Assembly: GCA_963790205.1 (NCBI GenBank)
Contig: CAWBNQ010000001.1
Span: 1,088,001-1,152,000 of the forward strand
Length of the DNA: 64,000 bases
From: Nitrospirota bacterium
GTDB taxonomy: Bacteria; Nitrospirota; UBA9217
Reading direction: 5' to 3'
The notes beneath the pieces are model-generated. The model worked only from the letters and a program-made list of their open reading frames with translations, was not told where the DNA came from and made no database searches. The position numbers and the translations under genes are program-made. How positions within the stretch are numbered: position 1 is the first letter of the stretch; every line of letters begins with the position of its first letter. Shown here one piece after another: positions 1-64,000 of this stretch.

Positions 1-2
1 CG

Positions 3-161
3 GCCGCCATCCTGGGCTCCGCCGTGATCGTGCGTGATCCGGTCTGGTCGGGCCTGGCCTTGGCCCTGATATTCGGCATGCTGGCTTCGACGGCGCTCAC
101 GCTCGTGGTGATCCCGGTGTTTTACTATATCGTGGAGAAGAAGCACTGGGAAGCAGCCTAA
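3..161 (+). CDS. C-terminal end of an RND efflux permease (AcrB family), partial at window edge
   Basis: Frame 3 reads AAILGSAVIVRDPVWSGLALALIFGMLASTALTLVVIPVFYYIVEKKHWEAA*, typical of the last two TM helices of AcrB-family proteins. Confidence 0.75.
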   Translation, partial: AAILGSAVIVRDPVWSGLALALIFGMLASTALTLVVIPVFYYIVEKKHWEAA

Positions 162-234
162 TGTGGAATTAAAGAAGGACAAGCCGTTGCCGTGTTTTTG
201 TTCCGCATTTTCGAATTTCGAAAAGGAGTCAACA

Positions 235-975
235 ATGTCAAACTCATCCATCACCGTCACCTGCAAAGACTGGATCAGCACTGTGACGATCGATAATCCG
301 CCGGACAATGTTCTGGACAAGGATATCCTGGCAAAACTGAACAGGACCGTGAGCGAGGTGCACGGCCAGCAGGCCGAGCTCCGTGTGGTCCTGTTCACGG
401 CAAAAGGAAATAGCTTCTCCGCCGGCATCGATTACGGAACCTTCGCAAGGATGTCCAAGGAAGAAGCGGGCCATTTCGCGGACATAGGCTATCACCTGCT
501 CAGGAACATTGAAGCGCTGCCCGTCCCGGTGATCGCCGCGCTCCGGGGAGAGACGACCGGCGCGGGCCTCGGCCTGGCCCTGGCCGCAGACATCAGGATC
601 GCCTCATCGGACGCGGTCTTCTCCTTCCCCGAGGCCAGAATAGGCGTACCGCCCATCTTCGGCTCCTCTCAGCGATTGTACAAGACCGTGGGTGTTGGCC
701 GGGCAAAGGAGCTGCTCTTTACCGGCAGGACCGTGGATGCCCAGGAGGCGCTACAGATCGGCCTGGTGAACAAGGTGGTTCCCGTAGACGCCCTTGACGA
801 AGAAGCGCAACGACTCGCCGTCCAGATCGGCGGAAACAGCCTCTCGTCGCTTCGCTCGATCAAGATGCTTGTGAACTTCGGGCTGAACGAAGGCTACGAC
901 GTGGGGCTCAGGCAGGAGGTTACGGCCTTCAGCGAAGCGTTCAACCCGGACACGAAACAGTGGGAACGGGTATAA
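235..975 (+). CDS. Enoyl-CoA hydratase/isomerase family protein
   Basis: Crotonase motifs FSAGID, GAGLGLALAADIRIAS, FPEARIG; ATG at 235 follows AAGGAG. Confidence 0.9.
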   Translation: MSNSSITVTCKDWISTVTIDNPPDNVLDKDILAKLNRTVSEVHGQQAELRVVLFTAKGNSFSAGIDYGTFARMSKEEAGHFADIGYHLLRNIEALPVPVIAALRGETTGAGLGLALAADIRIASSDAVFSFPEARIGVPPIFGSSQRLYKTVGVGRAKELLFTGRTVDAQEALQIGLVNKVVPVDALDEEAQRLAVQIGGNSLSSLRSIKMLVNFGLNEGYDVGLRQEVTAFSEAFNPDTKQWERV

Positions 976-1111
976 CGAAAGGGTCATGGTCCCATGAAAA
1001 GAAACTTCACGCGGACGCATGGGTTCAGAACCAAATCGCATCCATGGTTTATACATGGTATAATATTATAGAAGTCTTTCGACAGTAAAATATACAAGGG
1101 GGTAAAAGAGA

Positions 1112-1540
1112 ATGGGGATCTGTGCATGGCATATCATGCGGGAGAAGATCAGTGTGCGGCCCGATGCAACGGCTCGCGAGGTGGCGATGAAGATCATCTC
1201 CTCGGGCCTGGCTGCGATGCCGGTCGTGGGCGACAGCCATGAGATACTGGGTGTTGTGTCGGAGAACGCTATTCTGGACGCGATCCGGGAAGACCAGGAC
1301 CTGGAGGGCATTCCAGCGTCAAAGATCATGGTGCCTGCGCCGGTCATTGCTGATGCCGGCGCCTCGACCGACGAGCTTATTAAACTGCTCCTGAAGAGCT
1401 GCTGTTCCGTCGTCATGGTAGTTAAGGACAAGAAGTACGTGGGTGTGGTGAGCAGGCACATGCTGATGGATATCTTCACCTCCCCCCACTATGCGCGGTT
1501 CGCTGCAAAGGAGCGGAAGGCGCCGTTTGCCTGCAAATAA
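1112..1540 (+). CDS. CBS domain pair protein
   Basis: Two CBS repeats (AMPVVG..ILGVVSE; VMVVKDKKYVGVVSR). Confidence 0.85.
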   Translation: MGICAWHIMREKISVRPDATAREVAMKIISSGLAAMPVVGDSHEILGVVSENAILDAIREDQDLEGIPASKIMVPAPVIADAGASTDELIKLLLKSCCSVVMVVKDKKYVGVVSRHMLMDIFTSPHYARFAAKERKAPFACK

Positions 1541-1650
1541 AAAAGCAGGGTCAGGGGGAGCGAGTCAGGGTCGAAAAATCATATGCCTGAAAGCTTTTTA
1601 CGCCCCGGTCCTGCCCGGCCCTTGCCACTCTTTTATTAAGGAAGGGGAAA

Positions 1651-1801
1651 ATGTACATCGCAAATACGAAAACATGGTATCTAGAAAGGTTCATCCGGCT
1701 TTTTGCCGGCATCTTCGTGTTCGGAAGCGTGCTCCTGGGACAGCTTGTCCATCCCGGATGGTTCTATTTCACGGGCTTTGTCGGCATTATGATGACGATT
1801 T
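1651..1801 (+). pseudogene. 5' part of a DUF2892 (YgaP-like) membrane protein gene interrupted by the Tn7-like element
   Basis: MYIANTKTWYLERFIRLFAGIFV...GFVGIMMTI then runs into the transposon end; the remainder is at 21810-21884. Confidence 0.88.
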
Positions 1802-1980
1802 TGTCAGTACCACTAAATAATGAGACTGAATATATCTCCCTCCAAAGACAAACTAGCTGAATAATAAAGAAAAAATCAGCTCACGGATTTTCCCTCTCCC
1901 GCGCAAAAAATACCAATATAAAACGAGAATTATCAATATAAAATGACTTAAAAATCAAATTATCAAAATAAAATAATATA
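1802..1980 (+). repeat. tnsA-proximal transposon end with repeated TnsB-binding-like sites
   Basis: CCACTAAATAATGAGACT at the terminus, then CCAATATAAAACGAGAAT, TCAATATAAAATGACTTA, TCAAAATAAAATAATATA at about 1913-1980. Confidence 0.75.
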
Positions 1981-2026
1981 ACCTTGCTACCTTGCGCATT
2001 TCTCATTTGGCGGCTATACTTTGAGC

Positions 2027-2680
2027 ATGCCAAGACGTAAAATTCCAAGGAATTACAGGTCAGAAACCGGGCGGTTTCCGAGTATCATAAACGGTCGCTC
2101 CGTGGCGTACGAATCGTCGCTTGAGCGAGATTACTTCCACTGGCTAGAATTCGAGGACGACGTCCTATCCTACGAAGAACAGCCGTTGCATATTACTAAA
2201 AAGAAAGGCCGAAAAACCATCCAGCATTATCCGGACTGTCGTGTCTGCTATAAAGAAGCCAGCGGAAGAAAGCCAATGATAGTGGAGGTCAAGTACAAAA
2301 AGGAGCTGGAAAAGAAGGAAGAAAAGCTGGAGGAAAAGCTGGCCATGACCAAGGAGTTCGCACGTGAGAACGGAGAAGATTTCACGGTTATAACGGAGGA
2401 CGATATCCGCGGCGTATATCTCGAAAACCTGAAGTTTATATACAAGTACGCCAAACCGTATCCCGCTTTTCATCAACACAAGGCGTTCATTTTGGAAAAC
2501 AAGGTTGTAGACGGGCCGTTGAAGGTAAGCGAGCTGTTGAGCACCTTGACCACCGACAGGTTAAGGCAAGCGGAGTTGCTTCGGGCTATTTGGCACATGG
2601 TGTTCACAAAAGAGGTTGCAATCGATTTACATGAGAAAGTGACGATGGATTCCATCGTGGAGATACGCTGCAGCGCATAA
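2027..2680 (+). CDS. tnsA: TnsA-like endonuclease (heteromeric transposase subunit)
   Basis: YESSLERD, YEEQP, HYPD...IVEVK PD-(D/E)xK motifs and C-terminal winged-helix-like segment; alternative TTG start at 2021. Confidence 0.9.
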   Translation: MPRRKIPRNYRSETGRFPSIINGRSVAYESSLERDYFHWLEFEDDVLSYEEQPLHITKKKGRKTIQHYPDCRVCYKEASGRKPMIVEVKYKKELEKKEEKLEEKLAMTKEFARENGEDFTVITEDDIRGVYLENLKFIYKYAKPYPAFHQHKAFILENKVVDGPLKVSELLSTLTTDRLRQAELLRAIWHMVFTKEVAIDLHEKVTMDSIVEIRCSA

Positions 2681-2726
2681 AAATCCTATTAGCCCAGGTA
2701 GAGCAAATGCAAAAGGAGCCAACGAC

Positions 2727-4670
2727 ATGTCTATTGTGAATTATAAAGCTGGCAATATCGTCTACCTGGGTAATGATCAATACGAAATCCTCAAACCGGT
2801 CAGCCTGAGGGACGTGCTCGCAAAGAGCGTCGCCACCGGCGTGCAAAAGGTCCTGCCTGTTTTAAGCCTCCGGTCCGCCCCCCTATCCGTAGAAAACGGC
2901 GATACCAAGACGCCGGTCGAACACGTGGACGAGGATCATTGGGACGTGGCTGTGCACCGTCACAAGATAATAAAACCGCTCCTTGAGGCGCCGCACCTTA
3001 CAAGGGCAATGGTCATCAAGGTTGCCAAGCAATGGGGCTTATCGCCTTCCACAGTTTATCGACACCTCAGCATGTTTAAGACAACCGGAACGGTAAGCGC
3101 CCTGGTTCCCAAGTTCGACTTAAGGGGGAAAGGTACGTCCAAACTCCCTCCGGGTACGCTTGCGATCGTAGAAGACATGAAAGATAACTTCTACCTCAAT
3201 CCGACGAAGGAACATCCGAAGCCTACGATTAAGGAGTCCTACTCTGAGATCAAGCAGCGTTGCAAAACGGCCGGCGTGAGGATCCCCGCCAAGGGAACCG
3301 TCTACTCCCTATTCGGGAAGATACCGGCGAGTGACCTGGCGAAACGCAGGGAAGGGAAGTCGGACAGCGGAAACAAGTTTTTGGCCAAACCTGGAAAGTT
3401 CCCGGGCGGCAATTACCCACTTGACGTTATCCAGATAGACCATACCCCTTTAAATGTGATGGTCGTCGATGAAATCTACAGGGAGTCGATCAAGCGACCT
3501 TATCTCACCGTCGCAATCGACGTCAACTCGAGAATGGTGTACGGCTACTATATAGCGCTGGAAAAACCCAGCTATTATTCCGTGTCCCAATGCATTACGA
3601 TCGGGATCCTGCCGAAGGATCAGTTCCTCCGATCCATAAGCGTTGAAGGGCAATGGGACATTTGGGGGAAGCCAAGGCTTATTTTAGCTGACAACGCTTG
3701 GGAATTTCAGGGCCAGGAGATGACCCGGGTCTGCGCGGATCACGACATTATTCTTGAGTGGACGCCGGTGAAAAAGCCAGAGTACAAAGCCCACATAGAG
3801 CGACTCTGCGGAACGCTAAGCGAGAAAATCCGCAGGCTGCAAGGAGCCACGTTCGCTTCGATAGAGGAGAGAGGCTCGTATGATTCGGAAGAAGAAGCCG
3901 TCATGACCATGGCAGAACTCGAGAAGTGGTTCGGCAACATGGTGGTGAACGAGTACCACAACGATATACACACTGGCATCGGCATGACCCCGAAACGAAA
4001 ATACGAGATGGGCATCCTTGGAGACGGGACAACGCCCGGGGTCGGCCTCCCCTCCGCGATCGAGGACGAGGATCAGCTTCGCATCAGCCTTTTACCCTTC
4101 GAGGAAAGAGTCGTCCAAAAGACCGGTCTATGGATAGAATGCATCCAATATTGGAGTGATACTCTCAAAGATTGGGCCAACGTTAAAAACAAAAAAAGTA
4201 AGAACGGCAAGTATATCATCAAAATAAACCCGAAGAGCATGAAAATAGTTCATTTTTACGACCCGGAACTGAAGAGATATTTTCCTGTGCCTTACAGGGA
4301 CATAAGCAAGCCGGACATGACGATTTGGGAATTAAGGGACGCCAAGGCGTACCTTAAAAAACAGGGCATCGAACACTATGACGAAGCGAAGATATTCGAA
4401 GCCGTCACAATAGGCAAGAAGATTGCTGCAGAAGCTACGGATAAAACGAAACAGGCGAGACGCAAGGCGGCAGCGAAGAATTTCCACGACAGGAAACTCA
4501 AGGATGAGCGAAGCAGCGTGGCCGCATCGCGTGGGAAAGATGAAAGCGGCATCGCCGCAGCGACCCCGGAGGAAAAGGCCATCGAATTAAGTCTCGATGA
4601 TCTTTATAGGGATATCAAGCCTTTTACGGGAATCAAAGTTATACCTAAAAAAGAGGATGACAAAAAATGA
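2727..4670 (+). CDS. tnsB: TnsB/TniA-like DDE transposase
   Basis: HTH (GLSPSTVYR), QIDHT, AIDVNSRMVYG, ADNAWEF, KAHIERLCGT integrase-core motifs; Mu-transposase-like C-terminus. Confidence 0.93.
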   Translation: MSIVNYKAGNIVYLGNDQYEILKPVSLRDVLAKSVATGVQKVLPVLSLRSAPLSVENGDTKTPVEHVDEDHWDVAVHRHKIIKPLLEAPHLTRAMVIKVAKQWGLSPSTVYRHLSMFKTTGTVSALVPKFDLRGKGTSKLPPGTLAIVEDMKDNFYLNPTKEHPKPTIKESYSEIKQRCKTAGVRIPAKGTVYSLFGKIPASDLAKRREGKSDSGNKFLAKPGKFPGGNYPLDVIQIDHTPLNVMVVDEIYRESIKRPYLTVAIDVNSRMVYGYYIALEKPSYYSVSQCITIGILPKDQFLRSISVEGQWDIWGKPRLILADNAWEFQGQEMTRVCADHDIILEWTPVKKPEYKAHIERLCGTLSEKIRRLQGATFASIEERGSYDSEEEAVMTMAELEKWFGNMVVNEYHNDIHTGIGMTPKRKYEMGILGDGTTPGVGLPSAIEDEDQLRISLLPFEERVVQKTGLWIECIQYWSDTLKDWANVKNKKSKNGKYIIKINPKSMKIVHFYDPELKRYFPVPYRDISKPDMTIWELRDAKAYLKKQGIEHYDEAKIFEAVTIGKKIAAEATDKTKQARRKAAAKNFHDRKLKDERSSVAASRGKDESGIAAATPEEKAIELSLDDLYRDIKPFTGIKVIPKKEDDKK

Positions 4671-5581
4671 CGACGATTACTGATACACATATTGATACGC
4701 TTCTTCCTGAAACGAGACAGGTACTCGATCAAGACGATAAGGAACGGATTACGTACATCGAACAAGTGAAGTGGATTCCCTACCCTCAGGCAAATGGAAT
4801 TTTGGACAAGATGGAAGAGCTTTTAACCATACCCAAAAGGACGCGCATGCCATCTTTTTTACTAACAGCGGACAGTCACATGGGGAAGACGAGCATAGCG
4901 AAGGAGTTTGTTAGAAGGCATCCTCCTTCAAACGGCCTGCACGCGGATGCTCACCCCGTTATTTTAGTCGATGCTCCGGACGGACCAGATACTGGCTGGT
5001 TTTATGACAAGATATTCGAGTATCTGTCCGTGCCAGTGAGGACGAGGGACAAGGTCTCAAAAAAAGAAGCCGAGGTGAATTATTACTTTAAGAAGCTAGA
5101 CGTTAAAATGCTCATGGTCGACGAAATACACAATATCCTGAGCGGGCCTAGGACCAGGCAGAGCCTGTTTATGAATGCCTTGAAGGGAATGAACAACCGG
5201 TTGGAGATACCCATCGTCTTGATCGGCACACAAGACGCCAGGAGGGCGATCACTACCGACAACCAAATCAGCAGTAGATTCCCTCCTATTACCCTTTCCC
5301 GGTGGAAGATAGACAGGGATTATCTTTCGATGCTCGCAAGCATAGAGGTGACGCTGCCGCTCCGTAAGCCGTCTGTATTGGCCTCGCAGGACCTGGCGCC
5401 GGATATCCACGACCTCGCCGAGGGACTGACGGGAGAGATATTCTCTTTGATCAATCAAGCGGCGATTATTGCCATTAAAAGGAAAACTGAAAGAATTACG
5501 TACGCCGAAATCAAGGCATGTAACTTTATAAAACCGTCGCAACGAATTGCGGAGTCCACGTTGGCAGGGGTAAGTGAGTGA
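4667..5581 (+). CDS. tniB: TniB/TnsC-like AAA+ ATPase
   Basis: WIPYP, RMPSFLL, Walker A-like ADSHMGKT, Walker B MLMVDEIHN, QISSRF; ATGA overlap with tnsB. Confidence 0.92.
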   Translation: MTTITDTHIDTLLPETRQVLDQDDKERITYIEQVKWIPYPQANGILDKMEELLTIPKRTRMPSFLLTADSHMGKTSIAKEFVRRHPPSNGLHADAHPVILVDAPDGPDTGWFYDKIFEYLSVPVRTRDKVSKKEAEVNYYFKKLDVKMLMVDEIHNILSGPRTRQSLFMNALKGMNNRLEIPIVLIGTQDARRAITTDNQISSRFPPITLSRWKIDRDYLSMLASIEVTLPLRKPSVLASQDLAPDIHDLAEGLTGEIFSLINQAAIIAIKRKTERITYAEIKACNFIKPSQRIAESTLAGVSE

Positions 5582-6779
5582 TGTGATGCGTGGCGTTTAT
5601 CACGACCGGATTGCGGAGGGTAGATTTATTATTAGGTTGGACCCTCTCGAAGACGAGTTGCTGAGCTCGTGGCTGGTGCGCGAGGCTTATGCCCACATAA
5701 CCAGCCCGTTCACGTTTGTTAACCGGCACTTCCCTAAATTAAGTTATGTTTTTTGGACCAGGGATATTGACCTCTCAGCGGCTGACGAAATGCTCGATGT
5801 TTTATCGTTCAAGAGCGGCGTCAGCCGCGAATTACTTTATAAGCTCACCTTGAGATCGTATGAGAGGTATCTCGACGAACATATCGCAACTCATGCGGCC
5901 AACCACCTTATTCAACCCCTGGGTTACCTAAGCTACTATAAAGGAGCAAAGGCGAAACACGGGTTGAGTTTCTGTCCAATCTGCCTTCGTGAAGACGAAA
6001 CGCCATATTTCAGAAAAAAATGGAGACTCACGTTTTCTACCGCGTGCATCATTCATGGCTGTTTCTTGATGGATCGTTGCCAGAAATGCGGCTCGCCGGT
6101 GAAGTTTTACAGGAGTTACTTTGATGGGAGTTTTTCCTATTGTCATAGGTGTGGAGAGGATTACAGGAAAGCTATTCCGGAGCTTGTAGGACCTGATACG
6201 CAGGGGCTGCAAGCTATCAAGCAATTGTACAACATATTAGATTCAGGATGTTTTCAATTTGCAGACCGTTATATGTATTCGCCTCTCTTCTTCGATATAT
6301 TGCGGCAGATTATTAAAATCGCTTGTCATCGGAAGAAAGGTCGGGTTATTTTTGATAAAGATATAAGCACGGTTACTGGGGAACAAATTGGAAACCATTG
6401 CAGATGTAAATATATTTTTGACTATCCGTCAACAATACGCCATTCTATCTTTGCTGCGGCGATGAATGTGCTGCACCGATTCCCGGAAAGTCTTGCAAAC
6501 TTTTTCGAGGCCAACGGCTTGAAAAAGACTGATATCCTCAAGGACCTTAAGTATGTTCCTTATGAGTATTCCGCGATCGCAGATCAATTTGACTATGATG
6601 AAAAACCTATTGTGTTCGATGAAGTCAAAAGCGCGATCGGATACCTTAAAAGAAGAAATAAAAACGTTCACAAGCAGCAGGTTGATGAGTTAATGGGAGT
6701 GCGTCTTCATTTAAAAGGTCAAAGAAAAGATATTAGGAAGCTATTCAAGAAAAAAGGACGTTACCGCATTGCAGCGTGA
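5574..6779 (+). CDS. tniQ: TniQ/TnsD family target-selection protein
   Basis: PLEDELLSSWLVR N-terminus; zinc-finger FCPIC...WRL...CIIH...CQKC...CHRC; about 200 aa C-terminal extension. Confidence 0.9.
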   Translation: MSDVMRGVYHDRIAEGRFIIRLDPLEDELLSSWLVREAYAHITSPFTFVNRHFPKLSYVFWTRDIDLSAADEMLDVLSFKSGVSRELLYKLTLRSYERYLDEHIATHAANHLIQPLGYLSYYKGAKAKHGLSFCPICLREDETPYFRKKWRLTFSTACIIHGCFLMDRCQKCGSPVKFYRSYFDGSFSYCHRCGEDYRKAIPELVGPDTQGLQAIKQLYNILDSGCFQFADRYMYSPLFFDILRQIIKIACHRKKGRVIFDKDISTVTGEQIGNHCRCKYIFDYPSTIRHSIFAAAMNVLHRFPESLANFFEANGLKKTDILKDLKYVPYEYSAIADQFDYDEKPIVFDEVKSAIGYLKRRNKNVHKQQVDELMGVRLHLKGQRKDIRKLFKKKGRYRIAA

Positions 6780-7228
6780 CCTTTTTTACAGTAAATGCTG
6801 GCTCCATCACGGGCGTTTCTGAAAGGGTCACGCGTATCAGTCATGCATATCCGCAATCGTTCCGCTGTTTTTCCGATCCTGAATGTATTTCTCCACTTTT
6901 TATCCACTCCAAGAGTATTGGTATCGCACCTTCGTGCTACCAAAAATCTCCGTCACATATTTGCTTTCTTCTAACGATGACCATACGGTGGTCTTATTGT
7001 ATTAAGGAACCTTTATATCAAACAAGAAGGCACGGTTTTTATCTTCTTCTAATCAGAGCTACGATTTTGGAATTAACTTGCTGATAGGTAAACTATAGGT
7101 TTTATTTAATAAAGAGAAACAGGCAGGTGGTTAGATGTTTATCCAAGGAGCATAAAAAAATGATACTTGACAATTAGACGTAAATCGTACTATTATAGTA
7201 TAAATAAATACAAAAAAGAGAATTAATA

Positions 7229-7441
7229 ATGGATAATAAAATACAAAAAATAGTACATTTAGGTACAGAAAAACTGCAGGGAAGTAATCGGGTGCAATTG
7301 CCTGGCCCAGTTCTAAAAAATTTAGATCTTCAACATAAGCAGAAAATCGAGTTTTATTTGAATACAGCCACATGGGAAGTCATACTTAAGCCGGTTAAAA
7401 GAAGCGGAAATAACAATGACAAAGCAAAAAAAAATAAATAA
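7229..7441 (+). CDS. Small putative AbrB/MazE/SpoVT-like DNA-binding protein
   Basis: NRVQLPGPVLKNLDL..KQKIEFYL....EVILKP resembles a swapped-hairpin fold; TTGACA-N18-TATTAT upstream (7167-7196). Confidence 0.55.
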   Translation: MDNKIQKIVHLGTEKLQGSNRVQLPGPVLKNLDLQHKQKIEFYLNTATWEVILKPVKRSGNNNDKAKKNK

Positions 7442-7528
7442 ACAGCATTTGGCAAGCGATCACACATGGAAAAACTCGTATCTGCTCTGTCCTTGGATAA
7501 GCCTGACCTGTAAAACGAGGCAATCATT

Positions 7529-8734
7529 ATGATAAAAATTGATCAGGAAAGTATCCAGTTGTTATCGAATGCTATTCATGATGTGCAGCCCGTAGGCGGC
7601 CTTACGCATTCGTTCTACAGGTATCCAGCTAGATTTTCTCCTCTTTTTGTGCGGGCTGCTATAAGGATATTTAGCAAGCCTGGTGAGGTTGTTTATGACC
7701 CCTTTATGGGAGGAGGGACTACAATTGTAGAAGCCGTAGCCTCTGGTCGACGCGCCATTGGAACTGACATAAATAGTCTAGCTGTATTTATTGCGAAGGT
7801 TAAAACGACACCGATAACGGATGACGACCTTTCGATAATGCGCTCTTGGCTTTTAAACTGTCAGGAGGGGCTTAATTTACATCGAGCGGCAATACGCGCG
7901 TCTGAATGGATTGAACTCGGATATCAAAGAAACATTAGTGGGAAAAAAACTTGGCCAATTAGGAAGATACTTGAACTGGCCTTAGCACAAATAAGCATCT
8001 TGCCAAAAACTAGCCAGCAGAACTTTGTGAGGTGCGTATTGCTGCGAACGGCACAGTGGGCGATTGATTGTAAAGAGGAACTGCCTTCTGCAAGTGAATT
8101 TCGACGAAAGTGTCTTCAGTTTTTTGAAGAAATGGCGGATGCTGCGAGCGAGCTTCGGCAATTAATTAAAAAAGGCAGAAAAGATTCGAACGGCTTAGCT
8201 TTTGAAAAGCCAATATGTTTGAATAGATCTGCCGCGGGGATTGAGACGGTGAAGAGCGTTAAAAAATATATACCACCACGATTAATATTAACATCACCAC
8301 CTTATCCCGGCGTTCATGTTCTCTATCATCGCTGGCAAGTTAATGGTCGAAAAGAAACACCCGCTCCATACTGGATTGCGGGCTCTTTAGATGGGAATGG
8401 TGCTGCTTATTATACTTTTGGAAGTAGAAGGGAAGAATATCTTCAGACATATTATAATCAAGCACGAACTGTATATTCCTCACTTGCTAAAATTGCGGAT
8501 AAAAAAACAACATTGATTCAACTTGTTGCTTTTTCTGATCCTTCCTGGCAGTTGCCAGCTTTCCTTGAAGTATTGCAACAAGCAGGATTTTGTGAAATAC
8601 AAGTACCTAATAATTTAAAAGATAATGACGAGCATGTTTGGCGCCAAGTGCCCAATCGCAAATTCTATGCAAGCCAAAAAGGTAGCATTACTGCAAGCAA
8701 GGAATTATTATTGATTCATAGACTTCGCTATTAA
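7529..8734 (+). CDS. Amino-DNA methyltransferase (probably N4-cytosine, alpha motif order)
   Basis: HSFYRYPARF, motif I DPFMGGGTT precedes motif IV TSPPY. Confidence 0.88.
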   Translation: MIKIDQESIQLLSNAIHDVQPVGGLTHSFYRYPARFSPLFVRAAIRIFSKPGEVVYDPFMGGGTTIVEAVASGRRAIGTDINSLAVFIAKVKTTPITDDDLSIMRSWLLNCQEGLNLHRAAIRASEWIELGYQRNISGKKTWPIRKILELALAQISILPKTSQQNFVRCVLLRTAQWAIDCKEELPSASEFRRKCLQFFEEMADAASELRQLIKKGRKDSNGLAFEKPICLNRSAAGIETVKSVKKYIPPRLILTSPPYPGVHVLYHRWQVNGRKETPAPYWIAGSLDGNGAAYYTFGSRREEYLQTYYNQARTVYSSLAKIADKKTTLIQLVAFSDPSWQLPAFLEVLQQAGFCEIQVPNNLKDNDEHVWRQVPNRKFYASQKGSITASKELLLIHRLRY

Positions 8735-8909
8735 TGGTCTCATAATCGACTCGACTCATCACGAGTTGAATATCGTTATTCTTGCGGCGATTCTGAGCGT
8801 GAAGCCAGCCTTCGTCATGCGTAATCTGCATTCCAGATAGGAACGGTCGGTAATAACGGCCGATGATATGTACAAACAATTGTGAGAATATTAATAGGCG
8901 TATTGTCCT

Positions 8910-11432
8910 TTATGTGGCTTCACCTGAAACATTTTTTGGGAGGCTACTTTCCAAATCCAAATCACCAAGTGAGTCAATCATGGGAACAATAATTGGAGCA
9001 ATTGCCTTGCTAACCATTTCAACTCTTTGCTCAATACTTTCCTGTGGAGAACGCTCTCTAGTTGTCTCCTTGTCGGCTTCAGTTTTTTTCCTATCTTGAA
9101 CGTCTTGCTGTAATAGCGCGAGGCCAACAAGTACTAGACCATATTTAAAGCGCGCTCTAATAATCTCGGGCTCTTCCTGCCCTGCGGATTTTAATTCCGT
9201 TTTTAAATATAAATTATCCATGTTAATAAAAAAATCATAGATATCAGGTCCGTCAGGATCATCTTCTGCCGCATCTTGTTTACCTGCATTTACGATTCTT
9301 AGTGCTGAATATTGGTCGAAATTATATTGAGACCATTCGGCTTCAAAAATTGGTATAATATTTGGCATTTGTATGCCAGAAGGGATCTCTCGCTCTTGTC
9401 CTTCCTTGTTACTCGGCGGCTTTGGGGGCCGAGGATTGCTAGGTTTAGGTAGCTTGTCAAGTTCCTCTAGTACGTTAACCGAGAACTTATTAATAAATGG
9501 TTCGATACGCGATGGATCGTTAACCCTAGATACAAACTGTAAAACTTGTCCAACGTAAACTCCCTCTGGTTGTTTAAAACTGAGAGTTGCAATGCCATTT
9601 TGAAGATTAACAATGCGATTATGGACTGGAACTGAAATATCCTCGCTTTGATCTAAAAGTGATAACTCAAATTCACCGGTATCTACATCACGGCTAAAGT
9701 AGTCATTTTTGGCATCCGTCTCGAACAAAATTCTACAACGCATATTTATATGACACCCTCGTTCTAATTCGACGGTGTAATTTTTCCCCTTAAATTTGAA
9801 ATAAGATGGAAATTTTTTTCCTTCATAAGGTTTTTCCTCAGACTGACTCTTTAACGTCTTAAAAGGGATAGAGAGACGCTTTCCTTGTAGAAACAGCGCT
9901 GAGAGGATGGGGGAGTGTTGTAAAAGATTTTCAAGAATATTCTCAAGAGGCTTTGAATCGTCGAGTTTAGCGGCTATCTCTTCCCGACGTCGGCGCTCTT
10001 TAAGCTCACGAAGACCATCATGGCTTTTAAGCAAGTCTTCAAGTGACTGTTCGATTTCGCTTTTTAGTTCCACACCGCTAAGACGATCTCGGCTATTCAT
10101 AAAGAGATCTTCACGTGAACGTCCACTCAACTTGCTGCAATCGATAGTAACGAGTAATGAATCGGCAAGATATGAAAGGCCAACTTTTTTTCTAATAAAA
10201 AAATCCGTCGTTAAATGACCATGAGTTTGTCCGTTCATCACGAAAATAATGCCTTCATTTTTTCGATAAGTTTCGGCCCGCCCCTTTTTAAATGCATAAA
10301 TCGTCACCATCATTTCTTCACCCATAACATTCATTTGTGCCGATGCTGGAAAGTCGGGTTCGAGATTTTCAGCCTTATCATCCTCCAACCTAACCTTAAT
10401 TCCGGTCAGTGTTGTGTCAAAACTGCCTGTATGGCCGGCGTACGCTCGGCATTCATGCAAACGAATTGGCAATGCAATATCTGGTAATAGGAGATCTATG
10501 CGGTATAAGATTCCGTCTTTCCGAAGGATATGAGATTTATAATATCCAGTCGCGGCATATTCAAATAATTTTATTAACGTACCCCAGGACGATTCTCGTG
10601 AATAGGCGTTTTGTCCATCAGGGAAAATGGGTAAAGATTTTGACTCGAAAGATAATATATTACCCCTATTAGAGCATTTATCGGCATCTATGGGGGCAAG
10701 ATAGGTATAAGTTGAACTACGACGATTTCCTTCCGGATCTTCTCTTCTAACGATTGTAAACCCCCACTGCATATCTCTAGACGTGCACGAATCGGTATTT
10801 AATAAGGCGGGATTGCGTTTGCTTACAATTAATTCTAAATTGCGTTTTCCACAAAACTTCAAGACGCCCGTACCACCCATGTTGAATTTGCCTTGAACAA
10901 ACGGAATTCTAAGCTTGTTAGAGCGATTAAGAGAAAGAAGCGTGTTTGGCATAGCGTCTGGAGTTTGCCCTTCACCACTGTCAGAAATAGTAAAGCAAAG
11001 ATTGCCTACCTTCGCAGTAGCACCTGTTGCAGCAAGTGTAATTCCACGTGAAATCTCTGTACGTTTCGACGGAGACCATTCTCTTATTAGTCCCGCATGT
11101 GCTGCGATCGGATTTATTGCCGATTCGAAGAAGAGAGCAACAGCCTCTCGTATTGTATGCGGGGCTTTTGACCCCTCAGGGTCTATTTTATGGACGAGAC
11201 ATTCATTCATGAGTCTAGCGTCTACGCTGTTTACTAGTTTTTCAACAAGTGCAGCGTCAGGCTTGCTTTGCTGATTGCCCATCGTGTTATAGTTACTTTC
11301 ATAGTCCCCGTAGAAACGCCAACATTCATGTCTATCCCAAAAACCTGCCTTTTGCAGAAGAGCAATAACTTCCGTTTCAGAATCAGACGTTATCAGCGTC
11401 AAACAAAGGGTTTTAAGTTCTTCGTTGTTCAT
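8910..11432 (-). CDS. Large GHKL (MutL/MORC-like) ATPase domain protein
   Basis: N-box EKLVNSVDA, G1 ISDSGEG, G2 QGKFNMGGTG, later WGTLI; long uncharacterised C-terminal region. Confidence 0.75.
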   Translation of the reverse strand: MNNEELKTLCLTLITSDSETEVIALLQKAGFWDRHECWRFYGDYESNYNTMGNQQSKPDAALVEKLVNSVDARLMNECLVHKIDPEGSKAPHTIREAVALFFESAINPIAAHAGLIREWSPSKRTEISRGITLAATGATAKVGNLCFTISDSGEGQTPDAMPNTLLSLNRSNKLRIPFVQGKFNMGGTGVLKFCGKRNLELIVSKRNPALLNTDSCTSRDMQWGFTIVRREDPEGNRRSSTYTYLAPIDADKCSNRGNILSFESKSLPIFPDGQNAYSRESSWGTLIKLFEYAATGYYKSHILRKDGILYRIDLLLPDIALPIRLHECRAYAGHTGSFDTTLTGIKVRLEDDKAENLEPDFPASAQMNVMGEEMMVTIYAFKKGRAETYRKNEGIIFVMNGQTHGHLTTDFFIRKKVGLSYLADSLLVTIDCSKLSGRSREDLFMNSRDRLSGVELKSEIEQSLEDLLKSHDGLRELKERRRREEIAAKLDDSKPLENILENLLQHSPILSALFLQGKRLSIPFKTLKSQSEEKPYEGKKFPSYFKFKGKNYTVELERGCHINMRCRILFETDAKNDYFSRDVDTGEFELSLLDQSEDISVPVHNRIVNLQNGIATLSFKQPEGVYVGQVLQFVSRVNDPSRIEPFINKFSVNVLEELDKLPKPSNPRPPKPPSNKEGQEREIPSGIQMPNIIPIFEAEWSQYNFDQYSALRIVNAGKQDAAEDDPDGPDIYDFFINMDNLYLKTELKSAGQEEPEIIRARFKYGLVLVGLALLQQDVQDRKKTEADKETTRERSPQESIEQRVEMVSKAIAPIIVPMIDSLGDLDLESSLPKNVSGEAT

Positions 11433-11466
11433 AATTTGTTTCTCCTTTTATGAGTAAACAATATCT

Positions 11467-11694
11467 TTACAATTCAAACTCGATTTTCTCATCCTGTCCC
11501 TTTCTTTCAAATCTTGCCTTAACATCATTAATAGCATTAGAAAGTGCTTTGTAAATTTTTCTGGCGTCCTCGTCAGTATAGCTATAATTACTTCTATTTG
11601 ATAAGTTTCCGATTAGTCTAATGTCATTTAATGCCCGTCTGACCCTCTTTTGTGCTAAATCTACAAACTTTTTTCTATCTCTTTCTTTACTCAT
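11467..11694 (-). CDS. Small helical conserved hypothetical protein upstream of the GHKL ATPase
   Basis: KFVDLAQKRVRRALNDIRLIGNLSNRSNYSYT; GGAG RBS; I recall this type of protein beside RM/MORC loci. Confidence 0.75.
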   Translation of the reverse strand: MSKERDRKKFVDLAQKRVRRALNDIRLIGNLSNRSNYSYTDEDARKIYKALSNAINDVKARFERKGQDEKIEFEL

Positions 11695-11715
11695 AATATC
11701 CTCCAATTATGTAAG

Positions 11716-11752
11716 TAGTACATATTATAAATGTACTATGCATAAATGTCAA
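11716..11752 (-). promoter_or_regulatory. Consensus sigma70 promoter overlapped by an inverted-repeat operator
   Basis: Minus strand TTGACA-N17-TATAAT (11752-11724); TAGTACAT-N7-ATGTACTA (11716-11738) brackets the -10. Confidence 0.8.
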
Positions 11753-11919
11753 CTATAAAGTAATATATATTTAATAAATGCAATTACGGCATATTACTGA
11801 ATTCTGAGCTGTATCCATAAATGGCTCTCATTGAGGCTTTATTATTTTGACAGCAGCGTTTTAAACTGATAAAGTCTCTGCGTATTCTATGCATAGCTGT
11901 CCTAAGGGAGATATAGTAA

Positions 11920-12603
11920 TTGGGACTAGGTGAACTATATTCACAAAACGTTTTTGCAGTCGCTCAAGAACTTAAGAAAAAGTATAAAGATTTTCAACAT
12001 TATAATAAAAAAAATCCTCTTGATGAGTTAATTTTTATTCTTTGTAGCATAAAGCGCAGTGAGCGAGTTTACTGTCGAGCCTTTAAATCTTTAAAGCAAG
12101 CGTATCCTTCATTCGCAAAACTTAGTCAAGCGTCTGAAGGAGAACTTGTCACACAGGTATCATGGGGCGGCTTGCAGAATTATAAAGCAAAGACACTTAG
12201 AGGTCTTATGAACGCAATAACTGTGAAATTCGGTCGGCCGACCCTTGCACCACTTTTCAACATGACGCAAGCTGAGTGCGAAAACTTTCTCTGTTCTCTT
12301 CCAGGCGTAGGGAAAAAAGTTGCCAGATGTGTAATGTTGTATTCACTCAATATGAAAGTTTATCCCGTGGATACACATTGCTGTAGAGTTTCACGGAGGA
12401 TAGGCTGGCTAAAGTCCACAACGAAAAATAAGTTCTGCTCATCTGTTGAGATGGACTCGCTACAAGAAATGATCCCTCCGAAATTGCGACTTTCATTGCA
12501 TGTTAACATGATTTCGTTAGGTAGAGATAAATGCTTAGCCCAATTTCCAAAATGTAGTAGTTGCCCAATATCAAGATACTGCCTTGAAGTTAGTACTTCT
12601 TAA
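11920..12603 (+). CDS. Endonuclease III-like HhH-GPD DNA glycosylase with 4Fe-4S motif
   Basis: HhH LPGVGKKVARC, PVDTH, C-terminal CLAQFPKCSSCPISRYC. Confidence 0.88.
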   Translation: MGLGELYSQNVFAVAQELKKKYKDFQHYNKKNPLDELIFILCSIKRSERVYCRAFKSLKQAYPSFAKLSQASEGELVTQVSWGGLQNYKAKTLRGLMNAITVKFGRPTLAPLFNMTQAECENFLCSLPGVGKKVARCVMLYSLNMKVYPVDTHCCRVSRRIGWLKSTTKNKFCSSVEMDSLQEMIPPKLRLSLHVNMISLGRDKCLAQFPKCSSCPISRYCLEVSTS

Positions 12604-12960
12604 TATATGCAATATGAAAAAACCAATGAATTAATTAGGAGTACTCTATTAAGATAGTCTATTATGAATCGAATCAGATATCATCAATGTGAGTATCAGG
12701 ATATTCTGACAGAAATTACATATAGGGGTGGACTATGTGGCAGATAGAAGTCCGGCATGATGGTCTCAATAAATATCGTGTTATTAGAGGGAACGACAAA
12801 TACATTGTTGATCAAAAAGCGGAAGCCCAGAAAGCAGTCTGGGACGAGATGTGGCAGAAGAGGGTTGTGAGGGAACAACAGGCTCGCAAAACACAGTCGA
12901 AGCTTGACGAAGCTGAGGCCAGAACCAAGAATGCTTCCGATGCTATTGCAGCACTCACTA

Positions 12961-14061
12961 ATACAAACGCACTAAGTAATGTTACAAAGTCGCCTGACTT
13001 TGTGCTTTGACCACGAGTCAAGCGTCCTTTGGACCGTTGCCCAGATTGCGTCAAGGTTATCGAACCACCGGTTGGTAGTTGATTCATAGCGAATCTGGCG
13101 CCATATGCGTTCCTGCATATTCAAGGCAGGCTGATATGGTGGTAAGTACACAATCCGGAGTCGTTTATGCTTTCTGAGAAACTCCCGGATTGGGTCACCC
13201 CTATGCCAACGAGCTCGGTCAACATACAGCCAGATAGTGTAGCCACGAAGCTGGCTATAAAGGTGCCGCAGCACTTTGAGAAAACCTTCTCGGTTGCCAC
13301 GTTCCGTTTGGATGACGCCGGCACGAGCCAGAAGAGGAGCCACCCAGCCGGAAACATTCAAACGTTTCTGATGCTGGCTGGTTGTCGGCACTTTCAACCG
13401 TTTCCCGATGAGCGCCCAGCCGCGGCCAAGCCGAGGGTGCAGAGTAAAACCGCATTCGTCCTGAAAAACCACAGTTTCTTTAGGACCCAGCGTTTTGAGT
13501 TTTTTTTAGGCTCCTGGCAAACTTCTTCGCGTCTTCTGCCTTTGCCTGGAGATAAACGTGATTGGCTCGCTTTAACCGATACCCAAGTTGATGCATCCAG
13601 TATTGGGCCTGACGGACTTTCAGCTTTATCCCGAACTGGCGCTGTAAATGAGTTGCCAAAGTGGGGCCATCCCATCGAATACGATTTAAGCCGAACTTCT
13701 GGGGCGATTCCTCCAGTTGAAGCTCTAGCTGAGCTACGATCTTAGGAGTCATCCGAACTGGACGGCCTGACTGCTTTTTCGGGACAAGGGCTTCTACTCC
13801 GTCCTTGTTTACCGCCCGCGTCCAGCGGTTTACGTTCATCCGGGTCTGGCCTAGGACTTCTGAGATCCACCCCGGTCGTTGACCCTCCATTACCAAGAGG
13901 AGGGTAGCTATCTTTATGCCGATCCAAGCTCCTGGCACCTTCTCTGCGAGGGCCAGCAATTGCTCTTTGGACACCTTTATTGGGCTTGCAGGGGATGTTT
14001 TCATGCCCCCAGAATAACATAAAGTATGGTTAAAGTGTAACAATATTTACTGCGTTTGTAT
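12961..14061 (-). mobile_element. IS630-family insertion sequence, copy 1 (1101 bp)
   Basis: Imperfect terminal IRs ATACAAACGCACTAAGTAATGTTAC / GTAACAATATTTACTGCGTTTGTAT; TA duplicated (12959-60, 14062-63). Confidence 0.93.
12972..14004 (-). CDS. IS630 transposase in two frames (HTH ORF 14004-13480, DDE ORF ending 12972) joined at an A8 tract
   Basis: FQDECGF, VDRARWH, YLPPYQPALNMQERIW DDE motifs; A8 run at 13500-13507. Confidence 0.9.
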
Positions 14062-14288
14062 TAATATATTAAAACATGGCCTGAAAGTTGACGACGCGAT
14101 CAAATGGGAATCCCTCAAGGACAGGTCCAATTTTCCAAAACCCAAGCCGGATTCTCCTGCCCCGTTGAATCCTCGTCCGGTACCTAAAGAAACAGATCCG
14201 CAATTACGACCAAGGATCGGTTTTTTCGAACGGTTTATAGCGTCCAGGCGTGAGAAGCGAATCAACGAGGCCAAGCAGCGTTTCACTA

Positions 14289-15389
14289 ATACAAACGCAC
14301 TAAGTAATGTTACAAAGTCGCCTGACTTTGTGCTTTGACCACGAGTCAAGCGTCCTTTGGACCGTTGCCCAGATTGCGTCAAGGTTATCGAACCACCGGT
14401 TGGTGGTTGATTCGTAGCGAATCTGTCGCCATATCCGTTCCTGCATATTCAAAGCAGGCTGATAGGGAGGTAAGTACACAACCCGGAGTCGTTTATGCTT
14501 TCGGAGGAACTCCCGGATCGGATCACCCCTATGCCAACGAGCTCGGTCAACATACAGCCAGATAGTGTAGCCACGAAGCTGGCTATAAAGGTGCCGCAGC
14601 GCTTTGAGAAAGCCTTCTCGGTTGCCGCGTTCCGTTTGGATCACTCCGGCACGACCCAGAAGAGGAGCCACCCAGCCGGAAACATTCAAACGTTTCTGAT
14701 GCTGGCTGGTTGTCGGAACTTTGTGTCGTTTTCCGATAAGCGCCCAGACGCGCCCAAGTCGAGGGTGCAGAGTAAAGCCGCATTCGTCCTGAAAAACCAC
14801 GGTTTCTTTAGGACCCAGCGTTTTGAGTTTTTTTTAGGCTCCTGGCGAATTTCTTCGCGTCTTCTGCCTTCGCCTGGAGATAAACGTGATTTGCACGTTT
14901 TAACCGATACCCAAGTTGATGCATCCAGTATTGGGCCTGACGGACTTTCAGCTTTATCCCGAACCGGCGCTGTAAATGGGTTGCCAAAGTGGGGCCATCC
15001 CATCGAACACGATTTAAGCCGAACTTCTGGGGCGATTCCTCCAGTTGAAGCTCTAGCTGAGCTACAATCTTAGGGGTCATCCGAACTGGACGGCCTGACT
15101 GCTTTTTCGGGACAAGGGCTTCTACTCCGTCCTTGTTTACCGCCCGCGTCCAGCGGTTTACGTTCATCCGGGTCTGGCCGAGGACCTCTGAGATCCACCC
15201 CGGTCGTTGCCCTTCCAGCACCAAGAGAAGGGTTGCTATCTTAATGCCGATCCAAGCTCCTGGCACCTTCTCTGCAAGTGCCAGTAATTGCTCTTTGGAC
15301 ACCTTGATTGGGCTTATAGGGGCTGTTTTCATGCCCCCAGCATAACATAAACGAAGATTAAAGTGTAACAATATTTACTGCGTTTGTAT
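14289..15389 (-). mobile_element. IS630-family insertion sequence, copy 2 (1101 bp, diverged isoform)
   Basis: Same IRs as copy 1; TA duplicated (14287-88, 15390-91); several substitutions versus copy 1. Confidence 0.93.
14300..15332 (-). CDS. IS630 transposase in two frames joined at an A8 tract
   Basis: Same motifs as copy 1; A8 run at 14828-14835. Confidence 0.9.
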
Positions 15390-16699
15390 TAGTAATTACG
15401 CAGCTTGGGTGAAAGAAAAGGAAAAAGTCGATCACGAGAATACGGACCGAGAAAAAACCTACCAAGGCTATTTAGAAAAATGGGAATCTGAGAAAAAAGC
15501 GTTTCTTGAAAAACAAAGGGAAACTAACAATGCTGTCGATAAGCGGAAGGAATTGTATAACAGCAAGGCACCGGACGCGGTTGTCGACTACTGCGAGCTC
15601 GTTTTATCCAATTCCGAATATCCTGACTATTTCCCCAAAGAGTTCGATTTGGACTACAATACTGAGACAAAGATCCTGATCGTAGAGTACTCTCTTCCTT
15701 CGGTTGATGACATCCCGAAAGTCAAAGAGGCCAAATACGTCAAATCCCGGAATGAGCTTGTTGAATCTTTACTATCGGAATCGGTCGTTAATAAAATATA
15801 CGATAGTCTGATTTATCAAATTGCTCTGCGGACAATACATGAGCTTTATGAGGCAGATACTGTGACAGCTCTACCCTCCATTGTTTTTAATGGCTGGGTA
15901 GAATCTATTGACAAAGCTACCGGGAAAAAAGTAAACGCATGTATCATCTCCGTACAGGCTATGCGAGAAGAATTTCTTGCCATCAACTTGGATAATGTCG
16001 ATCCAAAGGCGTGTTTTAAGATTCTCAAGGGAGTCGGCAGCTCCAAGCTCCATAGTTTGACTCCGATCGCGCCGATCTTGAATATCAACCGCGACGACAA
16101 ACGGTTTATTTCCTCGTATCCGGTGGTCGATGGTCTGGACGAGTCAAGCAATTTAGCGGCAATGGATTGGGAGGATTTTGAGCATCTGATTCGTGAGGTA
16201 TTCGAAAAAGAGTTTTCACAGTCCGGCGGAGAAGTAAAAGTGACGCAGGCGAGTCGAGACGGAGGGGTCGATGCAATCGCGTTCGACCCTGACCCTATCC
16301 GCGGGGGGAAAATCGTGATCCAAGCCAAGCGTTACACGAATACGGTCGGCGTTTCAGCGGTACGCGATCTTTACGGGACTGTTATGAACGAAGGAGCAAC
16401 CAAGGGTATTCTTGTGACTACGGCGGATTATGGTCCGGATGCTTATGATTTTGCAAAAAGTAAACCGCTGACCTTACTTAACGGCAGCAACCTTTTGCAC
16501 TTACTAGAAAAGCATGGCCACAAAGCCACTATCAACTTGAAAGCTGCCAAACAGATACTCGCGGAACAGGAGAAGGCGAATTGAGTAAGCAATTGACATT
16601 TGGTCATTCATCGTTAAAACTTGCGATGAATGACTCAGTAAATATATTAGGGGGAATAGGCTTACTATCGCACAATTAGGTTGAGAGAGGAGTCCTGCC

Positions 16700-17035
16700 A
16701 TGTCTGATGAAGAGAATAAGTTAGTCGGACCAAAAACGTTTGCACCGCCAGCAAAGGGCGATGATGAAATAGATTTCTCATCATTTTTCCAATATTTGCA
16801 AAGTCAGCAGGGACATGAGATGGCCTCTCGCGTGATCGGTTTGATAGAAGATGTTAAAAAGGCGGCAGTCGATAAGAGCTACTCAAATGTAAAGTTTAAT
16901 CGCTGGATGGAAGCTGGCATCATTGTCGTTGTTATTACAGCCACGGTTTTGCTGAGCATTCTAGATAAGCTCACACCTACCGTTGGTATTTTGTTCGGTT
17001 CTATTGTCGGATATTTCTTTGGTAAAAATAAATAG
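16700..17035 (+). CDS. Small hypothetical protein with two C-terminal TM helices
   Basis: GAGGAG RBS; hydrophobic stretches WMEAGIIVVVITATVLLSIL and VGILFGSIVGYFFG. Confidence 0.75.
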   Translation: MSDEENKLVGPKTFAPPAKGDDEIDFSSFFQYLQSQQGHEMASRVIGLIEDVKKAAVDKSYSNVKFNRWMEAGIIVVVITATVLLSILDKLTPTVGILFGSIVGYFFGKNK

Positions 17036-17067
17036 AGAATTGACCTTATGCCCATTAATTCTACAGC

Positions 17068-18834
17068 TCAAATACAGTTCTTATCGGATATTCTTCTCAA
17101 CAGCTCTTCGCACCATCTGACATAGAAATTATCTTCTTTTGAGGATGGATGTATTTTTGTGTCAAATGTTATTCCTATTTCTTTGAGGTCATTAATGGTA
17201 TCCTCATGCTGTACTTCATCTACAAACCTTTTAACCACCATCATCGCATGCTTCTGGGGATGGGGCAATTGCTCATCTGCAAATAGTAAATACGTACCGG
17301 GGCCATTCGGAAGTCCAGTGTGATCAATTTCAACCAGACAGATATTTTTGCCAGAGTAATTAAAAATCGTTGTTACAAACGTGCGTCTGCTGTCATGACT
17401 TTTATTATAACTTTCCTTGAGAGACAGTAATCCTCTCGCCTTCCGGGTTTTTTTCAATGGGATATCTCGGATGAGAGACATCTCAAAGTTGTGGACATCT
17501 GCATGCTCGTTGAGAAATCCTGTCATATAAAAAAAATCTGCGATGTAGAAATCTTCTCTGCTTCCATTGTTTGGTTCAGTCTGCTTATCTGAGACATCCT
17601 TATCTAGTTCATTTTCTCTTTGATCATTCTCCTGCGATTCCATAGATGCCGGCCTAGTGTCGCTAGCTCCATCAGTGCCTTGCCCGATAACACTTATCTC
17701 GACAGCCGGCCCCATGAGCCTGATAATGGGGAGAACCTCATTCTTGACGGTCGGTTGCTTTCCCTCTACAGTTCCATCGATGATTTTCATTCGCAAGATA
17801 TGTGTATTTGTAATTTTTGTCGAAGGTTTAATCGAAATGGGACTTAAGCGTGAGGTCGGTTTTTTATCGTTTAGTTGTTTCTTTGTAGCCCTTTTTTTAA
17901 TTACGACTACATTACCGTCGCTGTTTTGTTGTTTGTCTGGGTTTGTTTTCTTAGGGAAAGAGATCGTGTCAAAATCAAATTGGCTGTCATCGTCCAGGAT
18001 TTCGAATACGAGTACTTTGTCTTTGCGTAGAGCGGTGTCTTGTAACCAAAGTCCTCTGATTTGCATATGGATTGTTTGCCAAATAGGAAAATCGATTTCG
18101 AGGGGAACGATATTTGACAAGTCGCCCTGTAGCTCCATATTTTTTTTCATTGCCAAAAGGCTTTTATGAACGGCGAGCCACCTTGCGTATGCAAATGGAT
18201 TCTCTTTAAATCTGACAATATGCGGCGCGTCACTTTTGGAGGCGCCTGGCTTCAAATGAACGAAAGCAGTACGTTTTTTGCGATCAAGCTTGATGTCCTC
18301 ATAAAGACCGTCAAGTTTCATCGAAAAAATCTGCCTTCTCATTGAGCTGGAAGTGAAATAATAACATGCGCCGATGACGGCGCATGGAAAAATAATCAGT
18401 TGGTAGTCGTCTTCGAATACAACACAACGCTGGTTCTTATTATACTTTGAAAAATCAAAGTAGCCGTTCATTGTGCGAAACCATTGATTGAGTTTATATT
18501 CGTCGTCTGATAAAACATCCGATATTTTAACAATATGGTTATTATCAGTGGCTTCTATGGTAATGGGATGAATTTCGCCGAGAGGAGGGATTGATTTTAC
18601 CAGTTTTGTGTCCTTGTAATGTTGGCCGATAGCATAATGTCCGTGAAGAAATTCCGGGAAAATGTCCTCGGTTAAGTATATCCCCGAGTCTATATCTTGA
18701 AACAATACCTTGTAAAAGTTGTTGCCTGCGGTCGCATTGATTCCCTGAATACAAAGAAGACGGAATGTCCGATGCTTATGCTTATCACTGGACATCTTGG
18801 GGGTTTTTATGGAATCCAGGTCGATTTGAGTCAT
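17068..18834 (-). CDS. tnsE: Probable TnsE-like target-selection protein
   Basis: 588 aa with two domains and a low-complexity linker; IIFPCAVIGACYY in the N-domain and RRTFVTTIFNYSGKNICLVEID..TYLL in the C-domain resemble TnsE; lies inside the Tn7-like element. Confidence 0.5.
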   Translation of the reverse strand: MTQIDLDSIKTPKMSSDKHKHRTFRLLCIQGINATAGNNFYKVLFQDIDSGIYLTEDIFPEFLHGHYAIGQHYKDTKLVKSIPPLGEIHPITIEATDNNHIVKISDVLSDDEYKLNQWFRTMNGYFDFSKYNKNQRCVVFEDDYQLIIFPCAVIGACYYFTSSSMRRQIFSMKLDGLYEDIKLDRKKRTAFVHLKPGASKSDAPHIVRFKENPFAYARWLAVHKSLLAMKKNMELQGDLSNIVPLEIDFPIWQTIHMQIRGLWLQDTALRKDKVLVFEILDDDSQFDFDTISFPKKTNPDKQQNSDGNVVVIKKRATKKQLNDKKPTSRLSPISIKPSTKITNTHILRMKIIDGTVEGKQPTVKNEVLPIIRLMGPAVEISVIGQGTDGASDTRPASMESQENDQRENELDKDVSDKQTEPNNGSREDFYIADFFYMTGFLNEHADVHNFEMSLIRDIPLKKTRKARGLLSLKESYNKSHDSRRTFVTTIFNYSGKNICLVEIDHTGLPNGPGTYLLFADEQLPHPQKHAMMVVKRFVDEVQHEDTINDLKEIGITFDTKIHPSSKEDNFYVRWCEELLRRISDKNCI

Positions 18835-18936
18835 AATTGAAAAAATTGGTTTTCGGTGGGCATATTATAATAATATTGTAGCCATTGTAGCTAGTTTATT
18901 ATCAGAAATTTTATCGTTATTACAAAATCACTTTTT

Positions 18937-20064
18937 TTAAATAATCAACCGAATTAAATGAATAAGTCTTCGTAATATATTAGAAGAATCATTGACACAA
19001 TAGACCGATACTTGCTTCCGTACTTTAAACCCATCTTCAATGCTTCCTCTTGTACATTTATGCTCGCCTACTTTTCCCAAGGTTGGTTTAAGGCAAGGAG
19101 GATCACAATTAAAGAAATATACTATTATGTGCAATAAAAGTGCGCCGAATGTAGTTAAATAAAATCCTATGAAGAACCAAAGAATTAGGCAATAATAAAA
19201 TATGTCGTGTTTGAAGCCATAATGGCGTGCACAGCAAATATATATGCATAGGCAAATAACACCAATACAACAATCGACCCACTTAGGATACTTTAAATAA
19301 TCATCACCTTCGTTTGTATAAATAATGAAACCGCTTTTTTCAAAAAGCTTTCTGGTTTTCCATAAATAATAATGCAGTAATTTCTTTACAAAAAAAGCGC
19401 TTGTCAGAATAAATATCGGGAAACTAAATTCCCAATTGGCCGAAAGCGTGGATTGATCCAATTCAAAAAAATGATGTACTACGAAAAACCCGAATATTGA
19501 GTTTAGTACCATTAGCCATATAGATGCCCAATATAGCGGTCCGAATTGGTCGGGAATCACCAGGTCGGGATCTAACTTATTATTAAGGCCGATATATTCT
19601 TCTTTGACAAAAGAATCATGAATAAGGTTTTGATATTTGTCTTTAAAGACCTTAAGATTGTTGTCGCCACTGTTAAATATTTTTTCAATCACTGCCGCTC
19701 TACCTTGAATGTACCTAAAAAGGAATCCATGCGATAAAATGTATTCGGATAACAGCCAGAGGATTATGTTACCTACAACACAAATAGCGAAGGCAAAATA
19801 GACCTCATTGCCGTCTATATGTAAAGACGTTAACGCCGACGAAAAATTGTAGTCTCCAATTAATGGAAATGTGCCGAAATTAGTTAGCCGTTTGAAGTCC
19901 TCAATAATGAATTTATAGGCTAGTGCAATAGCTGAAATTGCTACAATGAAATGCCATTTTGCTTTGAGTAGGTCGTCACTTATCTTGTTTAAATCATCCA
20001 GTAAACTTTTATGTTCGCTGATTAAAAATTCTCCAGACTTATCCCACATTTTATTCTCCGACAT
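18937..20064 (-). CDS. Hypothetical multi-pass membrane protein
   Basis: 375 aa, AT-rich, about six hydrophobic segments. Confidence 0.7.
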   Translation of the reverse strand: MSENKMWDKSGEFLISEHKSLLDDLNKISDDLLKAKWHFIVAISAIALAYKFIIEDFKRLTNFGTFPLIGDYNFSSALTSLHIDGNEVYFAFAICVVGNIILWLLSEYILSHGFLFRYIQGRAAVIEKIFNSGDNNLKVFKDKYQNLIHDSFVKEEYIGLNNKLDPDLVIPDQFGPLYWASIWLMVLNSIFGFFVVHHFFELDQSTLSANWEFSFPIFILTSAFFVKKLLHYYLWKTRKLFEKSGFIIYTNEGDDYLKYPKWVDCCIGVICLCIYICCARHYGFKHDIFYYCLILWFFIGFYLTTFGALLLHIIVYFFNCDPPCLKPTLGKVGEHKCTRGSIEDGFKVRKQVSVYCVNDSSNILRRLIHLIRLII

Positions 20065-20245
20065 TTGATCGACACTTTCCTGATAGCGATAATTCAGTCA
20101 TTGTAAAATGTTATTTCCCCCGATTCAGTAACACGGGGGACTGAAAATACGTTCTTAGCATATACTGGCCTGCATATATACTTATAAGTGGGCGTTCTCA
20201 CCGTCTTGGCCGAGCCTCTCGGTCGCTGCTGCACAACGTTATTGC

Positions 20246-20917
20246 TCAAACACGATCAAGCCAGTTCAGGTCGAAAAGGACGGGAAACCCGCAGGACTGG
20301 ATCGAGCAGAAGATCGGGAAGTCCTTCTCCGGGCAGAACACGAAAAGAACCTCCCTATGCTTGAATGAGAAGTCGCCCGGATAGCGCCACTCTCGTTCGT
20401 GCGTCGCATCGAAGCTCTCGGTAATGATGTTCACGAACGGCTGCAGATTATAAGGAATGAAGTTGTATACCCTGCGTTCAAATCGCTCGCCGGCAAATGT
20501 AACTTTCTCCTTGAGCAGGGATTCTCTGATGTTAAGGCACGGGTTTGCGCCACGCTCAAACAAGAAGTCCCGGTCAAATGCAAGCCCATACTGCGCATGG
20601 AAGACATCTCGGTGCGCCTTCAGCCCTGACAGGGTACTTTCAGTAAAGCAGACTGCATGCGAGTCGATCGGACCGTCAAACTCACCAGTTTCGGGGTCGA
20701 ACACGTTGGGGTTCACCCTGCTGTACCACCCCACTGCGGATGCCCCGAGGTAGGGCCTTGGGGGGGTGCTCCCTATGGCCAAGATTGAAAGAAGGTCGCT
20801 CTTGGCCTCTGCGTCGCTTAGGCCTTCGTTCTGACGGATCAGATGCGTCAGTAGAAAGGAGCAGTCGGAGCTAAGGCGAGCCAGTTCTTGAGCGGTTGCT
20901 GCATTGGTCTTCGACAT
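20246..20917 (-). CDS. AbiGi-like (abortive infection family) protein
   Basis: LTHL, VCFTES, YGLAF, GANP, HEREWR motif series. Confidence 0.65.
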   Translation of the reverse strand: MSKTNAATAQELARLSSDCSFLLTHLIRQNEGLSDAEAKSDLLSILAIGSTPPRPYLGASAVGWYSRVNPNVFDPETGEFDGPIDSHAVCFTESTLSGLKAHRDVFHAQYGLAFDRDFLFERGANPCLNIRESLLKEKVTFAGERFERRVYNFIPYNLQPFVNIITESFDATHEREWRYPGDFSFKHREVLFVFCPEKDFPIFCSIQSCGFPVLFDLNWLDRV

Positions 20918-21200
20918 GACCTGGAGCCCTCCAATCGTTTGCTACCATTCTTTTTCTTTGCGGACAGTGATTTTCAGGAAGCAGTCTCTACTGCAAAACT
21001 ATAGCATAAAAAGGTGATTTCATAAAGGATTCATCGATAATCACTTAGCTGCGGAGCCTTGCAAATAACGGCTTTAGTGAACACCACGAGTTGATTTTGA
21101 TTGCAGGGACTTCTCGACTACCAGAACTGCGCAGAAAACAATCCAGTTCCGCATGCTATAATGAGGTTACGACGAAGACGACTATGCTAAAAAGGCTATC

Positions 21201-21476
21201 ATGGGACGGACATCTATAGACATACGGGAGCTTAAGCGCCGATTGAGCCATTACTTGCGGCTGGTCAAGGCAGGGGAGTCCGTAGAAGTCAGCGACCGCG
21301 GGACGCCGATCGGCTGCATTATTCCGATGGCTTTACCAATAGCAGACCGTATAAAAGCATTGGATAAAGCCGGTCTACTACAGTGGAATAACCACAAACT
21401 CAAGCCTATGACGCCTATCGCGCTGACCCGGGGTAAGCGCACTGTTGCTGATCTACTGATTGAGAATCGTAAATGA
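21201..21476 (+). CDS. Phd/YefM family antitoxin (no adjacent toxin)
   Basis: IDIRELKRRLSHYLRLVKAGESVEVSDRGTPIGCIIP. Confidence 0.85.
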   Translation: MGRTSIDIRELKRRLSHYLRLVKAGESVEVSDRGTPIGCIIPMALPIADRIKALDKAGLLQWNNHKLKPMTPIALTRGKRTVADLLIENRK

Positions 21477-21559
21477 TCGAGCATCATTGGTGTCTGAAAC
21501 AGATGCATAAAGCTATTTTCCCATGTAATTGCAAGGCGTTGTGCATTATTTAACTTCAA

Positions 21560-21590
21560 TTATTGGATTTCAATAATTGAAATCCAATAA
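21560..21590. repeat. Perfect 15-bp inverted repeat with 1-nt spacer
   Basis: TTATTGGATTTCAAT-A-ATTGAAATCCAATAA. Confidence 0.9.
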
Positions 21591-21742
21591 AATCACTTCA
21601 TCAAGGGGTTCACACCCGCGACCACCAAGTTAACAGCCGAATCCAACTCATCAAGCTCGTATTCCACTTGCTCCATTCGTCTTCAGTAGTAAACAAAAGT
21701 AAACCAAATGAACACTGGAAAAACTCAGGGCTTTATTGCCAC

Positions 21743-21808
21743 TATCACTTTATTTTAGGATTAGTCTCATTATATTTTGTACAGTCTCATTTTATTTTGG
21801 AACTGACA
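21743..21808 (-). repeat. Distal transposon end with three closely spaced TnsB-binding-like sites
   Basis: Minus strand TGTCAGTT-CCAAAATAAAATGAGACT-GT-ACAAAATATAATGAGACT-AAT-CCTAAAATAAAGTGATA. Confidence 0.85.
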
Positions 21809-21809
21809 A

Positions 21810-21884
21810 ATTTTTGCCTTGACAGGTTTCTGCCCCATGAGTATTATACTGTACGTTTTCGGGGCACGAGAGCGGTGTAAATGA
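21810..21884 (+). pseudogene. 3' part of the interrupted DUF2892 gene
   Basis: IFALTGFCPMSIILYVFGARERCK* carries the family's GFCP motif and is in frame with 1651-1797. Confidence 0.88.
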
Positions 21885-21923
21885 TGGTTCTATGTAGATT
21901 GTTGCAGAAAGGGGTTTAATACA

Positions 21924-22127
21924 ATGCCGTTTTATGAATATGTATGCGAGTCGTGCGGCAAGGATTTCGTGCTTTTGCAGTCCATGACCGCTAAAACAGA
22001 GGACACGGTTTGCCCGTATTGCAGCGAAAAAAAATCAAAAAAAATGGTTTCCAAGTTTTCGTCGCCCGGCGGCGAGCATGCCAGTTGCAGTACCGGGAGT
22101 TCCTGGGGCGGCGGCTGAGGCGTCTAA
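21924..22127 (+). CDS. FmdB-family zinc-ribbon protein, probable C-terminal selenocysteine (UGA at 22116-22118)
   Basis: MPFYEYVCESC...CPYC; ends GGG-UGA-GV-TAA with a SECIS-like hairpin; ends at 22118 if UGA is a stop. Confidence 0.8.
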
Positions 22128-22130
22128 AGA

Positions 22131-22147
22131 GTCCGCCGTGAGCGGAT
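22131..22147 (+). promoter_or_regulatory. Putative bacterial SECIS hairpin
   Basis: GTCCGC-CGTGA-GCGGAT; loop starts 18 nt after the UGA. Confidence 0.6.
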
Positions 22148-22159
22148 CAAAAAATTCAG

Positions 22160-22191
22160 GCCTGAGAATCAATAGATTCTCAGGCTTTTTT
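22160..22191 (+). terminator. Intrinsic terminator
   Basis: GCCTGAGAATC-AATA-GATTCTCAGGC followed by T6. Confidence 0.85.
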
Positions 22192-22338
22192 GTGCAACTT
22201 TAAAAGCAAGCGCCAAATAACAAGCACGAAATTTCAAATAAACTCCAAATCTCAAGTACGAAATATCAAACGTTTGGATCATTGGTATCTGGAGCTTTGA
22301 TATTATTTGGGATTTGTAATCTGGAAGTTCAAAAAATT

Positions 22339-23259
22339 ATGTCCACCGGTTCCCTCAAAACGTTCCTCCAGCCCCGGTACTGGTATGCATGGCTGATCCT
22401 GGGATTCGTCCGGGTCGCGAGCTGGCTTCCGAGGCGCGTCCTCTGGGTCCTGGGCAACGCCCTGGGACTTATCTTTTTTCTGTTCCCCTCGCCGGCCCGC
22501 CGAATCGCCGCCAGGAATATCGAATTGTGTTTTCCGGATATGGGGCCGCGCGAGCGGCGCAAGCTGGCGCTTCGCCATTTCCGGTTGAGCGGATATGCCG
22601 TGGTCAGCCTCGCGGTCGCCTGGTGGGCCCCGAAATGGAGGGTCCGCTCGTTCATCAAATTCCGCGATCAACATCATCTCGACGACGCGCTGGCGAGCGG
22701 AAAGAACGTCATCCTGCTCGCCCCTCACTTCATCGGGCTGGACATGGGCGGCATCCGGCTGTCGCTGGAACGAAAGGCCGTCAGCATGTACCGGCAGTCG
22801 AGGAACCCCTTCCTTGAGTATATTTTTCAACGAAGGTCCCGGTTCGACGGCGTGGTCGTTGAGCGCATGGGCAATTTGAAAGCGCTGCTTCGCCACATCC
22901 GCCAGGGGCTGCCGTTCTACTATCTCCCGGACCAGGACATGGGCGAGCGCGCAAGCGTGTTCGCGCCATTTTTCGGCGTTCCCGCCGCGACCGTGACGGC
23001 CTTGAGCCGCATCGCGCACAGCACGAACGCGGCGGTCATTCCCTGCATCACCCGCGTACTGGGCAGCGGCAGAGGGTACGAGATGTGTTTGTATCCGCCG
23101 TTGAAAAATTTTCCGAGCGATGATCCCCTGGCGGATGCGAAGCGGATGAACGAAGAGGTCGAGAAGTGGGTCCGCGAGATGCCCGAGCAGTACATGTGGT
23201 CCTACCGCCGGTTCAAGACAAGGCCGAACAACGAACCGTCGCTGTACAGCAAAAAATAG
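22339..23259 (+). CDS. lpxL: Lipid A biosynthesis acyltransferase (LpxL/HtrB family)
   Basis: PHFIGLD HxxxxD motif, YLPDQD, PFFG, PEQYMWSYRRFKTRP. Confidence 0.88.
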   Translation: MSTGSLKTFLQPRYWYAWLILGFVRVASWLPRRVLWVLGNALGLIFFLFPSPARRIAARNIELCFPDMGPRERRKLALRHFRLSGYAVVSLAVAWWAPKWRVRSFIKFRDQHHLDDALASGKNVILLAPHFIGLDMGGIRLSLERKAVSMYRQSRNPFLEYIFQRRSRFDGVVVERMGNLKALLRHIRQGLPFYYLPDQDMGERASVFAPFFGVPAATVTALSRIAHSTNAAVIPCITRVLGSGRGYEMCLYPPLKNFPSDDPLADAKRMNEEVEKWVREMPEQYMWSYRRFKTRPNNEPSLYSKK

Positions 23260-23339
23260 CACGTTACCATCCTCCCCGCTCCCCTTGCATAGTCCCCATT
23301 TCACTTGCGCGGACCGTTTCCTTTCCTGTATCATGCGTC

Positions 23340-24059
23340 ATGCATCCTGTCTGGCACTATATTGATTCCGGTTCAAACATCGGCGCCTACAATATGGCTG
23401 TTGACGAAGAACTGCTCGCTCGTGCGCAGGCGGGGGAGGCCATGCCCGTGCTTCGGTTCTACGGGTGGGATCCTCCTGCCGTGTCGATCGGCAGGTTTCA
23501 GCACATTGAGTCGGCGGTAAATGCCGATGCGTGCAGGAAGCGCGGCTTCGACATCGTACGAAGGATCACCGGCGGCAGGGCCGTGCTCCATCATCGCGAG
23601 CTTACCTACAGCATCATTGCGCGTATCGATAATCCGCTCTTCCCTTCGAGCGTGCTCGGCACATACAAGGTGATAGCCGCGGGTCTTCTCGCCGGCCTCA
23701 AGAACCTCGGCATCGACGCTGAGATGGTCTCGCGCGGCGGCCGGCATGCAGCACTCGTAGAAAAGAAATCGAAAGACCAGGCCTGCTTTTCCTCTCCTTC
23801 GTGGTATGAAATTCTCGCGAAGGGGAAGAAGATCGCGGGCAGCGCCCAGCGCAGGATGAGGGGGGCCTTCCTCCAGCACGGCTCGATCCTCATCGGGTAT
23901 GATCCGACGTTAGAAGCCTCGGTAATCCCCGGGGGTTTCAACGGTGATGTCGTCACCTGTATCGAGCGAGAACTGGGCCGCGGTGCCCCACTCGAGGCAG
24001 TGAAGCAGGCGTTCGTGAAGGGGTTCTCGGAAGAATTGGGAATTGAATTCAGAGTCTAA
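23340..24059 (+). CDS. Lipoate-protein ligase A / octanoyltransferase family protein
   Basis: NMAVDEELL, RRITGGRAVLH, KKIAGSAQRR, LQHGS. Confidence 0.9.
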   Translation: MHPVWHYIDSGSNIGAYNMAVDEELLARAQAGEAMPVLRFYGWDPPAVSIGRFQHIESAVNADACRKRGFDIVRRITGGRAVLHHRELTYSIIARIDNPLFPSSVLGTYKVIAAGLLAGLKNLGIDAEMVSRGGRHAALVEKKSKDQACFSSPSWYEILAKGKKIAGSAQRRMRGAFLQHGSILIGYDPTLEASVIPGGFNGDVVTCIERELGRGAPLEAVKQAFVKGFSEELGIEFRV

Positions 24060-24191
24060 TATCTGTCACGGAAACCAAGAGTTCAAACAACGCAACGTTT
24101 CCCTGCCTTGACTCGGGTAGCCGTTCTCTCTAAGGGACCGATGTTTATTACCGGCCCACGTCAGTTGCGTACTGTTTCGCGTATGGGGTGA

Positions 24192-25142
24192 ATGATGAAA
24201 GCAGTCGTTTTCAATAAATACGGCGGCAATGACGTTGTGGATGTCAGGGACGTGCCCGTGCCGGTTCCCGGCCCGGATGAAGTGCTGATCAAGATCCGTG
24301 CCGCGAGCGTCAATCCGGTGGACTGGAAGATGCGTTCCGGCATGCTCAGGATCGTCACGGGCGGCAGGTTCCCCAAGATCCTCGGCAGGGAGTGTGCCGG
24401 AAAGGTCATCGCAACCGGCAACAAGGTGACGAGGTTCAAGACGGGAGATCAGGCCGTCATGCTTCCGGCGATCAGAAGCATGGGCGCTTTTGCCGAATAC
24501 GCCTGCGCTCCTGAGAAGACGACCTATCTCAAATCACGAACGATGTCTTTTGAAGAAGCTGCGTGTATCCCCATCGCCGGTCTTACCGCACTCCAGGCGC
24601 TCCGGGACAAGGGCAGGATAGCGCCCGGCCAGAAGGTCCTGATCAACGGAGCTTCGGGCGGGGTGGGGCACTTCGCCGTCCAGATCGGCAAGATATTCGG
24701 CGCGGACGTCACCGGGGTCTGCAGCGAAGCGAATAGCGGTTTCGTTAAGGGCCTCGGCGCGGACAGCGTGATCGATTATACAAAAGAGGATTTCACCAAG
24801 GGCCGCGAGCAATATGATATTATCTTCGATGCCGTGGCGAAACGCTCCTTCGGCGCGTGCAAGGATGTCCTCGTTGAACGCGGCAGGTACGTAAGCACCC
24901 TGCCGTCTCCTGCCGTCCTCCTGAACAGATATCTCACCGGCTTCCTGACGCGGAAGAAGGCCACGGACATCTGGGTCAAGCCGAACGCGGCAGACATCGA
25001 ATGGATGCAGAATCAGATCGAATCGGGCAGGATCAGGATCGCCATTGACAAGATATACCCCTTGGACCGGGCGAAGGAAGCCCTGGCGTACAGCGAGACC
25101 GGGAAGGCAAGGGGAAAGATCGTGCTCACAATCAGTTCATAG
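24192..25142 (+). CDS. NAD(P)-dependent medium-chain (quinone) oxidoreductase
   Basis: AASVNPVDWK, GLTALQAL, NGASGGVGHFAVQ, GKARGKIV. Confidence 0.9.
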   Translation: MMKAVVFNKYGGNDVVDVRDVPVPVPGPDEVLIKIRAASVNPVDWKMRSGMLRIVTGGRFPKILGRECAGKVIATGNKVTRFKTGDQAVMLPAIRSMGAFAEYACAPEKTTYLKSRTMSFEEAACIPIAGLTALQALRDKGRIAPGQKVLINGASGGVGHFAVQIGKIFGADVTGVCSEANSGFVKGLGADSVIDYTKEDFTKGREQYDIIFDAVAKRSFGACKDVLVERGRYVSTLPSPAVLLNRYLTGFLTRKKATDIWVKPNAADIEWMQNQIESGRIRIAIDKIYPLDRAKEALAYSETGKARGKIVLTISS

Positions 25143-25171
25143 TTCAGAGTACACAGTACAGAGTAAAATCC

Positions 25172-26779
25172 ATGGTGAACGCATCGATAATCGGGCAGAA
25201 AGACCATGACTACGACTTCATAATCGTCGGATCAGGATTCGGCGGCTCCGTGTCCGCGCTTCGGCTCGCTGAGAAGGGCTGCAAGGTTATGGTCCTCGAA
25301 AAAGGGAAGCGGCTCACGGGGAAGGATTTCCCCAAAAGGAACTGGAACCTGAGGAAATGGTTCTGGCTGCCGGCGTTCAGGTTCTTCGGATTTTTTAAAA
25401 TCACCTGGTTCCGCCACGTCACGATCCTGTCCGGCGTGGGCGTGGGAGGCGGCTCGCTGGTTTACGCCAACACGCTCCCGGTCCCGAAGCCGGAATTCTT
25501 TAAGGCTGCGAGTTGGGCCCATCTCGCGGACTGGGAAGAGGAAATCAAGGGATTCTATCCCCTGGCGACGAAGATGCTCGGATCGGTCCAATGTCCGCGT
25601 TTGGAGACCGGGGACCGAGCGCTCAAGACCCTGGCAGAACAGATCGGCAAGGCAGAGGGCTTCGAACCCACGAAGGTCGCTGTTTTTTTCGGAGAGCCGG
25701 AGAAGACCGTTCCTGACCCATATTTTAACGGCAAGGGGCCGGAGCGCGCGGGCTGCGTTTTCTGCGGCGGGTGCATGGTCGGCTGCCGGTATAACGCGAA
25801 GAACACGCTGGACAAGAACTACCTTTATTTAGCGGAACAACTGGGAACCACGATCCAACCGGAGTCGGAAGTGTACGACGTCGTCCCGCTGGGCAAGGCT
25901 GACGGATCGGAAGGCTATCGGGTGAAATGGAGGTCGTCAACAGCGCTGCTTAAAAAAAGAGGGGACTACACCTGCCAAGGCATTATCTTTTCCGGAGGAG
26001 TGCTCGGCACCGTATCGCTTCTTCTGAAACTCAAAGAGGCGTCGCTTCCGAACCTATCCGATATGATCGGGGCGCATGTGCGTACGAACTCCGAAAGTTT
26101 GATTGGAATAACGACCTTTGACAAACAAGCGGTCTTCTCCGACGGTATCGCGATCAGTTCCATTCTCCATACCGACACGCACAGCCATTTGGAGCCGGTA
26201 CGCTATCCAGCGGGCTCCGGGTTCTGGCGGCTTTTGGGAGCGCCCCTTGCCCAGGGAAGAAATGTCATGGTCAGAGTAGCCAAGGTCATTGTCGATCTTG
26301 TTCGTCATCCCGCGAAGAACCTGAAAGTTTTTTTCATCGACGATTGGGCCAAGAGAACGCAGATCCTGCTCTCCATGCGCACGCTCGACAGCACCTTTCG
26401 CTTCTGCCGGGGCCTATTCGGCATGAAGACCGTGGCAGAGATGGGGGAGCGGCCGACGGCCTTTGTTCCCGAAGCAGGAGATCTTGCGAAACGGTACGCT
26501 AAAATCGTAAACGGAAAACCCATGGTGCTCCTTACGGAAACGCTTTTCGGCATCCCCACGACCGCGCATATCCTGGGAGGGTGCGTCATGGGAAAGGACC
26601 GGAACGAAGGCGTGATCGACAAGGACAATCGCGTTTTCGGGTACCGGAATATGTACATCTGCGACGGCTCCATGATATCGGCCAACCCGGGTGTGAACCC
26701 CTCGCTCACGATCACGGCGCTCACGGAGCGGGCGATGAGCAAAATTGCGGAGAAGGGCGGCAACTCCCCCCAGTTTTAA
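25172..26779 (+). CDS. GMC oxidoreductase, cholesterol oxidase-like
   Basis: GSGFGGSV FAD motif, GVGGGSLVYAN, CVFCGGCMVGC, TAHILGG, NPGVNPSLTI. Confidence 0.9.
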   Translation: MVNASIIGQKDHDYDFIIVGSGFGGSVSALRLAEKGCKVMVLEKGKRLTGKDFPKRNWNLRKWFWLPAFRFFGFFKITWFRHVTILSGVGVGGGSLVYANTLPVPKPEFFKAASWAHLADWEEEIKGFYPLATKMLGSVQCPRLETGDRALKTLAEQIGKAEGFEPTKVAVFFGEPEKTVPDPYFNGKGPERAGCVFCGGCMVGCRYNAKNTLDKNYLYLAEQLGTTIQPESEVYDVVPLGKADGSEGYRVKWRSSTALLKKRGDYTCQGIIFSGGVLGTVSLLLKLKEASLPNLSDMIGAHVRTNSESLIGITTFDKQAVFSDGIAISSILHTDTHSHLEPVRYPAGSGFWRLLGAPLAQGRNVMVRVAKVIVDLVRHPAKNLKVFFIDDWAKRTQILLSMRTLDSTFRFCRGLFGMKTVAEMGERPTAFVPEAGDLAKRYAKIVNGKPMVLLTETLFGIPTTAHILGGCVMGKDRNEGVIDKDNRVFGYRNMYICDGSMISANPGVNPSLTITALTERAMSKIAEKGGNSPQF

Positions 26780-26800
26780 CAATGTGTCGCCGTGGTCCAA

Positions 26801-26857
26801 TCCTGCCACCCGTATTAATAATAACTCCGAACTGTGAACTCTGAACCGCAGTCAGCC
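26801..26857 (+). repeat. Direct repeat A copy 1 (with TGAACTN heptamer tract)
   Basis: TCCTGCCACCCGTATTAATAATAACTCCGAACTGTGAACTCTGAACCGCAGTCAGCC; near-identical to 27905-27968. Confidence 0.85.
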
Positions 26858-26877
26858 TTTCCGCGTCTTCAAATTCC

Positions 26878-26905
26878 TTGACAAAATAAAGGCGAGTACT
26901 ATAAT
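26878..26905 (+). promoter_or_regulatory. Consensus sigma70 promoter
   Basis: TTGACA-N16-TATAAT. Confidence 0.75.
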
Positions 26906-26963
26906 CGTGAACGTGCAATCACAAAGGACAAATAGGCCGCGCATGCGGGCGTCGGAGGAGAGC

Positions 26964-27767
26964 ATGACTACTTTTTGCAAGGACGGATCCATGACGCCGG
27001 GAGCGTCTGCGGCCGGGAAGGTGTTCACCCTATGGGCGCTCTTTGGCGCGCTCATTGTCCCTCTCATCGTTTCATGCGGTCTGCGGGTTCCGCAGGAGGG
27101 CGGCGACCTGAGAGACAAAATTTTCAATGCCTACGGAGGCAGAGAACGTCTCTCGCAGATCCATTCGATAGCCGCGGAGGGGAAGATAACCGCACTGGTC
27201 AGGGGAGACCGCGGCGTTTACCGTCGCGCCCTGCGCAGGGACGGCAAATTGTTCGTGGACATCCAATACGCCCGGTCCCGGGAAACGCGCATCCTGAACG
27301 GGACCCGCGCGCTCCGCGGCATCGATGGAAAGATCGAGGAGGCCAGCGGCCCCGGCTATCGTGCCATGGTATACCAGTACAACGAGCTGAGCATGCCCTT
27401 TGCGCTGCTCGACAACTCCTTCGAGGTGAGCGACGAGGGCCACGATTCCGTGAACGGCGCCGTTGTCAGCGTTCTCCGATGCACGGACCGGGCGGGGAAC
27501 AGCATTGATGTGTTCGTTGACGATGCGACGTATCGGATCGTCAAAACGTCCGGCATTTTTTCGATGGGGGACCAGTCGACGATGCTGAGCGCCGTGTTCG
27601 GCGATTTCAGGTTCTTCGAAGGCGTGCTCATGCCCTTCAAGATCATCAATTACGCGGGAGACACGAAGATCAGCGAAACGATCATCGATGATTATCTCTT
27701 CAACGCGCGCCTGAGCGATGCGCTGTTTGATCCCCATGCGCATATTCAGGACCATCCGAAAGATTGA
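26964..27767 (+). CDS. Hypothetical exported (lipo)protein, beta-rich; start uncertain
   Basis: Hydrophobic segment ending LIVSC; AYGGRERL...DFRFFEGVLMPFKI pattern reminiscent of LolA-like proteins. Confidence 0.65.
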   Translation: MTTFCKDGSMTPGASAAGKVFTLWALFGALIVPLIVSCGLRVPQEGGDLRDKIFNAYGGRERLSQIHSIAAEGKITALVRGDRGVYRRALRRDGKLFVDIQYARSRETRILNGTRALRGIDGKIEEASGPGYRAMVYQYNELSMPFALLDNSFEVSDEGHDSVNGAVVSVLRCTDRAGNSIDVFVDDATYRIVKTSGIFSMGDQSTMLSAVFGDFRFFEGVLMPFKIINYAGDTKISETIIDDYLFNARLSDALFDPHAHIQDHPKD

Positions 27768-27904
27768 GGCCGACACCCGAGGCGACGATCTGGGTCAACA
27801 CGCGCCGCGCACGATCATTACGCTTGCCGGGCGGGCGATGAACAGGATGCCTGAGAAGGCGCGGCAGCTCACCACAGGTTTAACAGCGTATCACTGCGGT
27901 CGTC

Positions 27905-27968
27905 TCCTGCCATCCGTATTAATAATAACTCTGAACTGTGAACTCTGAACTTTGAACTGCAGTCAGCC
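27905..27968 (+). repeat. Direct repeat A copy 2 (one extra heptamer)
   Basis: TCCTGCCATCCGTATTAATAATAACTCTGAACTGTGAACTCTGAACTTTGAACTGCAGTCAGCC. Confidence 0.85.
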
Positions 27969-28169
27969 ATGATCTGGAACAACCATCGCGGAGCAGTTAA
28001 TCAGGCGGCATGCGTGCTTGGAGCGTTTCGCCGTGAATATTCTGACGCGCGCGGCGCTCAAAAGACAACACCAGAACTTGTACAACGGGCAATTGACTGC
28101 GCTGTATTCATTATTTGGAGCATCGGCAGCTTGCTCTGAACAATTGTAGGGAATGTTGAGAGGATCGTC

Positions 28170-28532
28170 ATGCCTCTTCACATCAAGAATCCAACGGTGA
28201 TCAAAGCCGCGGGCAACAAGCCGAAGATCATAGAGGAGTTCGTCGGCCGCGTGAATTCGAAAACAGCGGCCGTGAGCATCGCGCGTATGAAAAGCCCCTC
28301 GGGCTGGACCGAGCCGGGCCAGACACCGAAGTTCGACGAGTACACGCTCGTGCTTAAGGGCAGGCTGCGGGTCTTGACGAAAAACGGGAGCTACGATGTC
28401 AAAGCCGGCGAAGCAATCATAACCAACAAAGGTGAATGGGTGCAGTACAGTACTCCCGGCCCGGAGGGTGCCGAGTACATTGCCGTTTGCCTTCCTGCGT
28501 TCACGCCTGAGAGCGTTCACCGGGATGGGTAA
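28170..28532 (+). CDS. Cupin domain protein
   Basis: GWTEPGQTPKFDEYTLVLKG...GEWVQYSTP. Confidence 0.85.
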   Translation: MPLHIKNPTVIKAAGNKPKIIEEFVGRVNSKTAAVSIARMKSPSGWTEPGQTPKFDEYTLVLKGRLRVLTKNGSYDVKAGEAIITNKGEWVQYSTPGPEGAEYIAVCLPAFTPESVHRDG

Positions 28533-28673
28533 AAATTCAAAGTTCGGAGTTGGAGTACTGAGTTCATCGTTCAGAAGAATATTTAAATTTCCCCCCTCTG
28601 TTCCTTCTGATATAATGAATCCGTAAGCAGTAAAATCCATTGTGATCGTCATTTCCCGACGCCAGGTGATTCC

Positions 28674-31334
28674 ATGTCCGGTTCCCAGACTGCTGAAACG
28701 CACAAAGCTATCTACCTCAAAGATTACCGTCCGCCCGATTACCGGATCGAGACCGTAAACCTCGAATTCGACCTCGACGAAACGCGGACGCGCGTCAAAT
28801 CGCTCATGACCGTGGCCTGCAACCACGACCGGTGCGAAGGCATCCATCCCCTGGTCCTGAACGGCCGGGATCTCGCGCTCAAGGCCATCAGGCTCGACGG
28901 GCAGCCCTTGGGCGAGCACGACTACAAGCTCGATGAGACGTCGCTCTTGATCCTGCCGGTCCCGGACCGGTTTACCCTCGAGATAGAGACCGAGATCGAT
29001 CCAAAAAACAATACGGAACTTTCAGGCCTGTACATGTCGGCGAGCGGCTTCTACACCCAGTGCGAGGCCGAAGGCTTCCGCAAGATCACCTTTTATCCCG
29101 ACCGTCCCGATGTCATGGCGCAGTTCTTCACCACCATCGTGGGGGACAAAAAGAAATATCCCGTGCTGCTCTCGAACGGGAACCTCATCGGCTCGGGCGT
29201 GATGAAGGACGGCCGACACTTTGCCAAGTGGCACGATCCCTTCCCCAAGCCGGCGTATCTCTTTGCCCTCGTGGCCGGGGACCTCGCCCGCGTCGAAGAC
29301 AGGTTTATGACGATGTCCGGCCGGGACGTGACGCTCCACATCTATGTTCAGCATCACAACATTGACAAGTGCGCCCACGCCATGGAGTCGCTCAAGCTGG
29401 CCATGAAATGGGACGAGGAGACCTACGGCAGGGAGTACGACCTGGACCTCTTCATGATCGTTGCGACCGACGACTTCAACATGGGCGCCATGGAGAACAA
29501 GGGCCTGAACATCTTCAATTCAAAGTACGTGCTCGCAAGACCGGATACCGCCACGGACGCGGACTTCCAGGGCATCATGGGCGTCGTGGGCCATGAGTAC
29601 TTCCACAACTGGTCCGGCGACCGCGTCACCTGCCGCGACTGGTTCCAGCTCTCGCTCAAAGAAGGCTTTACCGTGTTCCGGGACCAGCAGTTCATGGAGG
29701 ACATGACCTCGCGCGGCGTGAAGCGCATCAGCGACGTGAATATCCTGCGCACCCATCAGTTCCGCGAAGACAGCGGGCCCATGGCCCACCCGGTGCGGCC
29801 CGAGTCCTACGTCGAGATCAACAATTTCTACACCCTCACGGTCTACAACAAGGGCGCCGAGGTGATCCGCATGATGAGGACGCTCCTTGGAACGGAGGGA
29901 TTCCGCAAAGGCACGGACCTTTACTTCTCGCGCCACGACCACAAGGCCGTCACGACCGACGATTTCGTCAAGGCCATGGAAGACGCAACCGGCGTGGACC
30001 TTTCCCAGTTCAAGCTTTGGTACTCCCAGGCAGGCACGCCCGAGCTTCACGTGGCGCGCGATTATGATGCGAAGTCGAAAACCTATACGCTCACGATCAA
30101 ACAGACCTGCCCGCCCACGCCGGGGCAGCCGGAGAAAGGGCCCTTCCATATTCCCGTCGCCGTAGGATTGATAGGCGAGGAGGGGAGGGACCTTCCGTTA
30201 ACGCTTGACGGGGCAACGGGGGGGCGGGGCGACGAGGTGACGAAAATACTCGAGATAAAAAAACAAAAAGAAACGTTCATTTTCAGAAATATCCCTCATG
30301 AGCCTGTTCCGTCGGTCCTGCGTCACTTCTCGGCGCCCGTCAAGGTAAAGCTCGAGCTTACCGGCAAGGAGCGCCTGTTCCTCATGGCGCACGACAGCGA
30401 CGAATTCAATCGCTGGGACGCGGGCCAGCAGCTCGAGGTAAAGCTCATCCTGGACTTGATCAAGGATTTTCAACAGGGCAGGACGCTCAAGCTCGACCGT
30501 TCCTTTATGAGCGCGTTCAGCGCGACGCTTGAAAGCAAAATGCAGGACCAGGCATTCCAGGCTTTCGCTCTCTCGCTTCCCGCCGAGCAGTATCTTTCGG
30601 ATTTCATGGACGTGATCGACCCCACGGCTGTTCATGAGGCGCGGAGATACATGCAGAAGACGCTGGCCGCGGAACTGAAGGAAACCTTCCACGCCGTGTA
30701 TTACACCAACCAGGACACGGGCCCCTACCGCATCGACCAGGCGTCCGTCGGACGCCGGAGCCTCAAGAATATCTGCCTTGCCTATCTCATGGAACTGGAT
30801 GAGCCCGGCATTCGAAAGCTTTGCTTGGAACAGTATCGGACCGCCGGAAACATGACCGACGCCATTACGGCACTGGCAAATCTCGCGAATACCGATTGCC
30901 CGGAGAGGCAGGAGGCGCTTGCCGCGTTCTATGAAAAATGGAAGGACGATCCCCTTGTGCTGGACAAGTGGCTTTCCATCCAAGCGCTGTCGCGCTTGCC
31001 GGACGCGCTCGAGGCCGTGAAGGCGCTCACGCGCCATCCTTCCTTCAATATCAAGAACCCCAACAAGGTGCGCGCCCTTATCGGGGCCTTTTCAGCCAAC
31101 ACGGTGCGGTTCCATGACCCGGGCGGCGAAGGGTATGCGTTCCTTGCGGACCAGGTCCTCGCTCTCGACCTCATGAATCCCCAGATCGCGGCGCGGCTCG
31201 TCTCGGCATTCACCTTGTGGAAGAGGTATGACGAGAAACGGAAAGCCTTAATGAAAACACAGCTCGAAAGGATACTGAATGCGCCGAAGCTGTCGAAAGA
31301 CGTGCACGAGATTGTGTCAAAAAGCCTGGCGTAG
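28674..31334 (+). CDS. pepN: Aminopeptidase N (M1 family)
   Basis: GAMENKGLN, HEYFHNW..., KEG, NNFYT, C-terminal NPNKVRAL. Confidence 0.97.
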   Translation: MSGSQTAETHKAIYLKDYRPPDYRIETVNLEFDLDETRTRVKSLMTVACNHDRCEGIHPLVLNGRDLALKAIRLDGQPLGEHDYKLDETSLLILPVPDRFTLEIETEIDPKNNTELSGLYMSASGFYTQCEAEGFRKITFYPDRPDVMAQFFTTIVGDKKKYPVLLSNGNLIGSGVMKDGRHFAKWHDPFPKPAYLFALVAGDLARVEDRFMTMSGRDVTLHIYVQHHNIDKCAHAMESLKLAMKWDEETYGREYDLDLFMIVATDDFNMGAMENKGLNIFNSKYVLARPDTATDADFQGIMGVVGHEYFHNWSGDRVTCRDWFQLSLKEGFTVFRDQQFMEDMTSRGVKRISDVNILRTHQFREDSGPMAHPVRPESYVEINNFYTLTVYNKGAEVIRMMRTLLGTEGFRKGTDLYFSRHDHKAVTTDDFVKAMEDATGVDLSQFKLWYSQAGTPELHVARDYDAKSKTYTLTIKQTCPPTPGQPEKGPFHIPVAVGLIGEEGRDLPLTLDGATGGRGDEVTKILEIKKQKETFIFRNIPHEPVPSVLRHFSAPVKVKLELTGKERLFLMAHDSDEFNRWDAGQQLEVKLILDLIKDFQQGRTLKLDRSFMSAFSATLESKMQDQAFQAFALSLPAEQYLSDFMDVIDPTAVHEARRYMQKTLAAELKETFHAVYYTNQDTGPYRIDQASVGRRSLKNICLAYLMELDEPGIRKLCLEQYRTAGNMTDAITALANLANTDCPERQEALAAFYEKWKDDPLVLDKWLSIQALSRLPDALEAVKALTRHPSFNIKNPNKVRALIGAFSANTVRFHDPGGEGYAFLADQVLALDLMNPQIAARLVSAFTLWKRYDEKRKALMKTQLERILNAPKLSKDVHEIVSKSLA

Positions 31335-31361
31335 AGTCACCATGACACCGGTCCGTATCCG

Positions 31362-31727
31362 ATGAAGCCTCCTCTCTTCCGGCAGGCGCTGCCGGGGTCT
31401 GCCATCGTGCTCATTGTTGATGACGAACCCTCCACCCGAGAAGCCTCCTTCTATGATGTATGCTCCGGACCGCAGGGTATGTTGTTCTCGAGGCCTCGTC
31501 CGGTCCCGAGGCCCTGGAAGAGCGCCGGGCAGCAGTGCAAGATCGATATTCTCCTGACGATATCATCATGACCGGCCGCATGCTGGCCGAGATCCTCAGT
31601 ACCCGGTTATCGGTCTGGATATGATCTTCATGTCATGATACATCGATGACTCGCGCAGTGAGACCATGGAGCAGGGCCTCCATTACATCCAGCAGCCGTT
31701 GAACTGGAAGAAACTGGAGGATATAAC
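31362..31727 (+). pseudogene. Degraded response-regulator receiver domain
   Basis: VLIVDDEP, then after frameshifts IDILLTDIIM, IFMS*Y, YIQQP. Confidence 0.65.
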
Positions 31728-31957
31728 ATGATTTACAGGGAAAAAGGGAAAAGGGAACCTGAACCCCCTCCAGCCGATTAGCAACCCCCCCCCTAATCCG
31801 CATTTGACCAACCCTCAGGACCGGTCCAAAAGACCGCCGGGCAGGCGATTGGGCTAGAACTGATGCAATGCAAAACCGTAACTTTAGGTTGATTTTTCAG
31901 CCGGCTCCAGGTTAAAAATAGTATACTCTTTTTCGGCTTGGCTTCGGGTAAAACAGA

Positions 31958-34645
31958 ATGGCATACATCAACGATTCCGACAAAGGAATCAGAAAAATCT
32001 ATACAATAATAGCGTACACAAGCACATCCGTTACCGCAGTTTTCGGGATTGCGGGTCTTGCAGCCTGGTGGCTCGTTCATCCGCGCTCCGACAGTCTTTT
32101 GATGGCCCCGGCAACGGCCGTGTCGTTCATGATGCTGGGCAGTGCCTTGCTGCTCAAGGCCGGAGGGGGCAGCCGTCCTTTCGTTCGGCAGTCGGCCCGG
32201 GGCATTACGATCGCGGTGACCTTCTTTTCCATCCTGGTCGTATTGCAGGCTGTCGCGGGCATCGTGCTCGGGATGGAAATATTCTTCCCCCGCGCCGATG
32301 GAGCTTCCCCGCAGGTTCCGATCGACCGCATGCACGCTGTTACCGCCGCAATTTTTTCATTGTCAGGGCTTTCCGCCATACCGCTTTTTTTCAAGAGCGT
32401 CTCAAAAATCCCCATAAAATATGTCTCGGTTGCGATGTCCTCACTGTTGTTCACCGCAGGCGCTCTTCTTGCGGCTTCCTGCTGGGAGGGGACGCCGCTT
32501 CTCTATAACGGCAACACCATATTGGTAAACTTGTCCACGGCGCTCGGCTTTCTCACGCTCGGGCTCGGAGTTCATTCATTGTCAGCCCTGCAGAGTCCCT
32601 CCGAGAAGTGTGAAGACGACCTTGAACGCCATTCTCTGAGAAGAGAGCTTCCGGCGGTCCTCACTCTGAGTACTGGAATTGCCTTGGCTGTTGTATTCTT
32701 CACCATTGTGCACCGGCTGGAATTTAAGGCAATTCAGAATGAATTCAACCGTGACACCGAAAACTTCTCGGTGGCGCTTGAGAGGGGTGTTGAAGGGAAA
32801 CTGAACGCACTCCGCGACCTCGAGGGTTTTTACGGATCTTCCGCTCACGTGACAAGGGCCGCTTTCCATACCTATGTGAACAACGTATTATCGCACAATG
32901 CCGGTATTTATGCTCTTCAATGGATGCCTCGCGTCGCGGGCGCAGAGCGAAGCGCCTACGAGGCCGCCGCGACCAGGAACGGTTTTTCACAATTCCGCTT
33001 TACGAAGCTGAACGCGCAAAGGCAGGTCGTCACTGCCGATGAGCGGGATGAGTACTTTCCCGTCTACTATACGGAGCCATACCGGGAAAACAGGATGACG
33101 CTCGGTCTGGACCTCGCATCGATTCCCGCCCGCAAGCTACTTCTCGATAAGGCACGGGATACGGGAGCGGCGGTAGCCACTGGCAGGCTCAGGTTGCTCC
33201 AGGAAAAAGGCGACAAATACGCCTTTCTCGCAATACAGCCCGTCTATCGCACTGGTTTGCCTCATTATACGCTTAAAGACCGTCGAAGGAATCTGATCGG
33301 CTTTGTTTCCGGAGTTTTTTATATCGGAGAACTGGCCGAAGCTGCATTAAAAGGAATTAATCTGGAAGGAATTAAAATCTCCCTGGTTGACGATTCCGCT
33401 CCGCCGGATGAGGCCGCGCTCTACTCAAATCTCACACAAGAGAATTCCGCAGGCAGCATTTTATACTTTCTCACAACACTGAATATCGCGGACCGAAAAT
33501 GGGCGGTGGAATTCTACCCGACAGATCAGTACCTGTCGGCGCATAAGACCCCCTACTCATGGGCGATTCTCGGCTGTGGGTTCGGTTTTACCATTCTGCT
33601 TACCTTATACGCTTCCAAGAGAGAACGATATGCTTCGGAAATCGAGCGATCAAACAAAATCATCGGAACTGTCCTGAACAGCATAGACGCAGCTATCTCT
33701 ATCATCGGTTCAAAAGATTTGAAGATACTGGCGTGCAACAAGGTGTTCATGCAAGAGGCAGGAGTGGAGGAGGAGATCGTTGGCAAGCCGTGCCACGAGG
33801 TGCTGTATAAGAGAGTACCAACCTGTCGCGAGGAATGCATCGTGAGACGCGCGATGGAAACAGGGGAGCATGCCGTCCGCGAGCATCTCCATTACACCCC
33901 TGACGGAGCAGAAAGACATCGCGAGGTCAGCGTTTTTCCGGTCAAAGACGCTACGGGAAGCGTGATACAGATAGTACATGTTTCACAGGACATAACCGAG
34001 CGCAAGCAGGTGGAGCAGGCGCGGCTTCAGGAGCAGGAAATGCGCCGGCTGTCCGCGGAACGGCAGGTCGTCGAAGCGCAGCTCCGTATCCTGCAGGCCC
34101 AGATAGAGCCCCATTTCCTGTTCAATACCCTTGCAAACATAGTCAGTCTTGTTGACAACGAACCGGCAGCCGCCAAGCAAATGCTCCAATATTTCACGAC
34201 CTATTTGCGCCAGTCGCTGCAGCAGTCCAGGAAGGACAGTTCCACGCTGGGCCAGGAGGCGGACCTGCTCAAGGGCTACCTCAGCATCTTCAAGCTGCGG
34301 CTCGGTCCGCGATTGCAATTCAAAATAGATATTCCCGAAGGATTGCGCGAATTGCCGGTCCCTCCGATGCTCTTGCAGCCTCTGGTGGAAAACTCGATTA
34401 TCCATGGCATCGAACCGAAGGTCGAGGGCGGCACGATAACAGTCGCGGCAGAAAGACATGAGACACTTCTTCGGCTGGTGATCTCGGACACCGGCCTTGG
34501 CTTCACGGACCTGGTAAAAGCGAACGGCATGGGCATCAATAATGTGAAATCGCGCCTCCAGGCGCTCTACGCAGATCGCGCCGGTCTTGTTCTCGACGAG
34601 AACACCCCCTGCGGTGTAACCGCGGTCCTTGAGGTGCCGTTATGA
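31958..34645 (+). CDS. LytS/YehU-type sensor histidine kinase with TM region, CHASE and PAS domains
   Basis: EYFPVYY..P...LGLDL (CHASE); QAQIEPHFLFNTLA; LLQPLVENSIIHG; DTGLG. Confidence 0.92.
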   Translation: MAYINDSDKGIRKIYTIIAYTSTSVTAVFGIAGLAAWWLVHPRSDSLLMAPATAVSFMMLGSALLLKAGGGSRPFVRQSARGITIAVTFFSILVVLQAVAGIVLGMEIFFPRADGASPQVPIDRMHAVTAAIFSLSGLSAIPLFFKSVSKIPIKYVSVAMSSLLFTAGALLAASCWEGTPLLYNGNTILVNLSTALGFLTLGLGVHSLSALQSPSEKCEDDLERHSLRRELPAVLTLSTGIALAVVFFTIVHRLEFKAIQNEFNRDTENFSVALERGVEGKLNALRDLEGFYGSSAHVTRAAFHTYVNNVLSHNAGIYALQWMPRVAGAERSAYEAAATRNGFSQFRFTKLNAQRQVVTADERDEYFPVYYTEPYRENRMTLGLDLASIPARKLLLDKARDTGAAVATGRLRLLQEKGDKYAFLAIQPVYRTGLPHYTLKDRRRNLIGFVSGVFYIGELAEAALKGINLEGIKISLVDDSAPPDEAALYSNLTQENSAGSILYFLTTLNIADRKWAVEFYPTDQYLSAHKTPYSWAILGCGFGFTILLTLYASKRERYASEIERSNKIIGTVLNSIDAAISIIGSKDLKILACNKVFMQEAGVEEEIVGKPCHEVLYKRVPTCREECIVRRAMETGEHAVREHLHYTPDGAERHREVSVFPVKDATGSVIQIVHVSQDITERKQVEQARLQEQEMRRLSAERQVVEAQLRILQAQIEPHFLFNTLANIVSLVDNEPAAAKQMLQYFTTYLRQSLQQSRKDSSTLGQEADLLKGYLSIFKLRLGPRLQFKIDIPEGLRELPVPPMLLQPLVENSIIHGIEPKVEGGTITVAAERHETLLRLVISDTGLGFTDLVKANGMGINNVKSRLQALYADRAGLVLDENTPCGVTAVLEVPL

Positions 34646-35397
34646 GCGTACGGGTTTTGATCGCCGATGATGAACCAAAACTGGCAAAGTATCTTGCCGA
34701 ACGTCTGGTCGCACTCTGGCCCGGCGTCGAAGTCTGCGACACCGCAGCAAACGGCGACGAAGCGCTCGCAAAAATACAGGAGCGGAAACCCGACGTGGCC
34801 TTCCTCGATATCAAGATGCCGGGGATGTCCGGGCTGGAGGTCGCCAGAAAGATCAGCCATCCCTGTCTGGTGGTCTTTGTGACGGCATACCATAAGTATG
34901 CCGTGGACGCATTCGAGGAGGAGGCAGTCGATTACCTGCTCAAACCGGTGAACGATGAGCGGCTCAAAAGGACGATAACCCGCATACAAGAACGCCAGGC
35001 CGGCAAGGGCGGGGACCGGAACCTGGAAACGCTCTTGTCCAAGCTCGCCCAGACGATGGAACGCAAGGATGATTATGTGCGCTACTTCCGCGCGACCTCG
35101 GGCAAGGTCACCCGCCTCATCTCCGCCAGCGACGTCCTCTTTATACGGGCACACTCGAAATATACGCTCGTTATTACGAAGGAAGGAGAGTTTTTGATGC
35201 GCCTTTCCCTGAGCCAGCTCATCAAGCAGCTCAATCCTGAACAGTTCTGGCAAATCCATCGTTCCACGATCGTAAACGCTTCCAAGGTCATTTCCGTAAT
35301 GCAAACAGGCCGCGAAGAGCACGTGCTCCGTATCTGTGATCATGAGGCACTTCTGCCGGTGAGCAGGTCGTTTCTCCATTTGTTTAAACAGATGTGA
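34642..35397 (+). CDS. LytTR family response regulator
   Basis: IADDE, FLDIKMP, FVTAY, DYLLKP; C-terminal FWQIHRSTIVN. Confidence 0.95.
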   Translation: MSVRVLIADDEPKLAKYLAERLVALWPGVEVCDTAANGDEALAKIQERKPDVAFLDIKMPGMSGLEVARKISHPCLVVFVTAYHKYAVDAFEEEAVDYLLKPVNDERLKRTITRIQERQAGKGGDRNLETLLSKLAQTMERKDDYVRYFRATSGKVTRLISASDVLFIRAHSKYTLVITKEGEFLMRLSLSQLIKQLNPEQFWQIHRSTIVNASKVISVMQTGREEHVLRICDHEALLPVSRSFLHLFKQM

Positions 35398-35732
35398 AGG
35401 CAAAACAGGCGCTGCCGTATCGCCTTCAAGGATCATGATACTTTATTATCAATTTTCAAAGCCCTTCCCCTCCGAATAAGCGTCGTTATTCATTCCCTGT
35501 GGTCGTATTTCAATCCCTGGAATTCTTCTTTGGTCGCAAAGTAGTTGCAAGAGAGGTTGTCGCCCTATAATATTGTACCCATTCTAAAATAATCCATTTT
35601 GTGTGAAGGGGTTCAGATTTCCGTTTTTTGGTGCTATACTTAGCCCTATATACCAAGAGGTTGAATCCGTATGTTTGGCAAAAAAATGGTCAATGGTCAG
35701 ATGGGAAAGAAGATCAAAACGAAGACCGACAG

Positions 35733-35931
35733 TATGCTTACAGGTATGTCTTCGACCATCCCTATGCAGTGGTCACCGATGCCTCGGGCAAGTTCTTCAT
35801 AAAAGATATCCCGCGGAGATCTATACTATCGAAGCCCGGCACGAGGCGCTGGGAAACGAAAAAATCGCCGACGTAAACATCGAAAGTGGAAAGCCATCAC
35901 CATAAGGCTGAAATATACCAAGAAACAATAA
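35733..35931 (+). pseudogene. Frameshifted remnant paralogous to the C-terminus of the downstream gene
   Basis: HPYAVVTDASGKFFIKDIP / YTIEARHEALG..ADVNIESGK versus NPYGATTNAKGEFTIKDIPAGTYTVEAWHEALG..ANVKVESGK. Confidence 0.75.
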
Positions 35932-35954
35932 TTCTCTGATCAAGAAGGAGGTAC

Positions 35955-36671
35955 ATGATGCGAAAAGGTAGTATTTTTCTCAGTGTCTTTGCAGTAATGT
36001 TTTCTTTGTCCTCGGTTTCCTTTGCCTATGAAACAATCGAGGTCAAAAATGGAGGAAGCATTGAGGGAGTAGTGGAGTTTGCAGGAGCCAATGTTCCGAA
36101 GGACCCGATACTCCACCTCAGCTCGGAGACGAAATACTGCGGGAAAAGCCTTCCCGCGGAAAAATATATGATCAAGGACCGGAAGATCGAAAATGTGATC
36201 GTGTATCTCGTGGATGTCAAGTCCGGGAAGGCCGTTCCGACCACGCCCATCACCCTGACCAACATAAAATGCGCGTTTGAACCCCACGTTGCCGTGGGCT
36301 TCAAGGGTGGCAAGATCACCCAGCGGAACGATGATCCCATCTTCCACAATATCCATACCTATTTGAACGGAAGGACGATGTACAACATCGGTCTTCCTGA
36401 AAAAGGTTCTTCGGTCACGAAACCGCTGCTCCGGGACGGACTCTTGGAAGTGACCTGCGACAGCCATCCCTGGATGCACGGCTTCGTCCAGATACTCGAC
36501 AATCCCTATGGCGCAACCACCAATGCAAAAGGTGAATTTACGATCAAGGACATACCCGCCGGCACGTATACGGTTGAAGCCTGGCATGAAGCGCTGGGCA
36601 AAGTCAAGGAAGCGAACGTCAAGGTTGAAAGCGGAAAGACCACTAAGATCAAGATAGAATACAAAAAATAA
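35955..36671 (+). CDS. Exported cupredoxin-like protein with carboxypeptidase-regulatory-like domain
   Basis: Signal peptide; FHNIH...CDSHPWM potential type-1 copper ligands. Confidence 0.75.
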   Translation: MMRKGSIFLSVFAVMFSLSSVSFAYETIEVKNGGSIEGVVEFAGANVPKDPILHLSSETKYCGKSLPAEKYMIKDRKIENVIVYLVDVKSGKAVPTTPITLTNIKCAFEPHVAVGFKGGKITQRNDDPIFHNIHTYLNGRTMYNIGLPEKGSSVTKPLLRDGLLEVTCDSHPWMHGFVQILDNPYGATTNAKGEFTIKDIPAGTYTVEAWHEALGKVKEANVKVESGKTTKIKIEYKK

Positions 36672-36711
36672 AGGCGGTGCCATTCTAACAACTACATCTA
36701 AGGAGGAGGTC

Positions 36712-37974
36712 ATGAAAAAAGGAATTTTTTTATCGGTCCTGTCACTGCTGCTCGCTGTCATCCTGATGCCGCTCGAGTCCCAGGCTGTTCCATCCTATGC
36801 CCGGCAGGTCAAGAAGCCCTGCACCGCCTGCCACACCGTCTGGGGGAACCTGAACCAGTACGGCAGGCAGTTCAAGGTCAAGGCCTACACGGACGTGAGC
36901 CCCGACTGGGAGATGATCAACAAGGACAACATGAACCTGCCCGTGACCGCCCCGTTTTCCACGAGGGTCGTCATGGAGCCTCTGGTACATGAGAGCGGTC
37001 TCTCAACCCCGGGCTCGAGTGATGTAAACCAGGTCGCGATCTTCATGGCGGGCAGGGTTTTTGACTACGCCGGCATATTTACGAGCGCCGAGGCTGATGG
37101 TTTTGGCTCTACGGGCGGCACTTTTTCCATACCGACAGTTAAAGTGGCCTTCCAGTATCCGCTGGGAGAGGGGAATACCATCGGCCTGGTCTCCTTCGCA
37201 GGGCTTGCTGCGTCAGCAGACCCTTTTAACAGCATCGGGGGCAGGGACCGGGACCTGCTTTTTGATGACGGGACGCCCTTTATCCTGAACACCGGCTGGA
37301 CGTTCAACTTCTGGAGCCCGAACAACTTCGGTGAAGTTCTTCACGGTTATTTCATCGGGAACCGTCTCTATGCAGCCGTCGGCGTGATGAGAGGCGGAAG
37401 CGCAGGGGACGGTATCGGCGGCCTGGCGAATAATGATAAGTCGGACCCCAATGATATGTACTCGCGCATCGCCTGGGACCAGAAGCTTCCGAACGGCGCG
37501 GTCACCGTCGGGCTTGTTAACTATAACGGCACCCAGCGGATGCTTGACATCGCCGGTAACCCTGCGTACGATTCCAAGGTCAAGAGGACCTATGCCGACC
37601 TGTCGCTGGAGCAGAATTACGGAGAGGACCACCTCGTCGAAGTGCAGGCCATCTACGGAGGCGGCAAGGACGAGGACGCCTTCGGCAACAGCACGGACAG
37701 AAAGTTCAACGGCTCCTATCTTGAGGCCGATTATTATTATGACAGGACCTTCGGGGTGATCGGCGCCATCAACAACATCACCTATAAGGATGTCGTTCTC
37801 GGGGTCGACCCGAATCCGATGGATACGCAAAAGCAGTGGATGGCCGGTTTCAATTACCTGCCCTGGCTGAACACGAAATTAGCCCTTCAATTCAGCAGCA
37901 CCAAAACGACGCTTGTGGACGGCACGAGCTCGACCGACAGGATAAGCAAGGTCATTCTGGATCTGCTGTTCTAA
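36712..37974 (+). CDS. Cyc2-like monoheme cytochrome c-porin fusion
   Basis: Signal peptide then VPSYARQVKKPCTACH...LNQYGRQFK; beta-strand-rich remainder ending in Phe. Confidence 0.8.
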   Translation: MKKGIFLSVLSLLLAVILMPLESQAVPSYARQVKKPCTACHTVWGNLNQYGRQFKVKAYTDVSPDWEMINKDNMNLPVTAPFSTRVVMEPLVHESGLSTPGSSDVNQVAIFMAGRVFDYAGIFTSAEADGFGSTGGTFSIPTVKVAFQYPLGEGNTIGLVSFAGLAASADPFNSIGGRDRDLLFDDGTPFILNTGWTFNFWSPNNFGEVLHGYFIGNRLYAAVGVMRGGSAGDGIGGLANNDKSDPNDMYSRIAWDQKLPNGAVTVGLVNYNGTQRMLDIAGNPAYDSKVKRTYADLSLEQNYGEDHLVEVQAIYGGGKDEDAFGNSTDRKFNGSYLEADYYYDRTFGVIGAINNITYKDVVLGVDPNPMDTQKQWMAGFNYLPWLNTKLALQFSSTKTTLVDGTSSTDRISKVILDLLF

Positions 37975-38043
37975 CATTTATGTGAGCCCCCCGGGGGACG
38001 GACCCGCCCCCCGGGGTTTCCCCTACAAAAGCAGGAGGTAGCG

Positions 38044-39789
38044 ATGGCGGAAGCCGGCGTAAGCAAGGGCATCCTCAAAGGCATTATAAAGTTTACTGCC
38101 ATACTCGGCGCAGGGTTCGTACTCCTTGCCGTATTGAAAAAAGTGCTGCCCCTGCCCACGGAAGACGGGTACCGGTTTTTCCCCCTGATCGGCAGCAGGG
38201 ACTGGATCTGGATCGTGGCCCAGCTCCACTTGAATTTTGCCGCTTTTGTCCTCGGGGTCCCCATCTTCGCCGTGACCATGGAGTACCTCGGATGGAAAAA
38301 GGGAGAAGCGAGACTGGACCGGATCGCTTATGATTTCACCAAGCTCTTCACGCTCGCCTATACCGTGACGGCGGTGCTGGGCTCGGTCTTCCTCGTGAGC
38401 CTTCCGCTCCTCTACCCGAAATTCATCGATTACATGATGAAGATCCTCGGGCCCACTTGGTGGCTGTACCTCATCGTGATGTATGGCGAGGTGTTTGTCT
38501 GCTATTATTATTTCTATTCCTGGCAAAAAATGAAGGGCCGGAAGGGCCTGCATGTGCTCCTGGGCGTGCTGTTAAACGTCCTGGGCGCGACGCTTTTGTT
38601 GATCACGAGCGCCTGGGTCGGGTTCATGACTACCCCGGCCGGCGTGAGCCCGGACGGCGAGCTTTTGAGCAGGTGGGCCGCGATCCATACGCACATGTGG
38701 ATCCCTCTGTTCCTGCACCGGTTCGTGGCCAATATCGTGTTCGGGGCCGGCATCGCGGCGGCCTATGCCGCGTTCCGGTTCATTACGGCCAGGACGCCCG
38801 AAGAAAAGGCGTACTATGACTGGATGGGATACACCTCCGCGATCATCTCGATCGGGGCCTCTCTTCTGCTTCCCGGAGTCGGCTATCTTCTCGGCGTTGA
38901 AATTTATTCCTTCAACGAGCAGATGGGTATCCAGCTTATGGGCGGGTTCTTTGCGTGGCTCTGGGTCATGCAGGCGATCATGATCGGGGCGATCCTGTTT
39001 TTTATCAACTATTATCTCTGGATATCGCTCCAGAAGATGCCGGGCGGGGAGCGGTATTACAAGTACGTGAAATTCCTGTTCATCGTTCTTCTTCTCGGAT
39101 ACGCCGTATGGATCACGCCGCACGACGTGGCGCTGAGCCTGGAAGAGGCGCGGCGCACGGGCACGTACCACCCGGCCCTCGGGAAACTCGGCGTGATGGC
39201 GGCCAAGAATACGGCGGTCATCCTGTCCTACCTCGCGACATTCCTGAGCTTCGCCATTTTCCGGATGAGCAATAAGGAACCGACCGTGTCCTGGGCAAAG
39301 ACCGGTCACCGGGCGCGCGCGATCATCATAGTCGTCTCGGCCGCGGGCGTGCTGGCGCTCGGCATCTACAGCTACCTGGTTCCGGCCGCGGTACGGGTGA
39401 AGGTGCTTTCGCCCATCCAGTTCGGACTCTTCTTTGTCGGCCTTGCCGCACTCTACATCCTGGACAACTACATGTACAAGGGCGCGAAGATAATCGGTGA
39501 GCCGCGGTGGGGCAGGATGCCAGAGCGGTCGCAGTATGCGCTCATCGCGATCACCGTGACCTTTACCTGGCTCATGGGGATGCTGGGCTACATGAGGGCG
39601 GGCGCCAGGCAGTACTGGCATGTGTACGGGATCATGAAGAACACGAGCCCCGACGCCTTTCTGCCCACCCACGGCTATGCATCGGTCGTGGTCACGATCG
39701 TAACGTTGCTCTTCTTTGTGCTCATCTCCCTGGTGTTCTGGAGCATCATGAAGCTCGAGCAAGTCGCTGAAAAAAGGAGGGGGCACTGA
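38044..39789 (+). CDS. Cytochrome bd-like oxidase subunit I (CydA-like)
   Basis: Many TM helices; AQLHLNFAAF, FLHRFVAN, GYMRAGARQYWHVYG (variant of GRQPW). Confidence 0.8.
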   Translation: MAEAGVSKGILKGIIKFTAILGAGFVLLAVLKKVLPLPTEDGYRFFPLIGSRDWIWIVAQLHLNFAAFVLGVPIFAVTMEYLGWKKGEARLDRIAYDFTKLFTLAYTVTAVLGSVFLVSLPLLYPKFIDYMMKILGPTWWLYLIVMYGEVFVCYYYFYSWQKMKGRKGLHVLLGVLLNVLGATLLLITSAWVGFMTTPAGVSPDGELLSRWAAIHTHMWIPLFLHRFVANIVFGAGIAAAYAAFRFITARTPEEKAYYDWMGYTSAIISIGASLLLPGVGYLLGVEIYSFNEQMGIQLMGGFFAWLWVMQAIMIGAILFFINYYLWISLQKMPGGERYYKYVKFLFIVLLLGYAVWITPHDVALSLEEARRTGTYHPALGKLGVMAAKNTAVILSYLATFLSFAIFRMSNKEPTVSWAKTGHRARAIIIVVSAAGVLALGIYSYLVPAAVRVKVLSPIQFGLFFVGLAALYILDNYMYKGAKIIGEPRWGRMPERSQYALIAITVTFTWLMGMLGYMRAGARQYWHVYGIMKNTSPDAFLPTHGYASVVVTIVTLLFFVLISLVFWSIMKLEQVAEKRRGH

Positions 39790-40304
39790 TGAAAAAAGGC
39801 ATCCTGAAGCTCGCGGGCATCATCGTGGGCCTGAACTTCTTGTTCATGTACATCGGCCTCGAATTTCTGCCCCAGTCCGAGTCCCGGCCGCCGAAGGTCA
39901 TCAAGATCGAGGAAGGCATCTCCCAGGACGATCTCATCCATGTGGGTGAAGAGATCGTGTTCGGGAAAGGCCAGTGCATGGTCTGTCATCCGGTAAAACC
40001 GGAAGCGGGCATGAGGGCCCCGGCAATGTCCACCATCGGGGCGGAGATCGAAAAGGAGGCGAAGGAGCGGGGGATCACACCGGAAGAGCATGCCTTCGAG
40101 GCGCTCGTGAACCCGTCCAAATACATCGTGAAGGGCTTCGAAGACATCATGTCGCCCGTGCACACGCCCCCGACGTCCTTGACCGACGGAGAGATCATCG
40201 CGGTGGTCGCTTATCTGCAGAGCCAGGGTGGAAAAGTGACGGTATCCTATCCCGGGTCCGTTCCGGTCCTGAAAGACCAGATATCGAAAGCAGGAGGGAA
40301 GTAA
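39789..40304 (+). CDS. Membrane-anchored monoheme cytochrome c
   Basis: N-terminal TM; CMVCH; distal IMSP. Confidence 0.88.
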   Translation: MKKGILKLAGIIVGLNFLFMYIGLEFLPQSESRPPKVIKIEEGISQDDLIHVGEEIVFGKGQCMVCHPVKPEAGMRAPAMSTIGAEIEKEAKERGITPEEHAFEALVNPSKYIVKGFEDIMSPVHTPPTSLTDGEIIAVVAYLQSQGGKVTVSYPGSVPVLKDQISKAGGK

Positions 40305-40305
40305 G

Positions 40306-41109
40306 ATGCAATTCATATTTCCCATCATCACCATACTGGGCGTGGCGATCGCGATCGCCTCCAGCCGGAAAAGCGCCCCGTTCTTTCAGTTCATCGGCAT
40401 CCTTGCCGCCATCTACGCCGGATTAAAGAGCGTGTCGCTCGTGATGCCCCCGCTGCCGGGGCAGGTCGTCCACATGTTCATGATCATGTCCTTTTTTTCG
40501 TTCCTCGTCTATTTCTCGATCCAGGACGAAACGCTCAAGGCCTTTCTCGAGCCCATGCGGGCGGTGCTTGCCGACGACGACAAAAAAATCCCGAGGATCG
40601 TCATCGTCTACATCCTCATCCCCGTGCTGGCCGGATATTTCACCTACGCCGCGGTAAAGCCCGCCTTTGAACCGCCGCTCTCGCCGAGGATCACGCATCC
40701 CGAGCCGCCGTCGCAGATCGACTTCAAAGGAAATACCATAAATATTCTCGGACTGGAAAACCCCTTGCGCAAGGATACGGCCAATTTCACGGCTAATGTA
40801 CAAGAGGGGAAAGTCATTTACTTTCAGAACTGCTTCTTCTGCCACGGCGCAGACCTCGACGGGCGGGGACAGTTCGCCCAGGCGTTCAACCCGCCGCCCC
40901 CTCCCTTCCGGGGCACGGATACGATCGCGCAATTGCCGGAGTCGTATGTTTTCTGGCGCATTGCAAAAGGATGGAGGGGCCTTCCGCCGGGCGCGACCCC
41001 GTGGGATTCAGCCATGCCCTCATTCGAGGATATGCTGACCCAGGATCAAATATGGAAGGCAATTCTCTACATTTACGACGCTACCGGCAACAAACCGAGG
41101 ACGTGGTGA
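40306..41109 (+). CDS. Membrane protein with C-terminal monoheme cytochrome c
   Basis: About four TM helices; CFFCHG; SAMP. Confidence 0.88.
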   Translation: MQFIFPIITILGVAIAIASSRKSAPFFQFIGILAAIYAGLKSVSLVMPPLPGQVVHMFMIMSFFSFLVYFSIQDETLKAFLEPMRAVLADDDKKIPRIVIVYILIPVLAGYFTYAAVKPAFEPPLSPRITHPEPPSQIDFKGNTINILGLENPLRKDTANFTANVQEGKVIYFQNCFFCHGADLDGRGQFAQAFNPPPPPFRGTDTIAQLPESYVFWRIAKGWRGLPPGATPWDSAMPSFEDMLTQDQIWKAILYIYDATGNKPRTW

Positions 41110-41110
41110 C

Positions 41111-42559
41111 ATGCGAAAGGGAGATTTTACCATGAGGCTGCTTATAGCCATTATCCTGCTGGCGTTAATTCCCATTGCCGCTTTCCCCGAAGAGAAGGGA
41201 AAGGCCATCTATGACCAGTGGTGCTCGTCGTGCCACGGCGAAAAAGGGGACGGGAAGGGCCCTGCTGCCGATTTCGTGTGGCCGAAACCGAGAGACTTTA
41301 CCAAAGGTACGTTCAAGTTCAAATCGACCGGGTCCGGCGAGCCTCCCCTCGATTCTGACATCATGCGCACGATCCGGGAGGGGAACCCCGGCACCTCGAT
41401 GCCGGCTTGGAAGCGGTTCAGCGATGACGAGGTAAAGTCGCTGGTGGCGTATATCAAAGCGTTTTCGCCCGATACCTTTTCGATACAGGGCACCCCTTTC
41501 AAGATCGGAAGCCCTTCGGGCAGCAAAGACAAGATGACGGCACTGGGGAAGGAGATGTACCAGACCGCGAAGTGCTGGGAATGCCACGGCAAGGCGGGAA
41601 GGGGCGACGGCGAGAAGGGCTGGCAGGAAAAGTTCAAGGACGATTGGGGGAACAGGATCTATCCCGCCGACCAGACCCACCCCTGGGAATACCGGGCCGG
41701 CAGCGATCTGAAGGACGTGTTCAAGACGATTTCCGTGGGTTTTGATGGAACGCCCATGACCTCCTACGGGGACACGGTCCCGGATGAGAAAAGATGGGCC
41801 CTTGCGTATTACGTGCTGTCGCAGCAGCAGATAAGGAACCTCGGCCCGGCATTGCGGGTAAAGAAGGTGAAAGACCTCCCCGCTGCAACGGACGACCCGG
41901 TCTGGAAGAGCGTGGACTACCTCGACCTTCCGATGGCCGGGCAGGTGATCTTCGACCCGCGTGATTTTACGGCCCTCATAACGAACGCGAGGGTGCGCGG
42001 CGTCTACACCGGTTCGGAGCTGGCGGTGATGGTCGAATGGACCGACAAGCAGCAGAATCCGGCCAAGGGCGACGGCAGCCTCCCTCCTGATGCCGCGCGC
42101 ATACAGTTCCCCACGAAGATGACGGAAGGCGCCCGGCCGTATTTTTTCATGGGAGACAAGAAACTCGGGGTCAACGTCTGGCAGTGGAAGGCATCGGACA
42201 ATCTCGCGAACGAATTCATCGCAGCGGGACCGGATGAGGTCACGCAGCAGGAAAAACAGGATGTAAAGGTCGTTCCAACATATACCGAGGGGCAATACAG
42301 GATTCTCTTCACGAGGCCGCTCAATACGGGCGACGAGAAACATACGGTCTTCGAGATCGGAAAGTTCATGCCTTTTTCAGTTACCCTGTATGACGGCAGG
42401 AATCATGAGGCGGACAAGAAGGGCGCGATCTCCGCGTGGTACTATATGATGCTGGAACCCCCGACGCCGGCAACCGTGTATATTTTCCCGCCGATAGTAT
42501 TCTTGATTTTCCTGGGAATCGGGCTGCTGCTGCATAAAACAGTGAAGAACAGAGAATAG
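41111..42559 (+). CDS. Diheme cytochrome c with ethylbenzene-dehydrogenase-gamma-like (DOMON heme) domain and C-terminal TM anchor
   Basis: CSSCH and CWECH; PDAARIQFP, PYFFMGD, VNVWQWK; start may be 41132. Confidence 0.82.
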   Translation: MRKGDFTMRLLIAIILLALIPIAAFPEEKGKAIYDQWCSSCHGEKGDGKGPAADFVWPKPRDFTKGTFKFKSTGSGEPPLDSDIMRTIREGNPGTSMPAWKRFSDDEVKSLVAYIKAFSPDTFSIQGTPFKIGSPSGSKDKMTALGKEMYQTAKCWECHGKAGRGDGEKGWQEKFKDDWGNRIYPADQTHPWEYRAGSDLKDVFKTISVGFDGTPMTSYGDTVPDEKRWALAYYVLSQQQIRNLGPALRVKKVKDLPAATDDPVWKSVDYLDLPMAGQVIFDPRDFTALITNARVRGVYTGSELAVMVEWTDKQQNPAKGDGSLPPDAARIQFPTKMTEGARPYFFMGDKKLGVNVWQWKASDNLANEFIAAGPDEVTQQEKQDVKVVPTYTEGQYRILFTRPLNTGDEKHTVFEIGKFMPFSVTLYDGRNHEADKKGAISAWYYMMLEPPTPATVYIFPPIVFLIFLGIGLLLHKTVKNRE

Positions 42560-42569
42560 GCGCGGTAAT

Positions 42570-43565
42570 ATGTATAAAAAAATATTCATTCCCATCGATA
42601 ATTCGAAATATTCCCGTTTTTGCACGGACATCGGCGTGTCCCTGGCAGCGCGGTTCGGCTCGGAACTGACCGGCAGCCACGTGTACAGCGCGGCGCTGCA
42701 CGACAAGCGGTTCCGGGACATGGAGGTGGGACTTCCCGGGCACTACCAGGAGGAAGAAAGGCTGAAGAAATCAAGACAGGTCCATGATTCCCTGATCGGG
42801 GACGGCCTTAAGATGATCTCGGACGCCTATCTCGAATCCTTTAAAAAGGAATGCCGGGATTCCGCGGTGCCTTTCAACTGTAAAATGATGGAGGGGAAGA
42901 ACTGGTCGGAGCTCGTAAAAGATGTTCGAAGCAGCGGGTATGATCTGGTGATCATGGGGATCCTCGGCCTGGGTGCGATGAACGGCAACCTCATTGGAAG
43001 CGTGTGCGAACGGGTCGTGCGAAAAGTTGACGCCGACATCCTGGTGATTAAAAACGGCGCGCCTCTGAGCGGCAGACTGGTCGTGGCGATCGACGGGAGC
43101 GATCATTCCTTTTCCGCTTTGAAAAAAGCGCTGGCCCTCTGCAAGCGATTTCATGCGAAGATCGAAGCCGTATCCGTCTACGACCCCTATTTTCACCGGC
43201 GTGCTTTTCAGGCGCTTGTGGGGGTGCTTTCCGACGAAGCGGGAAAGATGTTTCGGTTCAAGGAGCAGGAAAAGCTCCACGATGAGATCATAGACGACGG
43301 GTTGGGCAAAATATACCAGGGCTACCTTGAACAAGCCGTTCAGATGGGGTCCGCTGAAGGGGTAGCAGTGAAAAGCACCCTTCTCGCAGGAAAGGCTTAT
43401 GACGAAATACATAAGCACCTGGAAAAAGATCCGCCGTCTCTTCTCATCGTAAGCCGCTTCGGCGCCCACAGGACCGACGAACAGGACATCGGCAATACCG
43501 CGGAGAACCTGCTCCGCCTCGCGCCGTGCAATCTGCTCATCACCGGCAGTTCTCATGCTGAGTAG
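42570..43565 (+). CDS. Tandem universal stress protein
   Basis: KIFIPIDNS..., DLVIMGILG...GSVCERVVR; second domain VAIDGS...GNTAENLLR. Confidence 0.9.
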   Translation: MYKKIFIPIDNSKYSRFCTDIGVSLAARFGSELTGSHVYSAALHDKRFRDMEVGLPGHYQEEERLKKSRQVHDSLIGDGLKMISDAYLESFKKECRDSAVPFNCKMMEGKNWSELVKDVRSSGYDLVIMGILGLGAMNGNLIGSVCERVVRKVDADILVIKNGAPLSGRLVVAIDGSDHSFSALKKALALCKRFHAKIEAVSVYDPYFHRRAFQALVGVLSDEAGKMFRFKEQEKLHDEIIDDGLGKIYQGYLEQAVQMGSAEGVAVKSTLLAGKAYDEIHKHLEKDPPSLLIVSRFGAHRTDEQDIGNTAENLLRLAPCNLLITGSSHAE

Positions 43566-43576
43566 CTCCTGACCGG

Positions 43577-44941
43577 ATGCTGGAAAAAACCTCGCCCCCA
43601 AAGGAGATTATGCCGGCTGCTCTTCCCTCCGCGTCCTCTGCGAGCCCTGTGGCACATAGGTTTTTTATGAACGACCTTCACGTCATATCCTGGAACGTTA
43701 CCAGGCGGTGCAATCTCGAATGCGCCCACTGCTACCTTCCCGCGACCACCAGAAAAGAGCGTCCCGGACTCTCATCCGCAGACGAACTCACCACGCAGGA
43801 GGCCTTTCAGCTTATCGACCGGATCGCATCCGTCAATCCCGAGGTCATGCTGATCCTTTCCGGGGGCGAGCCCCTCCTGCGGGAGGACATTTTTGAGCTG
43901 TCGACGTATGCATCGGGCAAGGGAATGATGGTCGTTTTGGGGTCCAACGGCCTCCTTATCAATGAAGCCGCGGCCCGCATGATGAAACAGAGCGGGGTGT
44001 CCGGGATAAGCATCAGTCTCGATTCCGTCAACCCCGAAATTCACGATGCCGTTCGCTCGCACACGGGCGCGTGGGAAAAGGCGGTTTCGGCAATCACGAT
44101 CTGTAAAAAGGAAGGGCTGTCAGTCCAGATCAATACGGTCGTTACCGGAAAGAACCATGACGAGCTGCCGCAATTGATCGCCTATGCCCGCGACCTCGGG
44201 GCGAAGGTCTTCAGTCCTTTTTTCCTGGTCTGCACCGGCAGGGGAGAAGAGATGACGGACCTCTCTCCGCTGCAATATGAAAAAGTCCTGTCGTTGATCG
44301 CCGAAGCGCAGGAGAAGCGCGATGATATCATGATACGGACACGGTGCGCACCCACGGTAAGACGGATCCTGCATCAGAAAAAACCCGGGTCGCGTCTTCT
44401 CACGATGGGCGCGGGCCGCTGTCTTGCGGGACGATCCTATTGCAGGATCACGCCCGAAGGGGACGTTACCCCTTGCCCGTATTTGCCCCTTTCAACGGGG
44501 AATATCCGGGAGCAGGACTTCGGCGACATCTGGCAAAATTCCGCGGTCTTTAATTCCCTGAGAAACCCCTCGCTCAAGGGCAAATGCAAAAAATGCGCAT
44601 ACCGGCTTCTCTGCGGCGGCTGCAGGGCGAGGGCGTACGCCGCCGGTCATAACGATTACCTGGGAGAAGATCCGTGGTGCGACTACCTGCCTCAAGGAGG
44701 AACTGTGATAAAATCGCCGACCTTTGAAACGAATGCGGAAGCAGCAGAGTCCGCGACATCAACACCCCTCTGGACCGCAGAGGCGGAGGAGCGCCTGAAA
44801 AAGGTCCCCTCGTTCGTCCGAAATATGGTGCGAGGCGCCGTCGTGCGCTATGCGGTCGAACATAAATGCCGGGAAATCACCCCGCAATTGATGGATGAAG
44901 TCCGGAAAAAGTCAGGAATGGGAGGAATGCATGGACATTGA
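43577..44941 (+). CDS. Radical SAM/SPASM protein (NirJ/AhbC/AhbD-like) with C-terminal PCP-reductase-like domain
   Basis: CNLECAHC, SGGEP, CLAG..CRI.P.G.V.PC, CKKC..CGGCRARA; WTAEAEERLKKVPSFVR; start may be 43668. Confidence 0.88.
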   Translation: MLEKTSPPKEIMPAALPSASSASPVAHRFFMNDLHVISWNVTRRCNLECAHCYLPATTRKERPGLSSADELTTQEAFQLIDRIASVNPEVMLILSGGEPLLREDIFELSTYASGKGMMVVLGSNGLLINEAAARMMKQSGVSGISISLDSVNPEIHDAVRSHTGAWEKAVSAITICKKEGLSVQINTVVTGKNHDELPQLIAYARDLGAKVFSPFFLVCTGRGEEMTDLSPLQYEKVLSLIAEAQEKRDDIMIRTRCAPTVRRILHQKKPGSRLLTMGAGRCLAGRSYCRITPEGDVTPCPYLPLSTGNIREQDFGDIWQNSAVFNSLRNPSLKGKCKKCAYRLLCGGCRARAYAAGHNDYLGEDPWCDYLPQGGTVIKSPTFETNAEAAESATSTPLWTAEAEERLKKVPSFVRNMVRGAVVRYAVEHKCREITPQLMDEVRKKSGMGGMHGH

Positions 44942-45212
44942 CGGTCTCTTAACAGAACAGGAAAAAACGTTTTTCCACCGAGTGGCAAAGCGGAAAATGC
45001 TTTTCCTGGCGTCAAGCATTGCGACGGTCGTCGTTGCCGCATCAATCCTTGTATATCACGGCCTGGTCGCTCACGACATGAACGACCTCCGGTTCGCCAT
45101 CATAATCATCCTCCTGCTCTCCGGCCGCGCATATATGAGGCTTTATAAGAGCGCCGTGATCTTCAGCAAGCTGAAACCCGGGCCGGTCACAGAACAGTCG
45201 AAACACGTTTGA
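44931..45212 (+). CDS. Small two-TM hypothetical protein
   Basis: GGAGG RBS; overlaps radical SAM stop; two hydrophobic segments. Confidence 0.7.
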   Translation: MDIDGLLTEQEKTFFHRVAKRKMLFLASSIATVVVAASILVYHGLVAHDMNDLRFAIIIILLLSGRAYMRLYKSAVIFSKLKPGPVTEQSKHV

Positions 45213-45356
45213 TGCATTCCTGAAAAGCACGTTTGCCACGGAGACACACCCTGCTGTTGCCAAAACGCGGGTGCAGGCAGAGACACGGGGTCCCTCTACA
45301 GATTCCCCGCGCTCTCTTCTCGCCGCCGCCCGCTGTAAAATTCTATCAGAGCAACA

Positions 45357-45806
45357 ATGATGAGAAAGCCGATCATAGCCATAGTGGCAGTTTCGCTCGT
45401 CATCGCCGGCGTCTATTATCTTCACCGCGGTCCAAGCGCGGTGCCGGACGATAAGAAGGGAAAGATAGAAAAATTCATAAGAGCACTGGCTGCCGATACC
45501 TTGGAACAGGATTACCGAAGTCACGGCATCACTATTACTGTTCTGGTAACCAACGTAACGATCGACCGTATAACAAAAAAAGAAACAGAGCAGGACAATG
45601 TGTATTTTGCCCAGGGGAAAATCTCTTATATCATAAAAGGGAAACGAACGTGGCGGGACAAGGAGGGGAACCTTATACAGCTTGGACCCGAGCAGGAGAT
45701 CACCCACTGGTACACCTGCGGCGTTCTTGAAGACAGGTATCTCGGCGCTCTCTTCAAAGACGACAGAAATCGTCTCCAGTTTTACGCCGACAATCCCATG
45801 CAGTGA
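45357..45806 (+). CDS. Hypothetical protein with N-terminal anchor
   Basis: 149-aa ORF with signal/TM segment. Confidence 0.7.
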   Translation: MMRKPIIAIVAVSLVIAGVYYLHRGPSAVPDDKKGKIEKFIRALAADTLEQDYRSHGITITVLVTNVTIDRITKKETEQDNVYFAQGKISYIIKGKRTWRDKEGNLIQLGPEQEITHWYTCGVLEDRYLGALFKDDRNRLQFYADNPMQ

Positions 45807-45824
45807 TATATTCTCCTCCATTCC

Positions 45825-45910
45825 GCAATCCGAAATCGCCAATCCGCAATCGAATAAATCCCCATCGAATTGCTTGACAAAAACAGGCCGTATACTATAA
45901 TCGATCAGAA
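45825..45910 (+). repeat. Direct repeat B copy 1 containing a consensus promoter
   Basis: GCAATCCGAAATCGCCAATCCGCAATCGAATAAATCC...TTGACA(45874)-N16-TATAAT(45901); near-identical to 47731-47815. Confidence 0.9.
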
Positions 45911-45956
45911 CTACCCACGAAAGAAGAATTACTTTCCCCTGGATTTGAAAGTATTG

Positions 45957-46268
45957 ATGCTGGGAGAGCGAAAATTGCTGGTCCCGAATGCTGAAAAGGT
46001 GAACATCACAAGGGACACCCTCACCGTTGACTTGAGCGACGGAAGGACCATTTCCGTTCCGCTCGCATGGTTCCCTAGACTGCTCCATGCCACGAACCAG
46101 GAACGCAAGCATTGGAAGCTTATCGGCAAGGGGCAGGGCATCCACTGGGAGGACATCGACGAGGACATCAGCGTCGGAGGACTGCTTACGGGAAGGCCGT
46201 CAGGGGAAACGCAAGAATCTTTCAAGAAGTGGCTGGAGCGGCGACAAACCAAGCGCAGGGCGCATTGA
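45957..46268 (+). CDS. DUF2442 domain protein
   Basis: LTVDLSDGRTISVPLAWFPRLLHAT...GIHWEDIDEDISV. Confidence 0.88.
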   Translation: MLGERKLLVPNAEKVNITRDTLTVDLSDGRTISVPLAWFPRLLHATNQERKHWKLIGKGQGIHWEDIDEDISVGGLLTGRPSGETQESFKKWLERRQTKRRAH

Positions 46269-46292
46269 CGCAAGTCTGAGTCAGGTGAGACG

Positions 46293-46949
46293 ATGCTGCG
46301 ATTTCAAAGACCGCCGGATGCTGTGTTTCAGGCTATACTGCGCGATAGCATGGATTTTTCAATCGACTTTATCCATATTCTGATTGAGAATAACGAATAC
46401 GACGAGTCGCGCGCGAGAGAAGACATGAAGTCGGATTGCCCCGCGATGGCAAAAGTATTCACTCCGTCGCTTGCCCGGACCACGCTGCTGAAATTAAGAA
46501 AGTGTCTGGACAGGCCTGAAATATATTCTCTGAATAACTACCATTATCTCCTCCTCTTTGACGCAATTGCTTATTATGCCGACATACACAATGATATGAT
46601 TCCAATGGCGGAAAGCAGGGGAGAGAGAAAAGAAGCGTCCTTTGTGGACCCATTTTACATTGAAACAATTGACGTGGACGGCCTTCTTGGGTTGTATTTT
46701 TTTGACACGGATTTTTTAACCGACGCGGAAACGATGCTGAATGTTCCGGACTGGTTTAGAGCTTCATACAGCCCGGAAACGTTTGGTTTGTCTCTGGGAA
46801 TGTTGCCGCATGACGAGGAATTGGAACTGAAAATCGATACGGATGAAGATGCGGGCTTGTATAAGGTGACTCCGTCCGATTACTTCGGCCCGAAATCAAA
46901 GGTATATCCTGATTTTGATTATTGCCATGACCAGCATCCTGAAAAATAA
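46293..46949 (+). CDS. Acidic hypothetical protein
   Basis: 218-aa ORF with AGGTGA RBS; no motif recognised. Confidence 0.7.
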   Translation: MLRFQRPPDAVFQAILRDSMDFSIDFIHILIENNEYDESRAREDMKSDCPAMAKVFTPSLARTTLLKLRKCLDRPEIYSLNNYHYLLLFDAIAYYADIHNDMIPMAESRGERKEASFVDPFYIETIDVDGLLGLYFFDTDFLTDAETMLNVPDWFRASYSPETFGLSLGMLPHDEELELKIDTDEDAGLYKVTPSDYFGPKSKVYPDFDYCHDQHPEK

Positions 46950-47008
46950 AGCTCATGCGGCGTTTGGCCCCTTTAGAATCCTTTGACGATAAAGACCGCG
47001 CGCCCTTC

Positions 47009-47037
47009 TTGACAATATCATTTAAATGATATAATAT
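47009..47037 (+). promoter_or_regulatory. TA operon promoter with palindromic operator
   Basis: TTGACA followed by perfect palindrome ATATCATTTAAATGATAT (47015-47032) overlapping TATAAT. Confidence 0.75.
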
Positions 47038-47063
47038 TGCGAATGCGGTAACAAGGAGGCCCC

Positions 47064-47336
47064 ATGCCGGTGATAAAACCCATTTCCGACCTGCGCAACA
47101 AGGCGAACGAGATCTCGGACCTCGCCCACAAGCTGAATGAACCCATCTTTATAACCAAAAACGGCGAGGGCGACATGGTCGTTATGTCCATGGCGCGATA
47201 CGCGCAGTTTCAGTTGAAGCTCGACCTTTTCAGCAAACTTGCCGTGGCCCAAAACCAGATCGCCTCCGGCGACAAGGGGAGAACGCTCAAGCAGGTCATG
47301 ACGGACCTCAGGAAAAGGCTTCATGAGCCCGCGTAA
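47064..47336 (+). CDS. Phd/YefM family antitoxin
   Basis: IKPISDLRNKANEIS...PIFITKNGEGDMVVMS. Confidence 0.92.
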   Translation: MPVIKPISDLRNKANEISDLAHKLNEPIFITKNGEGDMVVMSMARYAQFQLKLDLFSKLAVAQNQIASGDKGRTLKQVMTDLRKRLHEPA

Positions 47337-47631
47337 GCTTGCGGTCAAGCTCCTCAGGATCGCGGAAGACGATCTCGCCGAAATCATCACGTTTATTGCG
47401 GAGGATGACATAGTCGCCGCCGAAAAGCTTGCCGACAAAATTGAGACCCGGCTTGCACGGCTCGCGGACCATCCCGCTCTTGGCAGAATCCCGGCTGAAG
47501 AGGAGCTCGCCCGGCTTGGCTACCGCTATCTTGTCGTTGACAATTATCTTGTTTTCTATACCGTGAGCGCACAGACAGTCCTTATCCACCGGGTCATTCA
47601 CGGCGCGAGAGACTACGTCAATCTGCTTTAG
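47323..47631 (+). CDS. RelE/ParE family toxin
   Basis: AEDDLAEIITFIA...LADHPALGR...YLVFY...IHRVIHGARD; overlaps the antitoxin. Confidence 0.92.
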   Translation: MSPRKLAVKLLRIAEDDLAEIITFIAEDDIVAAEKLADKIETRLARLADHPALGRIPAEEELARLGYRYLVVDNYLVFYTVSAQTVLIHRVIHGARDYVNLL

Positions 47632-47730
47632 CGGGGCGCTGGAAATATTCCGCATTCCGCATGACAGTCGTCTTGCGTTTGAGCTTCCTGCACTCTGAAC
47701 TCTGAACTTTGAACTGCAATTAGCCAATCT

Positions 47731-47815
47731 GCAATCCGAAATCGCCAATCCGCAATCGAATAAATCCCATCGAATCTCTTGACAAAAGCAGGCCGTGTAC
47801 TATAATCGACCAGAA
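47731..47815 (+). repeat. Direct repeat B copy 2 containing a consensus promoter, preceded by a TGAACTY heptamer tract
   Basis: TTGACA(47779)-N16-TATAAT(47806); CTCTGAACTCTGAACTTTGAACTGCA at about 47693-47718. Confidence 0.9.
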
Positions 47816-47835
47816 TTGCATTGGGAGGTAAGTTC

Positions 47836-48156
47836 ATGAAGATCGACATTACTCAGCTTGCCGAGGATGAACTCATTGATCTCCACCGCCGAATCACCGA
47901 ACGCTTGCGTTTTCTGAGTCAAACACGGGCGCACCATAAGATGCTGGAATTCAAGGTGGGAGATCGGGTGAGCTTCAAACCGGACGACCGTCCTGCGCTT
48001 TGTGGCGTGCTGACCAAGTATAACAAAAAAACAGTCACGATCATTACCGACAACGGGGAGCACTGGAACGTCGCATCGGGGCTCCTGACGTTGGCGAAGG
48101 AAGTGAAAGCTTCGGAAAGTAAGCAGTCAAACGTCATTCAAATGCCCAAGCGGTAA
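47836..48156 (+). CDS. Hypothetical protein with SH3/KOW-like C-terminal barrel
   Basis: GGAGGT RBS; FKVGDRVSF...GVLTKYNKKTVTI...WNVAS. Confidence 0.75.
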   Translation: MKIDITQLAEDELIDLHRRITERLRFLSQTRAHHKMLEFKVGDRVSFKPDDRPALCGVLTKYNKKTVTIITDNGEHWNVASGLLTLAKEVKASESKQSNVIQMPKR

Positions 48157-48265
48157 GGAGTGAGCGCAACGCGTGCAACAACGGGTTGCCCCGATATACT
48201 TTTCTGAAATACACAACAGTTCATACTGAAGCTTGTGAATTACCTTTGATCAGGCTACAATTCTA

Positions 48266-51200
48266 ATGGGAATTAAATTGCATGAACTGTTAATTAACAA
48301 GGATTCATCAAGCGTAAAAGCATATCTGCAGGAATTGCCCTCGCACGAAAAGGGGGATGCATTCGAAAAACTCCTCGCCGAGCTTTACCGGGGCAATGGC
48401 TGGCTCGTTTCGGTCCAGGGCGGTCGGGGCGACGAAGGCGCGGACATTCTTCTCTATCATCCCAAGTCTCCTCAGACCGTTTCCTTCATCGTTCAAGCCA
48501 AGAACCACGCAAAACCTCTCACCCTGGACCAGACTCGCATCGAGCTCATTAAATTTGAACAACAGGCGGCACCCCGCTACAAGTGTCAGCAGTTCCGTAT
48601 CGTCGCGATTAACGGTTTCGTTCAAGAGGCAGACAAACTGGGACAATTCAATATTCTGCTCGACTCCTGGAGCTATGTAGAATCTCTGCATAAACGTTAC
48701 GACCCGGGCATGAACGCAGAGCCCAAAATTGAGTTGTACGCTCACAACCGCGCAACATATGAGAATATCCAGGACCTTTGGCAGGATAATGATCATGTCG
48801 CAGTAATACAGGCCACCGGCACAGGCAAGAGCTTTCTGATCGCGCAGCCTTTGGCCGACTTCCAGGGTAAACGCAAGATCGTCCTCGCCCCGTCTCATTT
48901 CATACTCGACCAGCAGAAATCCAAGGCGCCTTGGGCCAATGAAAAAACTACATACTGGACCTATGCGGGCCTTGCGCAAAAGAGTGAAACTGCGGTTAAA
49001 GCCCTCAAGTGCGCCCTTATCGTGCTCGATGAGTTTCATCGGTGTGGTGCCGATGTGTGGGGCAAGAGTGTTCAGATGCTGCTCGATACTCATCCTGATG
49101 CAAAGGTCCTCGGTACAACAGCAACACCCATCCGCTACCTGGATGAGAACCGGAACATGGCTGAAGAGCTTTTCGACGGTGTGGTGGCAACAGAGCTTTC
49201 CCTTGCCGAAGCTATCGTCAAGCGTATCCTGCCAGCCCCGACGTACATTAGTGCCCTTTATACAATGGAAGAGGAGGTTCGCAATCTTCTCACTGATATA
49301 GAGGCAAGCAAAAGACCTGAAGAAGAAAAGGTGGCGCTTAGGGCTGAGATACAAGCTCTCAAAGTCGATTGGGAAAAGACCTCGGGTATACCCGAGATAC
49401 TAAAAAAACATCTGCCCTCTGGCATCAATAAACTGATAGTTTTTTGCAGAGACCAGCAGCATCTCGACGAGATGGAGATTGAGGTGCAGAAGTGGTTCCA
49501 GAAGGCCGGGGTGCACCATTTTAGGGAAAAGTATCGGGTCATTAGTGCAGACCCGGCGAGTAAGAAAAACCTGCAATGTTTCAAGGATGCTGACGACAAG
49601 GATACTGTACATCTACTCTTCGCCATCGATATGCTGAACGAGGGTTTGCATATACCTGAAGTCGGCGCAGTTATCCTCCTCAGGCCCACAGTGAGCCCTA
49701 TAATATTCTACCAGCAGATCGGTAGATGCATCGAGGTAGGCAAGGACCACACGCCGATTATTTTCGATTTGGTCAATAACTTCCAGAACCTCAGGGTGAC
49801 GGATTTTCTTGTAGATCTTCAAATAGCAAAAGAGGAAGAGAAGCGGAAGCGGTCAGCATTCGATTTGGAAGATTATGCTCCTGGAATCCACATAGAAGAA
49901 CTTACCCGGCCGATCGAAGCGATATTCGAGTCTATTTACGAGCGCCTTAGCCCATGGGAGACGCAATTTGCCGCGCTGCTAACATTCAAGGAAAAGCACG
50001 GACACTGCAATGTTCCTCAGTCCTATGCCGATAATCCTGCTCTCGGTACATGGGTTAATAATCAGCGTGCATTGAAGAAAAAGAATCGTTTGCCAAATGA
50101 CCGCATACACCGATTAGAGACAATCGGCTTCGTCTGGGGTCCGCTTGCTGATACTTGGGAGCAGATGTTTGTGATGCTTCTCGCATTCAAGGAAAAGCAC
50201 GGACACTGCAATGTCCCTCAGTCCTATACCGATAATCCTGCTCTGGGTCCGTGGGTTAATACGCAACGTGCATATAAGAAAAATAATCGATTGCCAGAAG
50301 ACCGCTTGCAACGGTTGGAGAAAACCGGCTTTATTTGGGATCTGCTCGATGACGCTTGGGAGCAAATGTTTTCTGAGCTCCACAAATTTAAGGAAAAACA
50401 TGGGCACTGCAATGTTCCTCAGACGTATGATGATAATCCTGCTCTCGGGACATGGAGCAACAATCAGCGTACATTGAAGAAAAAGAATCGATTGCCAGAA
50501 GGTCGTGTGCATCGTTTGGAGGAAATCGGCTTCATCTGGGGTCCGCGCGATGATGTTTGGGAGCAAATGTTTGCTGCACTTCGCGCATTTAAGCAAAAAC
50601 TGGGACACTGCAATGTTCCGACGGTTTATAACGATAATCCCGTTCTCGGCAGATGGGTTGATATGCAGCGCCAGATGAAGAAAAAGAATCGATTGCCAGA
50701 AGAACGTGTTCAGCTGTTGGAAAAAATCGGCTTCATTTGGGATCCGTACGATGACGCTTGGGAACAAATGTTTGCGGCACTTCGCACTTTTAAGGAAGAA
50801 CATGGACACTGCAAGGTTTCTAAGTCCTATGCCGAGAATCCTGCTCTTGGTACCTGGGTGGGTACGCAGCGTGTGCGAAAGAAACGACTGCCAGAAGACC
50901 GCGTACAGCGATTGGAGGAAATCGGCTTCATCTGGAATCCGTACGATGACGCATGGGAGCAAATGTTTGTTGCGCTTCGCACGTTTAAGCAAAAACAGGG
51001 ACACTGCAATGTTCCTGCGGTTTATGACGATAATCCTGTTCTCGGTAGATGGGTTAATACTCAGCGTTCGATGAAGAAAAAAAATCAACTGTCAGAAGAC
51101 TACATGCGGAGACTGGAAGACATCGGCTTCATTTGGGATCTGCTAGATGACGCCTGGGAGCAGATGTTTGCTGCACTTAGCACGTTTAAAAAAAATAATC

Positions 51201-51367
51201 GACACTGTAATGTTCCGGCTTTGTATACCGACAATCCTGTTCTCGGTTCATGGGTTAATAGGCAACGTTCGATGAAGAAAAAGAATCGATTGCCAGAAGA
51301 CCGCGTTCAGCGACTGGAGGAAATAGGATTTGCTTGGACTCTGCGAGAAATAAGTAAGAAGACGTGA
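48266..51367 (+). CDS. Mrr-like endonuclease + SF2 (DExH) helicase + seven helicase-associated (HA) domains
   Basis: GDAFE...DEGADI...VQAK; ATGTGKS, DEFH, TATP, LNEGLHIP, QQIGR; 7x WEQMF..L..FK..HGHCNVP...LG.WV..QR...RLE.IGFIW. Confidence 0.92.
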   Translation: MGIKLHELLINKDSSSVKAYLQELPSHEKGDAFEKLLAELYRGNGWLVSVQGGRGDEGADILLYHPKSPQTVSFIVQAKNHAKPLTLDQTRIELIKFEQQAAPRYKCQQFRIVAINGFVQEADKLGQFNILLDSWSYVESLHKRYDPGMNAEPKIELYAHNRATYENIQDLWQDNDHVAVIQATGTGKSFLIAQPLADFQGKRKIVLAPSHFILDQQKSKAPWANEKTTYWTYAGLAQKSETAVKALKCALIVLDEFHRCGADVWGKSVQMLLDTHPDAKVLGTTATPIRYLDENRNMAEELFDGVVATELSLAEAIVKRILPAPTYISALYTMEEEVRNLLTDIEASKRPEEEKVALRAEIQALKVDWEKTSGIPEILKKHLPSGINKLIVFCRDQQHLDEMEIEVQKWFQKAGVHHFREKYRVISADPASKKNLQCFKDADDKDTVHLLFAIDMLNEGLHIPEVGAVILLRPTVSPIIFYQQIGRCIEVGKDHTPIIFDLVNNFQNLRVTDFLVDLQIAKEEEKRKRSAFDLEDYAPGIHIEELTRPIEAIFESIYERLSPWETQFAALLTFKEKHGHCNVPQSYADNPALGTWVNNQRALKKKNRLPNDRIHRLETIGFVWGPLADTWEQMFVMLLAFKEKHGHCNVPQSYTDNPALGPWVNTQRAYKKNNRLPEDRLQRLEKTGFIWDLLDDAWEQMFSELHKFKEKHGHCNVPQTYDDNPALGTWSNNQRTLKKKNRLPEGRVHRLEEIGFIWGPRDDVWEQMFAALRAFKQKLGHCNVPTVYNDNPVLGRWVDMQRQMKKKNRLPEERVQLLEKIGFIWDPYDDAWEQMFAALRTFKEEHGHCKVSKSYAENPALGTWVGTQRVRKKRLPEDRVQRLEEIGFIWNPYDDAWEQMFVALRTFKQKQGHCNVPAVYDDNPVLGRWVNTQRSMKKKNQLSEDYMRRLEDIGFIWDLLDDAWEQMFAALSTFKKNNRHCNVPALYTDNPVLGSWVNRQRSMKKKNRLPEDRVQRLEEIGFAWTLREISKKT
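49953..51338 (+). repeat. Seven tandem coding repeats, period 201 nt (one of 195 nt)
   Basis: GGACACTGCAATGTT-like anchor recurs near 50000, 50201, 50402, 50603, 50804, 50999 and 51200. Confidence 0.92.
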
Positions 51368-51403
51368 CACGTTCGATAAAGGTTTACGTTTAAGTAAAAT
51401 GAA

Positions 51404-51428
51404 AAAGCCGGGCATAGTGCCCGGCTTT
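51404..51428. terminator. Bidirectional intrinsic terminator
   Basis: AAAGCCGGGCA-TAG-TGCCCGGCTTT between convergent genes. Confidence 0.85.
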
Positions 51429-51440
51429 AAATTAGATGGT

Positions 51441-51704
51441 TCAATGTAGAAATTTCTTCTTAGACCATAGGAGAAAAATAATTGTTATCAACGATGCCAA
51501 TATTTTGATGCTATAATCCTCATTTTCAAAAATCGTTAAAAAGGCAATATGTTCTGCTTTATAAATGTACAGAGCCAAGTTCAGGAGAAGAACTCCTATC
51601 ATTGTTCTCCTGAGATCATCCGTCGAGGCAAATTCTATGCCCCAACCTTGGCCCCAATAAATCAAAATAACAAACAATTTGATCGATTGAGGCCGCCTTA
51701 TCAT
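51441..51704 (-). CDS. Small hydrophobic hypothetical protein (possibly a remnant)
   Basis: 87-aa AT-rich ORF with 2-3 hydrophobic segments. Confidence 0.45.
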   Translation of the reverse strand: MIRRPQSIKLFVILIYWGQGWGIEFASTDDLRRTMIGVLLLNLALYIYKAEHIAFLTIFENEDYSIKILASLITIIFLLWSKKKFLH

Positions 51705-52100
51705 GGATTAACCTCTTGCCCATGTAGGCGGCAGTAGTCTTTGAACCATTTTTGTGCCTCCCTAGTTTTTGAATTAAACTTAAGGAAGTATTGTCAGCGA
51801 TTCCAAATGACCACTTATATGGTCAATGCATGTTCACCCCCTTTTCTGCGACAGAATATACTTCATTAAGAATTGCAACCACTATAAAGCAGAATCGTCA
51901 TCTTGTCAATTTTTTAAGTTTATTTAAGCTTTAAGATAAAATGGCAATAGTTACATGAAGATATGATTGGTGTCATCTTTCATTTATCATAAGCTGGTCT
52001 GCTTTCCGTTGTTCCGAAAATCAAGTCCGACCTTGCTTTTTCAACGATTTTAAGGTACTGTCTTTTCACCGAAAACGATTCATTTATTAGAGAAAACACC

Positions 52101-54305
52101 ATGTCCATCGAAAAGAAATTCGACATATCGTTCATCTCATCCCTTGCCCTGCGTGAAAAACAGATACAGCAGAATTACCGGCCCATCATCGCCGTGCATA
52201 AGTGGTTTGCGCGGAGGCCGGGGACGTTGTTTCGCGGGCTGATTCTTTCCGAGTTCGGAGACAAACCTCTCCGGGATACGTTCTATTCGTCCAACAATCT
52301 CTCCGGTCTTACGATACTCGATCCCTTCATGGGTGGCGGCACTCCTCTTCTTGAAGCGAACCGTCTTGGCTGTGATGTGATTGGCTATGACATCAATCCC
52401 ATGGCGTATTGGATTGTGCGGCAGGAGATCGAGCATCTGGACTTGCAGGCTTATCGCAAGGCGGCGGATGATCTCATCAAAGGGCTGGAGCTGGAGGTCG
52501 GGAGTTATTACAAAACGACCTGCCTTGAGTGCGGATCGAGAGCAGCCGATGTTAAGTACTTTCTCTGGGTAAAGCAACATACCTGCACTAGCTGCGGCAA
52601 GGCGAACGATCTCTTCCCTGGTTATCTTCTTTCTGAAGACAGACGGCATACGGAGAATGTGTATGTGTGCGCAGCCTGCGGCGAGCTTCACGGCGCAAAG
52701 GACCGGGCCAAACCGGGCAAATGCAAGTCCTGCGGAGAACGGATCGTCATCGAAGGTCCGGCGAAAAGAAGCAAATATGAATGCAAGCACTGCGGCAAAG
52801 CAAACTCATATTCATTCAAGCCTGAGCATCCGCCGATTCACCGGATGTATGCCATGGAGTATCACTGTAAAAAATGCAAATCGCAGCACGAGGGAAGGTT
52901 TTTTAAGAAGCCTTCGCGGATGGATCTGGCCAAATATACGGTGGCCTCAAACCGGTTGAGCAGTATGAAGACCTTGTTTGTGCCCGATGATGTGATATTG
53001 GGGGGCGATGAGACAGCACGGCTCCATCGATGGGGGTACCAGAAATATAATGAGATGTTCAATGCGCGTCAGCTTCTCGGGCTGGAGCTGAGCTGCCGTG
53101 TAATTGCGAAAATTACAAATGAGCGCGTGCGTAATGCGGTTGCTACCAATCTTTCGGACTTGCTTCGATATCAGAACATGCTTTGCAGGTATGATTCAAT
53201 GGCGCTTAAGTCCCTCGATATCTTTTCGGTCCACGGTTTCCCCGTCGGGCTTGTGCAGTGCGAGTCGAACATTCTTGGGATCGTTAACGGCGGCGGGGTG
53301 AACATCGGGAGCGGCGGGTGGGGCAACATCATCGACAAGTATTATAAGGCCAAAGCATATTGCGATGCGCCTTTTGAGATACGGCACGAAGGGGGACGCA
53401 AGATCCAGGTCCCTATCCCTGATGAATGGATCGGGGACCGGCGTAATGGGACTGTCCCTCTGAGCAAACGTCATGCCCGGCTTCATAGCCAAAGCTCCAT
53501 GGAGGCGGACATTCAACCTGGGTCAGTAGATGCTGTCTTTACCGATCCGCCTTATTACGGGAACGTGCAGTATGCTGAGCTGATGGATTTTTGTTACGTC
53601 TGGCTCCGGAAACTTATTGACGATCCTGCATTTAAACACCACACGACACGGGACCAGCAGGAGCTTACCGGCAACGTTAACATGGAACGGGGGCTCGATC
53701 ATTTCACCGAAGGACTGTCAAACGTGTTCCAGAAAATGGCCCTGGCCTTAAAGCCCGGCCACCCTTTAGCGTTCACCTATCATCACAACACTCTCGAAGC
53801 CTACTATCCGATCGCTATTGCCATGCTCGATTCAGGCCTGGTCTGTTCCGCGTCCCTGCCGTGCCCGGCCGAGATGGGGGCTTCGATCCATATCAGCGGG
53901 ACGGGATCATCCATTGTCGATACGGTCTTCGTTTGCCGGAGCACAGGCTCTGTGCCTTCCCAATGGCTCGCAAAGACCGCGGGCGCCCTTGCCGGGTTGG
54001 TGAAAGACGATATCGAAAAGCTGCGGAAAGCGGGTCTGAAAGAAACACGCGGCGATGTTCGGTGCATTATCTACGGACACCTTATCCGACTTGCTGTCTG
54101 GGACCTGCGCCACGGATGGGACAAGACGAAACCAACAAAGGAAAAAACAGCGGCAATCGCAGCGCAGATACAAGAGTTCGGAGGGTTATTAGCGGTCGAA
54201 GAGTCTTTAAGCGAGGGTATGGAGCAGCCGGCCTTGGTACGAACTTCCGCTGTCAGGGAAGAAACTCAAAAGTATGGAGCGAGCGACGATGAAATTTCCT
54301 TTTGA
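52101..54305 (+). CDS. Adenine-specific DNA methyltransferase with zinc ribbons (DUF1156-like)
   Basis: VHKWFARRP, DPFMGGGT, several CxxC pairs, TDPPYY. Confidence 0.9.
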   Translation: MSIEKKFDISFISSLALREKQIQQNYRPIIAVHKWFARRPGTLFRGLILSEFGDKPLRDTFYSSNNLSGLTILDPFMGGGTPLLEANRLGCDVIGYDINPMAYWIVRQEIEHLDLQAYRKAADDLIKGLELEVGSYYKTTCLECGSRAADVKYFLWVKQHTCTSCGKANDLFPGYLLSEDRRHTENVYVCAACGELHGAKDRAKPGKCKSCGERIVIEGPAKRSKYECKHCGKANSYSFKPEHPPIHRMYAMEYHCKKCKSQHEGRFFKKPSRMDLAKYTVASNRLSSMKTLFVPDDVILGGDETARLHRWGYQKYNEMFNARQLLGLELSCRVIAKITNERVRNAVATNLSDLLRYQNMLCRYDSMALKSLDIFSVHGFPVGLVQCESNILGIVNGGGVNIGSGGWGNIIDKYYKAKAYCDAPFEIRHEGGRKIQVPIPDEWIGDRRNGTVPLSKRHARLHSQSSMEADIQPGSVDAVFTDPPYYGNVQYAELMDFCYVWLRKLIDDPAFKHHTTRDQQELTGNVNMERGLDHFTEGLSNVFQKMALALKPGHPLAFTYHHNTLEAYYPIAIAMLDSGLVCSASLPCPAEMGASIHISGTGSSIVDTVFVCRSTGSVPSQWLAKTAGALAGLVKDDIEKLRKAGLKETRGDVRCIIYGHLIRLAVWDLRHGWDKTKPTKEKTAAIAAQIQEFGGLLAVEESLSEGMEQPALVRTSAVREETQKYGASDDEISF

Positions 54306-55317
54306 AGTTCCTTTCGAGGAAGTGCAGGCGGACCTGGACCAGTATGTAACAGCCGTGTTCTCCGGGCTGGAATCGGAATTTCTGACCATGCCCAAGGGGG
54401 CCGGGTTCATCGATTATCCGGTATTCGAGCAAGGCTATGAGGCCCTCAAGCAGGCGACAGCAGGGTTCCGCAACTTCACGCCCGAGGCTGTGAAGAGTTG
54501 TGTGCTCTCGAATCCCATATCCCTGATCGTCATTCGCACCATGCTGGGCTTTACTCCGCCGGAGTGGGCTTATGTGGCCTCGCAGCATGCGAAAATAGAC
54601 GTGCCCCAGAATTTCGTCCGCACTCTGGACAGGAAAGTCCGCGTGACCCCTCTCTCGCCGCTCAAGGCCAAGGGCGCGACAGCTGAGCGGCTGGAAGCAT
54701 TGGTGAACGTGGCGTGTTCATTGCTCTCGGCAGGCGTTCCATCCACGAGCCCTGACAGGCTTCATCGACTCGACAAGGCGGACACCAGGTCGGGGCTGGA
54801 CAGCATCAGGGCCATGGCGGATTTGGGCGCGCCTTATGCTATGCTCCTCTATGAGCGGTTCCTCGGCAGGCCCTTTGCCGGACATCGAGATTCGGTGAGC
54901 GAACTGATCGGCGACATTCTCGAATCGGCAATCGAGAACGTATTGCACAAAGCAGGCATTACGGCCAGGAAAACGAAGCGGGCTGAAAAAATCCAGGGCT
55001 TTGATCAGTCTCCGGATTTCATCATCCCGAGCGAGTTCAACCCGCAAATCATTATCGAAGCGAAGATCACAGAAGACGATGGAACGGCCCGCGATAAAGT
55101 TACGCGCATCCAGCATTTGGGCGAGCTGAGCATGGCAGGCCAGCCGAAGGGAAAACCGAAATATGAAGTCATCGCCTGCATAGCGGGCCGAGGGTTCGGG
55201 GTCCGCAGGGAAGACATGAAAAAGATGCTTCTCGCCACGCGAGGGAAGGTATTCACGCTGCAGAACCTGGATAAGCTTGTGGAATGTACAAGGCTGAAGG
55301 AATTCAAAACAAAGTAA
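54289..55317 (+). CDS. Putative restriction endonuclease, PD-(D/E)xK
   Basis: GDILE...SPDFIIP...IIIEAK; overlaps the MTase stop. Confidence 0.75.
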   Translation: MKFPFEVPFEEVQADLDQYVTAVFSGLESEFLTMPKGAGFIDYPVFEQGYEALKQATAGFRNFTPEAVKSCVLSNPISLIVIRTMLGFTPPEWAYVASQHAKIDVPQNFVRTLDRKVRVTPLSPLKAKGATAERLEALVNVACSLLSAGVPSTSPDRLHRLDKADTRSGLDSIRAMADLGAPYAMLLYERFLGRPFAGHRDSVSELIGDILESAIENVLHKAGITARKTKRAEKIQGFDQSPDFIIPSEFNPQIIIEAKITEDDGTARDKVTRIQHLGELSMAGQPKGKPKYEVIACIAGRGFGVRREDMKKMLLATRGKVFTLQNLDKLVECTRLKEFKTK

Positions 55318-55553
55318 GGTGGCTGATAAGCCCTTCGCTCCGGCTCATCAGTTTTCAATTGCGTTATTCGTGCATTTATAGTAGTCTCACTTCACACGGG
55401 AGGCCCTTCTTTAGAGCAAGAGCGGTTTTACCGGCACGTCTTCCTCCTCCCCTTGCATGACCGCTTTACCCGATTTTTCTTTAAGAACGACCAGGAAGCA
55501 CTACCCGGTTTTTCGCGAATTCTGCTGCAGCTTTTTTGTCTCATCGTTGACTG

Positions 55554-56855
55554 ATGGAAGAGGAGCGTGTCGCAATGGCGAAAGGCATAGTGGTCGGAGA
55601 CGGGGCGAGGCTCGATTATGCGACCCTGCGCTTTCTGGACGATCCCGCGGTCGAGCGGGCCTTCCTCGACGACTATTACCGCAGGTCCATCAACCAGATG
55701 CGGATCGCCATTGTTCTGGCGATCGTGCTCACCGCGGCCTTCGGGTTCCGCGACGTGTGGATCACGCCGGCGGTGAAAGAGAGGCTCTGGTTCGTCCGCT
55801 ACGCGGTCATGTGTCCGTTCTTCCTTGCCGTGCTTCTCTTTTCATTTTCATCCTTTGCGAGACGTTTCATGCAGCTCGGCATCTCGCTCGGCATGCTTGT
55901 ATGCGGCCTCGGGATCATTGCGATGATCGTCATCGCTCCCGCCCCGGGGAATTACCTGTATTATGCCGGCTTGCTCATGATACCCATGTTCCCCCCGACC
56001 ATCAGGGTGCGGTTCATCTATTCAGCGGCCATATCGTGGACGATTATCGCAGCCTATGAGATTGCGGCGATCCGGTTCACCGACACCTCTCTGCCGGTTC
56101 TCATCAACAATAATTTCTTTTTGCTTACGTCCACGGCCATCGGCATGATCACCAACTATATGCTCGAACTGTATGCGCGCAAGAATTTCATCCAGCAGAT
56201 CCAGCTCGAAGAAGAGCGGGAAAAGTCCGAGCGTTTGCTGCTGAACATTCTGCCCGCCTCCATCGCCGAGCGGCTCAAGCAAAAGCAGGAGACCATCGCC
56301 GACGGGTTCGCCGAGGCCACGGTCCTGTTCGCCGACATCGCGGGGTTTACCCGGCTGGCAGCGAGCCGGTCTCCCCGGGAGGTCGTCGGCATGCTGAACG
56401 ACATCTTCTCCGAATTCGACCGCCTTGCCGAAAAACACGGCGTCGAGAAGATCAAGACCATCGGGGACGCGTACATGGCGGTTGCCGGGCTGCCGGTCAA
56501 CACGCCGGACCACGCGGCGGCAATCGTCGAGCTCGCGCTCGACATGCAAGACGCGGTCGCCCGGCGCGGCGCCGTTGGGGACGGGCCGATCTCTCTCCGC
56601 ATCGGGATCAACACGGGCCCCGTCGTGGCCGGCGTCATCGGAACGAAAAAATTCATCTACGACGTGTGGGGTGATACGGTGAATACCGCAAGCCGGATGG
56701 AGTCCCACGGGGTGGAGGGAGGGATACAGGTCACCGAAGAGACCTACCGGAGACTGAAGCACGCGTATCGTCTGGAGGAGCGGGGGCCCTTGAAGATAAA
56801 AGGCAAGGGAGAGATGCGCACCTACCTGCTCTCCGGGAGAATGGGCTCGGCATAA
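55554..56855 (+). CDS. Membrane-bound class III adenylate/guanylate cyclase
   Basis: About six TM; VLFADIAGFT, KIKTIGDAYM, YDVWGDTVNTASRMES, KGKG. Confidence 0.95.
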   Translation: MEEERVAMAKGIVVGDGARLDYATLRFLDDPAVERAFLDDYYRRSINQMRIAIVLAIVLTAAFGFRDVWITPAVKERLWFVRYAVMCPFFLAVLLFSFSSFARRFMQLGISLGMLVCGLGIIAMIVIAPAPGNYLYYAGLLMIPMFPPTIRVRFIYSAAISWTIIAAYEIAAIRFTDTSLPVLINNNFFLLTSTAIGMITNYMLELYARKNFIQQIQLEEEREKSERLLLNILPASIAERLKQKQETIADGFAEATVLFADIAGFTRLAASRSPREVVGMLNDIFSEFDRLAEKHGVEKIKTIGDAYMAVAGLPVNTPDHAAAIVELALDMQDAVARRGAVGDGPISLRIGINTGPVVAGVIGTKKFIYDVWGDTVNTASRMESHGVEGGIQVTEETYRRLKHAYRLEERGPLKIKGKGEMRTYLLSGRMGSA

Positions 56856-57104
56856 GCGCATGCTTGCCGCTGTTTTTATTCTGTGAACGGTGAAAACCCA
56901 GGGGGCGGGGCTGGGGTATGAGCAGGAGTACGGCGATACTCGAAGCAATTTTCAGTTTACAATTTATTGTCCCGGCTCGTCCGAGTCGGGTTGACACCTG
57001 GGCTTCATAACTATTTGACTTTTAAGGCCGTTGGCTATACTCTTTCGGGGTCTCAGCTTCATCCGCGGTGCGGGCTGCCTGCCATGATAAAAAAAGGAGC
57101 TGTC

Positions 57105-58097
57105 ATGCTTTCCTCGGAACGTCTCGTCACTGCCGTTCATGATCTTCTTCGCATTGCCCTCGTATCAATCCCCGCCCTGCTTCTGTCCTGCTCTTCCCAA
57201 CAGGAGAGCGAACAGATGTTCACCATCACGGCCGAAGAGCTGCAAACGCAGAAGCTCGCCTATTATTCAGATTACTTTTCCTTTATCGGCAGCGACGACC
57301 GGGGGATGGTCGCCTTTGCGCTGGACAACAACCGGGGACGGGACGGCGACTCGTGGCAGGCCGAGCACTTTGTGGCGCTGCACGATGAGAAGACGGGGTG
57401 GCAGGCCGTCACCGGCAGCGGCCCCTATTATAATGTTACGAGACAGCTCGAAACCATTCCTAACTCACCCGATTTTTCATTCGAGGGGACCGCAAACACC
57501 GGGCTGAAGATCCTCAGCGGAACGAATGTGCTCGAACTCAAGATCGCGCCGGAGAAGGTCCAGATCGCCGAGAAAAGGGGCCTGGCTGAATACCGTCTTG
57601 GTTCGGCGGAGGCGACCCTTCTCTGGAGGGAGCGAACGCTCACGGGCCGCGTCATTCACGAATATCTCTTCGTGCCCGCCTTTAACCGCCTGACCCGGAA
57701 ATACGCCGGCGAGTTCAGCGATTTTCACGGCATCTATGCCTCGATTCAGAATGTCGGCGACCTGTATATTCATACGCAGAAAAGCAGGTTCTTTTCGCCC
57801 CTGATCGCGAGGCAGGAAGGGTTCCTGTTCCTCAACGGGCGGGGATACCGTTTGTCGTCACTGGGCGTGAGCGTTCGAAAAACGTCCTTTGCCCCGGGAT
57901 TCTACCGGTGGCCGGCAGGGTGGGAGGGCAGTTTTGCGGCAGGTCTCGATCATTATGCGTTCACCGGCCGGATCACGGACAGAAAGACGATCAGCAACTG
58001 GGTGACCGGCGGCTTCGCCATGGGGATCGTGAAAGGGAGCCTGGTTTCCGCTCACGAGACATGGACGCTGTACGGTTTGGGAGAGCTGATCATGTAA
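57105..58097 (+). CDS. Hypothetical lipoprotein
   Basis: AAGGAG RBS; lipobox LLSC; beta-rich. Confidence 0.7.
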   Translation: MLSSERLVTAVHDLLRIALVSIPALLLSCSSQQESEQMFTITAEELQTQKLAYYSDYFSFIGSDDRGMVAFALDNNRGRDGDSWQAEHFVALHDEKTGWQAVTGSGPYYNVTRQLETIPNSPDFSFEGTANTGLKILSGTNVLELKIAPEKVQIAEKRGLAEYRLGSAEATLLWRERTLTGRVIHEYLFVPAFNRLTRKYAGEFSDFHGIYASIQNVGDLYIHTQKSRFFSPLIARQEGFLFLNGRGYRLSSLGVSVRKTSFAPGFYRWPAGWEGSFAAGLDHYAFTGRITDRKTISNWVTGGFAMGIVKGSLVSAHETWTLYGLGELIM

Positions 58098-58257
58098 TCA
58101 TCGCCTTTTGAATTTCCCCCACTCCGCCGGGAGATGGCCGGGTCGGGGACTGTTTTACCTTCGCATTGCGAAGGCAGGTTGTCATGATGCCCGGGAATTT
58201 AAGGAGAGGTCCTGATTCCTTGATTTAAATCGAGCGCCTTTTCCGGAGAGAGCAGCC

Positions 58258-59097
58258 ATGGGAGTTATTGACTATTTCAAACCCGTTGAAACGATGACCG
58301 CTGAGGAAGTGCGGGAATTCCTCCGGAGCCGGGACCCCCGCGAGTACAATCTCATTGACGTTCGCCAGCCCGGGGAGTACGAGCAGGGCCATATCCCCGG
58401 CGCGAGACTCATCCCCGTGGCCGAGCTTCCGGGCAGGCTCGCGGAGCTGGACCCCGGCAAGCCAGTCATAACGTACTGAGGATCGGGCATGCGCAGCCGT
58501 GCCGCTGCGTCAATGCTCCAGACCGCGGGGTTCGCGACCGCCCGCAGCATGCTGGGCGGCATCCGGGCCTGGGAGGGGCTGACTGCGCCGGGCCAGCCCG
58601 AGGCGGGCATGGCGTACTTTACGATAGCGGCGCGAGCGGAGGAACTCACGGCCCTCGCGTGGCTTTTGGAGGAAGGCTCCCGCAGGTTCTACGAAGAGGC
58701 ACAACGGTCCCGTGCGGACAGCGACGTTCAAAAGCTCCTTTCCGGCCTTGTCTCGGCGGAAAAGCATCACAAGGCATCCCTGGAAAATCTCTATCAGACA
58801 CTCACCGGCTCCCGGCCGGGACAGGGATTCCCCTCGTCGCTTTTGCCCGATGCGATGCCGGGAGACTACCTGGAAGGCGGCGTGCGGGTGAGCGAGGCGC
58901 TCGCGTGGGCAAAGGGAAAAAGCACAAAGGAATTCCTGGAACTGGCGATGTCCCTTGAGGCGGCTTCCTACGACCTGTACATAAAAATGGAGCGGCGCGT
59001 TGAAGGGGAAAACTCTAAAAAGGTCTTCGGCCTCCTCGCCAATGAAGAGAAGATGCACCTCGAGAGCCTCGCGTCGCTCCTGGACAGGAAGGTTTGA
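58258..59097 (+). CDS. Rhodanese-rubrerythrin(ferritin-like) fusion selenoprotein, UGA(Sec) at 58477-58479
   Basis: Two in-frame ORFs joined by UGA give ITY-U-GSGMRS, the rhodanese CxxGxRS loop; then EEGSRRFY/EKHH/EKMH ferritin-like motifs. Confidence 0.9.
58491..58510 (+). promoter_or_regulatory. Putative bacterial SECIS hairpin
   Basis: GCGCAGC-CGTGCC-GCTGCGT; loop starts 18 nt after the UGA. Confidence 0.7.
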
Positions 59098-59453
59098 GGA
59101 AGATCGAAGAGGGGGCGCCGTGGGTTTCAAGGAAACAAGGCCCGGGCTGCTTGCGGACAATCCGTTCACGGGACGCCCGTCCCTGCGGGTACGACGGCGT
59201 CCTTCAAGGTCATGACGGGGACCTCTTATGGCGCTCTTGCCATTTCCGGGAATATCTTTTGCGCTTCGTAAGAACCTGCAGTGTTCATCAGGCAATGCCC
59301 GCGAAAGCATCCGGGACAAGAACGCCCGAACGCCCGCGCCGGGGGAATGACCTCACTCCTTTGCCGATCTCCTGCTATAATTCAAGGAGAGAGAAGTCAT
59401 ACCGCTGCCCAATACAGGCGAGCTTCCCATAATCCGGATTATGGAGGTCCCCG

Positions 59454-60368
59454 ATGGCTGAAACCAGAAAGATCCGAAAAGTGATCAAGGGCAAACCCAC
59501 ACTCGAAGGCGCGGGTGTGCATCTCAGGCGCGTATTCGGGAACAGCGAAGTCCCGTTGTTCGATCCCTTCCTGCTGTTCGACGATTTCCGCAACACCGAT
59601 CCCTACCAATACATTAAAGGCTTCCCCTGGCACCCGCATCGGGGGATCGAGACGATCACCTACGTGCTCAAGGGCGATGTCGAACACGGAGACAGCATGG
59701 GAAACAAAGGAGTCATCTCCTCGGGCGACACCCAATGGATGACCGCGGGGAGCGGCATCATCCACCAGGAGATGCCGAAGGGAGACGATGAGGGCGTGAT
59801 GGAGGGCTTTCAGCTCTGGGCCAATCTCCCGAAGTCCCGCAAGATGATGGGCCCCCGGTACCGCGACATACAAAGCTCGCAGGTCCCGGAGGTGGTGACG
59901 AAGAGCGGCGCGAAGATCAAGGTCATCTGCGGGACCGTGGAGGGGACGCAGGGCCCGGTCAGGGACATCGTCATCGACCCGGAGTATCTCGATGTCACGC
60001 TGCCGGCCCTCTCGGAGTTCGTCCATAGGACCACGCGGGGCCACACCGTGTTTGCCTACGTCATCGGCGGCAAGGGCGTCTTCTGCAACGAGAAGGACCC
60101 CTTCGCCTACGACGCCGGGGGGGTGAACTACTTCGACATGGAGCGCGATGCCTACATCCGCAACGGGACGGCGGTCCTCTTCGACGACGGCGACCAGGTA
60201 ACGGTCGCGGCGCAGGGTGAACCGGTCCGCTTCCTGCTCATCTCCGGCAAACCCATTGGCGAGCCCGTGGCCTGGTACGGCCCGATCGTGATGAATACGG
60301 AGGAGGAACTGCGGATAGCGTTTGAGGAGTACCGGGCCGGCACGTTCATCAAGTACAAAAAACAGTAA
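59454..60368 (+). CDS. Pirin family protein
   Basis: DPFLLFD, GFPWHPHRGIETITY, QWMTAGSGIIHQE, GPIVMNT. Confidence 0.95.
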   Translation: MAETRKIRKVIKGKPTLEGAGVHLRRVFGNSEVPLFDPFLLFDDFRNTDPYQYIKGFPWHPHRGIETITYVLKGDVEHGDSMGNKGVISSGDTQWMTAGSGIIHQEMPKGDDEGVMEGFQLWANLPKSRKMMGPRYRDIQSSQVPEVVTKSGAKIKVICGTVEGTQGPVRDIVIDPEYLDVTLPALSEFVHRTTRGHTVFAYVIGGKGVFCNEKDPFAYDAGGVNYFDMERDAYIRNGTAVLFDDGDQVTVAAQGEPVRFLLISGKPIGEPVAWYGPIVMNTEEELRIAFEEYRAGTFIKYKKQ

Positions 60369-60725
60369 ACTCAAGGTCAGAACACAAGGCAGCCCCGTCG
60401 GCTACGGCGTACGGAGAACGATCACAAATTTTTTTTATGGAGTTTCCCGGCCGGCGTTGCGGCAATAATTTCAAACTCTGCCTGTCAGCCTTTTTTGACA
60501 TTGCCTTATTGCGGCGGCCTGCGTGTCTTTGTTCGGAAGATCAGGCCCATCCTTTTTCTCACCGGGCCCATGAGGTCCCGTCCTCGCCGTCAGGTCCTCC
60601 CCTGGTCCCCCCGGAAATATCCTCTTGATTTTAGAAAAGAATCAATGGTACTATCGCCCATTGTGCGAACGGAACACGCCTTGAGGGCCCCCATGCAAAA
60701 CAATCGTACGCGCCGGAAGACGGAG

Positions 60726-61568
60726 ATGCCGGACTTCCCCTTGAGGTCGATCTGTTTGCCCTTGCTCTTCGCAGTGCTCCCGCTGTTGTTTTTTTGCCCG
60801 TCGAAAGCGCATGCCGCTGATTATCTTACCGTGAGCGGGTGTTCCATAAGCAATGTAGGCTATTTGACCGATCTTGCCGATGAATATGAAAGACGAACAG
60901 GCGTAAAGATATTCGTCAGGGGGGGCGGCAGCGTCGTGGGCATAGAGGACCTCAGGAGCGGCAAGATCGATTTTGCCGCGTCGTGCAGGCCCAGGGCCGC
61001 GGGAGATCCCGCGGACATCACGTACATCCAGGTCGCCTGGGACGCGCTGGCCTTCATCGTCCATAAGTCCAATCCGGTGGAAAACGTCACGCTCGGCGAG
61101 GTGCGGTCGATCTATGCCGGCAAGGTGACCAATTGGAAGCAGCTCAAGGGCCGCGATGCCCCGATACAAGTATTCATTTCCCGGACGGGGAAAGGCCTCT
61201 CCGGCGTGGAAGCGTCCACCAAACAACTGGTCCTGAACGGGAAGGAACCCCGGGGGTCCGCGAACACCGTTTTTGTCGCGTCCTCGGGCATTGTCGAGCA
61301 GATGGTGGAAGAAAGCCCCGAAGGCTTTGCCACCACGGGCGTCACGAGCGCCAGGAAACGGAACGTAAAGATCCTGAAGGTAAACGGCGTCACCCCCACG
61401 AACAAGGCCATTATCGATAACCGGTATTCCCTGAAGCGGCCGCTCTTCATCCTCATGCCGAAAAACCCCAAGCCGGAGGTGAAAAAGTTCGTTGATTTCA
61501 CCCTGAGCAAAGCGGGACAGCGGTTCATACAATCGTTGAACGTCATATCGATTCTGGACGTTAAATGA
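60726..61568 (+). CDS. PstS-like periplasmic substrate-binding protein
   Basis: Signal peptide; GGGSVVGI, VAWDALAFIVHKSNPV, YSLKRPLF. Confidence 0.85.
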   Translation: MPDFPLRSICLPLLFAVLPLLFFCPSKAHAADYLTVSGCSISNVGYLTDLADEYERRTGVKIFVRGGGSVVGIEDLRSGKIDFAASCRPRAAGDPADITYIQVAWDALAFIVHKSNPVENVTLGEVRSIYAGKVTNWKQLKGRDAPIQVFISRTGKGLSGVEASTKQLVLNGKEPRGSANTVFVASSGIVEQMVEESPEGFATTGVTSARKRNVKILKVNGVTPTNKAIIDNRYSLKRPLFILMPKNPKPEVKKFVDFTLSKAGQRFIQSLNVISILDVK

Positions 61569-63781
61569 ATTCCTCACTGCACAAAAGGGTAACGATATTC
61601 ATAACGCTGGTAATCTTCATGAGCGGCGCCCTCAGCACGTATCTCTTTACCTCGGCCTTCAGCCGCAGCAAGGAACGGGGACTCATTCTCCGGGGTACGA
61701 CGCTCTGCACTTCGCTCTCCAAGGCCGCGGAGGAGGGCCTTGCCAAAGAAGACCTCAGCCTCATTAAAAAAGCCTCCCATATCATACAAGCGCCGGACGT
61801 CACCCTGGCACAGGTGTATTCGAACATTTGGGAGCCGCTCGATTCCTACCCCGTCAGCAGCTGGAAAAATCCCCCGCTTGCGGAGGCCGTCAGTCATTTC
61901 AAAGCCGGCTCAGCGCCGTTCCACACGAAGATTGCCGGCGGGTATGACTTTTACAGCCCGATCTTGTTCAGCGCTTTTGAGGAATCACCGCCCACCACCA
62001 TCGGCTATGTCCGGGTCACCCTGTCGTCCGCCGCGTTTCACAGGGAGGTGAGGACGCTCGCCGCCATCAATATCGCGGTTTCGATCGTCATCATGTTCTT
62101 CGCGATCCTGTCGCTCAACATCCTTATCCAGCGCTTTGTGGTAAGGCCCGTCATGGCCCTCCACCAGTCGATCTCGCGGTTTAAGAGCGGCGCCCCGGCC
62201 GGGGACGCGATCATCCCCGGGGGGACCACAGGTGAGATCCGCGAACTTGCCCTGGAATTCAACCGGATGTGCGCAACGGTCAAGGAAAATGAGAATAAGC
62301 TCGTTGAGTCGGACCGGCGCATACGGTCGCTCTTTGACCGGGTCGAACATGCCATTTTCAGGACCGACAAGGACGGCGAGATCGTGGAAGCGAACAGCAG
62401 GTTCCGCAGGATGTTCGGCAAGGTGACGGGGCTGTGCGACATCATGATCGGAGACCTGAACGCCGCCACCTGCCTCAGAAAAGCGGCCTCGGAAAAGGCG
62501 CTTCATATCGAAGACAAGGCCGCCGCGTGGAACGGGGAAGAGCTCGTTATCTCGCTGTCCTTGTATCCCGAGCGGGACGACGGCGGCGACGTCAAGGGTT
62601 TTGACGGATATATCATCGATATCACGGAAAAGAAGAGGCTGGAAGAACGGCTGATGCGGTCCCAAAAGCTGGAAGCGGTCGGCACCCTTGCGGCCGGCAT
62701 GGCCCATGACTTCAACAACCTCCTGACGGCCATACTCGGCTATTCCGGGATCCTGCTGAAAATGGTAAAGGAGGGCGACCCGTTCTACAAGCCGACCTCC
62801 GTGATCCACGCTGCCGCGAAGCGGGGCGCGGAACTGGGAAGAAAGATCCTCGCCGTCACCCGCAAGGAGAAAATGGCGACAAAGCCGGTGAACATCAACG
62901 ACATCATCCTGCACTCCATGGACCTGCTCCAGAGAAGCCTCCCCAAGGACATCGAGATCGTCATGAAGCTCAAGGACGCCCTCCCGATGACGAACGCGGA
63001 CCCGTCGCAAATGCAGCAGGTGATCATCAATCTGGCGGTAAACGCCCGCGATGCCATGCCCGGCGGGGGCAAGCTGATCATAGAGACCTCGGTGGCCGGC
63101 CCGGCGAACGGTACAGGCGACCATGCCGGCGCGGACGGGTCCGGGTTCATCAAGCTGTCCGTGTCGGACACGGGCGAGGGCATCGATTCCGAGACGCAGG
63201 CAAAGATCTTCGATCCGTTTTTTACGACCAAAGAGGTTGGAAAAGGCACGGGACTCGGCCTCTATATCGTGCACTCCATCGTAAACAACCACGGCGGATA
63301 CATCAATCTCTACAGCGAACCGCAGAAGGGAACGCGGTTCAACATCTATCTTCCCATCGCGAAAGGCGACGCAGTGGAAGCGCCGCCTGAGGCCGTGGAC
63401 GTGAGGGGCGCCGGGACGATCCTCGTTATCGACGACGAGCCCGATGTCAGGGAACTGTGTAAAGACGTACTGGCCCCCCTCGGCTACACGGTCCTGCTTG
63501 CGGAAAATGCCGGCGCGGGCATCAACCTTTACCGGGAAAAGCAGAACGAAATCGCCCTGGTCATTCTGGACATGATCATGCCCAGAATGGGGGGCACCGA
63601 GGTGTTCCACGCGCTCCGGACGATCAACAGGAACGTCAAGGTCCTCCTGTACTCGGGCTACGGCCACGTCAATTTTGCCGGGATCGACGAACTGCTGAAA
63701 CAAGGCGCAAACGGATTCATCCAGAAACCGTTCTCAGCCCAGGACATCGGCATTGCCATAAAAAACGTTCTCTCGGAATAA
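61565..63781 (+). CDS. Hybrid sensor histidine kinase (TM-HAMP-PAS-HisKA-HATPase-REC)
   Basis: [43 protein letters not shown]. Confidence 0.95.
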
Positions 63782-64000
63782 GTCCGAGCAGCGCCCCGAA
63801 GGAAGATCGAGGTTCTTTGCTCCTGGTTTCCCCATAGTGCTATTCACTTCAGAGTGGATGGAACATCACACCACAATCAAACTTGGCTCATCAAGATACA
63901 TGATGGACGTTTATTTCTTTTTTCAATTTTTCATTACTGGTCTTCTTACAAGTGCATTCGCGAGAAACTTTTCGAGGTGAAATGAATCTAACCTGTCGTT

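What the first reader, a model, noticed from the sequence alone, without database searches (positions are those of the whole stretch)
1651..21884. Complete Tn7-like transposon inserted inside a DUF2892 gene, a non-canonical target site
Seen: both ends are present, and removing 1802-21808 plus one copy of the 5-bp flank restores a 73-aa ORF (...GFVGIMMT-IFALTGFCPMSIILYVFGARERCK*). The ORF track hides this because the 5' half reads 19 codons into the transposon end. Known: TnsD/TniQ pathways usually insert harmlessly next to conserved genes (glmS, tRNAs), or disrupt comM in Tn6022-like elements. Inference: this is either an unreported attachment site read by the 401-aa TniQ, or a TnsE-type/untargeted insertion. 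No cas genes or CRISPR array lie inside the element.
Basis: partly seen in the sequence, partly recalled or inferred. Interest (0 to 1): 0.75.

Follow-up and report, generated by a model that had tools for sequence, protein, structure and literature searches.

The report
Stray landing of comM-type transposon
A complete 20-kb Tn7-family transposon splits a small membrane-protein gene, but most of its relatives sit in the competence gene comM and none was found in this gene, so this is likely a one-off landing steered by its TnsE-like protein and not a new attachment site; the relatives lack the TnsF helper that known comM transposons need and likely reach comM with TniQ alone.

Summary
In detail: 1802-21808 is a complete Tn7-family element (tnsA, tnsB, tnsC, 401-aa tniQ) splitting a 73-codon YgaP/DUF2892 gene; near-identical contigs in two public runs hold the empty site. 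One correction: the 5-bp flanks differ (GATTT/AATTT). The unannotated 588-aa gene near the far end is a remote TnsE (fold Z 11.2). The flank does not resemble the comM site, and this genome's comM site is empty. Best reading: a one-off, likely TnsE-guided landing of a Tn6022-like element. What is new is the lineage: it hits the Tn6022 spot in comM with no tnsF (0 of 10 genomes) and has a TniQ with a helix-turn-helix-like tail. I found no paper on that; this scan noted TnsF-free comM elements before on other DNA. A weak 10-of-12 motif shared with the sister element's flank leaves a drifted TniQ specificity open.

The parts
1651..1801 (+). 5' piece of host YgaP-like (DUF2892) membrane-protein gene, codons 1-50
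   Evidence: PF11127 E 2e-5; 63-78% identical intact orthologues in 20 family loci
1797..1801 (+). Target 5-mer, left copy (GATTT); matches the empty site
   Evidence: empty-site contigs in runs X1, X3
1802..21808 (.). Complete Tn7-family, Tn6022-like transposon, 20,007 bp
1802..1990 (+). tnsA-proximal end: TGT terminus with one clear terminal TnsB-type repeat and further AT-rich repeats at about 1919-1978 (inner limit approximate)
2021..2680 (+). tnsA
   Evidence: PF08722 E 1.8e-15, PF08721 E 2.9e-10
2727..4670 (+). tnsB, DDE transposase, 647 aa
   Evidence: rve, Mu-type domains; trees
4667..5581 (+). tnsC (TniB-type AAA+ ATPase), 304 aa
   Evidence: PF05621 E 1.4e-65
5574..6779 (+). tniQ, 401 aa; TniQ core plus a predicted helix-turn-helix-like tail (residues about 346-401); no tnsF follows it
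   Evidence: PF06527 E 1.1e-25; model pLDDT 80.5; Z 15.5 to 9bw1_J, tail Z 4-4.8 to TetR-type HTH; TnsF profile finds nothing in this genome
7229..7441 (+). 70-aa ORF, also behind tniQ in L057/L058 (36%); no family
7529..8734 (+). Cargo: N6/N4 DNA methyltransferase
   Evidence: PF01555; MTase_II
8910..11432 (-). Cargo: 840-aa protein, GHKL/HATPase-like lead only
   Evidence: no Pfam hit; Atlas neighbours carry HATPase_c_3 in 26-30% of members
11920..12603 (+). Cargo: HhH-GPD / endonuclease III-like glycosylase
12735..16584 (+). Cargo: Mrr-type (type IV-like) restriction nuclease gene, interrupted by two IS630 copies
   Evidence: PF04471, mREase_IV E 2.8e-68 on the 3' piece; pieces between the IS copies
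12959..14064 (-). IS630 copy, 99.8-100% identical to copies elsewhere in this genome
14287..15391 (-). Second IS630 copy, 94% identical to the first
17068..18834 (-). Remote tnsE, 588 aa, on the opposite strand near the far end
   Evidence: seven best Foldseek rows are TnsE C-terminal domains; Z 11.2, rmsd 3.4, 138 aligned to 5d16_A, next row 6.7; a homologue found with this profile is labelled tnse in the supplement of PMC10293859
18937..20064 (-). Cargo: 375-aa hydrophobic protein, no family
20246..20917 (-). Cargo: AbiGi-like protein (lead)
   Evidence: Atlas score 0.97, PF10899 in 59-75% of members; no direct Pfam hit
21201..21476 (+). Cargo: lone Phd/YefM-type antitoxin
   Evidence: TIGR01552 E 1.7e-8
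21745..21808 (-). tnsE-proximal end: three tandem TnsB-type repeats, ACA terminus
21809..21813 (+). Target 5-mer, right copy (AATTT), one letter different from the left copy
21814..21884 (+). 3' piece of the host YgaP-like gene, to the stop codon

Best explanation
[quoted passage not shown] Shown: the ends, the split gene, the empty site in close strains, the TnsE fold, comM as the usual site of the relatives, no comM-like sequence beside this insertion. Inferred: TnsAB cut the element out and joined it with a 5-bp stagger; TnsE recruited TnsC at lagging-strand DNA, as described for Tn7 and shown on a plasmid for Tn6022; one copy of the duplication later changed or was mis-called; a host IS630 then jumped into the cargo. 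In the lineage as a whole TniQ, through its helix-turn-helix-like tail, likely reads comM directly; that route was not used here.
For: Of 22 related loci with a mapped end in this TnsF-free clade, 17 lie in comM, 17-23 bp from the G-E-[IV] codons on the tnsA side (L069 by its far end), and 5 at unrelated places: DUF815 ATPase gene (G034), SAM methyltransferase gene (G343), a Tn3-type transposase gene (L073), two non-comM spots (L065, L088). Neither half of the host gene hits any of 71 related loci. L088 has a TnsB nearly identical to comM-seated L038/L039/L078, so one element type uses both kinds of site. G034 and G343 are complete elements with perfect 5-bp duplications in hosts with no intact comM, where 54 of 66 good relatives have comM. 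The tnsE profile matched in 9 of 11 carrier genomes tested. The window flank scores like random DNA against a matrix of 17 comM sites (p 0.56-0.89; this genome's comM site p < 0.001). In G000, G034 and G343 the tns genes lie on the G-rich (inferred leading) strand, as an orientation bias would give (bias described in PMC5371812, passages). Tn6022 TnsE drives untargeted insertion into F (PMC11014353 section 16). One clade member lies on a plasmid.
Against: No test separates TnsE from TnsABC alone. The orientation count is 3 of 3 long flanks (1 in 4 by chance); short flanks gave two in the same sense (L088, L073) and one opposite (L065); G343's tnsA-side flank has no skew; I did not verify which orientation TnsE favours. 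The site is about 0.7-0.8 Mb from the inferred origin on C1 and the dif-like match is on another contig, so it is not at the terminus. This genome has an unused, high-scoring comM site, which needs explaining. The window and its sister G034 share 10 of 12 letters 13-14 bp out from the insertion (p 0.01-0.16, seen by eye first). The 22 loci are not independent (three Campylobacter concisus, three close Campylobacterota-like loci). Within the two genera comM is patchier (7 of 12, 5 of 8), which weakens the 'no comM in host' point.
Confidence: 0.6

Rival explanations
1. Untargeted insertion by TnsABC alone, with no selector involved.
For: Tn6022 TnsABC alone gives low but real transposition outside comM (PMC11014353 section 16). 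The flank has no comM likeness and is not at the terminus.
Against: [quoted passage not shown]
Confidence: 0.2
2. TniQ-guided insertion at a look-alike site: in the sub-branch of the window and G034 the TniQ tail has drifted and reads a short motif, AAT(G/C)CCG(A/G)CAAA, related to the comM P-G-E codons, so it lands in different genes at a fixed distance.
For: Window and G034 are sisters in the TniQ tree (100) and group with L061 in TnsB (99) and TnsC (85); both are off comM and are the only 2 carriers among 64 genomes of the class. Their flanks share 10 of 12 letters at 13 and 14 bp (p 0.013-0.046 with mild mismatch cost). G034's core fits the comM matrix at the right offset (p 0.004-0.06). 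The comM site here is unused.
Against: Post hoc, two sites; p 0.04-0.16 with a stiffer mismatch cost; the window's own core does not fit the comM matrix (p 0.18-0.27); wider matrices reject both flanks. By recall of Tn7, DNA 13-25 bp from the insertion lies under TnsC, not the selector. G034's host has no comM, so it had no choice.
Confidence: 0.15
3. A dedicated attachment site in YgaP/DUF2892 genes, read by the 401-aa TniQ.
For: The DNA round the site is well conserved among family orthologues; the TniQ has a DNA-binding-like tail.
Against: 0 of 71 related loci have this gene beside them; 20 of 20 orthologue loci are empty; the sister element sits in a DUF815 gene; the gene is small, patchy (23 of 36 family genomes) and is destroyed by the insertion.
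Confidence: 0.04

Closest known systems
Tn6022 / AbaR backbone of Acinetobacter (TnsABC + TniQ + TnsF + distal TnsE; PMC10293859, PMC11014353)
   Same: Gene order tnsA-tnsB-tnsC-tniQ; tnsE on the opposite strand near the far end; TGT..ACA ends whose first 50 bases resemble the published AjTn6022 LE by eye; relatives insert at the same spot in comM as TnsF-bearing elements in my set (19-20 bp), and L039's flank 5-mer ACCGC equals a duplication named in PMC11014353 section 15.
   Different: No tnsF here or in 9 other carrier genomes; TniQ ends in a helix-turn-helix-like tail; TnsF-bearing elements form a separate branch in all three trees; this copy is not in comM; cargo is restriction/defence-type, no resistance gene seen in the scans.
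Prototype Tn7 (TnsABC + TnsD at glmS + TnsE)
   Same: Heteromeric TnsAB transposase, AAA+ TnsC, a TniQ-domain protein with its own DNA-binding-like extension, TnsE with the same C-terminal fold (5d16).
   Different: TnsC is the short TniB type; no TnsD Pfam match; tnsE is not in the tns operon; neither this copy nor its mapped kin lie by glmS.
comM-targeting type I-B1 CASTs and Tsy (PMC9881144 passages; PMC10293859)
   Same: Converge on comM as a target.
   Different: They use a crRNA or a tyrosine-recombinase TnsF; no cas genes, array or recombinase were found in this element.

Membership tests
Tn7 family | [quoted passage not shown] | tested here: met
   Pfam
Tn7 family | TGT...ACA ends with repeated TnsB sites | tested here: met
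Tn7 family | 5-bp target-site duplication | tested here: inconclusive
   4 of 5 letters match; the empty site shows a 5-bp stagger; nine relatives have perfect 5-bp duplications
Tn6022 | Distal tnsE on the opposite strand | tested here: met
Tn6022 | tnsF (orf3) in an operon with tniQ | tested here: not met
   TnsF profile A3: 0 of 10 genomes incl. this one; controls hit G410 and L134, not in the alignment, at E 2.7e-71
Tn6022 | Seated in comM | tested here: not met
   this copy is in a YgaP gene and the comM site is empty; 17 of 22 mapped relatives are in comM
Tn6022 | comM targeting needs TnsF-TniQ contact | not testable with these tools
   needs a transposition assay
CAST | cas effector genes and CRISPR array inside the ends | tested here: not met
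Prototype Tn7 (glmS) | TnsD and insertion downstream of glmS | tested here: not met
   only PF06527 hits the 401-aa protein; flank is a YgaP gene
TnsE | C-terminal DNA-binding fold of TnsE | tested here: met
   Z 11.2, rmsd 3.4, 138 aligned; Foldseek E 0.0075 best, none under 0.001
TnsE | N-terminal PriB/SSB-like domains | tested here: inconclusive
   weak rows to RPA, SSB and PriB, Z 4.3-4.7
TnsE | Sliding-clamp contact and lagging-strand targeting | not testable with these tools
   bench work

The most novel reading that the evidence does not exclude
A TnsF-free sister lineage of Tn6022 reads comM with the helix-turn-helix tail of TniQ alone, and in the sub-branch that holds this element that tail has been retuned to a short motif, AAT(G/C)CCG(A/G)CAAA, derived from the comM site, so the element now ignores an intact comM site and lands in unrelated genes: a protein target selector caught while changing specificity.
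Probability: 0.12. Interest if true: 0.72.

Novelty: new variant of a known kind. Interest (0 to 1): 0.4.

Why it matters
The site itself is incidental, so it adds no attachment site to the Tn7 catalogue. The lineage matters more. Both papers that rebuilt comM targeting found TnsF essential (PMC10293859 section 12; PMC11014353 section 16). A clade across Nitrospirota, Thermodesulfobacteriota and Campylobacterota that hits the same spot with four core genes would be a second, simpler solution, and a compact single-protein selector is of use for integration tools. The off-site copies, two in hosts without an intact comM, are natural records of the fallback route on chromosomes.

Tried and rejected
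DUF2892 as a shared target: no hit in 71 loci. comM look-alike at the window flank, either side: rejected by four matrix windows and short-core matrices; the L084 score is an artefact of a 12-bp flank and L084 was left out of the counts. G034's flank looked comM-like by eye; only the short core supports it. comM here reads in two frames near codon 116; not used as evidence, since 7 of 79 test genes show frame changes. Sequence search of the 588-aa profile against PDB found nothing; the fold search did. Viral contigs: no relative of TniQ or TnsE. Plasmids: no tblastn match to the TnsE; the ends of the plasmid copy L131 were not mapped. A 401-genome draw round G403 added one distant, TnsF-bearing element. 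Run X2 holds scattered 99% pieces of the element at depth 2-3, none across a junction: not used. The careful TniQ tree did not finish; quick and FastTree trees are cited, and warns that the window/G034 join in TnsB is between long branches. Metagenome loci L058, L061, L065, L073 could not be extended. Accessions and contexts of the closest proteins (P0001, P0002, P0004, P0014) could not be obtained, so their sites are unknown. Literature: no paper held ygaP+Tn7+insertion site or comM+transposon+TniQ+Campylobacter; DUF2892+transposon gave one unrelated listing; tnsF+comM+transposon gave three papers. Supplement file 1 of PMC10293859 is cut in storage and its figures were not seen; a comM ring on its trees could bear on the TnsF-free claim.
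Full report
OBSERVATION. The element runs from 1802 to 21808. Both termini read TGTCAGT inward, the far end has three tandem 20-bp repeats, and GC falls to 43.8% against 54.8% in the window beyond it. Pfam names tnsA, tnsB, tnsC (TniB type) and a 401-aa TniQ. The ORF at 1651 matches PF11127 (YgaP-like, DUF2892; E 2e-5, just under the curated cut-off) and its missing 23 codons follow the far end. The 5' piece matched 34 of 61 genomes searched; the 20 best family loci (63-78% identity) all run through the junction with no insert. Two public runs of one study hold contigs nearly identical to the left flank that continue straight into the right flank, so the insertion is polymorphic among very close strains. 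The flanking 5-mers are GATTT and AATTT, not identical as implied; the empty site keeps the left form. This assembly shows frame changes in 7 of 79 test genes, so the one-letter difference may be noise or later drift.

WHERE RELATIVES SIT. A 24-row TniQ alignment gave 26 genome loci and 45 metagenome loci, one more carrier with a strong match in the phylum (G343) and a plasmid copy. Neither half of the host gene matches any of the 71 loci. In TniQ, TnsC and TnsB trees the element nests in a clade of 25-31 rows (support 99-100; quick and FastTree methods) apart from the TnsF-bearing elements. I could map an end for 22 distinct loci of that clade besides the window; duplicates L063, L066, L075 were dropped, and 9 tree rows had no mappable end (L032, L057, L060, L061, L064, L072, L074, L080, L131). 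Seventeen lie in comM (L033-L040, L068-L071, L076, L078, L079, L090, L098), the tnsA end 17-23 bp from the G-E-[IV] codons. Both ends with a perfect 5-bp duplication were found for seven of them (G401-G406, L071). Five lie elsewhere: G034, the sister of the window (47% TniQ identity), is a 97-kb element in a DUF815-type ATPase gene (family label recalled from the translation); G343 is a 44.7-kb element in a SAM-methyltransferase-like gene; L073 is in a Tn3-type transposase gene (label recalled); L065 and L088 are at non-comM spots. These loci are not independent. L088's TnsB is almost identical to that of three comM-seated Campylobacter concisus elements. G034 has no comM match and G343 only a decayed remnant, while 54 of 66 good relatives have one; in their own genera it is 7 of 12 and 5 of 8. 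In the window's genome the comM site is intact and empty.

THE SECOND SELECTOR. The 588-aa ORF at 17068-18834 has no Pfam hit, but its homologues lie on the opposite strand near the far end in 9 of 11 carrier genomes tested. Its model (pLDDT 67.7) matches the TnsE C-terminal domain: the seven best Foldseek rows (best E 0.0075) and Z 11.2 against 6.7 for the next fold. The homologue in FQZT01000005 has the coordinates that the supplement of PMC10293859 labels tnse, in an entry that lists no tnsf. This is the Tn6022 layout (PMC10293859 section 11 and methods passage).

NO TnsF. A profile from seven TnsF genes in my loci finds nothing in 10 of 10 carrier genomes, this one included, nor in the complete 12-kb comM element L071; it hits G410 and, at E 2.7e-71, L134, which is not in the alignment. 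Several of those genomes are drafts, and a far-diverged TnsF could be missed. The TniQ model (pLDDT 80.5) has the TniQ core and a tail at 346-401 that aligns with TetR-type helix-turn-helix domains at modest Z (4-4.8). That TniQ alone reads comM is therefore an inference (my odds about 0.7).

HOW IT GOT HERE. A matrix from 17 comM sites scores the window flank like random DNA on either side (p 0.18-0.99 over the windows tried) and this genome's comM site far above background. With no site likeness and an intact tnsE, the TnsE route is the simplest reading. For Tn7, TnsE favours replication forks with an orientation bias and also acts on the chromosome (PMC5371812, passages; PMC11406308, passages); for Tn6022, TnsE gave scattered insertions in F and TnsABC alone gave a low background (PMC11014353 section 16). 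In G000, G034 and G343 the tns genes lie on the G-rich strand; short flanks gave two for and one against. That is weak. The site is not near the inferred terminus (dif motif recalled). One result points another way: the window and G034 share 10 of 12 letters 13-14 bp from the insertion (p 0.01-0.16, post hoc), and they are the only 2 carriers in 64 genomes of the class, both off comM. That keeps a drifted TniQ specificity alive at about 0.15.

CARGO AND AGE. The cargo is defence-like: a DNA methyltransferase, a large ATPase-like protein (lead), an endonuclease III-like glycosylase, an Mrr-type nuclease, an AbiGi-like protein (lead) and a lone Phd antitoxin. The Mrr-type gene is cut by two IS630 copies; one is 99.8-100% identical to copies across this genome, so it likely entered after arrival.

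COMPARISON WITH WHAT IS KNOWN. It works like Tn6022 and is a Tn7-family member, but fails Tn6022 membership on tnsF, which PMC11014353 (section 16) calls universal in comM-seated Tn6022 of A. baumannii and both papers found essential. Papers seen: PMC10293859 (abstract, passages, sections 11 and 12, supplement passages; file 1 is cut and figures unseen); PMC11014353 (abstract, sections 15, 16, 20); PMC8649781, PMC11406308, PMC5371812, PMC9881144 (passages); bioRxiv 2025.07.27.667033 (term search, no occurrence); PMC5358917 (listing only). Searches showed no report of a DUF2892/ygaP site or of TnsF-free, CRISPR-free comM targeting; the library lacks most subscription papers. This scan's own notes describe TnsF-free comM elements in other genomes, at another comM position; I had reached the TnsF-free reading before looking and did not check those notes' loci.

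VERDICT. Real element, real split gene, incidental site. The lineage is a new variant of a known kind. Interest 0.4.

Noticed in passing
window 12735-16584: One Mrr-type nuclease gene is hit twice by IS630, 223 bp apart; the two copies are 94% identical, and only the first matches the copies spread through this genome.
   Followed up: partly
G000:C1 about 347685-349182: comM reads in two frames near codon 116; the attachment region is intact. Likely an assembly indel (7 of 79 test genes show the like).
   Followed up: partly
L070:2540-4357 and 6235-6315: A Tn7-like element in comM with only 26 codons of the 3' comM piece left, then a separate TnsF-like gene on the other strand: probably a Tsy-type element stacked in the same gene.
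   Followed up: no
L042:6465-7124 and L135:1-49: A comM 3' piece lies on the tniQ/tnsE side of the element, the reverse of the usual orientation; in G813 the 49-bp comM-like piece differs from the genome's intact comM.
   Followed up: partly
L044, L045, L089, L041, L046 TniQ frames: A neighbouring branch of comM-seated elements has longer TniQ frames (529-553 aa); no TnsF match in G411. Possibly a third way of reading comM.
   Followed up: no
L131:14312-21140 (Nitrosophilus labii plasmid pHRV44): Two tnsA-tnsB pairs in tandem before tnsC-tniQ, with a weak TnsE match at 31800-33368; ends not mapped.
   Followed up: partly
L075, L076, L079, L098: An extra gene lies between the transposon end and tnsA (end 550-780 bp upstream of tnsA).
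   Followed up: no
L029 (G034) and L027 (G035): The YgaP orthologue is broken by small indels or stops in these genomes, without a transposon: the gene looks dispensable.
   Followed up: no
G034:C1 about 1469658-1566800: The sister element carries about 90 kb of cargo between tniQ and tnsE; not examined.
   Followed up: no
window 21201-21476: Phd-type antitoxin with no toxin ORF of 60 aa or more behind it on the same strand inside the element.
   Followed up: no

Follow-up and report, generated by a model that had tools for sequence, protein, structure and literature searches.

A conserved Nitrospirota operon joining a Cyc2-like cytochrome-porin to a CydB-less bd-like module: a candidate route from Fe(II) to O2

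The operon at 35955-45212 of the window, the whole stretch of 64,000 nucleotides analysed here, encodes a type-1-copper protein, a monohaem 16-strand porin, a CydA-like protein without CydB, three c-type cytochromes with His/Met haems, a universal stress protein and an AhbD-like radical SAM enzyme, and this set is conserved. We tentatively read it as an outside-in respiratory chain from dissolved Fe(II) to O2, in which we infer the donor, the acceptor and every electron-transfer step, and give this reading a little less than an even chance. Dissolved Fe(II) would be oxidised by the Cyc2-like porin, and its electron ferried through the periplasm by the type-1-copper protein until it reached the His/Met cytochromes; at its H62 haem the CydA-like subunit would then reduce scarce O2, taking protons via E149. 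Such a chain may serve at oxic-anoxic interfaces, where a host that has dsrAB and acetyl-CoA synthase could use it both to gain energy and to scavenge O2. As the first-pass annotation had supposed, we found no description of this coupling in the papers searched, the adjacency of Cyc2 and TO_1 in Manganitrophus lying outside that search.

Architecture of the operon

Every gene of the operon lies on the + strand, and the successive gaps are 40, 69, -1, 1, 1, 10, 11 and -47 nt. The first gene (35955..36671) encodes a secreted cupredoxin-like protein, the second (36712..37974) the fused monohaem cytochrome-porin of 420 aa, and the third (38044..39789) a CydA-like membrane protein of OR-N type with 581 aa and 13-14 helices, recognised by Pfam, alignment and a structure model. 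Three cytochromes follow: a membrane-anchored monohaem protein with His/Met ligands H67 and M121 (39789..40304), a monohaem protein with four N-terminal hydrophobic helices, H180 and an invariant M237 (40306..41109), and a dihaem protein of the alt-NxrC type (M97, M216) that carries a fused EB_dh haem-b domain and a C-terminal anchor (41111..42559). CXXCH occurs once in the porin and one, one and two times in these three cytochromes; all four c haems of the module retain a conserved Met, which favours the Fe(II)-to-O2 reading. The operon continues with a tandem universal stress protein (42570..43565) and a NirJ2/AhbD-like radical SAM/SPASM enzyme with a C-terminal PCP_red domain (43577..44941), and ends with a small, conserved two-helix membrane protein (44895..45212). 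Pfam domains along the operon are Cyt_bd_oxida_I, Cytochrom_C/CBB3, EB_dh, Usp and Radical_SAM+SPASM+PCP_red. An assembly chimera is ruled out by a single contig from a peat metagenome run, which covers 31000-45278 unbroken with 124 letters different.

The radical SAM enzyme scores below the family cut-offs (331 versus 500 bits and 325 versus 500 bits). Its gene accompanies the bd-like module whether the porin is present or absent, and the enzyme likely tailors haem for the module. The universal stress protein gene likewise adjoins bd-like modules without a porin.

Linkage of the porin to the CydA-like gene

The porin gene stands directly upstream of the CydA-like gene in all six family genomes with a CydA-like gene of the same type. 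It does so too in each of the 11 metagenome loci that are informative (>= 80% identity, upstream DNA present), some of them repeats of one sequence. No gene lies between the two in any linked locus read. Moreover, the porin has been swapped in place with its slot retained (AU p<1e-40). The tight linkage that the first-pass annotation had described is borne out and proves conserved, and both the linkage and the in-place replacement favour the Fe(II)-to-O2 reading.

A conserved hairpin between porin and CydA-like gene speaks against the full co-transcription that the one operon of the first-pass annotation would imply. This G+C-rich hairpin (37989..38016, + strand), followed by a short U-run, folds and recurs in every one of the 15 linked loci that were aligned, with 89.6% of cells paired. 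Its covariation is weak and its energy mostly not above that of shuffles (z -2.9 to +0.4 in linked loci), so the case for it rests on occurrence and not on energy or covariation. It is likely a leaky terminator or an mRNA-stabilising stem, judging from sequence, and could let the first two genes be produced in excess.

The same terminator-like element would suit two separate co-regulated units, in which the cupredoxin-Cyc2 pair would supply the periplasmic cytochrome pool at large and the bd-like module would act alone, for instance to scavenge O2 or NO. Each half is known without the other; cupredoxin-porin pairs of the same subfamily occur without the module at L004, L047 and L048, which also weakens the Fe(II)-to-O2 reading. 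We nevertheless consider separate units distinctly unlikely, given that no gene intervenes, that the porin slot outlived replacement, and that the stretch between porin and CydA-like gene yielded no promoter-like site. Further upstream, a Rex/CRP-like box at 35601 (11 of 14 letters of the consensus) was rejected as unconserved upstream in 14 other stretches, and the LytTR two-component pair that lies upstream here did not turn up in L001-L004.

The cupredoxin-like carrier

Conserved residues of the cupredoxin-like protein match the type-1 copper pattern His ... Cys-x2-His-x2-Met, with the putative ligand set H131, C168, H171 and M174 ahead of a CarboxypepD_reg-like C-terminal domain. The motifs FHNIH and CDSHPWM are present in 14 of 15 orthologue rows, and the protein matches the blue-copper protein 5FC9 weakly (E 0.009). 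It is likely to be a periplasmic electron carrier. Immediately upstream (35730..35893, + strand) lies the decayed remnant of a second cupredoxin-like gene, the C-terminal part in two frames, with tblastn pieces 43-56% identical; an intact upstream paralogue (53-58%) is found in L001, L050, L053, L109 and L123. A more distant cupredoxin-Cyc2 pair sits 3' of cbb3 genes in G301, a neighbourhood that also favours the Fe(II)-to-O2 reading.

The porin is a Cyc2-like variant

The first-pass annotation's outer-membrane monohaem porin of Cyc2 type is upheld, with a qualification on class. The protein has a hydrophobic stretch at 4-22 followed by SQA, as in a signal peptide, the N-terminal motif AVPSYARQV..CTACH with its sole CXXCH at C37-H41, and a C-terminal Phe. 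At 420 aa it exceeds the 365 aa expected of Cyc2, and the structure model has 16 strands (mean pLDDT 79) and matches porins, OprP among them. Neither Pfam nor NCBIfam gave a family match for the porin, and its homologues are named 'hypothetical' in databases. A single CXXCH is present in 116 of 120 homologues, and this conserved haem motif rules out a plain uptake porin.

The strict Cyc2 motif, AXPXFAR[Q/K][T/Y] ahead of and PXL after CXXCH (10.1101/228056), occurs in none of 116 close homologues, the relaxed form in 115 and PXL in 90; with AVPSYARQV and GNL, the porin itself departs from the strict motif, and we thus class it as a Cyc2-like variant outside strict membership. Its sequence points indirectly to cluster 2 through HAM50271 (Nitrospirae UBA9159), 54% identical over the full length, which departs from the strict motif likewise (ARQI) and is shown among Cyc2 homologues and treated as cluster-2-type Cyc2 in a 2026 paper. 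Long homologues of 550-600 aa, which we read as the Cyt572 type, match the porin profile over the first ~60 positions only.

The Cyc2 proteins tested in the studies consulted oxidise Fe(II), one of them from Thermodesulfovibrionia (10.1101/228056; PMC13647500), which favours the Fe(II)-to-O2 reading; that protein belongs to cluster 3, a subfamily other than the porin's, and this, together with the strict motif at 0/116, weakens the same reading. The variant motif, the fast divergence of the barrel, the swapping of the porin and the occurrence of Cyc2 homologues in 125 of 401 Nitrospirota genomes, many without known iron oxidation, would all suit a haem-plug channel or sensor for another substrate (Mn(II), sulfur species or copper uptake) in place of an iron redox enzyme. 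Given an architecture that matches Cyc2 and 54% identity to a protein grouped with Cyc2 of cluster 2, we regard such a role as most improbable.

The CydA-like protein and its module

The Cyt_bd_oxida_I match of the CydA-like protein spans residues 57-288 only, and alignment to E. coli CydA is poor over the C-terminal half. Equivalents of R9, H19, E107, H186 and R448 are retained, with H62 invariant at the H19 position. E99, K252, E257 and E445 are absent, the K252 and E257 positions being Met and the E99 and E445 equivalents missing in 60 of 60 aligned family members. For M393 the invariant candidates are M385, M299 and M511, between which a profile-profile alignment (low-scoring tail only) did not help. 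Hydropathy gives 13 segments and the model 14 long helices, near the ~14 expected of OR-N1/N2, subfamilies assigned by published HMMs (10.1101/2021.01.16.426971). The operon lacks cydB and has other electron-donor genes. A kept H19, a lost quinol site, ~14 helices and a CydB-less operon match OR-N, whereas of the quinol site, E99, E107, E445 and CydB that mark canonical cytochrome bd (qOR) only E107 is kept. By sequence, the downstream part of the operon is the known OR-N 'bd-like/alt-NxrC' module.

OR-N has been proposed as a cytochrome-c-fed O2 reductase, with no member assayed (PMC10839748). The proposal and the kept H19, E107 and R9 equivalents favour the Fe(II)-to-O2 reading, which is weakened by the want of an assayed enzyme and by the loss of E99 and E445 in all rows aligned. 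The closest CydA-like relatives (70-77%) lie inside nosZ clusters without a porin in 7 of 8 genomes. Anammox bacteria, which are anaerobes, conserve the module type, and a role as alternative complex III has been put forward for it there (PMC3578206); both observations weaken the reading further. As their neighbours are nos genes, these relatives are not the TO_2 complex, and one gene of the nos clusters is transglutaminase-like. The trees suggest that a cupredoxin-Cyc2 cassette joined a bd-like module whose closest kin are in nos clusters. Thus the candidate electron conduit of the first-pass annotation keeps the backing of its Cyc2-like identity, linkage and high-potential-type carriers, while the missing E99/E445 and the nosZ-cluster kin tell against it.

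These features lead to a rather unlikely alternative, in which the module would be a proton-motive, complex-III-like coupler driving Fe(II) electrons uphill to the quinone pool while a separate aa3-type oxidase reduces O2. The loss of E99/E445 fits it, as do the reuse of the module beside NosZ, NXR and a haem-copper oxidase, a published proposal of reverse flow through the corresponding Nitrospira cluster, and the acetyl-CoA synthase and A-type oxidase of the host. Yet the CydA-like protein lacks the known residues of the quinol site and showed no new site, NosR-like genes are already present within the nos clusters, and our reading of the host's ORFs adds Rieske/cytochrome-b and ActAB-like genes.

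Under anoxia, flow could also run outward, from quinol through module and copper protein to the porin haem, which would reduce humic acceptors or soluble complexes of Fe(III). In favour, the natural direction in the nos clusters, whose modules are 70-77% identical, would be from membrane to periplasmic reductase, a reversed flow through Cyc2 and rusticyanin has been proposed for Fe(III) respiration in A. ferrooxidans (PMC7735108), and the host has hydrogenase and dsr genes. We think this improbable. Better suited to outward transfer are the host's 39 ORFs with at least three CXXCH and its MtrB-like porin, which lies next to cytochromes with 9 and 10 haems. His/Met haems and type-1 copper are usually of high potential, which limits the acceptors.

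On a bolder view, possible but doubtful, the 'bd-like oxidase' would not be an oxidase at all; it would represent a new class of membrane electron hub, proton-coupled and of plug-in type. A single clade of it (70-97% identical) would be wired to N2O reductase in some lineages and, in dsrAB-bearing Nitrospirota, to a Cyc2 iron conduit through which facultative sulfate reducers would exchange electrons with extracellular iron both ways.

Host metabolism and significance

The host encodes dsrAB, acetyl-CoA synthase (ACS) and hydrogenase, and 4 of 13 molybdopterin-enzyme matches contain in-frame TGA, consistent with the selenoproteins noted at first pass. The accompanying view of an otherwise anaerobic organism does not hold, as an A-type (aa3-type) haem-copper oxidase is encoded on a contig other than the operon's, and two canonical CydA besides the CydA-like protein. 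The A-type oxidase, also present in 5 of 5 relatives tested, weakens the Fe(II)-to-O2 reading. Searches of the host gave no nosZ, napA or narG/NXR matches (NarG/NXR-type: none at E 1e-30 in G000, 98% complete), which makes O2 the obvious sink of high potential and favours the Fe(II)-to-O2 reading.

The sister modules, Cyc2-like-linked and nos-linked, offer a paired test of 'oxidase' versus 'relay' without NXR, and the role of OR-N bd-like proteins that this would address matters equally in Nitrospira, Nitrospina, anammox and Mn-oxidising bacteria. Should the Fe(II)-to-O2 reading be true, Cyc2 chains would have a third terminal route beside aa3 and cbb3, and iron oxidation in Nitrospirota with sulfate-reduction genes would tie the cycling of Fe, S and O2 together at redox interfaces.

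Comparison with known systems

With the Cyc2 proteins of A. ferrooxidans (cluster 2), Mariprofundus (Cyc2PV-1) and Ca. Mariimomonas (cluster 3) and with HAM50271, the porin shares the signal peptide, N-terminal CXXCH, 16-strand barrel and length above 365 aa, differing in AVPSYARQV and GNL. Canonical cytochrome bd (CydAB, qOR) has the CydA fold in common (Foldseek E 4e-8 to 5e-6) along with H19, H186, E107, R9 and R448; in contrast, the CydA-like protein lacks the Q-loop K252/E257, E99 and E445, has extra helices and comes without CydB. TO_1 of Ca. Manganitrophus and bd-like_3/alt_NxrC_2 of Nitrospira, Nitrospina and Kuenenia share with the module a CydB-less CydA-like protein that lacks the quinol site, along with two membrane c-cytochromes, a dihaem c-haem b protein and a cupredoxin-like gene. 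The NXR-associated cluster's bd-like, mono- and dihaem c, alt-NxrC and cupredoxin-like genes are thus all present, but here the genome has no NXR, a Cyc2-like gene is joined and sister modules lie in nos clusters; from the Nitrospira bd-like types the module stands apart as a separate clade (~41% identity, 100/100 support).

The rus chain of A. ferrooxidans consists of Cyc2, blue copper, cytochrome c and oxidase (PMC7735108), and the likeness in layout favours the Fe(II)-to-O2 reading. The rus operon of Acidithiobacillus ferrooxidans (Cyc2, Cyc1, rusticyanin, aa3 oxidase) shares an outer-membrane Cyc2, a blue-copper carrier, a cytochrome c and a membrane terminal component. However, family searches within our operon matched neither rusticyanin nor aa3 oxidase genes; its copper protein has the two domains of a cupredoxin with a C-terminal extension, its membrane component is of bd-like and not of haem-copper type, and the host has dsrAB and acetyl-CoA synthase. 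By analogy, the operon would work like the rus operon, and it is not the rus operon.

The operon and its gene content

The operon is real and conserved. The plus strand carries nine consecutive genes at 35955-45212, separated in order by 40, 69, -1, 1, 1, 10, 11 and -47 nt, in line with the tight linkage and the gene types claimed by the first-pass annotation. One peat-metagenome contig spans 31000-45278 unbroken with 124 letters differing. A cupredoxin-like gene (35955-36671), a porin gene (36712-37974) and a CydA-like gene (38044-39789) are followed by three c-type cytochromes, the third fused to an EB_dh domain, and a USP, all four named by Pfam/NCBIfam, and by a NirJ2/AhbD-like radical SAM enzyme that scores below the curated cut-offs. 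Conserved Met residues are retained for the c haems, and a hairpin with a short U-run lies between the porin and CydA genes in 15/15 aligned loci. The named relatives are all Nitrospirota MAGs. Since modules without a porin likewise carry the radical SAM and USP genes, we assign both to the module, that is, the CydA-like protein with its three cytochromes. Past the operon, at 45870-47631 and 48266-51367, we read from the sequence small genes resembling toxin-antitoxin modules, together with a helicase-like ORF whose C-terminal domains are repeated.

The porin is Cyc2-like with a variant motif

The porin carries a signal peptide, a single CXXCH (C37-H41) and a C-terminal Phe. Structure prediction from 89 homologues confirmed the proposed beta-barrel, giving 16 strands at pLDDT 79 (below 50 in the haem region, 22-74) with general porins and OprP as structural matches; the same architecture of a fused haem and 16-strand barrel is described for Cyc2 in the available part of 10.1101/228056. 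The Cyc2 identity itself held in part. A single CXXCH is found in 116 of 120 close homologues, and the full-length identity to HAM50271.1 (P0073) is 54%; however, the strict AXPXFAR[QK][TY] motif occurs in none of the 116 close one-CXXCH homologues, and the window porin has GNL at the PXL position kept by 90 of them. The relaxed motif is present in 115/116. The porin profile reached 2471 cluster representatives at E 0.001, and among 148 newly listed matches 144 have CXXCH and 71 the strict motif. The portion of PMC13647500 open to us places HAM50271.1 among Cyc2 homologues, assigns contig pieces that are orthologous to a UBA9159 protein to the cluster-2 type, and describes a cluster-3 Cyc2 of Thermodesulfovibrionia that oxidised Fe(II) in E. 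coli. Because of the relation to HAM50271.1, this placement and the motif results, we label the porin Cyc2-like with a variant motif, probably of cluster 2, an assignment made indirectly. Elsewhere in the host genome (G000:C5:191644-192600; L246:5645-6598), CopD-like and cytochrome-b5-like domains take the place of the barrel and are fused to a Cyc2-like haem motif at the N terminus.

The CydA-like protein belongs to a bd-like module

In the CydA-like model (pLDDT 83.5) there are 14 long helices, and CydA chains make up all of its top ten structural matches. The Pfam/NCBIfam match is confined to residues 57-288. In E. coli CydA numbering, equivalents of R9, H19, H186 and R448 are present in 60/60 aligned rows and that of E107 in 58/60; in the same alignment, whose C-terminal half is poor, K252/E257 equivalents are absent, and Glu is missing from every row at the positions of E99 and E445. 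The pattern fits OR-N1/N2, CydA homologues lacking a quinol site and CydB, as characterized in the accessible text of 10.1101/2021.01.16.426971. The missing E99/E445 equivalents leave some weight to a non-oxidase relay, as does the occurrence of the module in nos, NXR and oxidase contexts; we consider this reading unlikely but appreciable. With its three cytochromes, the protein matches TO_1 of Ca. Manganitrophus (10.1101/2021.11.15.468770, seen in part) and a cluster common to Nitrospira, Nitrospina and Kuenenia, for which the available parts of PMC3578206 and PMC6606698 propose both terminal-oxidase and reverse-flow roles. Experimental confirmation of the roles proposed for bd-like proteins is lacking, according to the part of PMC10839748 at hand. 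A further CydA-like protein, distantly related and bearing CXXCH near its C terminus, lies beside a second membrane protein at G000:C3:1050804-1053340 (L247:16805-19337); the two resemble the OR-C pair.

Linkage of porin and CydA

Among 401 Nitrospirota genomes, 63 of them others of the host's family, the operon's CydA (86-95% identity) was found in six of the 63, one cut at a contig end and one in pieces, and the porin lay directly upstream in 6/6. Metagenomes yielded 66 loci with CydA, 15 at >=80% identity; the porin preceded CydA in all 11 of these with upstream DNA, some being repeats of one sequence. Operon conservation is thus borne out. No porin was seen at 43 loci of 34-50% CydA identity, two partial loci (66 and 78%) had no upstream DNA, and no bd-like gene was found at 71 distant Cyc2-like loci (3.6-20 kb each, chosen from listed matches, several at contig ends). 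Close porins without a module occur at L004, L047 (only 505 nt downstream), L048 and L049, and more distant ones at L051 and L052.

The porin and CydA trees conflict, and constraining the window porin to loci of its CydA clade was rejected (p-AU 2.5e-87), as were two further cross-tests (1.2e-64, 2.3e-47), with groups picked after the trees had been seen. Owing to this conflict and these rejections, we regard an in-place exchange of the porin as likely, a pattern suggestive of selection acting on the slot. At L051 (G301:C39), ccoN-ccoO of cbb3 type lies immediately 5' of a cupredoxin and Cyc2-like gene. In two other Nitrospirota families (L206-L210, L212), Cyc2-like genes precede a gene for a dihaem cytochrome c, a cupredoxin-like gene being nearby, and two of these genomes carry two such Cyc2-like/dihaem cassettes each, facing one another.

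The copper protein retains its ligands (H131 and C168-x2-H171-x2-M174) in 14/15 orthologue rows and weakly matches a solved blue-copper protein. Its clade (24 rows, support 99) takes in one member 5' of a Cyc2-like gene without a bd-like module and is separate from cupredoxins preceding nos-linked modules; related cupredoxins lie near 7/71 distant Cyc2-like loci. A solitary paralogue (53%) stands apart from the operon at G000:C6:119579-120325.

Sister modules in nos clusters

CydA at 72-77% identity occurs in eight genomes, none with a porin nearby. In seven, the module is preceded on its own strand by a Tat-type nosZ, the intervening genes including nosR-like, nosD, ABC-transporter and cupredoxin genes, and NosL lies 3' of the module in both genomes tested by Pfam. 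Six metagenome loci at 70-77% have a like nos context, nosZ being in view in three. Across L088-L094, L113-L118 and L258-L264, Tat-type nosZ clusters enclose the four-gene module, with nosDFY-like genes on one side of it and nosL on the other; accompanying the module are a pair of cupredoxin genes and one gene each of Tat transglutaminase-like and thioredoxin-like type. The eighth module (L095, G156:C57), whose contig ends upstream, has haem-copper oxidase subunits II and I directly 3', ba3-like by our own reading, with SCO-like and cyoE-like genes. The careful CydA tree (28/60 rows; a quick tree took in all) places seven Cyc2-linked rows (100/100) inside a 14-row clade with sister modules (100/100), nested within the nos-linked set at 93/93. 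At sister-module identity, the named proteins belong to Ca. Magnetobacterium, Magnetominusculus, Magnetomonas and an Aquifex-labelled MAG.

Host physiology

The host had been taken as otherwise anaerobic, a view contradicted by an A-type haem-copper oxidase and two canonical CydA in its genome (98% complete); it looks facultative, not strictly anaerobic. By our own reading a G000 protein is NorB-like. The genome also encodes dsrB, dsrMKJOP-like genes, acetyl-CoA synthase, NiFe hydrogenase and 39 ORFs with >=3 CXXCH; nosZ, napA and narG were not found in it. dsrA is split over two frames (G000:C14:63700-64873), perhaps because the gene is broken or was misassembled, and a similar split occurs in G243. 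Five operon-bearing relatives were tested: all match the A-type oxidase, two have dsrA above cut-off and one more has it in two pieces, and two have napA. Large multihaem cytochrome clusters lie at G000:C3:288096-317919 and C1:398911-403880, with three 8-haem proteins (820-1090 aa) beside NHL-repeat genes, and 10- and 9-haem proteins adjoining an MtrB-like porin.

Proposed electron path and comparison with known systems

We tentatively favour, at a little under even probability, a chain in which Fe(II) would give an electron to the porin haem, which would pass it to the copper protein and on to the module cytochromes, O2 being reduced at the CydA-like subunit. This chain is likened to the rus chain, which, as reported in the part of PMC7735108 available to us, is believed to run in reverse for Fe(III) respiration; outward flow through the operon, which such a reversal would favour, seems to us quite unlikely. 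The literature searched, with most subscription papers outside it and sources seen in part, contained no description of Cyc2 and a bd-like module sharing an operon, in agreement with the first-pass annotation, nor of a bd-like module inside a nos cluster. The operon apparently combines known, partly unassayed parts in a way undescribed so far; in the accessible portion of the Manganitrophaceae paper (10.1101/2021.11.15.468770), Cyc2 and TO_1 occur in one organism and are discussed as separate candidates.

Follow-up and report, generated by a model that had tools for sequence, protein, structure and literature searches.

What does a predicted DNA-cutting motor do with seven tandem copies of one small domain, each carrying different residues at the same few positions? 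The question arises from a single gene in a window of 64,000 nucleotides, the whole stretch of DNA analyzed here, from a Nitrospirota bacterium (contig CAWBNQ010000001.1). A sequence-only reading of this window had described an Mrr-type nuclease and an SF2 helicase followed by seven repeats, and we found that the open reading frame and the Pfam domains agree with this layout and that the motifs are intact:

48266..51367, + strand: whole gene, 1033 amino acids, with Mrr-type nuclease, SF2 ATPase and seven HA units (open reading frame and Pfam)
48353..48640, + strand: Mrr_cat (PD-(D/E)XK-type) nuclease domain, residues 30-125 (Pfam, E 7.6e-08)
48728..49780, + strand: SF2 helicase-like ATPase (ResIII and Helicase_C), about residues 155-505 (Pfam and intact motifs)

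Within the motor, Pfam places ResIII at residues 155-290 and Helicase_C at residues 379-489. The Walker A motif (T184-K188), the DEFH motif (D255, E256 and H258) and motif VI (Q483-R487) are kept in 66 of 66 sequences or nearly so, and by its sequence the motor is of the SF2 dsDNA-translocase type with intact motifs. In the nuclease, E34, D60, Q77 and K79 are all kept in 63 of the 65 aligned sequences that have these positions; the four residues likely form the catalytic set, a role that we assume from knowledge of the Mrr family. The GC content of the gene region is 48%, against a comparison value of 55%.

The C-terminal 470 residues consist of HA units throughout. The HA profile PF03457 matched seven stretches with a score of 519 bits (curated cut-off 28.4) and an E value of 1.3e-159, and Pfam together with repeat alignment delimited the units as follows:

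49955..50155, + strand: HA unit 1, residues 564-630
50156..50356, + strand: HA unit 2, residues 631-697
50357..50557, + strand: HA unit 3, residues 698-764
50558..50758, + strand: HA unit 4, residues 765-831
50759..50953, + strand: HA unit 5, residues 832-896, two residues shorter after helix 2
50954..51154, + strand: HA unit 6, residues 897-963
51155..51349, + strand: HA unit 7, residues 964-1028

Successive units, starting at residues 564, 631, 698, 765, 832, 897 and 964, are spaced by 67, 67, 67, 67, 65 and 67 residues, and Tandem Repeats Finder detected a 201-bp period in the DNA with 6.7 copies and 76% match. The array has a pI of 9.3. All seven W..QR 8-mers quoted in the sequence-only reading are exact. 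Its description of a near-constant scaffold is too strong, the pairwise identity among the units being 61-73% with 25 of 67 columns invariant. When the variable sites are left aside, the seven units cluster together with support of 89/81, and the closest relative's five units fall outside this cluster; despite this common grouping each unit carries different variable residues.

Across the family, the variation falls on fixed positions. In 701 units, the within-protein difference was 0.82-0.89 at unit positions 22, 23, 32, 35, 36, 39, 40 and 64, and no other position exceeded 0.76; we refer to the first seven of these as the hypervariable positions. For the test on the present gene the variable sites were ranked on 91 other proteins, and the sites so ranked differ in 0.78 of its unit pairs, compared with 0.27 at all other sites (permutation p=1.1e-4 over 44 variable-capable sites; the five helix sites by themselves gave p=0.002). 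The variation had been claimed to lie around the W..QR helix; it is indeed concentrated there beyond chance, but extends to loop positions 22-23 and linker position 64. The variable sites also escape within-protein homogenisation, with a within/between ratio of 0.92-0.98.

The geometry of these positions was taken from an alignment-based model of units 2 and 3, a three-helix fold with a pLDDT of 95.6, a single-sequence fold of three units having reached a pLDDT of 37.6. On a helical wheel of the predicted helix 30-42, sites 32, 35, 36, 39 and 40 span 200-340 degrees, face away from the conserved L30/W33/V34/Q37 side and adjoin the near-invariant R38. Five of the seven variable positions are thus predicted to share one face of helix 2, and the per-position check suggested with the original claim bore out fixed hypervariable positions on that face family-wide. 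The helix sites contain 5.8% D/E, 19.8% K/R, 44.7% N/Q/S/T/H and 5.1% aromatic residues; the comparison surface sites contain 39.5% D/E, a contrast in acidic residues that is partly circular because the comparison set was chosen as D/E-rich.

We then asked how these positions change. Between units of one gene in 61 genes, some of which encode proteins also used for site choice, pN at variable sites over pS was 1.42 (gene bootstrap CI 1.33-1.51) in pairs of low silent divergence, a filter that raises all ratios; the comparison surface sites gave 0.94 (CI 0.83-1.06). The ratio exceeded 1 in 58 of the 61 genes at the variable sites and in 35 of the 61 at the comparison surface sites. For the dN/dS-type comparison proposed earlier, replacement therefore exceeds silent change across the family, but the present gene alone, with a pN/pS of 1.13 (CI 0.87-1.43), does not lie significantly above 1. 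Between relatives, two regimes were seen. In 12 of 17 clusters the variable sites of related motors diverge more than their surface sites, whereas in the other five they diverge less. The first group includes 99% identical motors with unrelated residue sets, and overall the sets of most related motors are unrelated. Some lineages retain their variable residues unit by unit, and in the best cluster of this conserved kind the deficit is borderline (-0.11, CI -0.20 to 0.00). Mere tolerance does not predict the lower divergence in the five clusters.

Unit blocks are also exchanged between alleles: seven matches between units, each with at least 85% identity, occur at shifted positions. Of the proposed change of specificity by repeat recombination, the exchange is the part that this comparison supports. 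Unit number varies as had been anticipated, from 1 to 14 across the family. Two DNA sequencing runs gave only short pieces; one low-depth contig had an altered unit order, and we did not count it as evidence.

The family is large, accessory and uncharacterised, and its architecture is common in databases, so that it is no rarity of the source genome. At E<=1e-30 the nuclease-motor half is matched by 1,161 clusters (50% identity). From 1 to 13 HA units are present in 114 of 120 listed proteins, and 45 of the 150 best representatives are without the nuclease. HA arrays match 445 plasmid records. Of 63 genomes of the same family, 0 matched. A scan of genome contigs gave matches with an alignment as query and none with a single protein. 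Related motors bear other tandem repeats in the slot of the array, one of them weakly Myb-like (E 4e-4), and an SRA, EVE or PUA reader was found in that slot in none of the 17 proteins scanned.

Among solved structures, the motor best matched SauUSI, a Type IV ATP-dependent enzyme (PDB 7CLG), with E 1.3e-12 from the single sequence and 2e-21 from the profile. Both are single chains of nuclease, SF2 ATPase and C-terminal reader without a methylase. SauUSI has one modified-cytosine reader at its C-terminus, which we take to be an SRA domain, whereas the present protein has seven diversifying HA units, and its domain matches include no modified-base reader of the SRA, PUA or EVE type. According to the abstracts on SauUSI, recognition switches on translocation and shredding. 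The nuclease of SauUSI is of the PLD type; here it is Mrr_cat (residues 30-125) with no PLD match. We also considered the Type ISP restriction-modification enzymes LlaGI (5FFJ) and LlaBIII (4XQK) as the closest relatives and rejected them, their match (E 0.006-0.007) being weaker than that of SauUSI. Type ISP enzymes resemble the present protein in that a single chain begins with an Mrr-family nuclease and continues with an SF2 ATPase, but they add a fused methyltransferase and target-recognition domain, neither of which is present in this chain. Among catalogued anti-phage systems (PADLOC and NCBIfam) there were only partial matches to the motor or nuclease, those in NCBIfam far below cut-off; the PADLOC mREase_IV profiles match the motor.

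The abstract of the paper on the HA domain structure reportedly suggested that specificity varies within the HA family. That NMR structure (2KTA), of one isolated domain without DNA rather than a seven-unit array, was also the top structural match of our model (Z 7.5, rmsd 3.1, 70 aligned; next match Z 4.6). The title of the report states that the HA domain binds DNA, and its accessible material does not cover array behaviour, variable positions or selection (Mills et al., 2013). Foldseek against the PDB returned nothing at E<=0.001, a second structural comparison returned no Z>=2, the structure searches found no solved DNA-bound relative, and the 50 matches listed in a wide structure search included no Myb, homeodomain or zinc-finger chain. 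Nor did the structure matches listed include any homology or fold match to zinc fingers or TALEs. Zinc-finger arrays, including those of KRAB zinc-finger genes, show a comparable spacing along the helix face, and their residue sets are fast-changing in some cases and conserved in others. In the parts of the sources available, C2H2 arrays and TALEs are likewise tandem modules with fixed variable positions; the HA modules differ in their length of 67 amino acids and in having a natural nuclease and motor in the chain, whereas the nuclease fusions of zinc fingers and TALEs are engineered.

HA domains accompany other DNA-directed proteins. The accessible text on the TtrA helicase describes tandem HA domains on a DNA motor, and that on TniQ target selectors describes some in which HA fills the DNA-binding slot, with no nuclease described for either; the authors state there that whether HA recognises features or sequences needs further study. 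Helicases of the TtrA type are encoded near telomeres and take part in the conjugal transfer of linear replicons. TniQ-HA proteins with known targets, sought as a positive control for sequence reading, gave no example, with TniQ in 7 of 251 genomes and HA in 0 of the 8 TniQ proteins scanned. PF03457 is absent from the main text of a tandem-repeat screen with 100 candidates (PMC11417379), the supplement of which may list HA proteins.

The genes around the locus had been read as toxin-antitoxin (TA) and restriction-modification (RM) genes, hence a defence role. The neighbours in the window are as described (DUF2442, Phd/YefM, ParE, a DNA methylase and a weak PD-(D/E)XK gene, E 0.01), but of 36 related loci, where many contigs end early on one side, 2 have a DNA methylase no more than 5 kb away, and those methylases are of kinds unlike that in the window. 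Because this methylase is not conserved as a partner, the neighbouring RM genes provide context at the level of the island only. Across the 36 loci we found no conserved partner gene, neighbour or fixed insertion site; in only 13 of them did we read any gene in the surrounding 5 kb as a defence, TA or mobile gene, a count with no background rate alongside. TA genes occur near the closest relative's gene too, and resolvases, integrases or IS adjoin family genes in several loci.

The combination of nuclease, motor and fast-changing exposed module positions makes it likely, judging from sequence, that the gene product is a natural zinc-finger-nuclease-like weapon against foreign DNA. In the reading that we prefer, to which we give about an even chance, it is a nuclease-translocase resembling SauUSI that works without a methylase and reads DNA sequence with its array. 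The HA modules would bind DNA in tandem, with helix-2 residues 32, 35, 36, 39 and 40 and loop residues 22-23 probably reading bases; recognition would turn on ATP-driven translocation, by analogy with SauUSI, and the nuclease would then cut foreign DNA in defence. Self-protection would not require a methylase, because a seven-unit site may be long enough to be absent from the 4.3-Mb host genome. This reading leaves unaccounted for how so long a site would protect a cell without an adaptation step. The pN/pS of the present gene alone, the low share of loci near defence, TA or mobile genes, the representatives that lack the nuclease and the other roles described for HA helicases such as TtrA, in the material accessible, count against it.

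Fast replacement on an exposed repeat face would also result from an arms race with DNA mimics of the Ocr/ArdA type. The array might therefore bind DNA with little sequence preference and diversify its surface to evade such mimics or other inhibitors, or else sense phage proteins like LRR sensors, and no long target would be required. We consider this rather unlikely, since the units of one protein differ as much as units of different proteins, a spread that one inhibitor would not call for, since aromatics, typical of protein-binding surfaces, are rare at the helix sites, and since some lineages keep their residues unit by unit. That SauUSI, which depends on modification, has the closest solved motor, that mREase_IV profiles match and that a methylase partner is lacking, as in Type IV systems, would all suit an array that senses modified bases or DNA structures such as ends or forks, its variable residues tuning modification or context. 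PLD-HA fusions are among published candidate modification sensors, and telomere features may be what HA domains recognise in TtrA and in telomeric TniQ, as stated in the accessible parts of these sources. Such an enzyme is nonetheless an unlikely one here: a few base modifications would need neither hundreds of residue sets nor up to 14 different units, and known modification readers occupied the slot in 0 of 17 proteins.

Sequence-specific cutting could instead serve selfish ends or conflicts between mobile elements (homing, addiction, or exclusion of rival plasmids or prophages). The patchy and horizontally moved distribution (0 of 63 family genomes; the GC difference), the TA genes near both this gene and that of the closest relative, the resolvases, integrases and IS, the plasmid matches and the length of the presumed site, long sites being typical of homing enzymes, are in its favor. 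The 0 of 36 loci with a fixed insertion site or conserved neighbour and the ATP-driven motor, which fits restriction better than homing, make this use improbable. Already disfavoured, and in our view very improbable, is that the positions vary merely as exposed, tolerant sites of a generic processivity or DNA-binding tail. The present gene's pN/pS interval does include 1, but the pooled ratio exceeds 1 and stands clear of that at other surface sites, five clusters diverge less at variable than at surface sites, and acidic residues are avoided at the variable sites.

HA is a long-established Pfam domain, and papers from 2024-2025, as far as their text is accessible, propose it without test as a possible DNA-binding or target-selecting module. 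Our analysis names seven residues per unit and supplies natural pairs of near-identical motors with different arrays, which opens the question to ordinary selection and cleavage assays. A broader proposal, which we advance only tentatively, is that HA arrays are an undecoded class of natural programmable DNA readers and the present family a natural analogue of zinc-finger nucleases that brings a motor of its own. Each unit, 67 residues long, would use about seven of them to read a few bases; selection would rewrite and shuffle the units, and bacteria would employ the outcome as guides that are encoded in protein, need no methylase and are directed at long foreign sequences. The same modules would retarget transposon TniQ proteins and phage helicases. 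If units read sequence modularly, this would be a new route of self/non-self discrimination without methylation or RNA guides, and would offer a new programmable DNA-binding scaffold, the code of which could be learned from thousands of natural units.

Two features flank the gene:

51404..51428, listed on the - strand: 11-pair hairpin, 36 nt past the stop
47779..47806, + strand: perfect sigma-70-type promoter match (12/12), upstream of the 106-aa ORF preceding the gene

The hairpin is a possible terminator, which would act on the + strand, and would set the gene apart from the methylase gene that starts at 52101. We considered whether the gene forms an operon with the methylase and nuclease genes downstream and rejected this, given the 733-nt gap and the hairpin and since no such pair occurs among 265 neighbours in 36 loci. 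The promoter match, one of 12 sites found where 6.2 were expected, sits inside a 93-nt direct repeat and may possibly be shared by the 106-aa ORF and the nuclease-motor gene.

The gene at 48266-51367 (+) encodes a 1033-aa protein in which Pfam places the Mrr-type nuclease, the SF2 helicase and the seven repeats described in a sequence-only reading, and all seven 8-mers quoted there were found in the HA units (PF03457):

Residues 30-125, Mrr_cat (Pfam)
Residues 155-290, ResIII (Pfam)
Residues 379-489, Helicase_C (Pfam)
Residues 564, 631, 698, 765, 832, 897 and 964, starts of the seven HA units (Pfam HA stretches)

The units are 61-73% identical in pairs, with 25 of 67 columns invariant, and the array DNA has a period of 201 bp (match 76%). 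Aligning 66 family members showed E34, D60, Q77 and K79 jointly retained in 63 of the 65 covering sequences, with little or no change in Walker A, DEFH and motif VI; from these motifs, both the nuclease and the ATPase look active. The fold predicted for units 2-3 (pLDDT 95.6, pTM 0.79; 87-sequence alignment) gives each unit three helices (2-15, 30-42, 48-56), and its linker continues into the first helix of the next unit. Its only clear solved match was the HA domain structure 2KTA (Z 7.5, rmsd 3.1, 70 aligned; next Z 4.6), and structure searches found no DNA-bound relative among the matches listed. Viral matches were for the most part SF2 helicases of giant viruses.

Across 701 units, within-protein pairs differ at 0.82-0.89 at unit positions 22, 23, 32, 35, 36, 39, 40 and 64 and at 0.76 or less elsewhere, and these sites differ as much within one protein as between proteins (ratio 0.92-0.98, 93 proteins). 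Position 64, a mostly hydrophobic linker site ranking seventh, was omitted from the resulting set of seven sites. When sites were re-ranked on 91 proteins, leaving out the gene under study and its closest relative P0002 (a five-unit array), the seven sites differed in 0.78 of unit pairs in our gene (p=1.1e-4 against random sets drawn from 44 variable-capable sites; p=0.002 for the five helix sites 32, 35, 36, 39 and 40 alone). The per-position check proposed earlier thus found variation concentrated at fixed sites in this gene; the array variation is real and beyond chance. On a helical wheel the five helix sites cover 200-340 degrees, facing away from L30, W33, V34 and Q37 and adjoining R38, which is conserved at 96%. 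In composition the helix sites are 5.8% acidic, 19.8% basic, 44.7% N/Q/S/T/H and 5.1% aromatic. Low acidity extends over most of the loop-to-helix-2 stretch, and the 39.5% acidity of the comparison surface sites is no independent contrast, as that set was picked acid-rich.

Between units within one gene, pN at the seven sites over pS was 1.42 (gene bootstrap 1.33-1.51) vs 0.94 (0.83-1.06) at surface sites (273 pairs, 61 genes, kept only at silent divergence <0.5 in the other codons), and the ratio exceeded 1 in 58/61 genes vs 35/61. Because the filter raises every ratio and some of the 61 genes encode proteins used in site choice, the more dependable finding is the gap that separates the two site classes. 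The dN/dS signal sought by the sequence-only reading appears in the pooled family but not clearly in the gene alone, where the ratio is 1.13 with an interval (0.87-1.43) that includes 1; there, change at the variable sites is 2.0 times (1.48-2.83) that at surface sites, and this gene played no part in the site ranking. The case that a fixed surface has diversified adaptively is, in our view, strong. In a tree built without the variable sites (63 units, 10 proteins, only 59 columns; the units of several other proteins do not group), the seven units cluster together (support 89/81; 86% of bootstrap trees) and separately from the five of P0002. The array was therefore probably rebuilt or homogenised once the two motors had diverged, with each unit gaining different variable residues.

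In 12 of 17 motor clusters (identity of at least 75%) the variable sites differ more than surface sites, and in the other 5 they differ less. In the first regime, motors 90-99% identical (one pair 99%) carry unrelated residue sets (difference 0.87); our gene and its closest relative, with motors 83% identical, differ by 0.89. Among 20 first-regime proteins, 20 of 7,377 unit pairs reach 85% identity or more, spread over 6 of the 190 protein pairs, and 7 of these 20 sit at shifted positions, which shows sharing and shuffling of unit blocks between arrays, as the repeat recombination suggested earlier would have it. In the second, an 11-unit lineage retains its residues unit by unit (relatives differ by 0.26, units of one protein by 0.89; dN 0.18 vs dS 0.42), with a borderline deficit against surface sites (-0.11, CI -0.20 to 0.00). 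Sites that are fast between units yet can be held per unit would be behaving like specificity determinants.

Two nuclease-less groups were also seen. About 17 motors, 83-93% identical (L091, L127, L129-L135, L138-L143, L145, L146, L151), lie mostly on contigs from one metagenome, with one on a viral contig; nearly every one has a different array of 2-8 units, with dN 1.62 at variable sites vs dS 1.00. In a gut Lachnospiraceae-type lineage (L073, L075, L079, L080, L082, L083, L086, L161-L179), motors 75-99% identical have a four-unit array whose variable residues stay similar, suggesting that the target is fixed.

With the nuclease-motor half as query, 3,393 proteins scored E<=0.001 among 7,999 scored candidates. 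HA units (1-13) directly follow the motor in 114 of 120 listed proteins, the query included; five have a different repeat tail and one is incomplete. A 50%-identity library gave 1,161 clusters at E<=1e-30, the best 150 of which comprise 105 with an HA array, 16 with a partial array, 12 with none and 17 with a short or cut tail; 45 of these 150 representatives have no nuclease. Other tails also occur on the same motor (P0155, P0202, P0245, P0065, P0125): a tryptophan-rich repeat that matches no Pfam family, Myb-like repeats followed by a possible AP2-like end, and a helical repeat not in the catalogues.

Among solved structures, SauUSI (7CLG) comes closest to the motor; this enzyme is reported to recognise its target through a C-terminal domain, to translocate with ATP as fuel and to shred foreign DNA. 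By analogy, the HA array would read DNA sequence in place of that domain, recognition would lead to the same translocation and shredding, and a long recognition site would replace a methylase; we give this reading about an even chance. Judged by the defining parts of Type IV and Type ISP, the enzyme belongs to neither and is a putative new variant of nuclease-motor-reader restriction enzymes.

Neutral tolerance at the variable positions is very improbable beside the selection results. A non-specific surface diversified against inhibitors seems unlikely. Sensing of modification or structure by the array we also hold to be doubtful: SRA, EVE and PUA domains were absent from 17 unusual-tailed proteins scanned, two of which had a tryptophan-rich repeat without Pfam match and one weak Myb-like repeats (E 4e-4, below cut-off). 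A selfish or inter-element nuclease is improbable.

HA arrays matched 445 of 72,556 plasmid records and 1 of 50,697 phage records; arrays were present in 9 of 11 viral-contig loci, none with a nuclease-part match. The genome under study holds no HA gene besides this one, and 63 further genomes of the same family gave no match to it at E<=1e-40; GC is 48% in the gene vs 55% genome-wide. Elsewhere in the set of loci, one chromosome has four copies of such a gene (L028, L029, L053, L068), at least two of them fragmented.

Genes for DUF2442, Phd/YefM, ParE and a small unknown protein lie 5' of the gene, and a hairpin and a 733-nt gap separate it from a methylase with a weak PD-(D/E)XK partner, in line with the TA and RM-type setting proposed earlier:

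45818-45910 and 47724-47815, 93-nt direct repeat, copies 91% identical, sigma-70-type promoter within
47836-48156, small conserved gene, no Pfam match, directly upstream of the gene under study
52101-55317, DUF1156-like DNA methylase carrying a long cysteine-rich insert, overlapping a 347-aa gene that weakly matches PD-(D/E)XK

The last two genes are probably an unnamed RM pair. The repeat, with only two full copies genome-wide, flanks the DUF2442, unknown and Phd-ParE genes, a block that may have entered by duplication or insertion. A relative of the small upstream gene, about 85% alike, lies on a contig from another sample with no helicase gene beside it. P0002 also sits among small genes that we read as TA-like. 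Around 36 nuclease-bearing loci, several of them from a shared genome and many on truncated contigs, the 265 ORFs lying within 5 kb include no conserved partner gene, and a DNA methylase turns up at 2 of the loci. By our reading, clear defence, TA or mobile neighbours occurred at a raw count of 13 loci (17 if read more loosely); they include GmrSD twice, CBASS, SIR2, an RM gene, nucleotidyltransferase-HEPN pairs, resolvases and IS. PADLOC and NCBIfam gave only partial matches, to motor or nuclease.

A literature search that covered few subscription papers turned up no functional work on an Mrr-SF2-HA protein or on a repeat code. An END nuclease preprint describes PLD-HA fusions and has the 2KTA paper title among its references, helicase-HA genes are reported in acr-aca2 operons, and the main text of a screen for DNA-binding repeat proteins (PMC11417379) does not name PF03457. 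Tn7-like elements, both nrdD-targeting and telomeric, are likewise described as having HA in their TniQ proteins, and the authors call for further study. TniQ-HA elements, sought as a positive control for sequence reading, were absent among 8 TniQ proteins scanned. Two loci, L192:6914-9358 and L193:6326-10871, encode long TniQ proteins whose tandem repeats are of a cysteine-pair (zinc-ribbon-like) type, not HA; the latter locus has two such genes in tandem, then a UvrD helicase gene.
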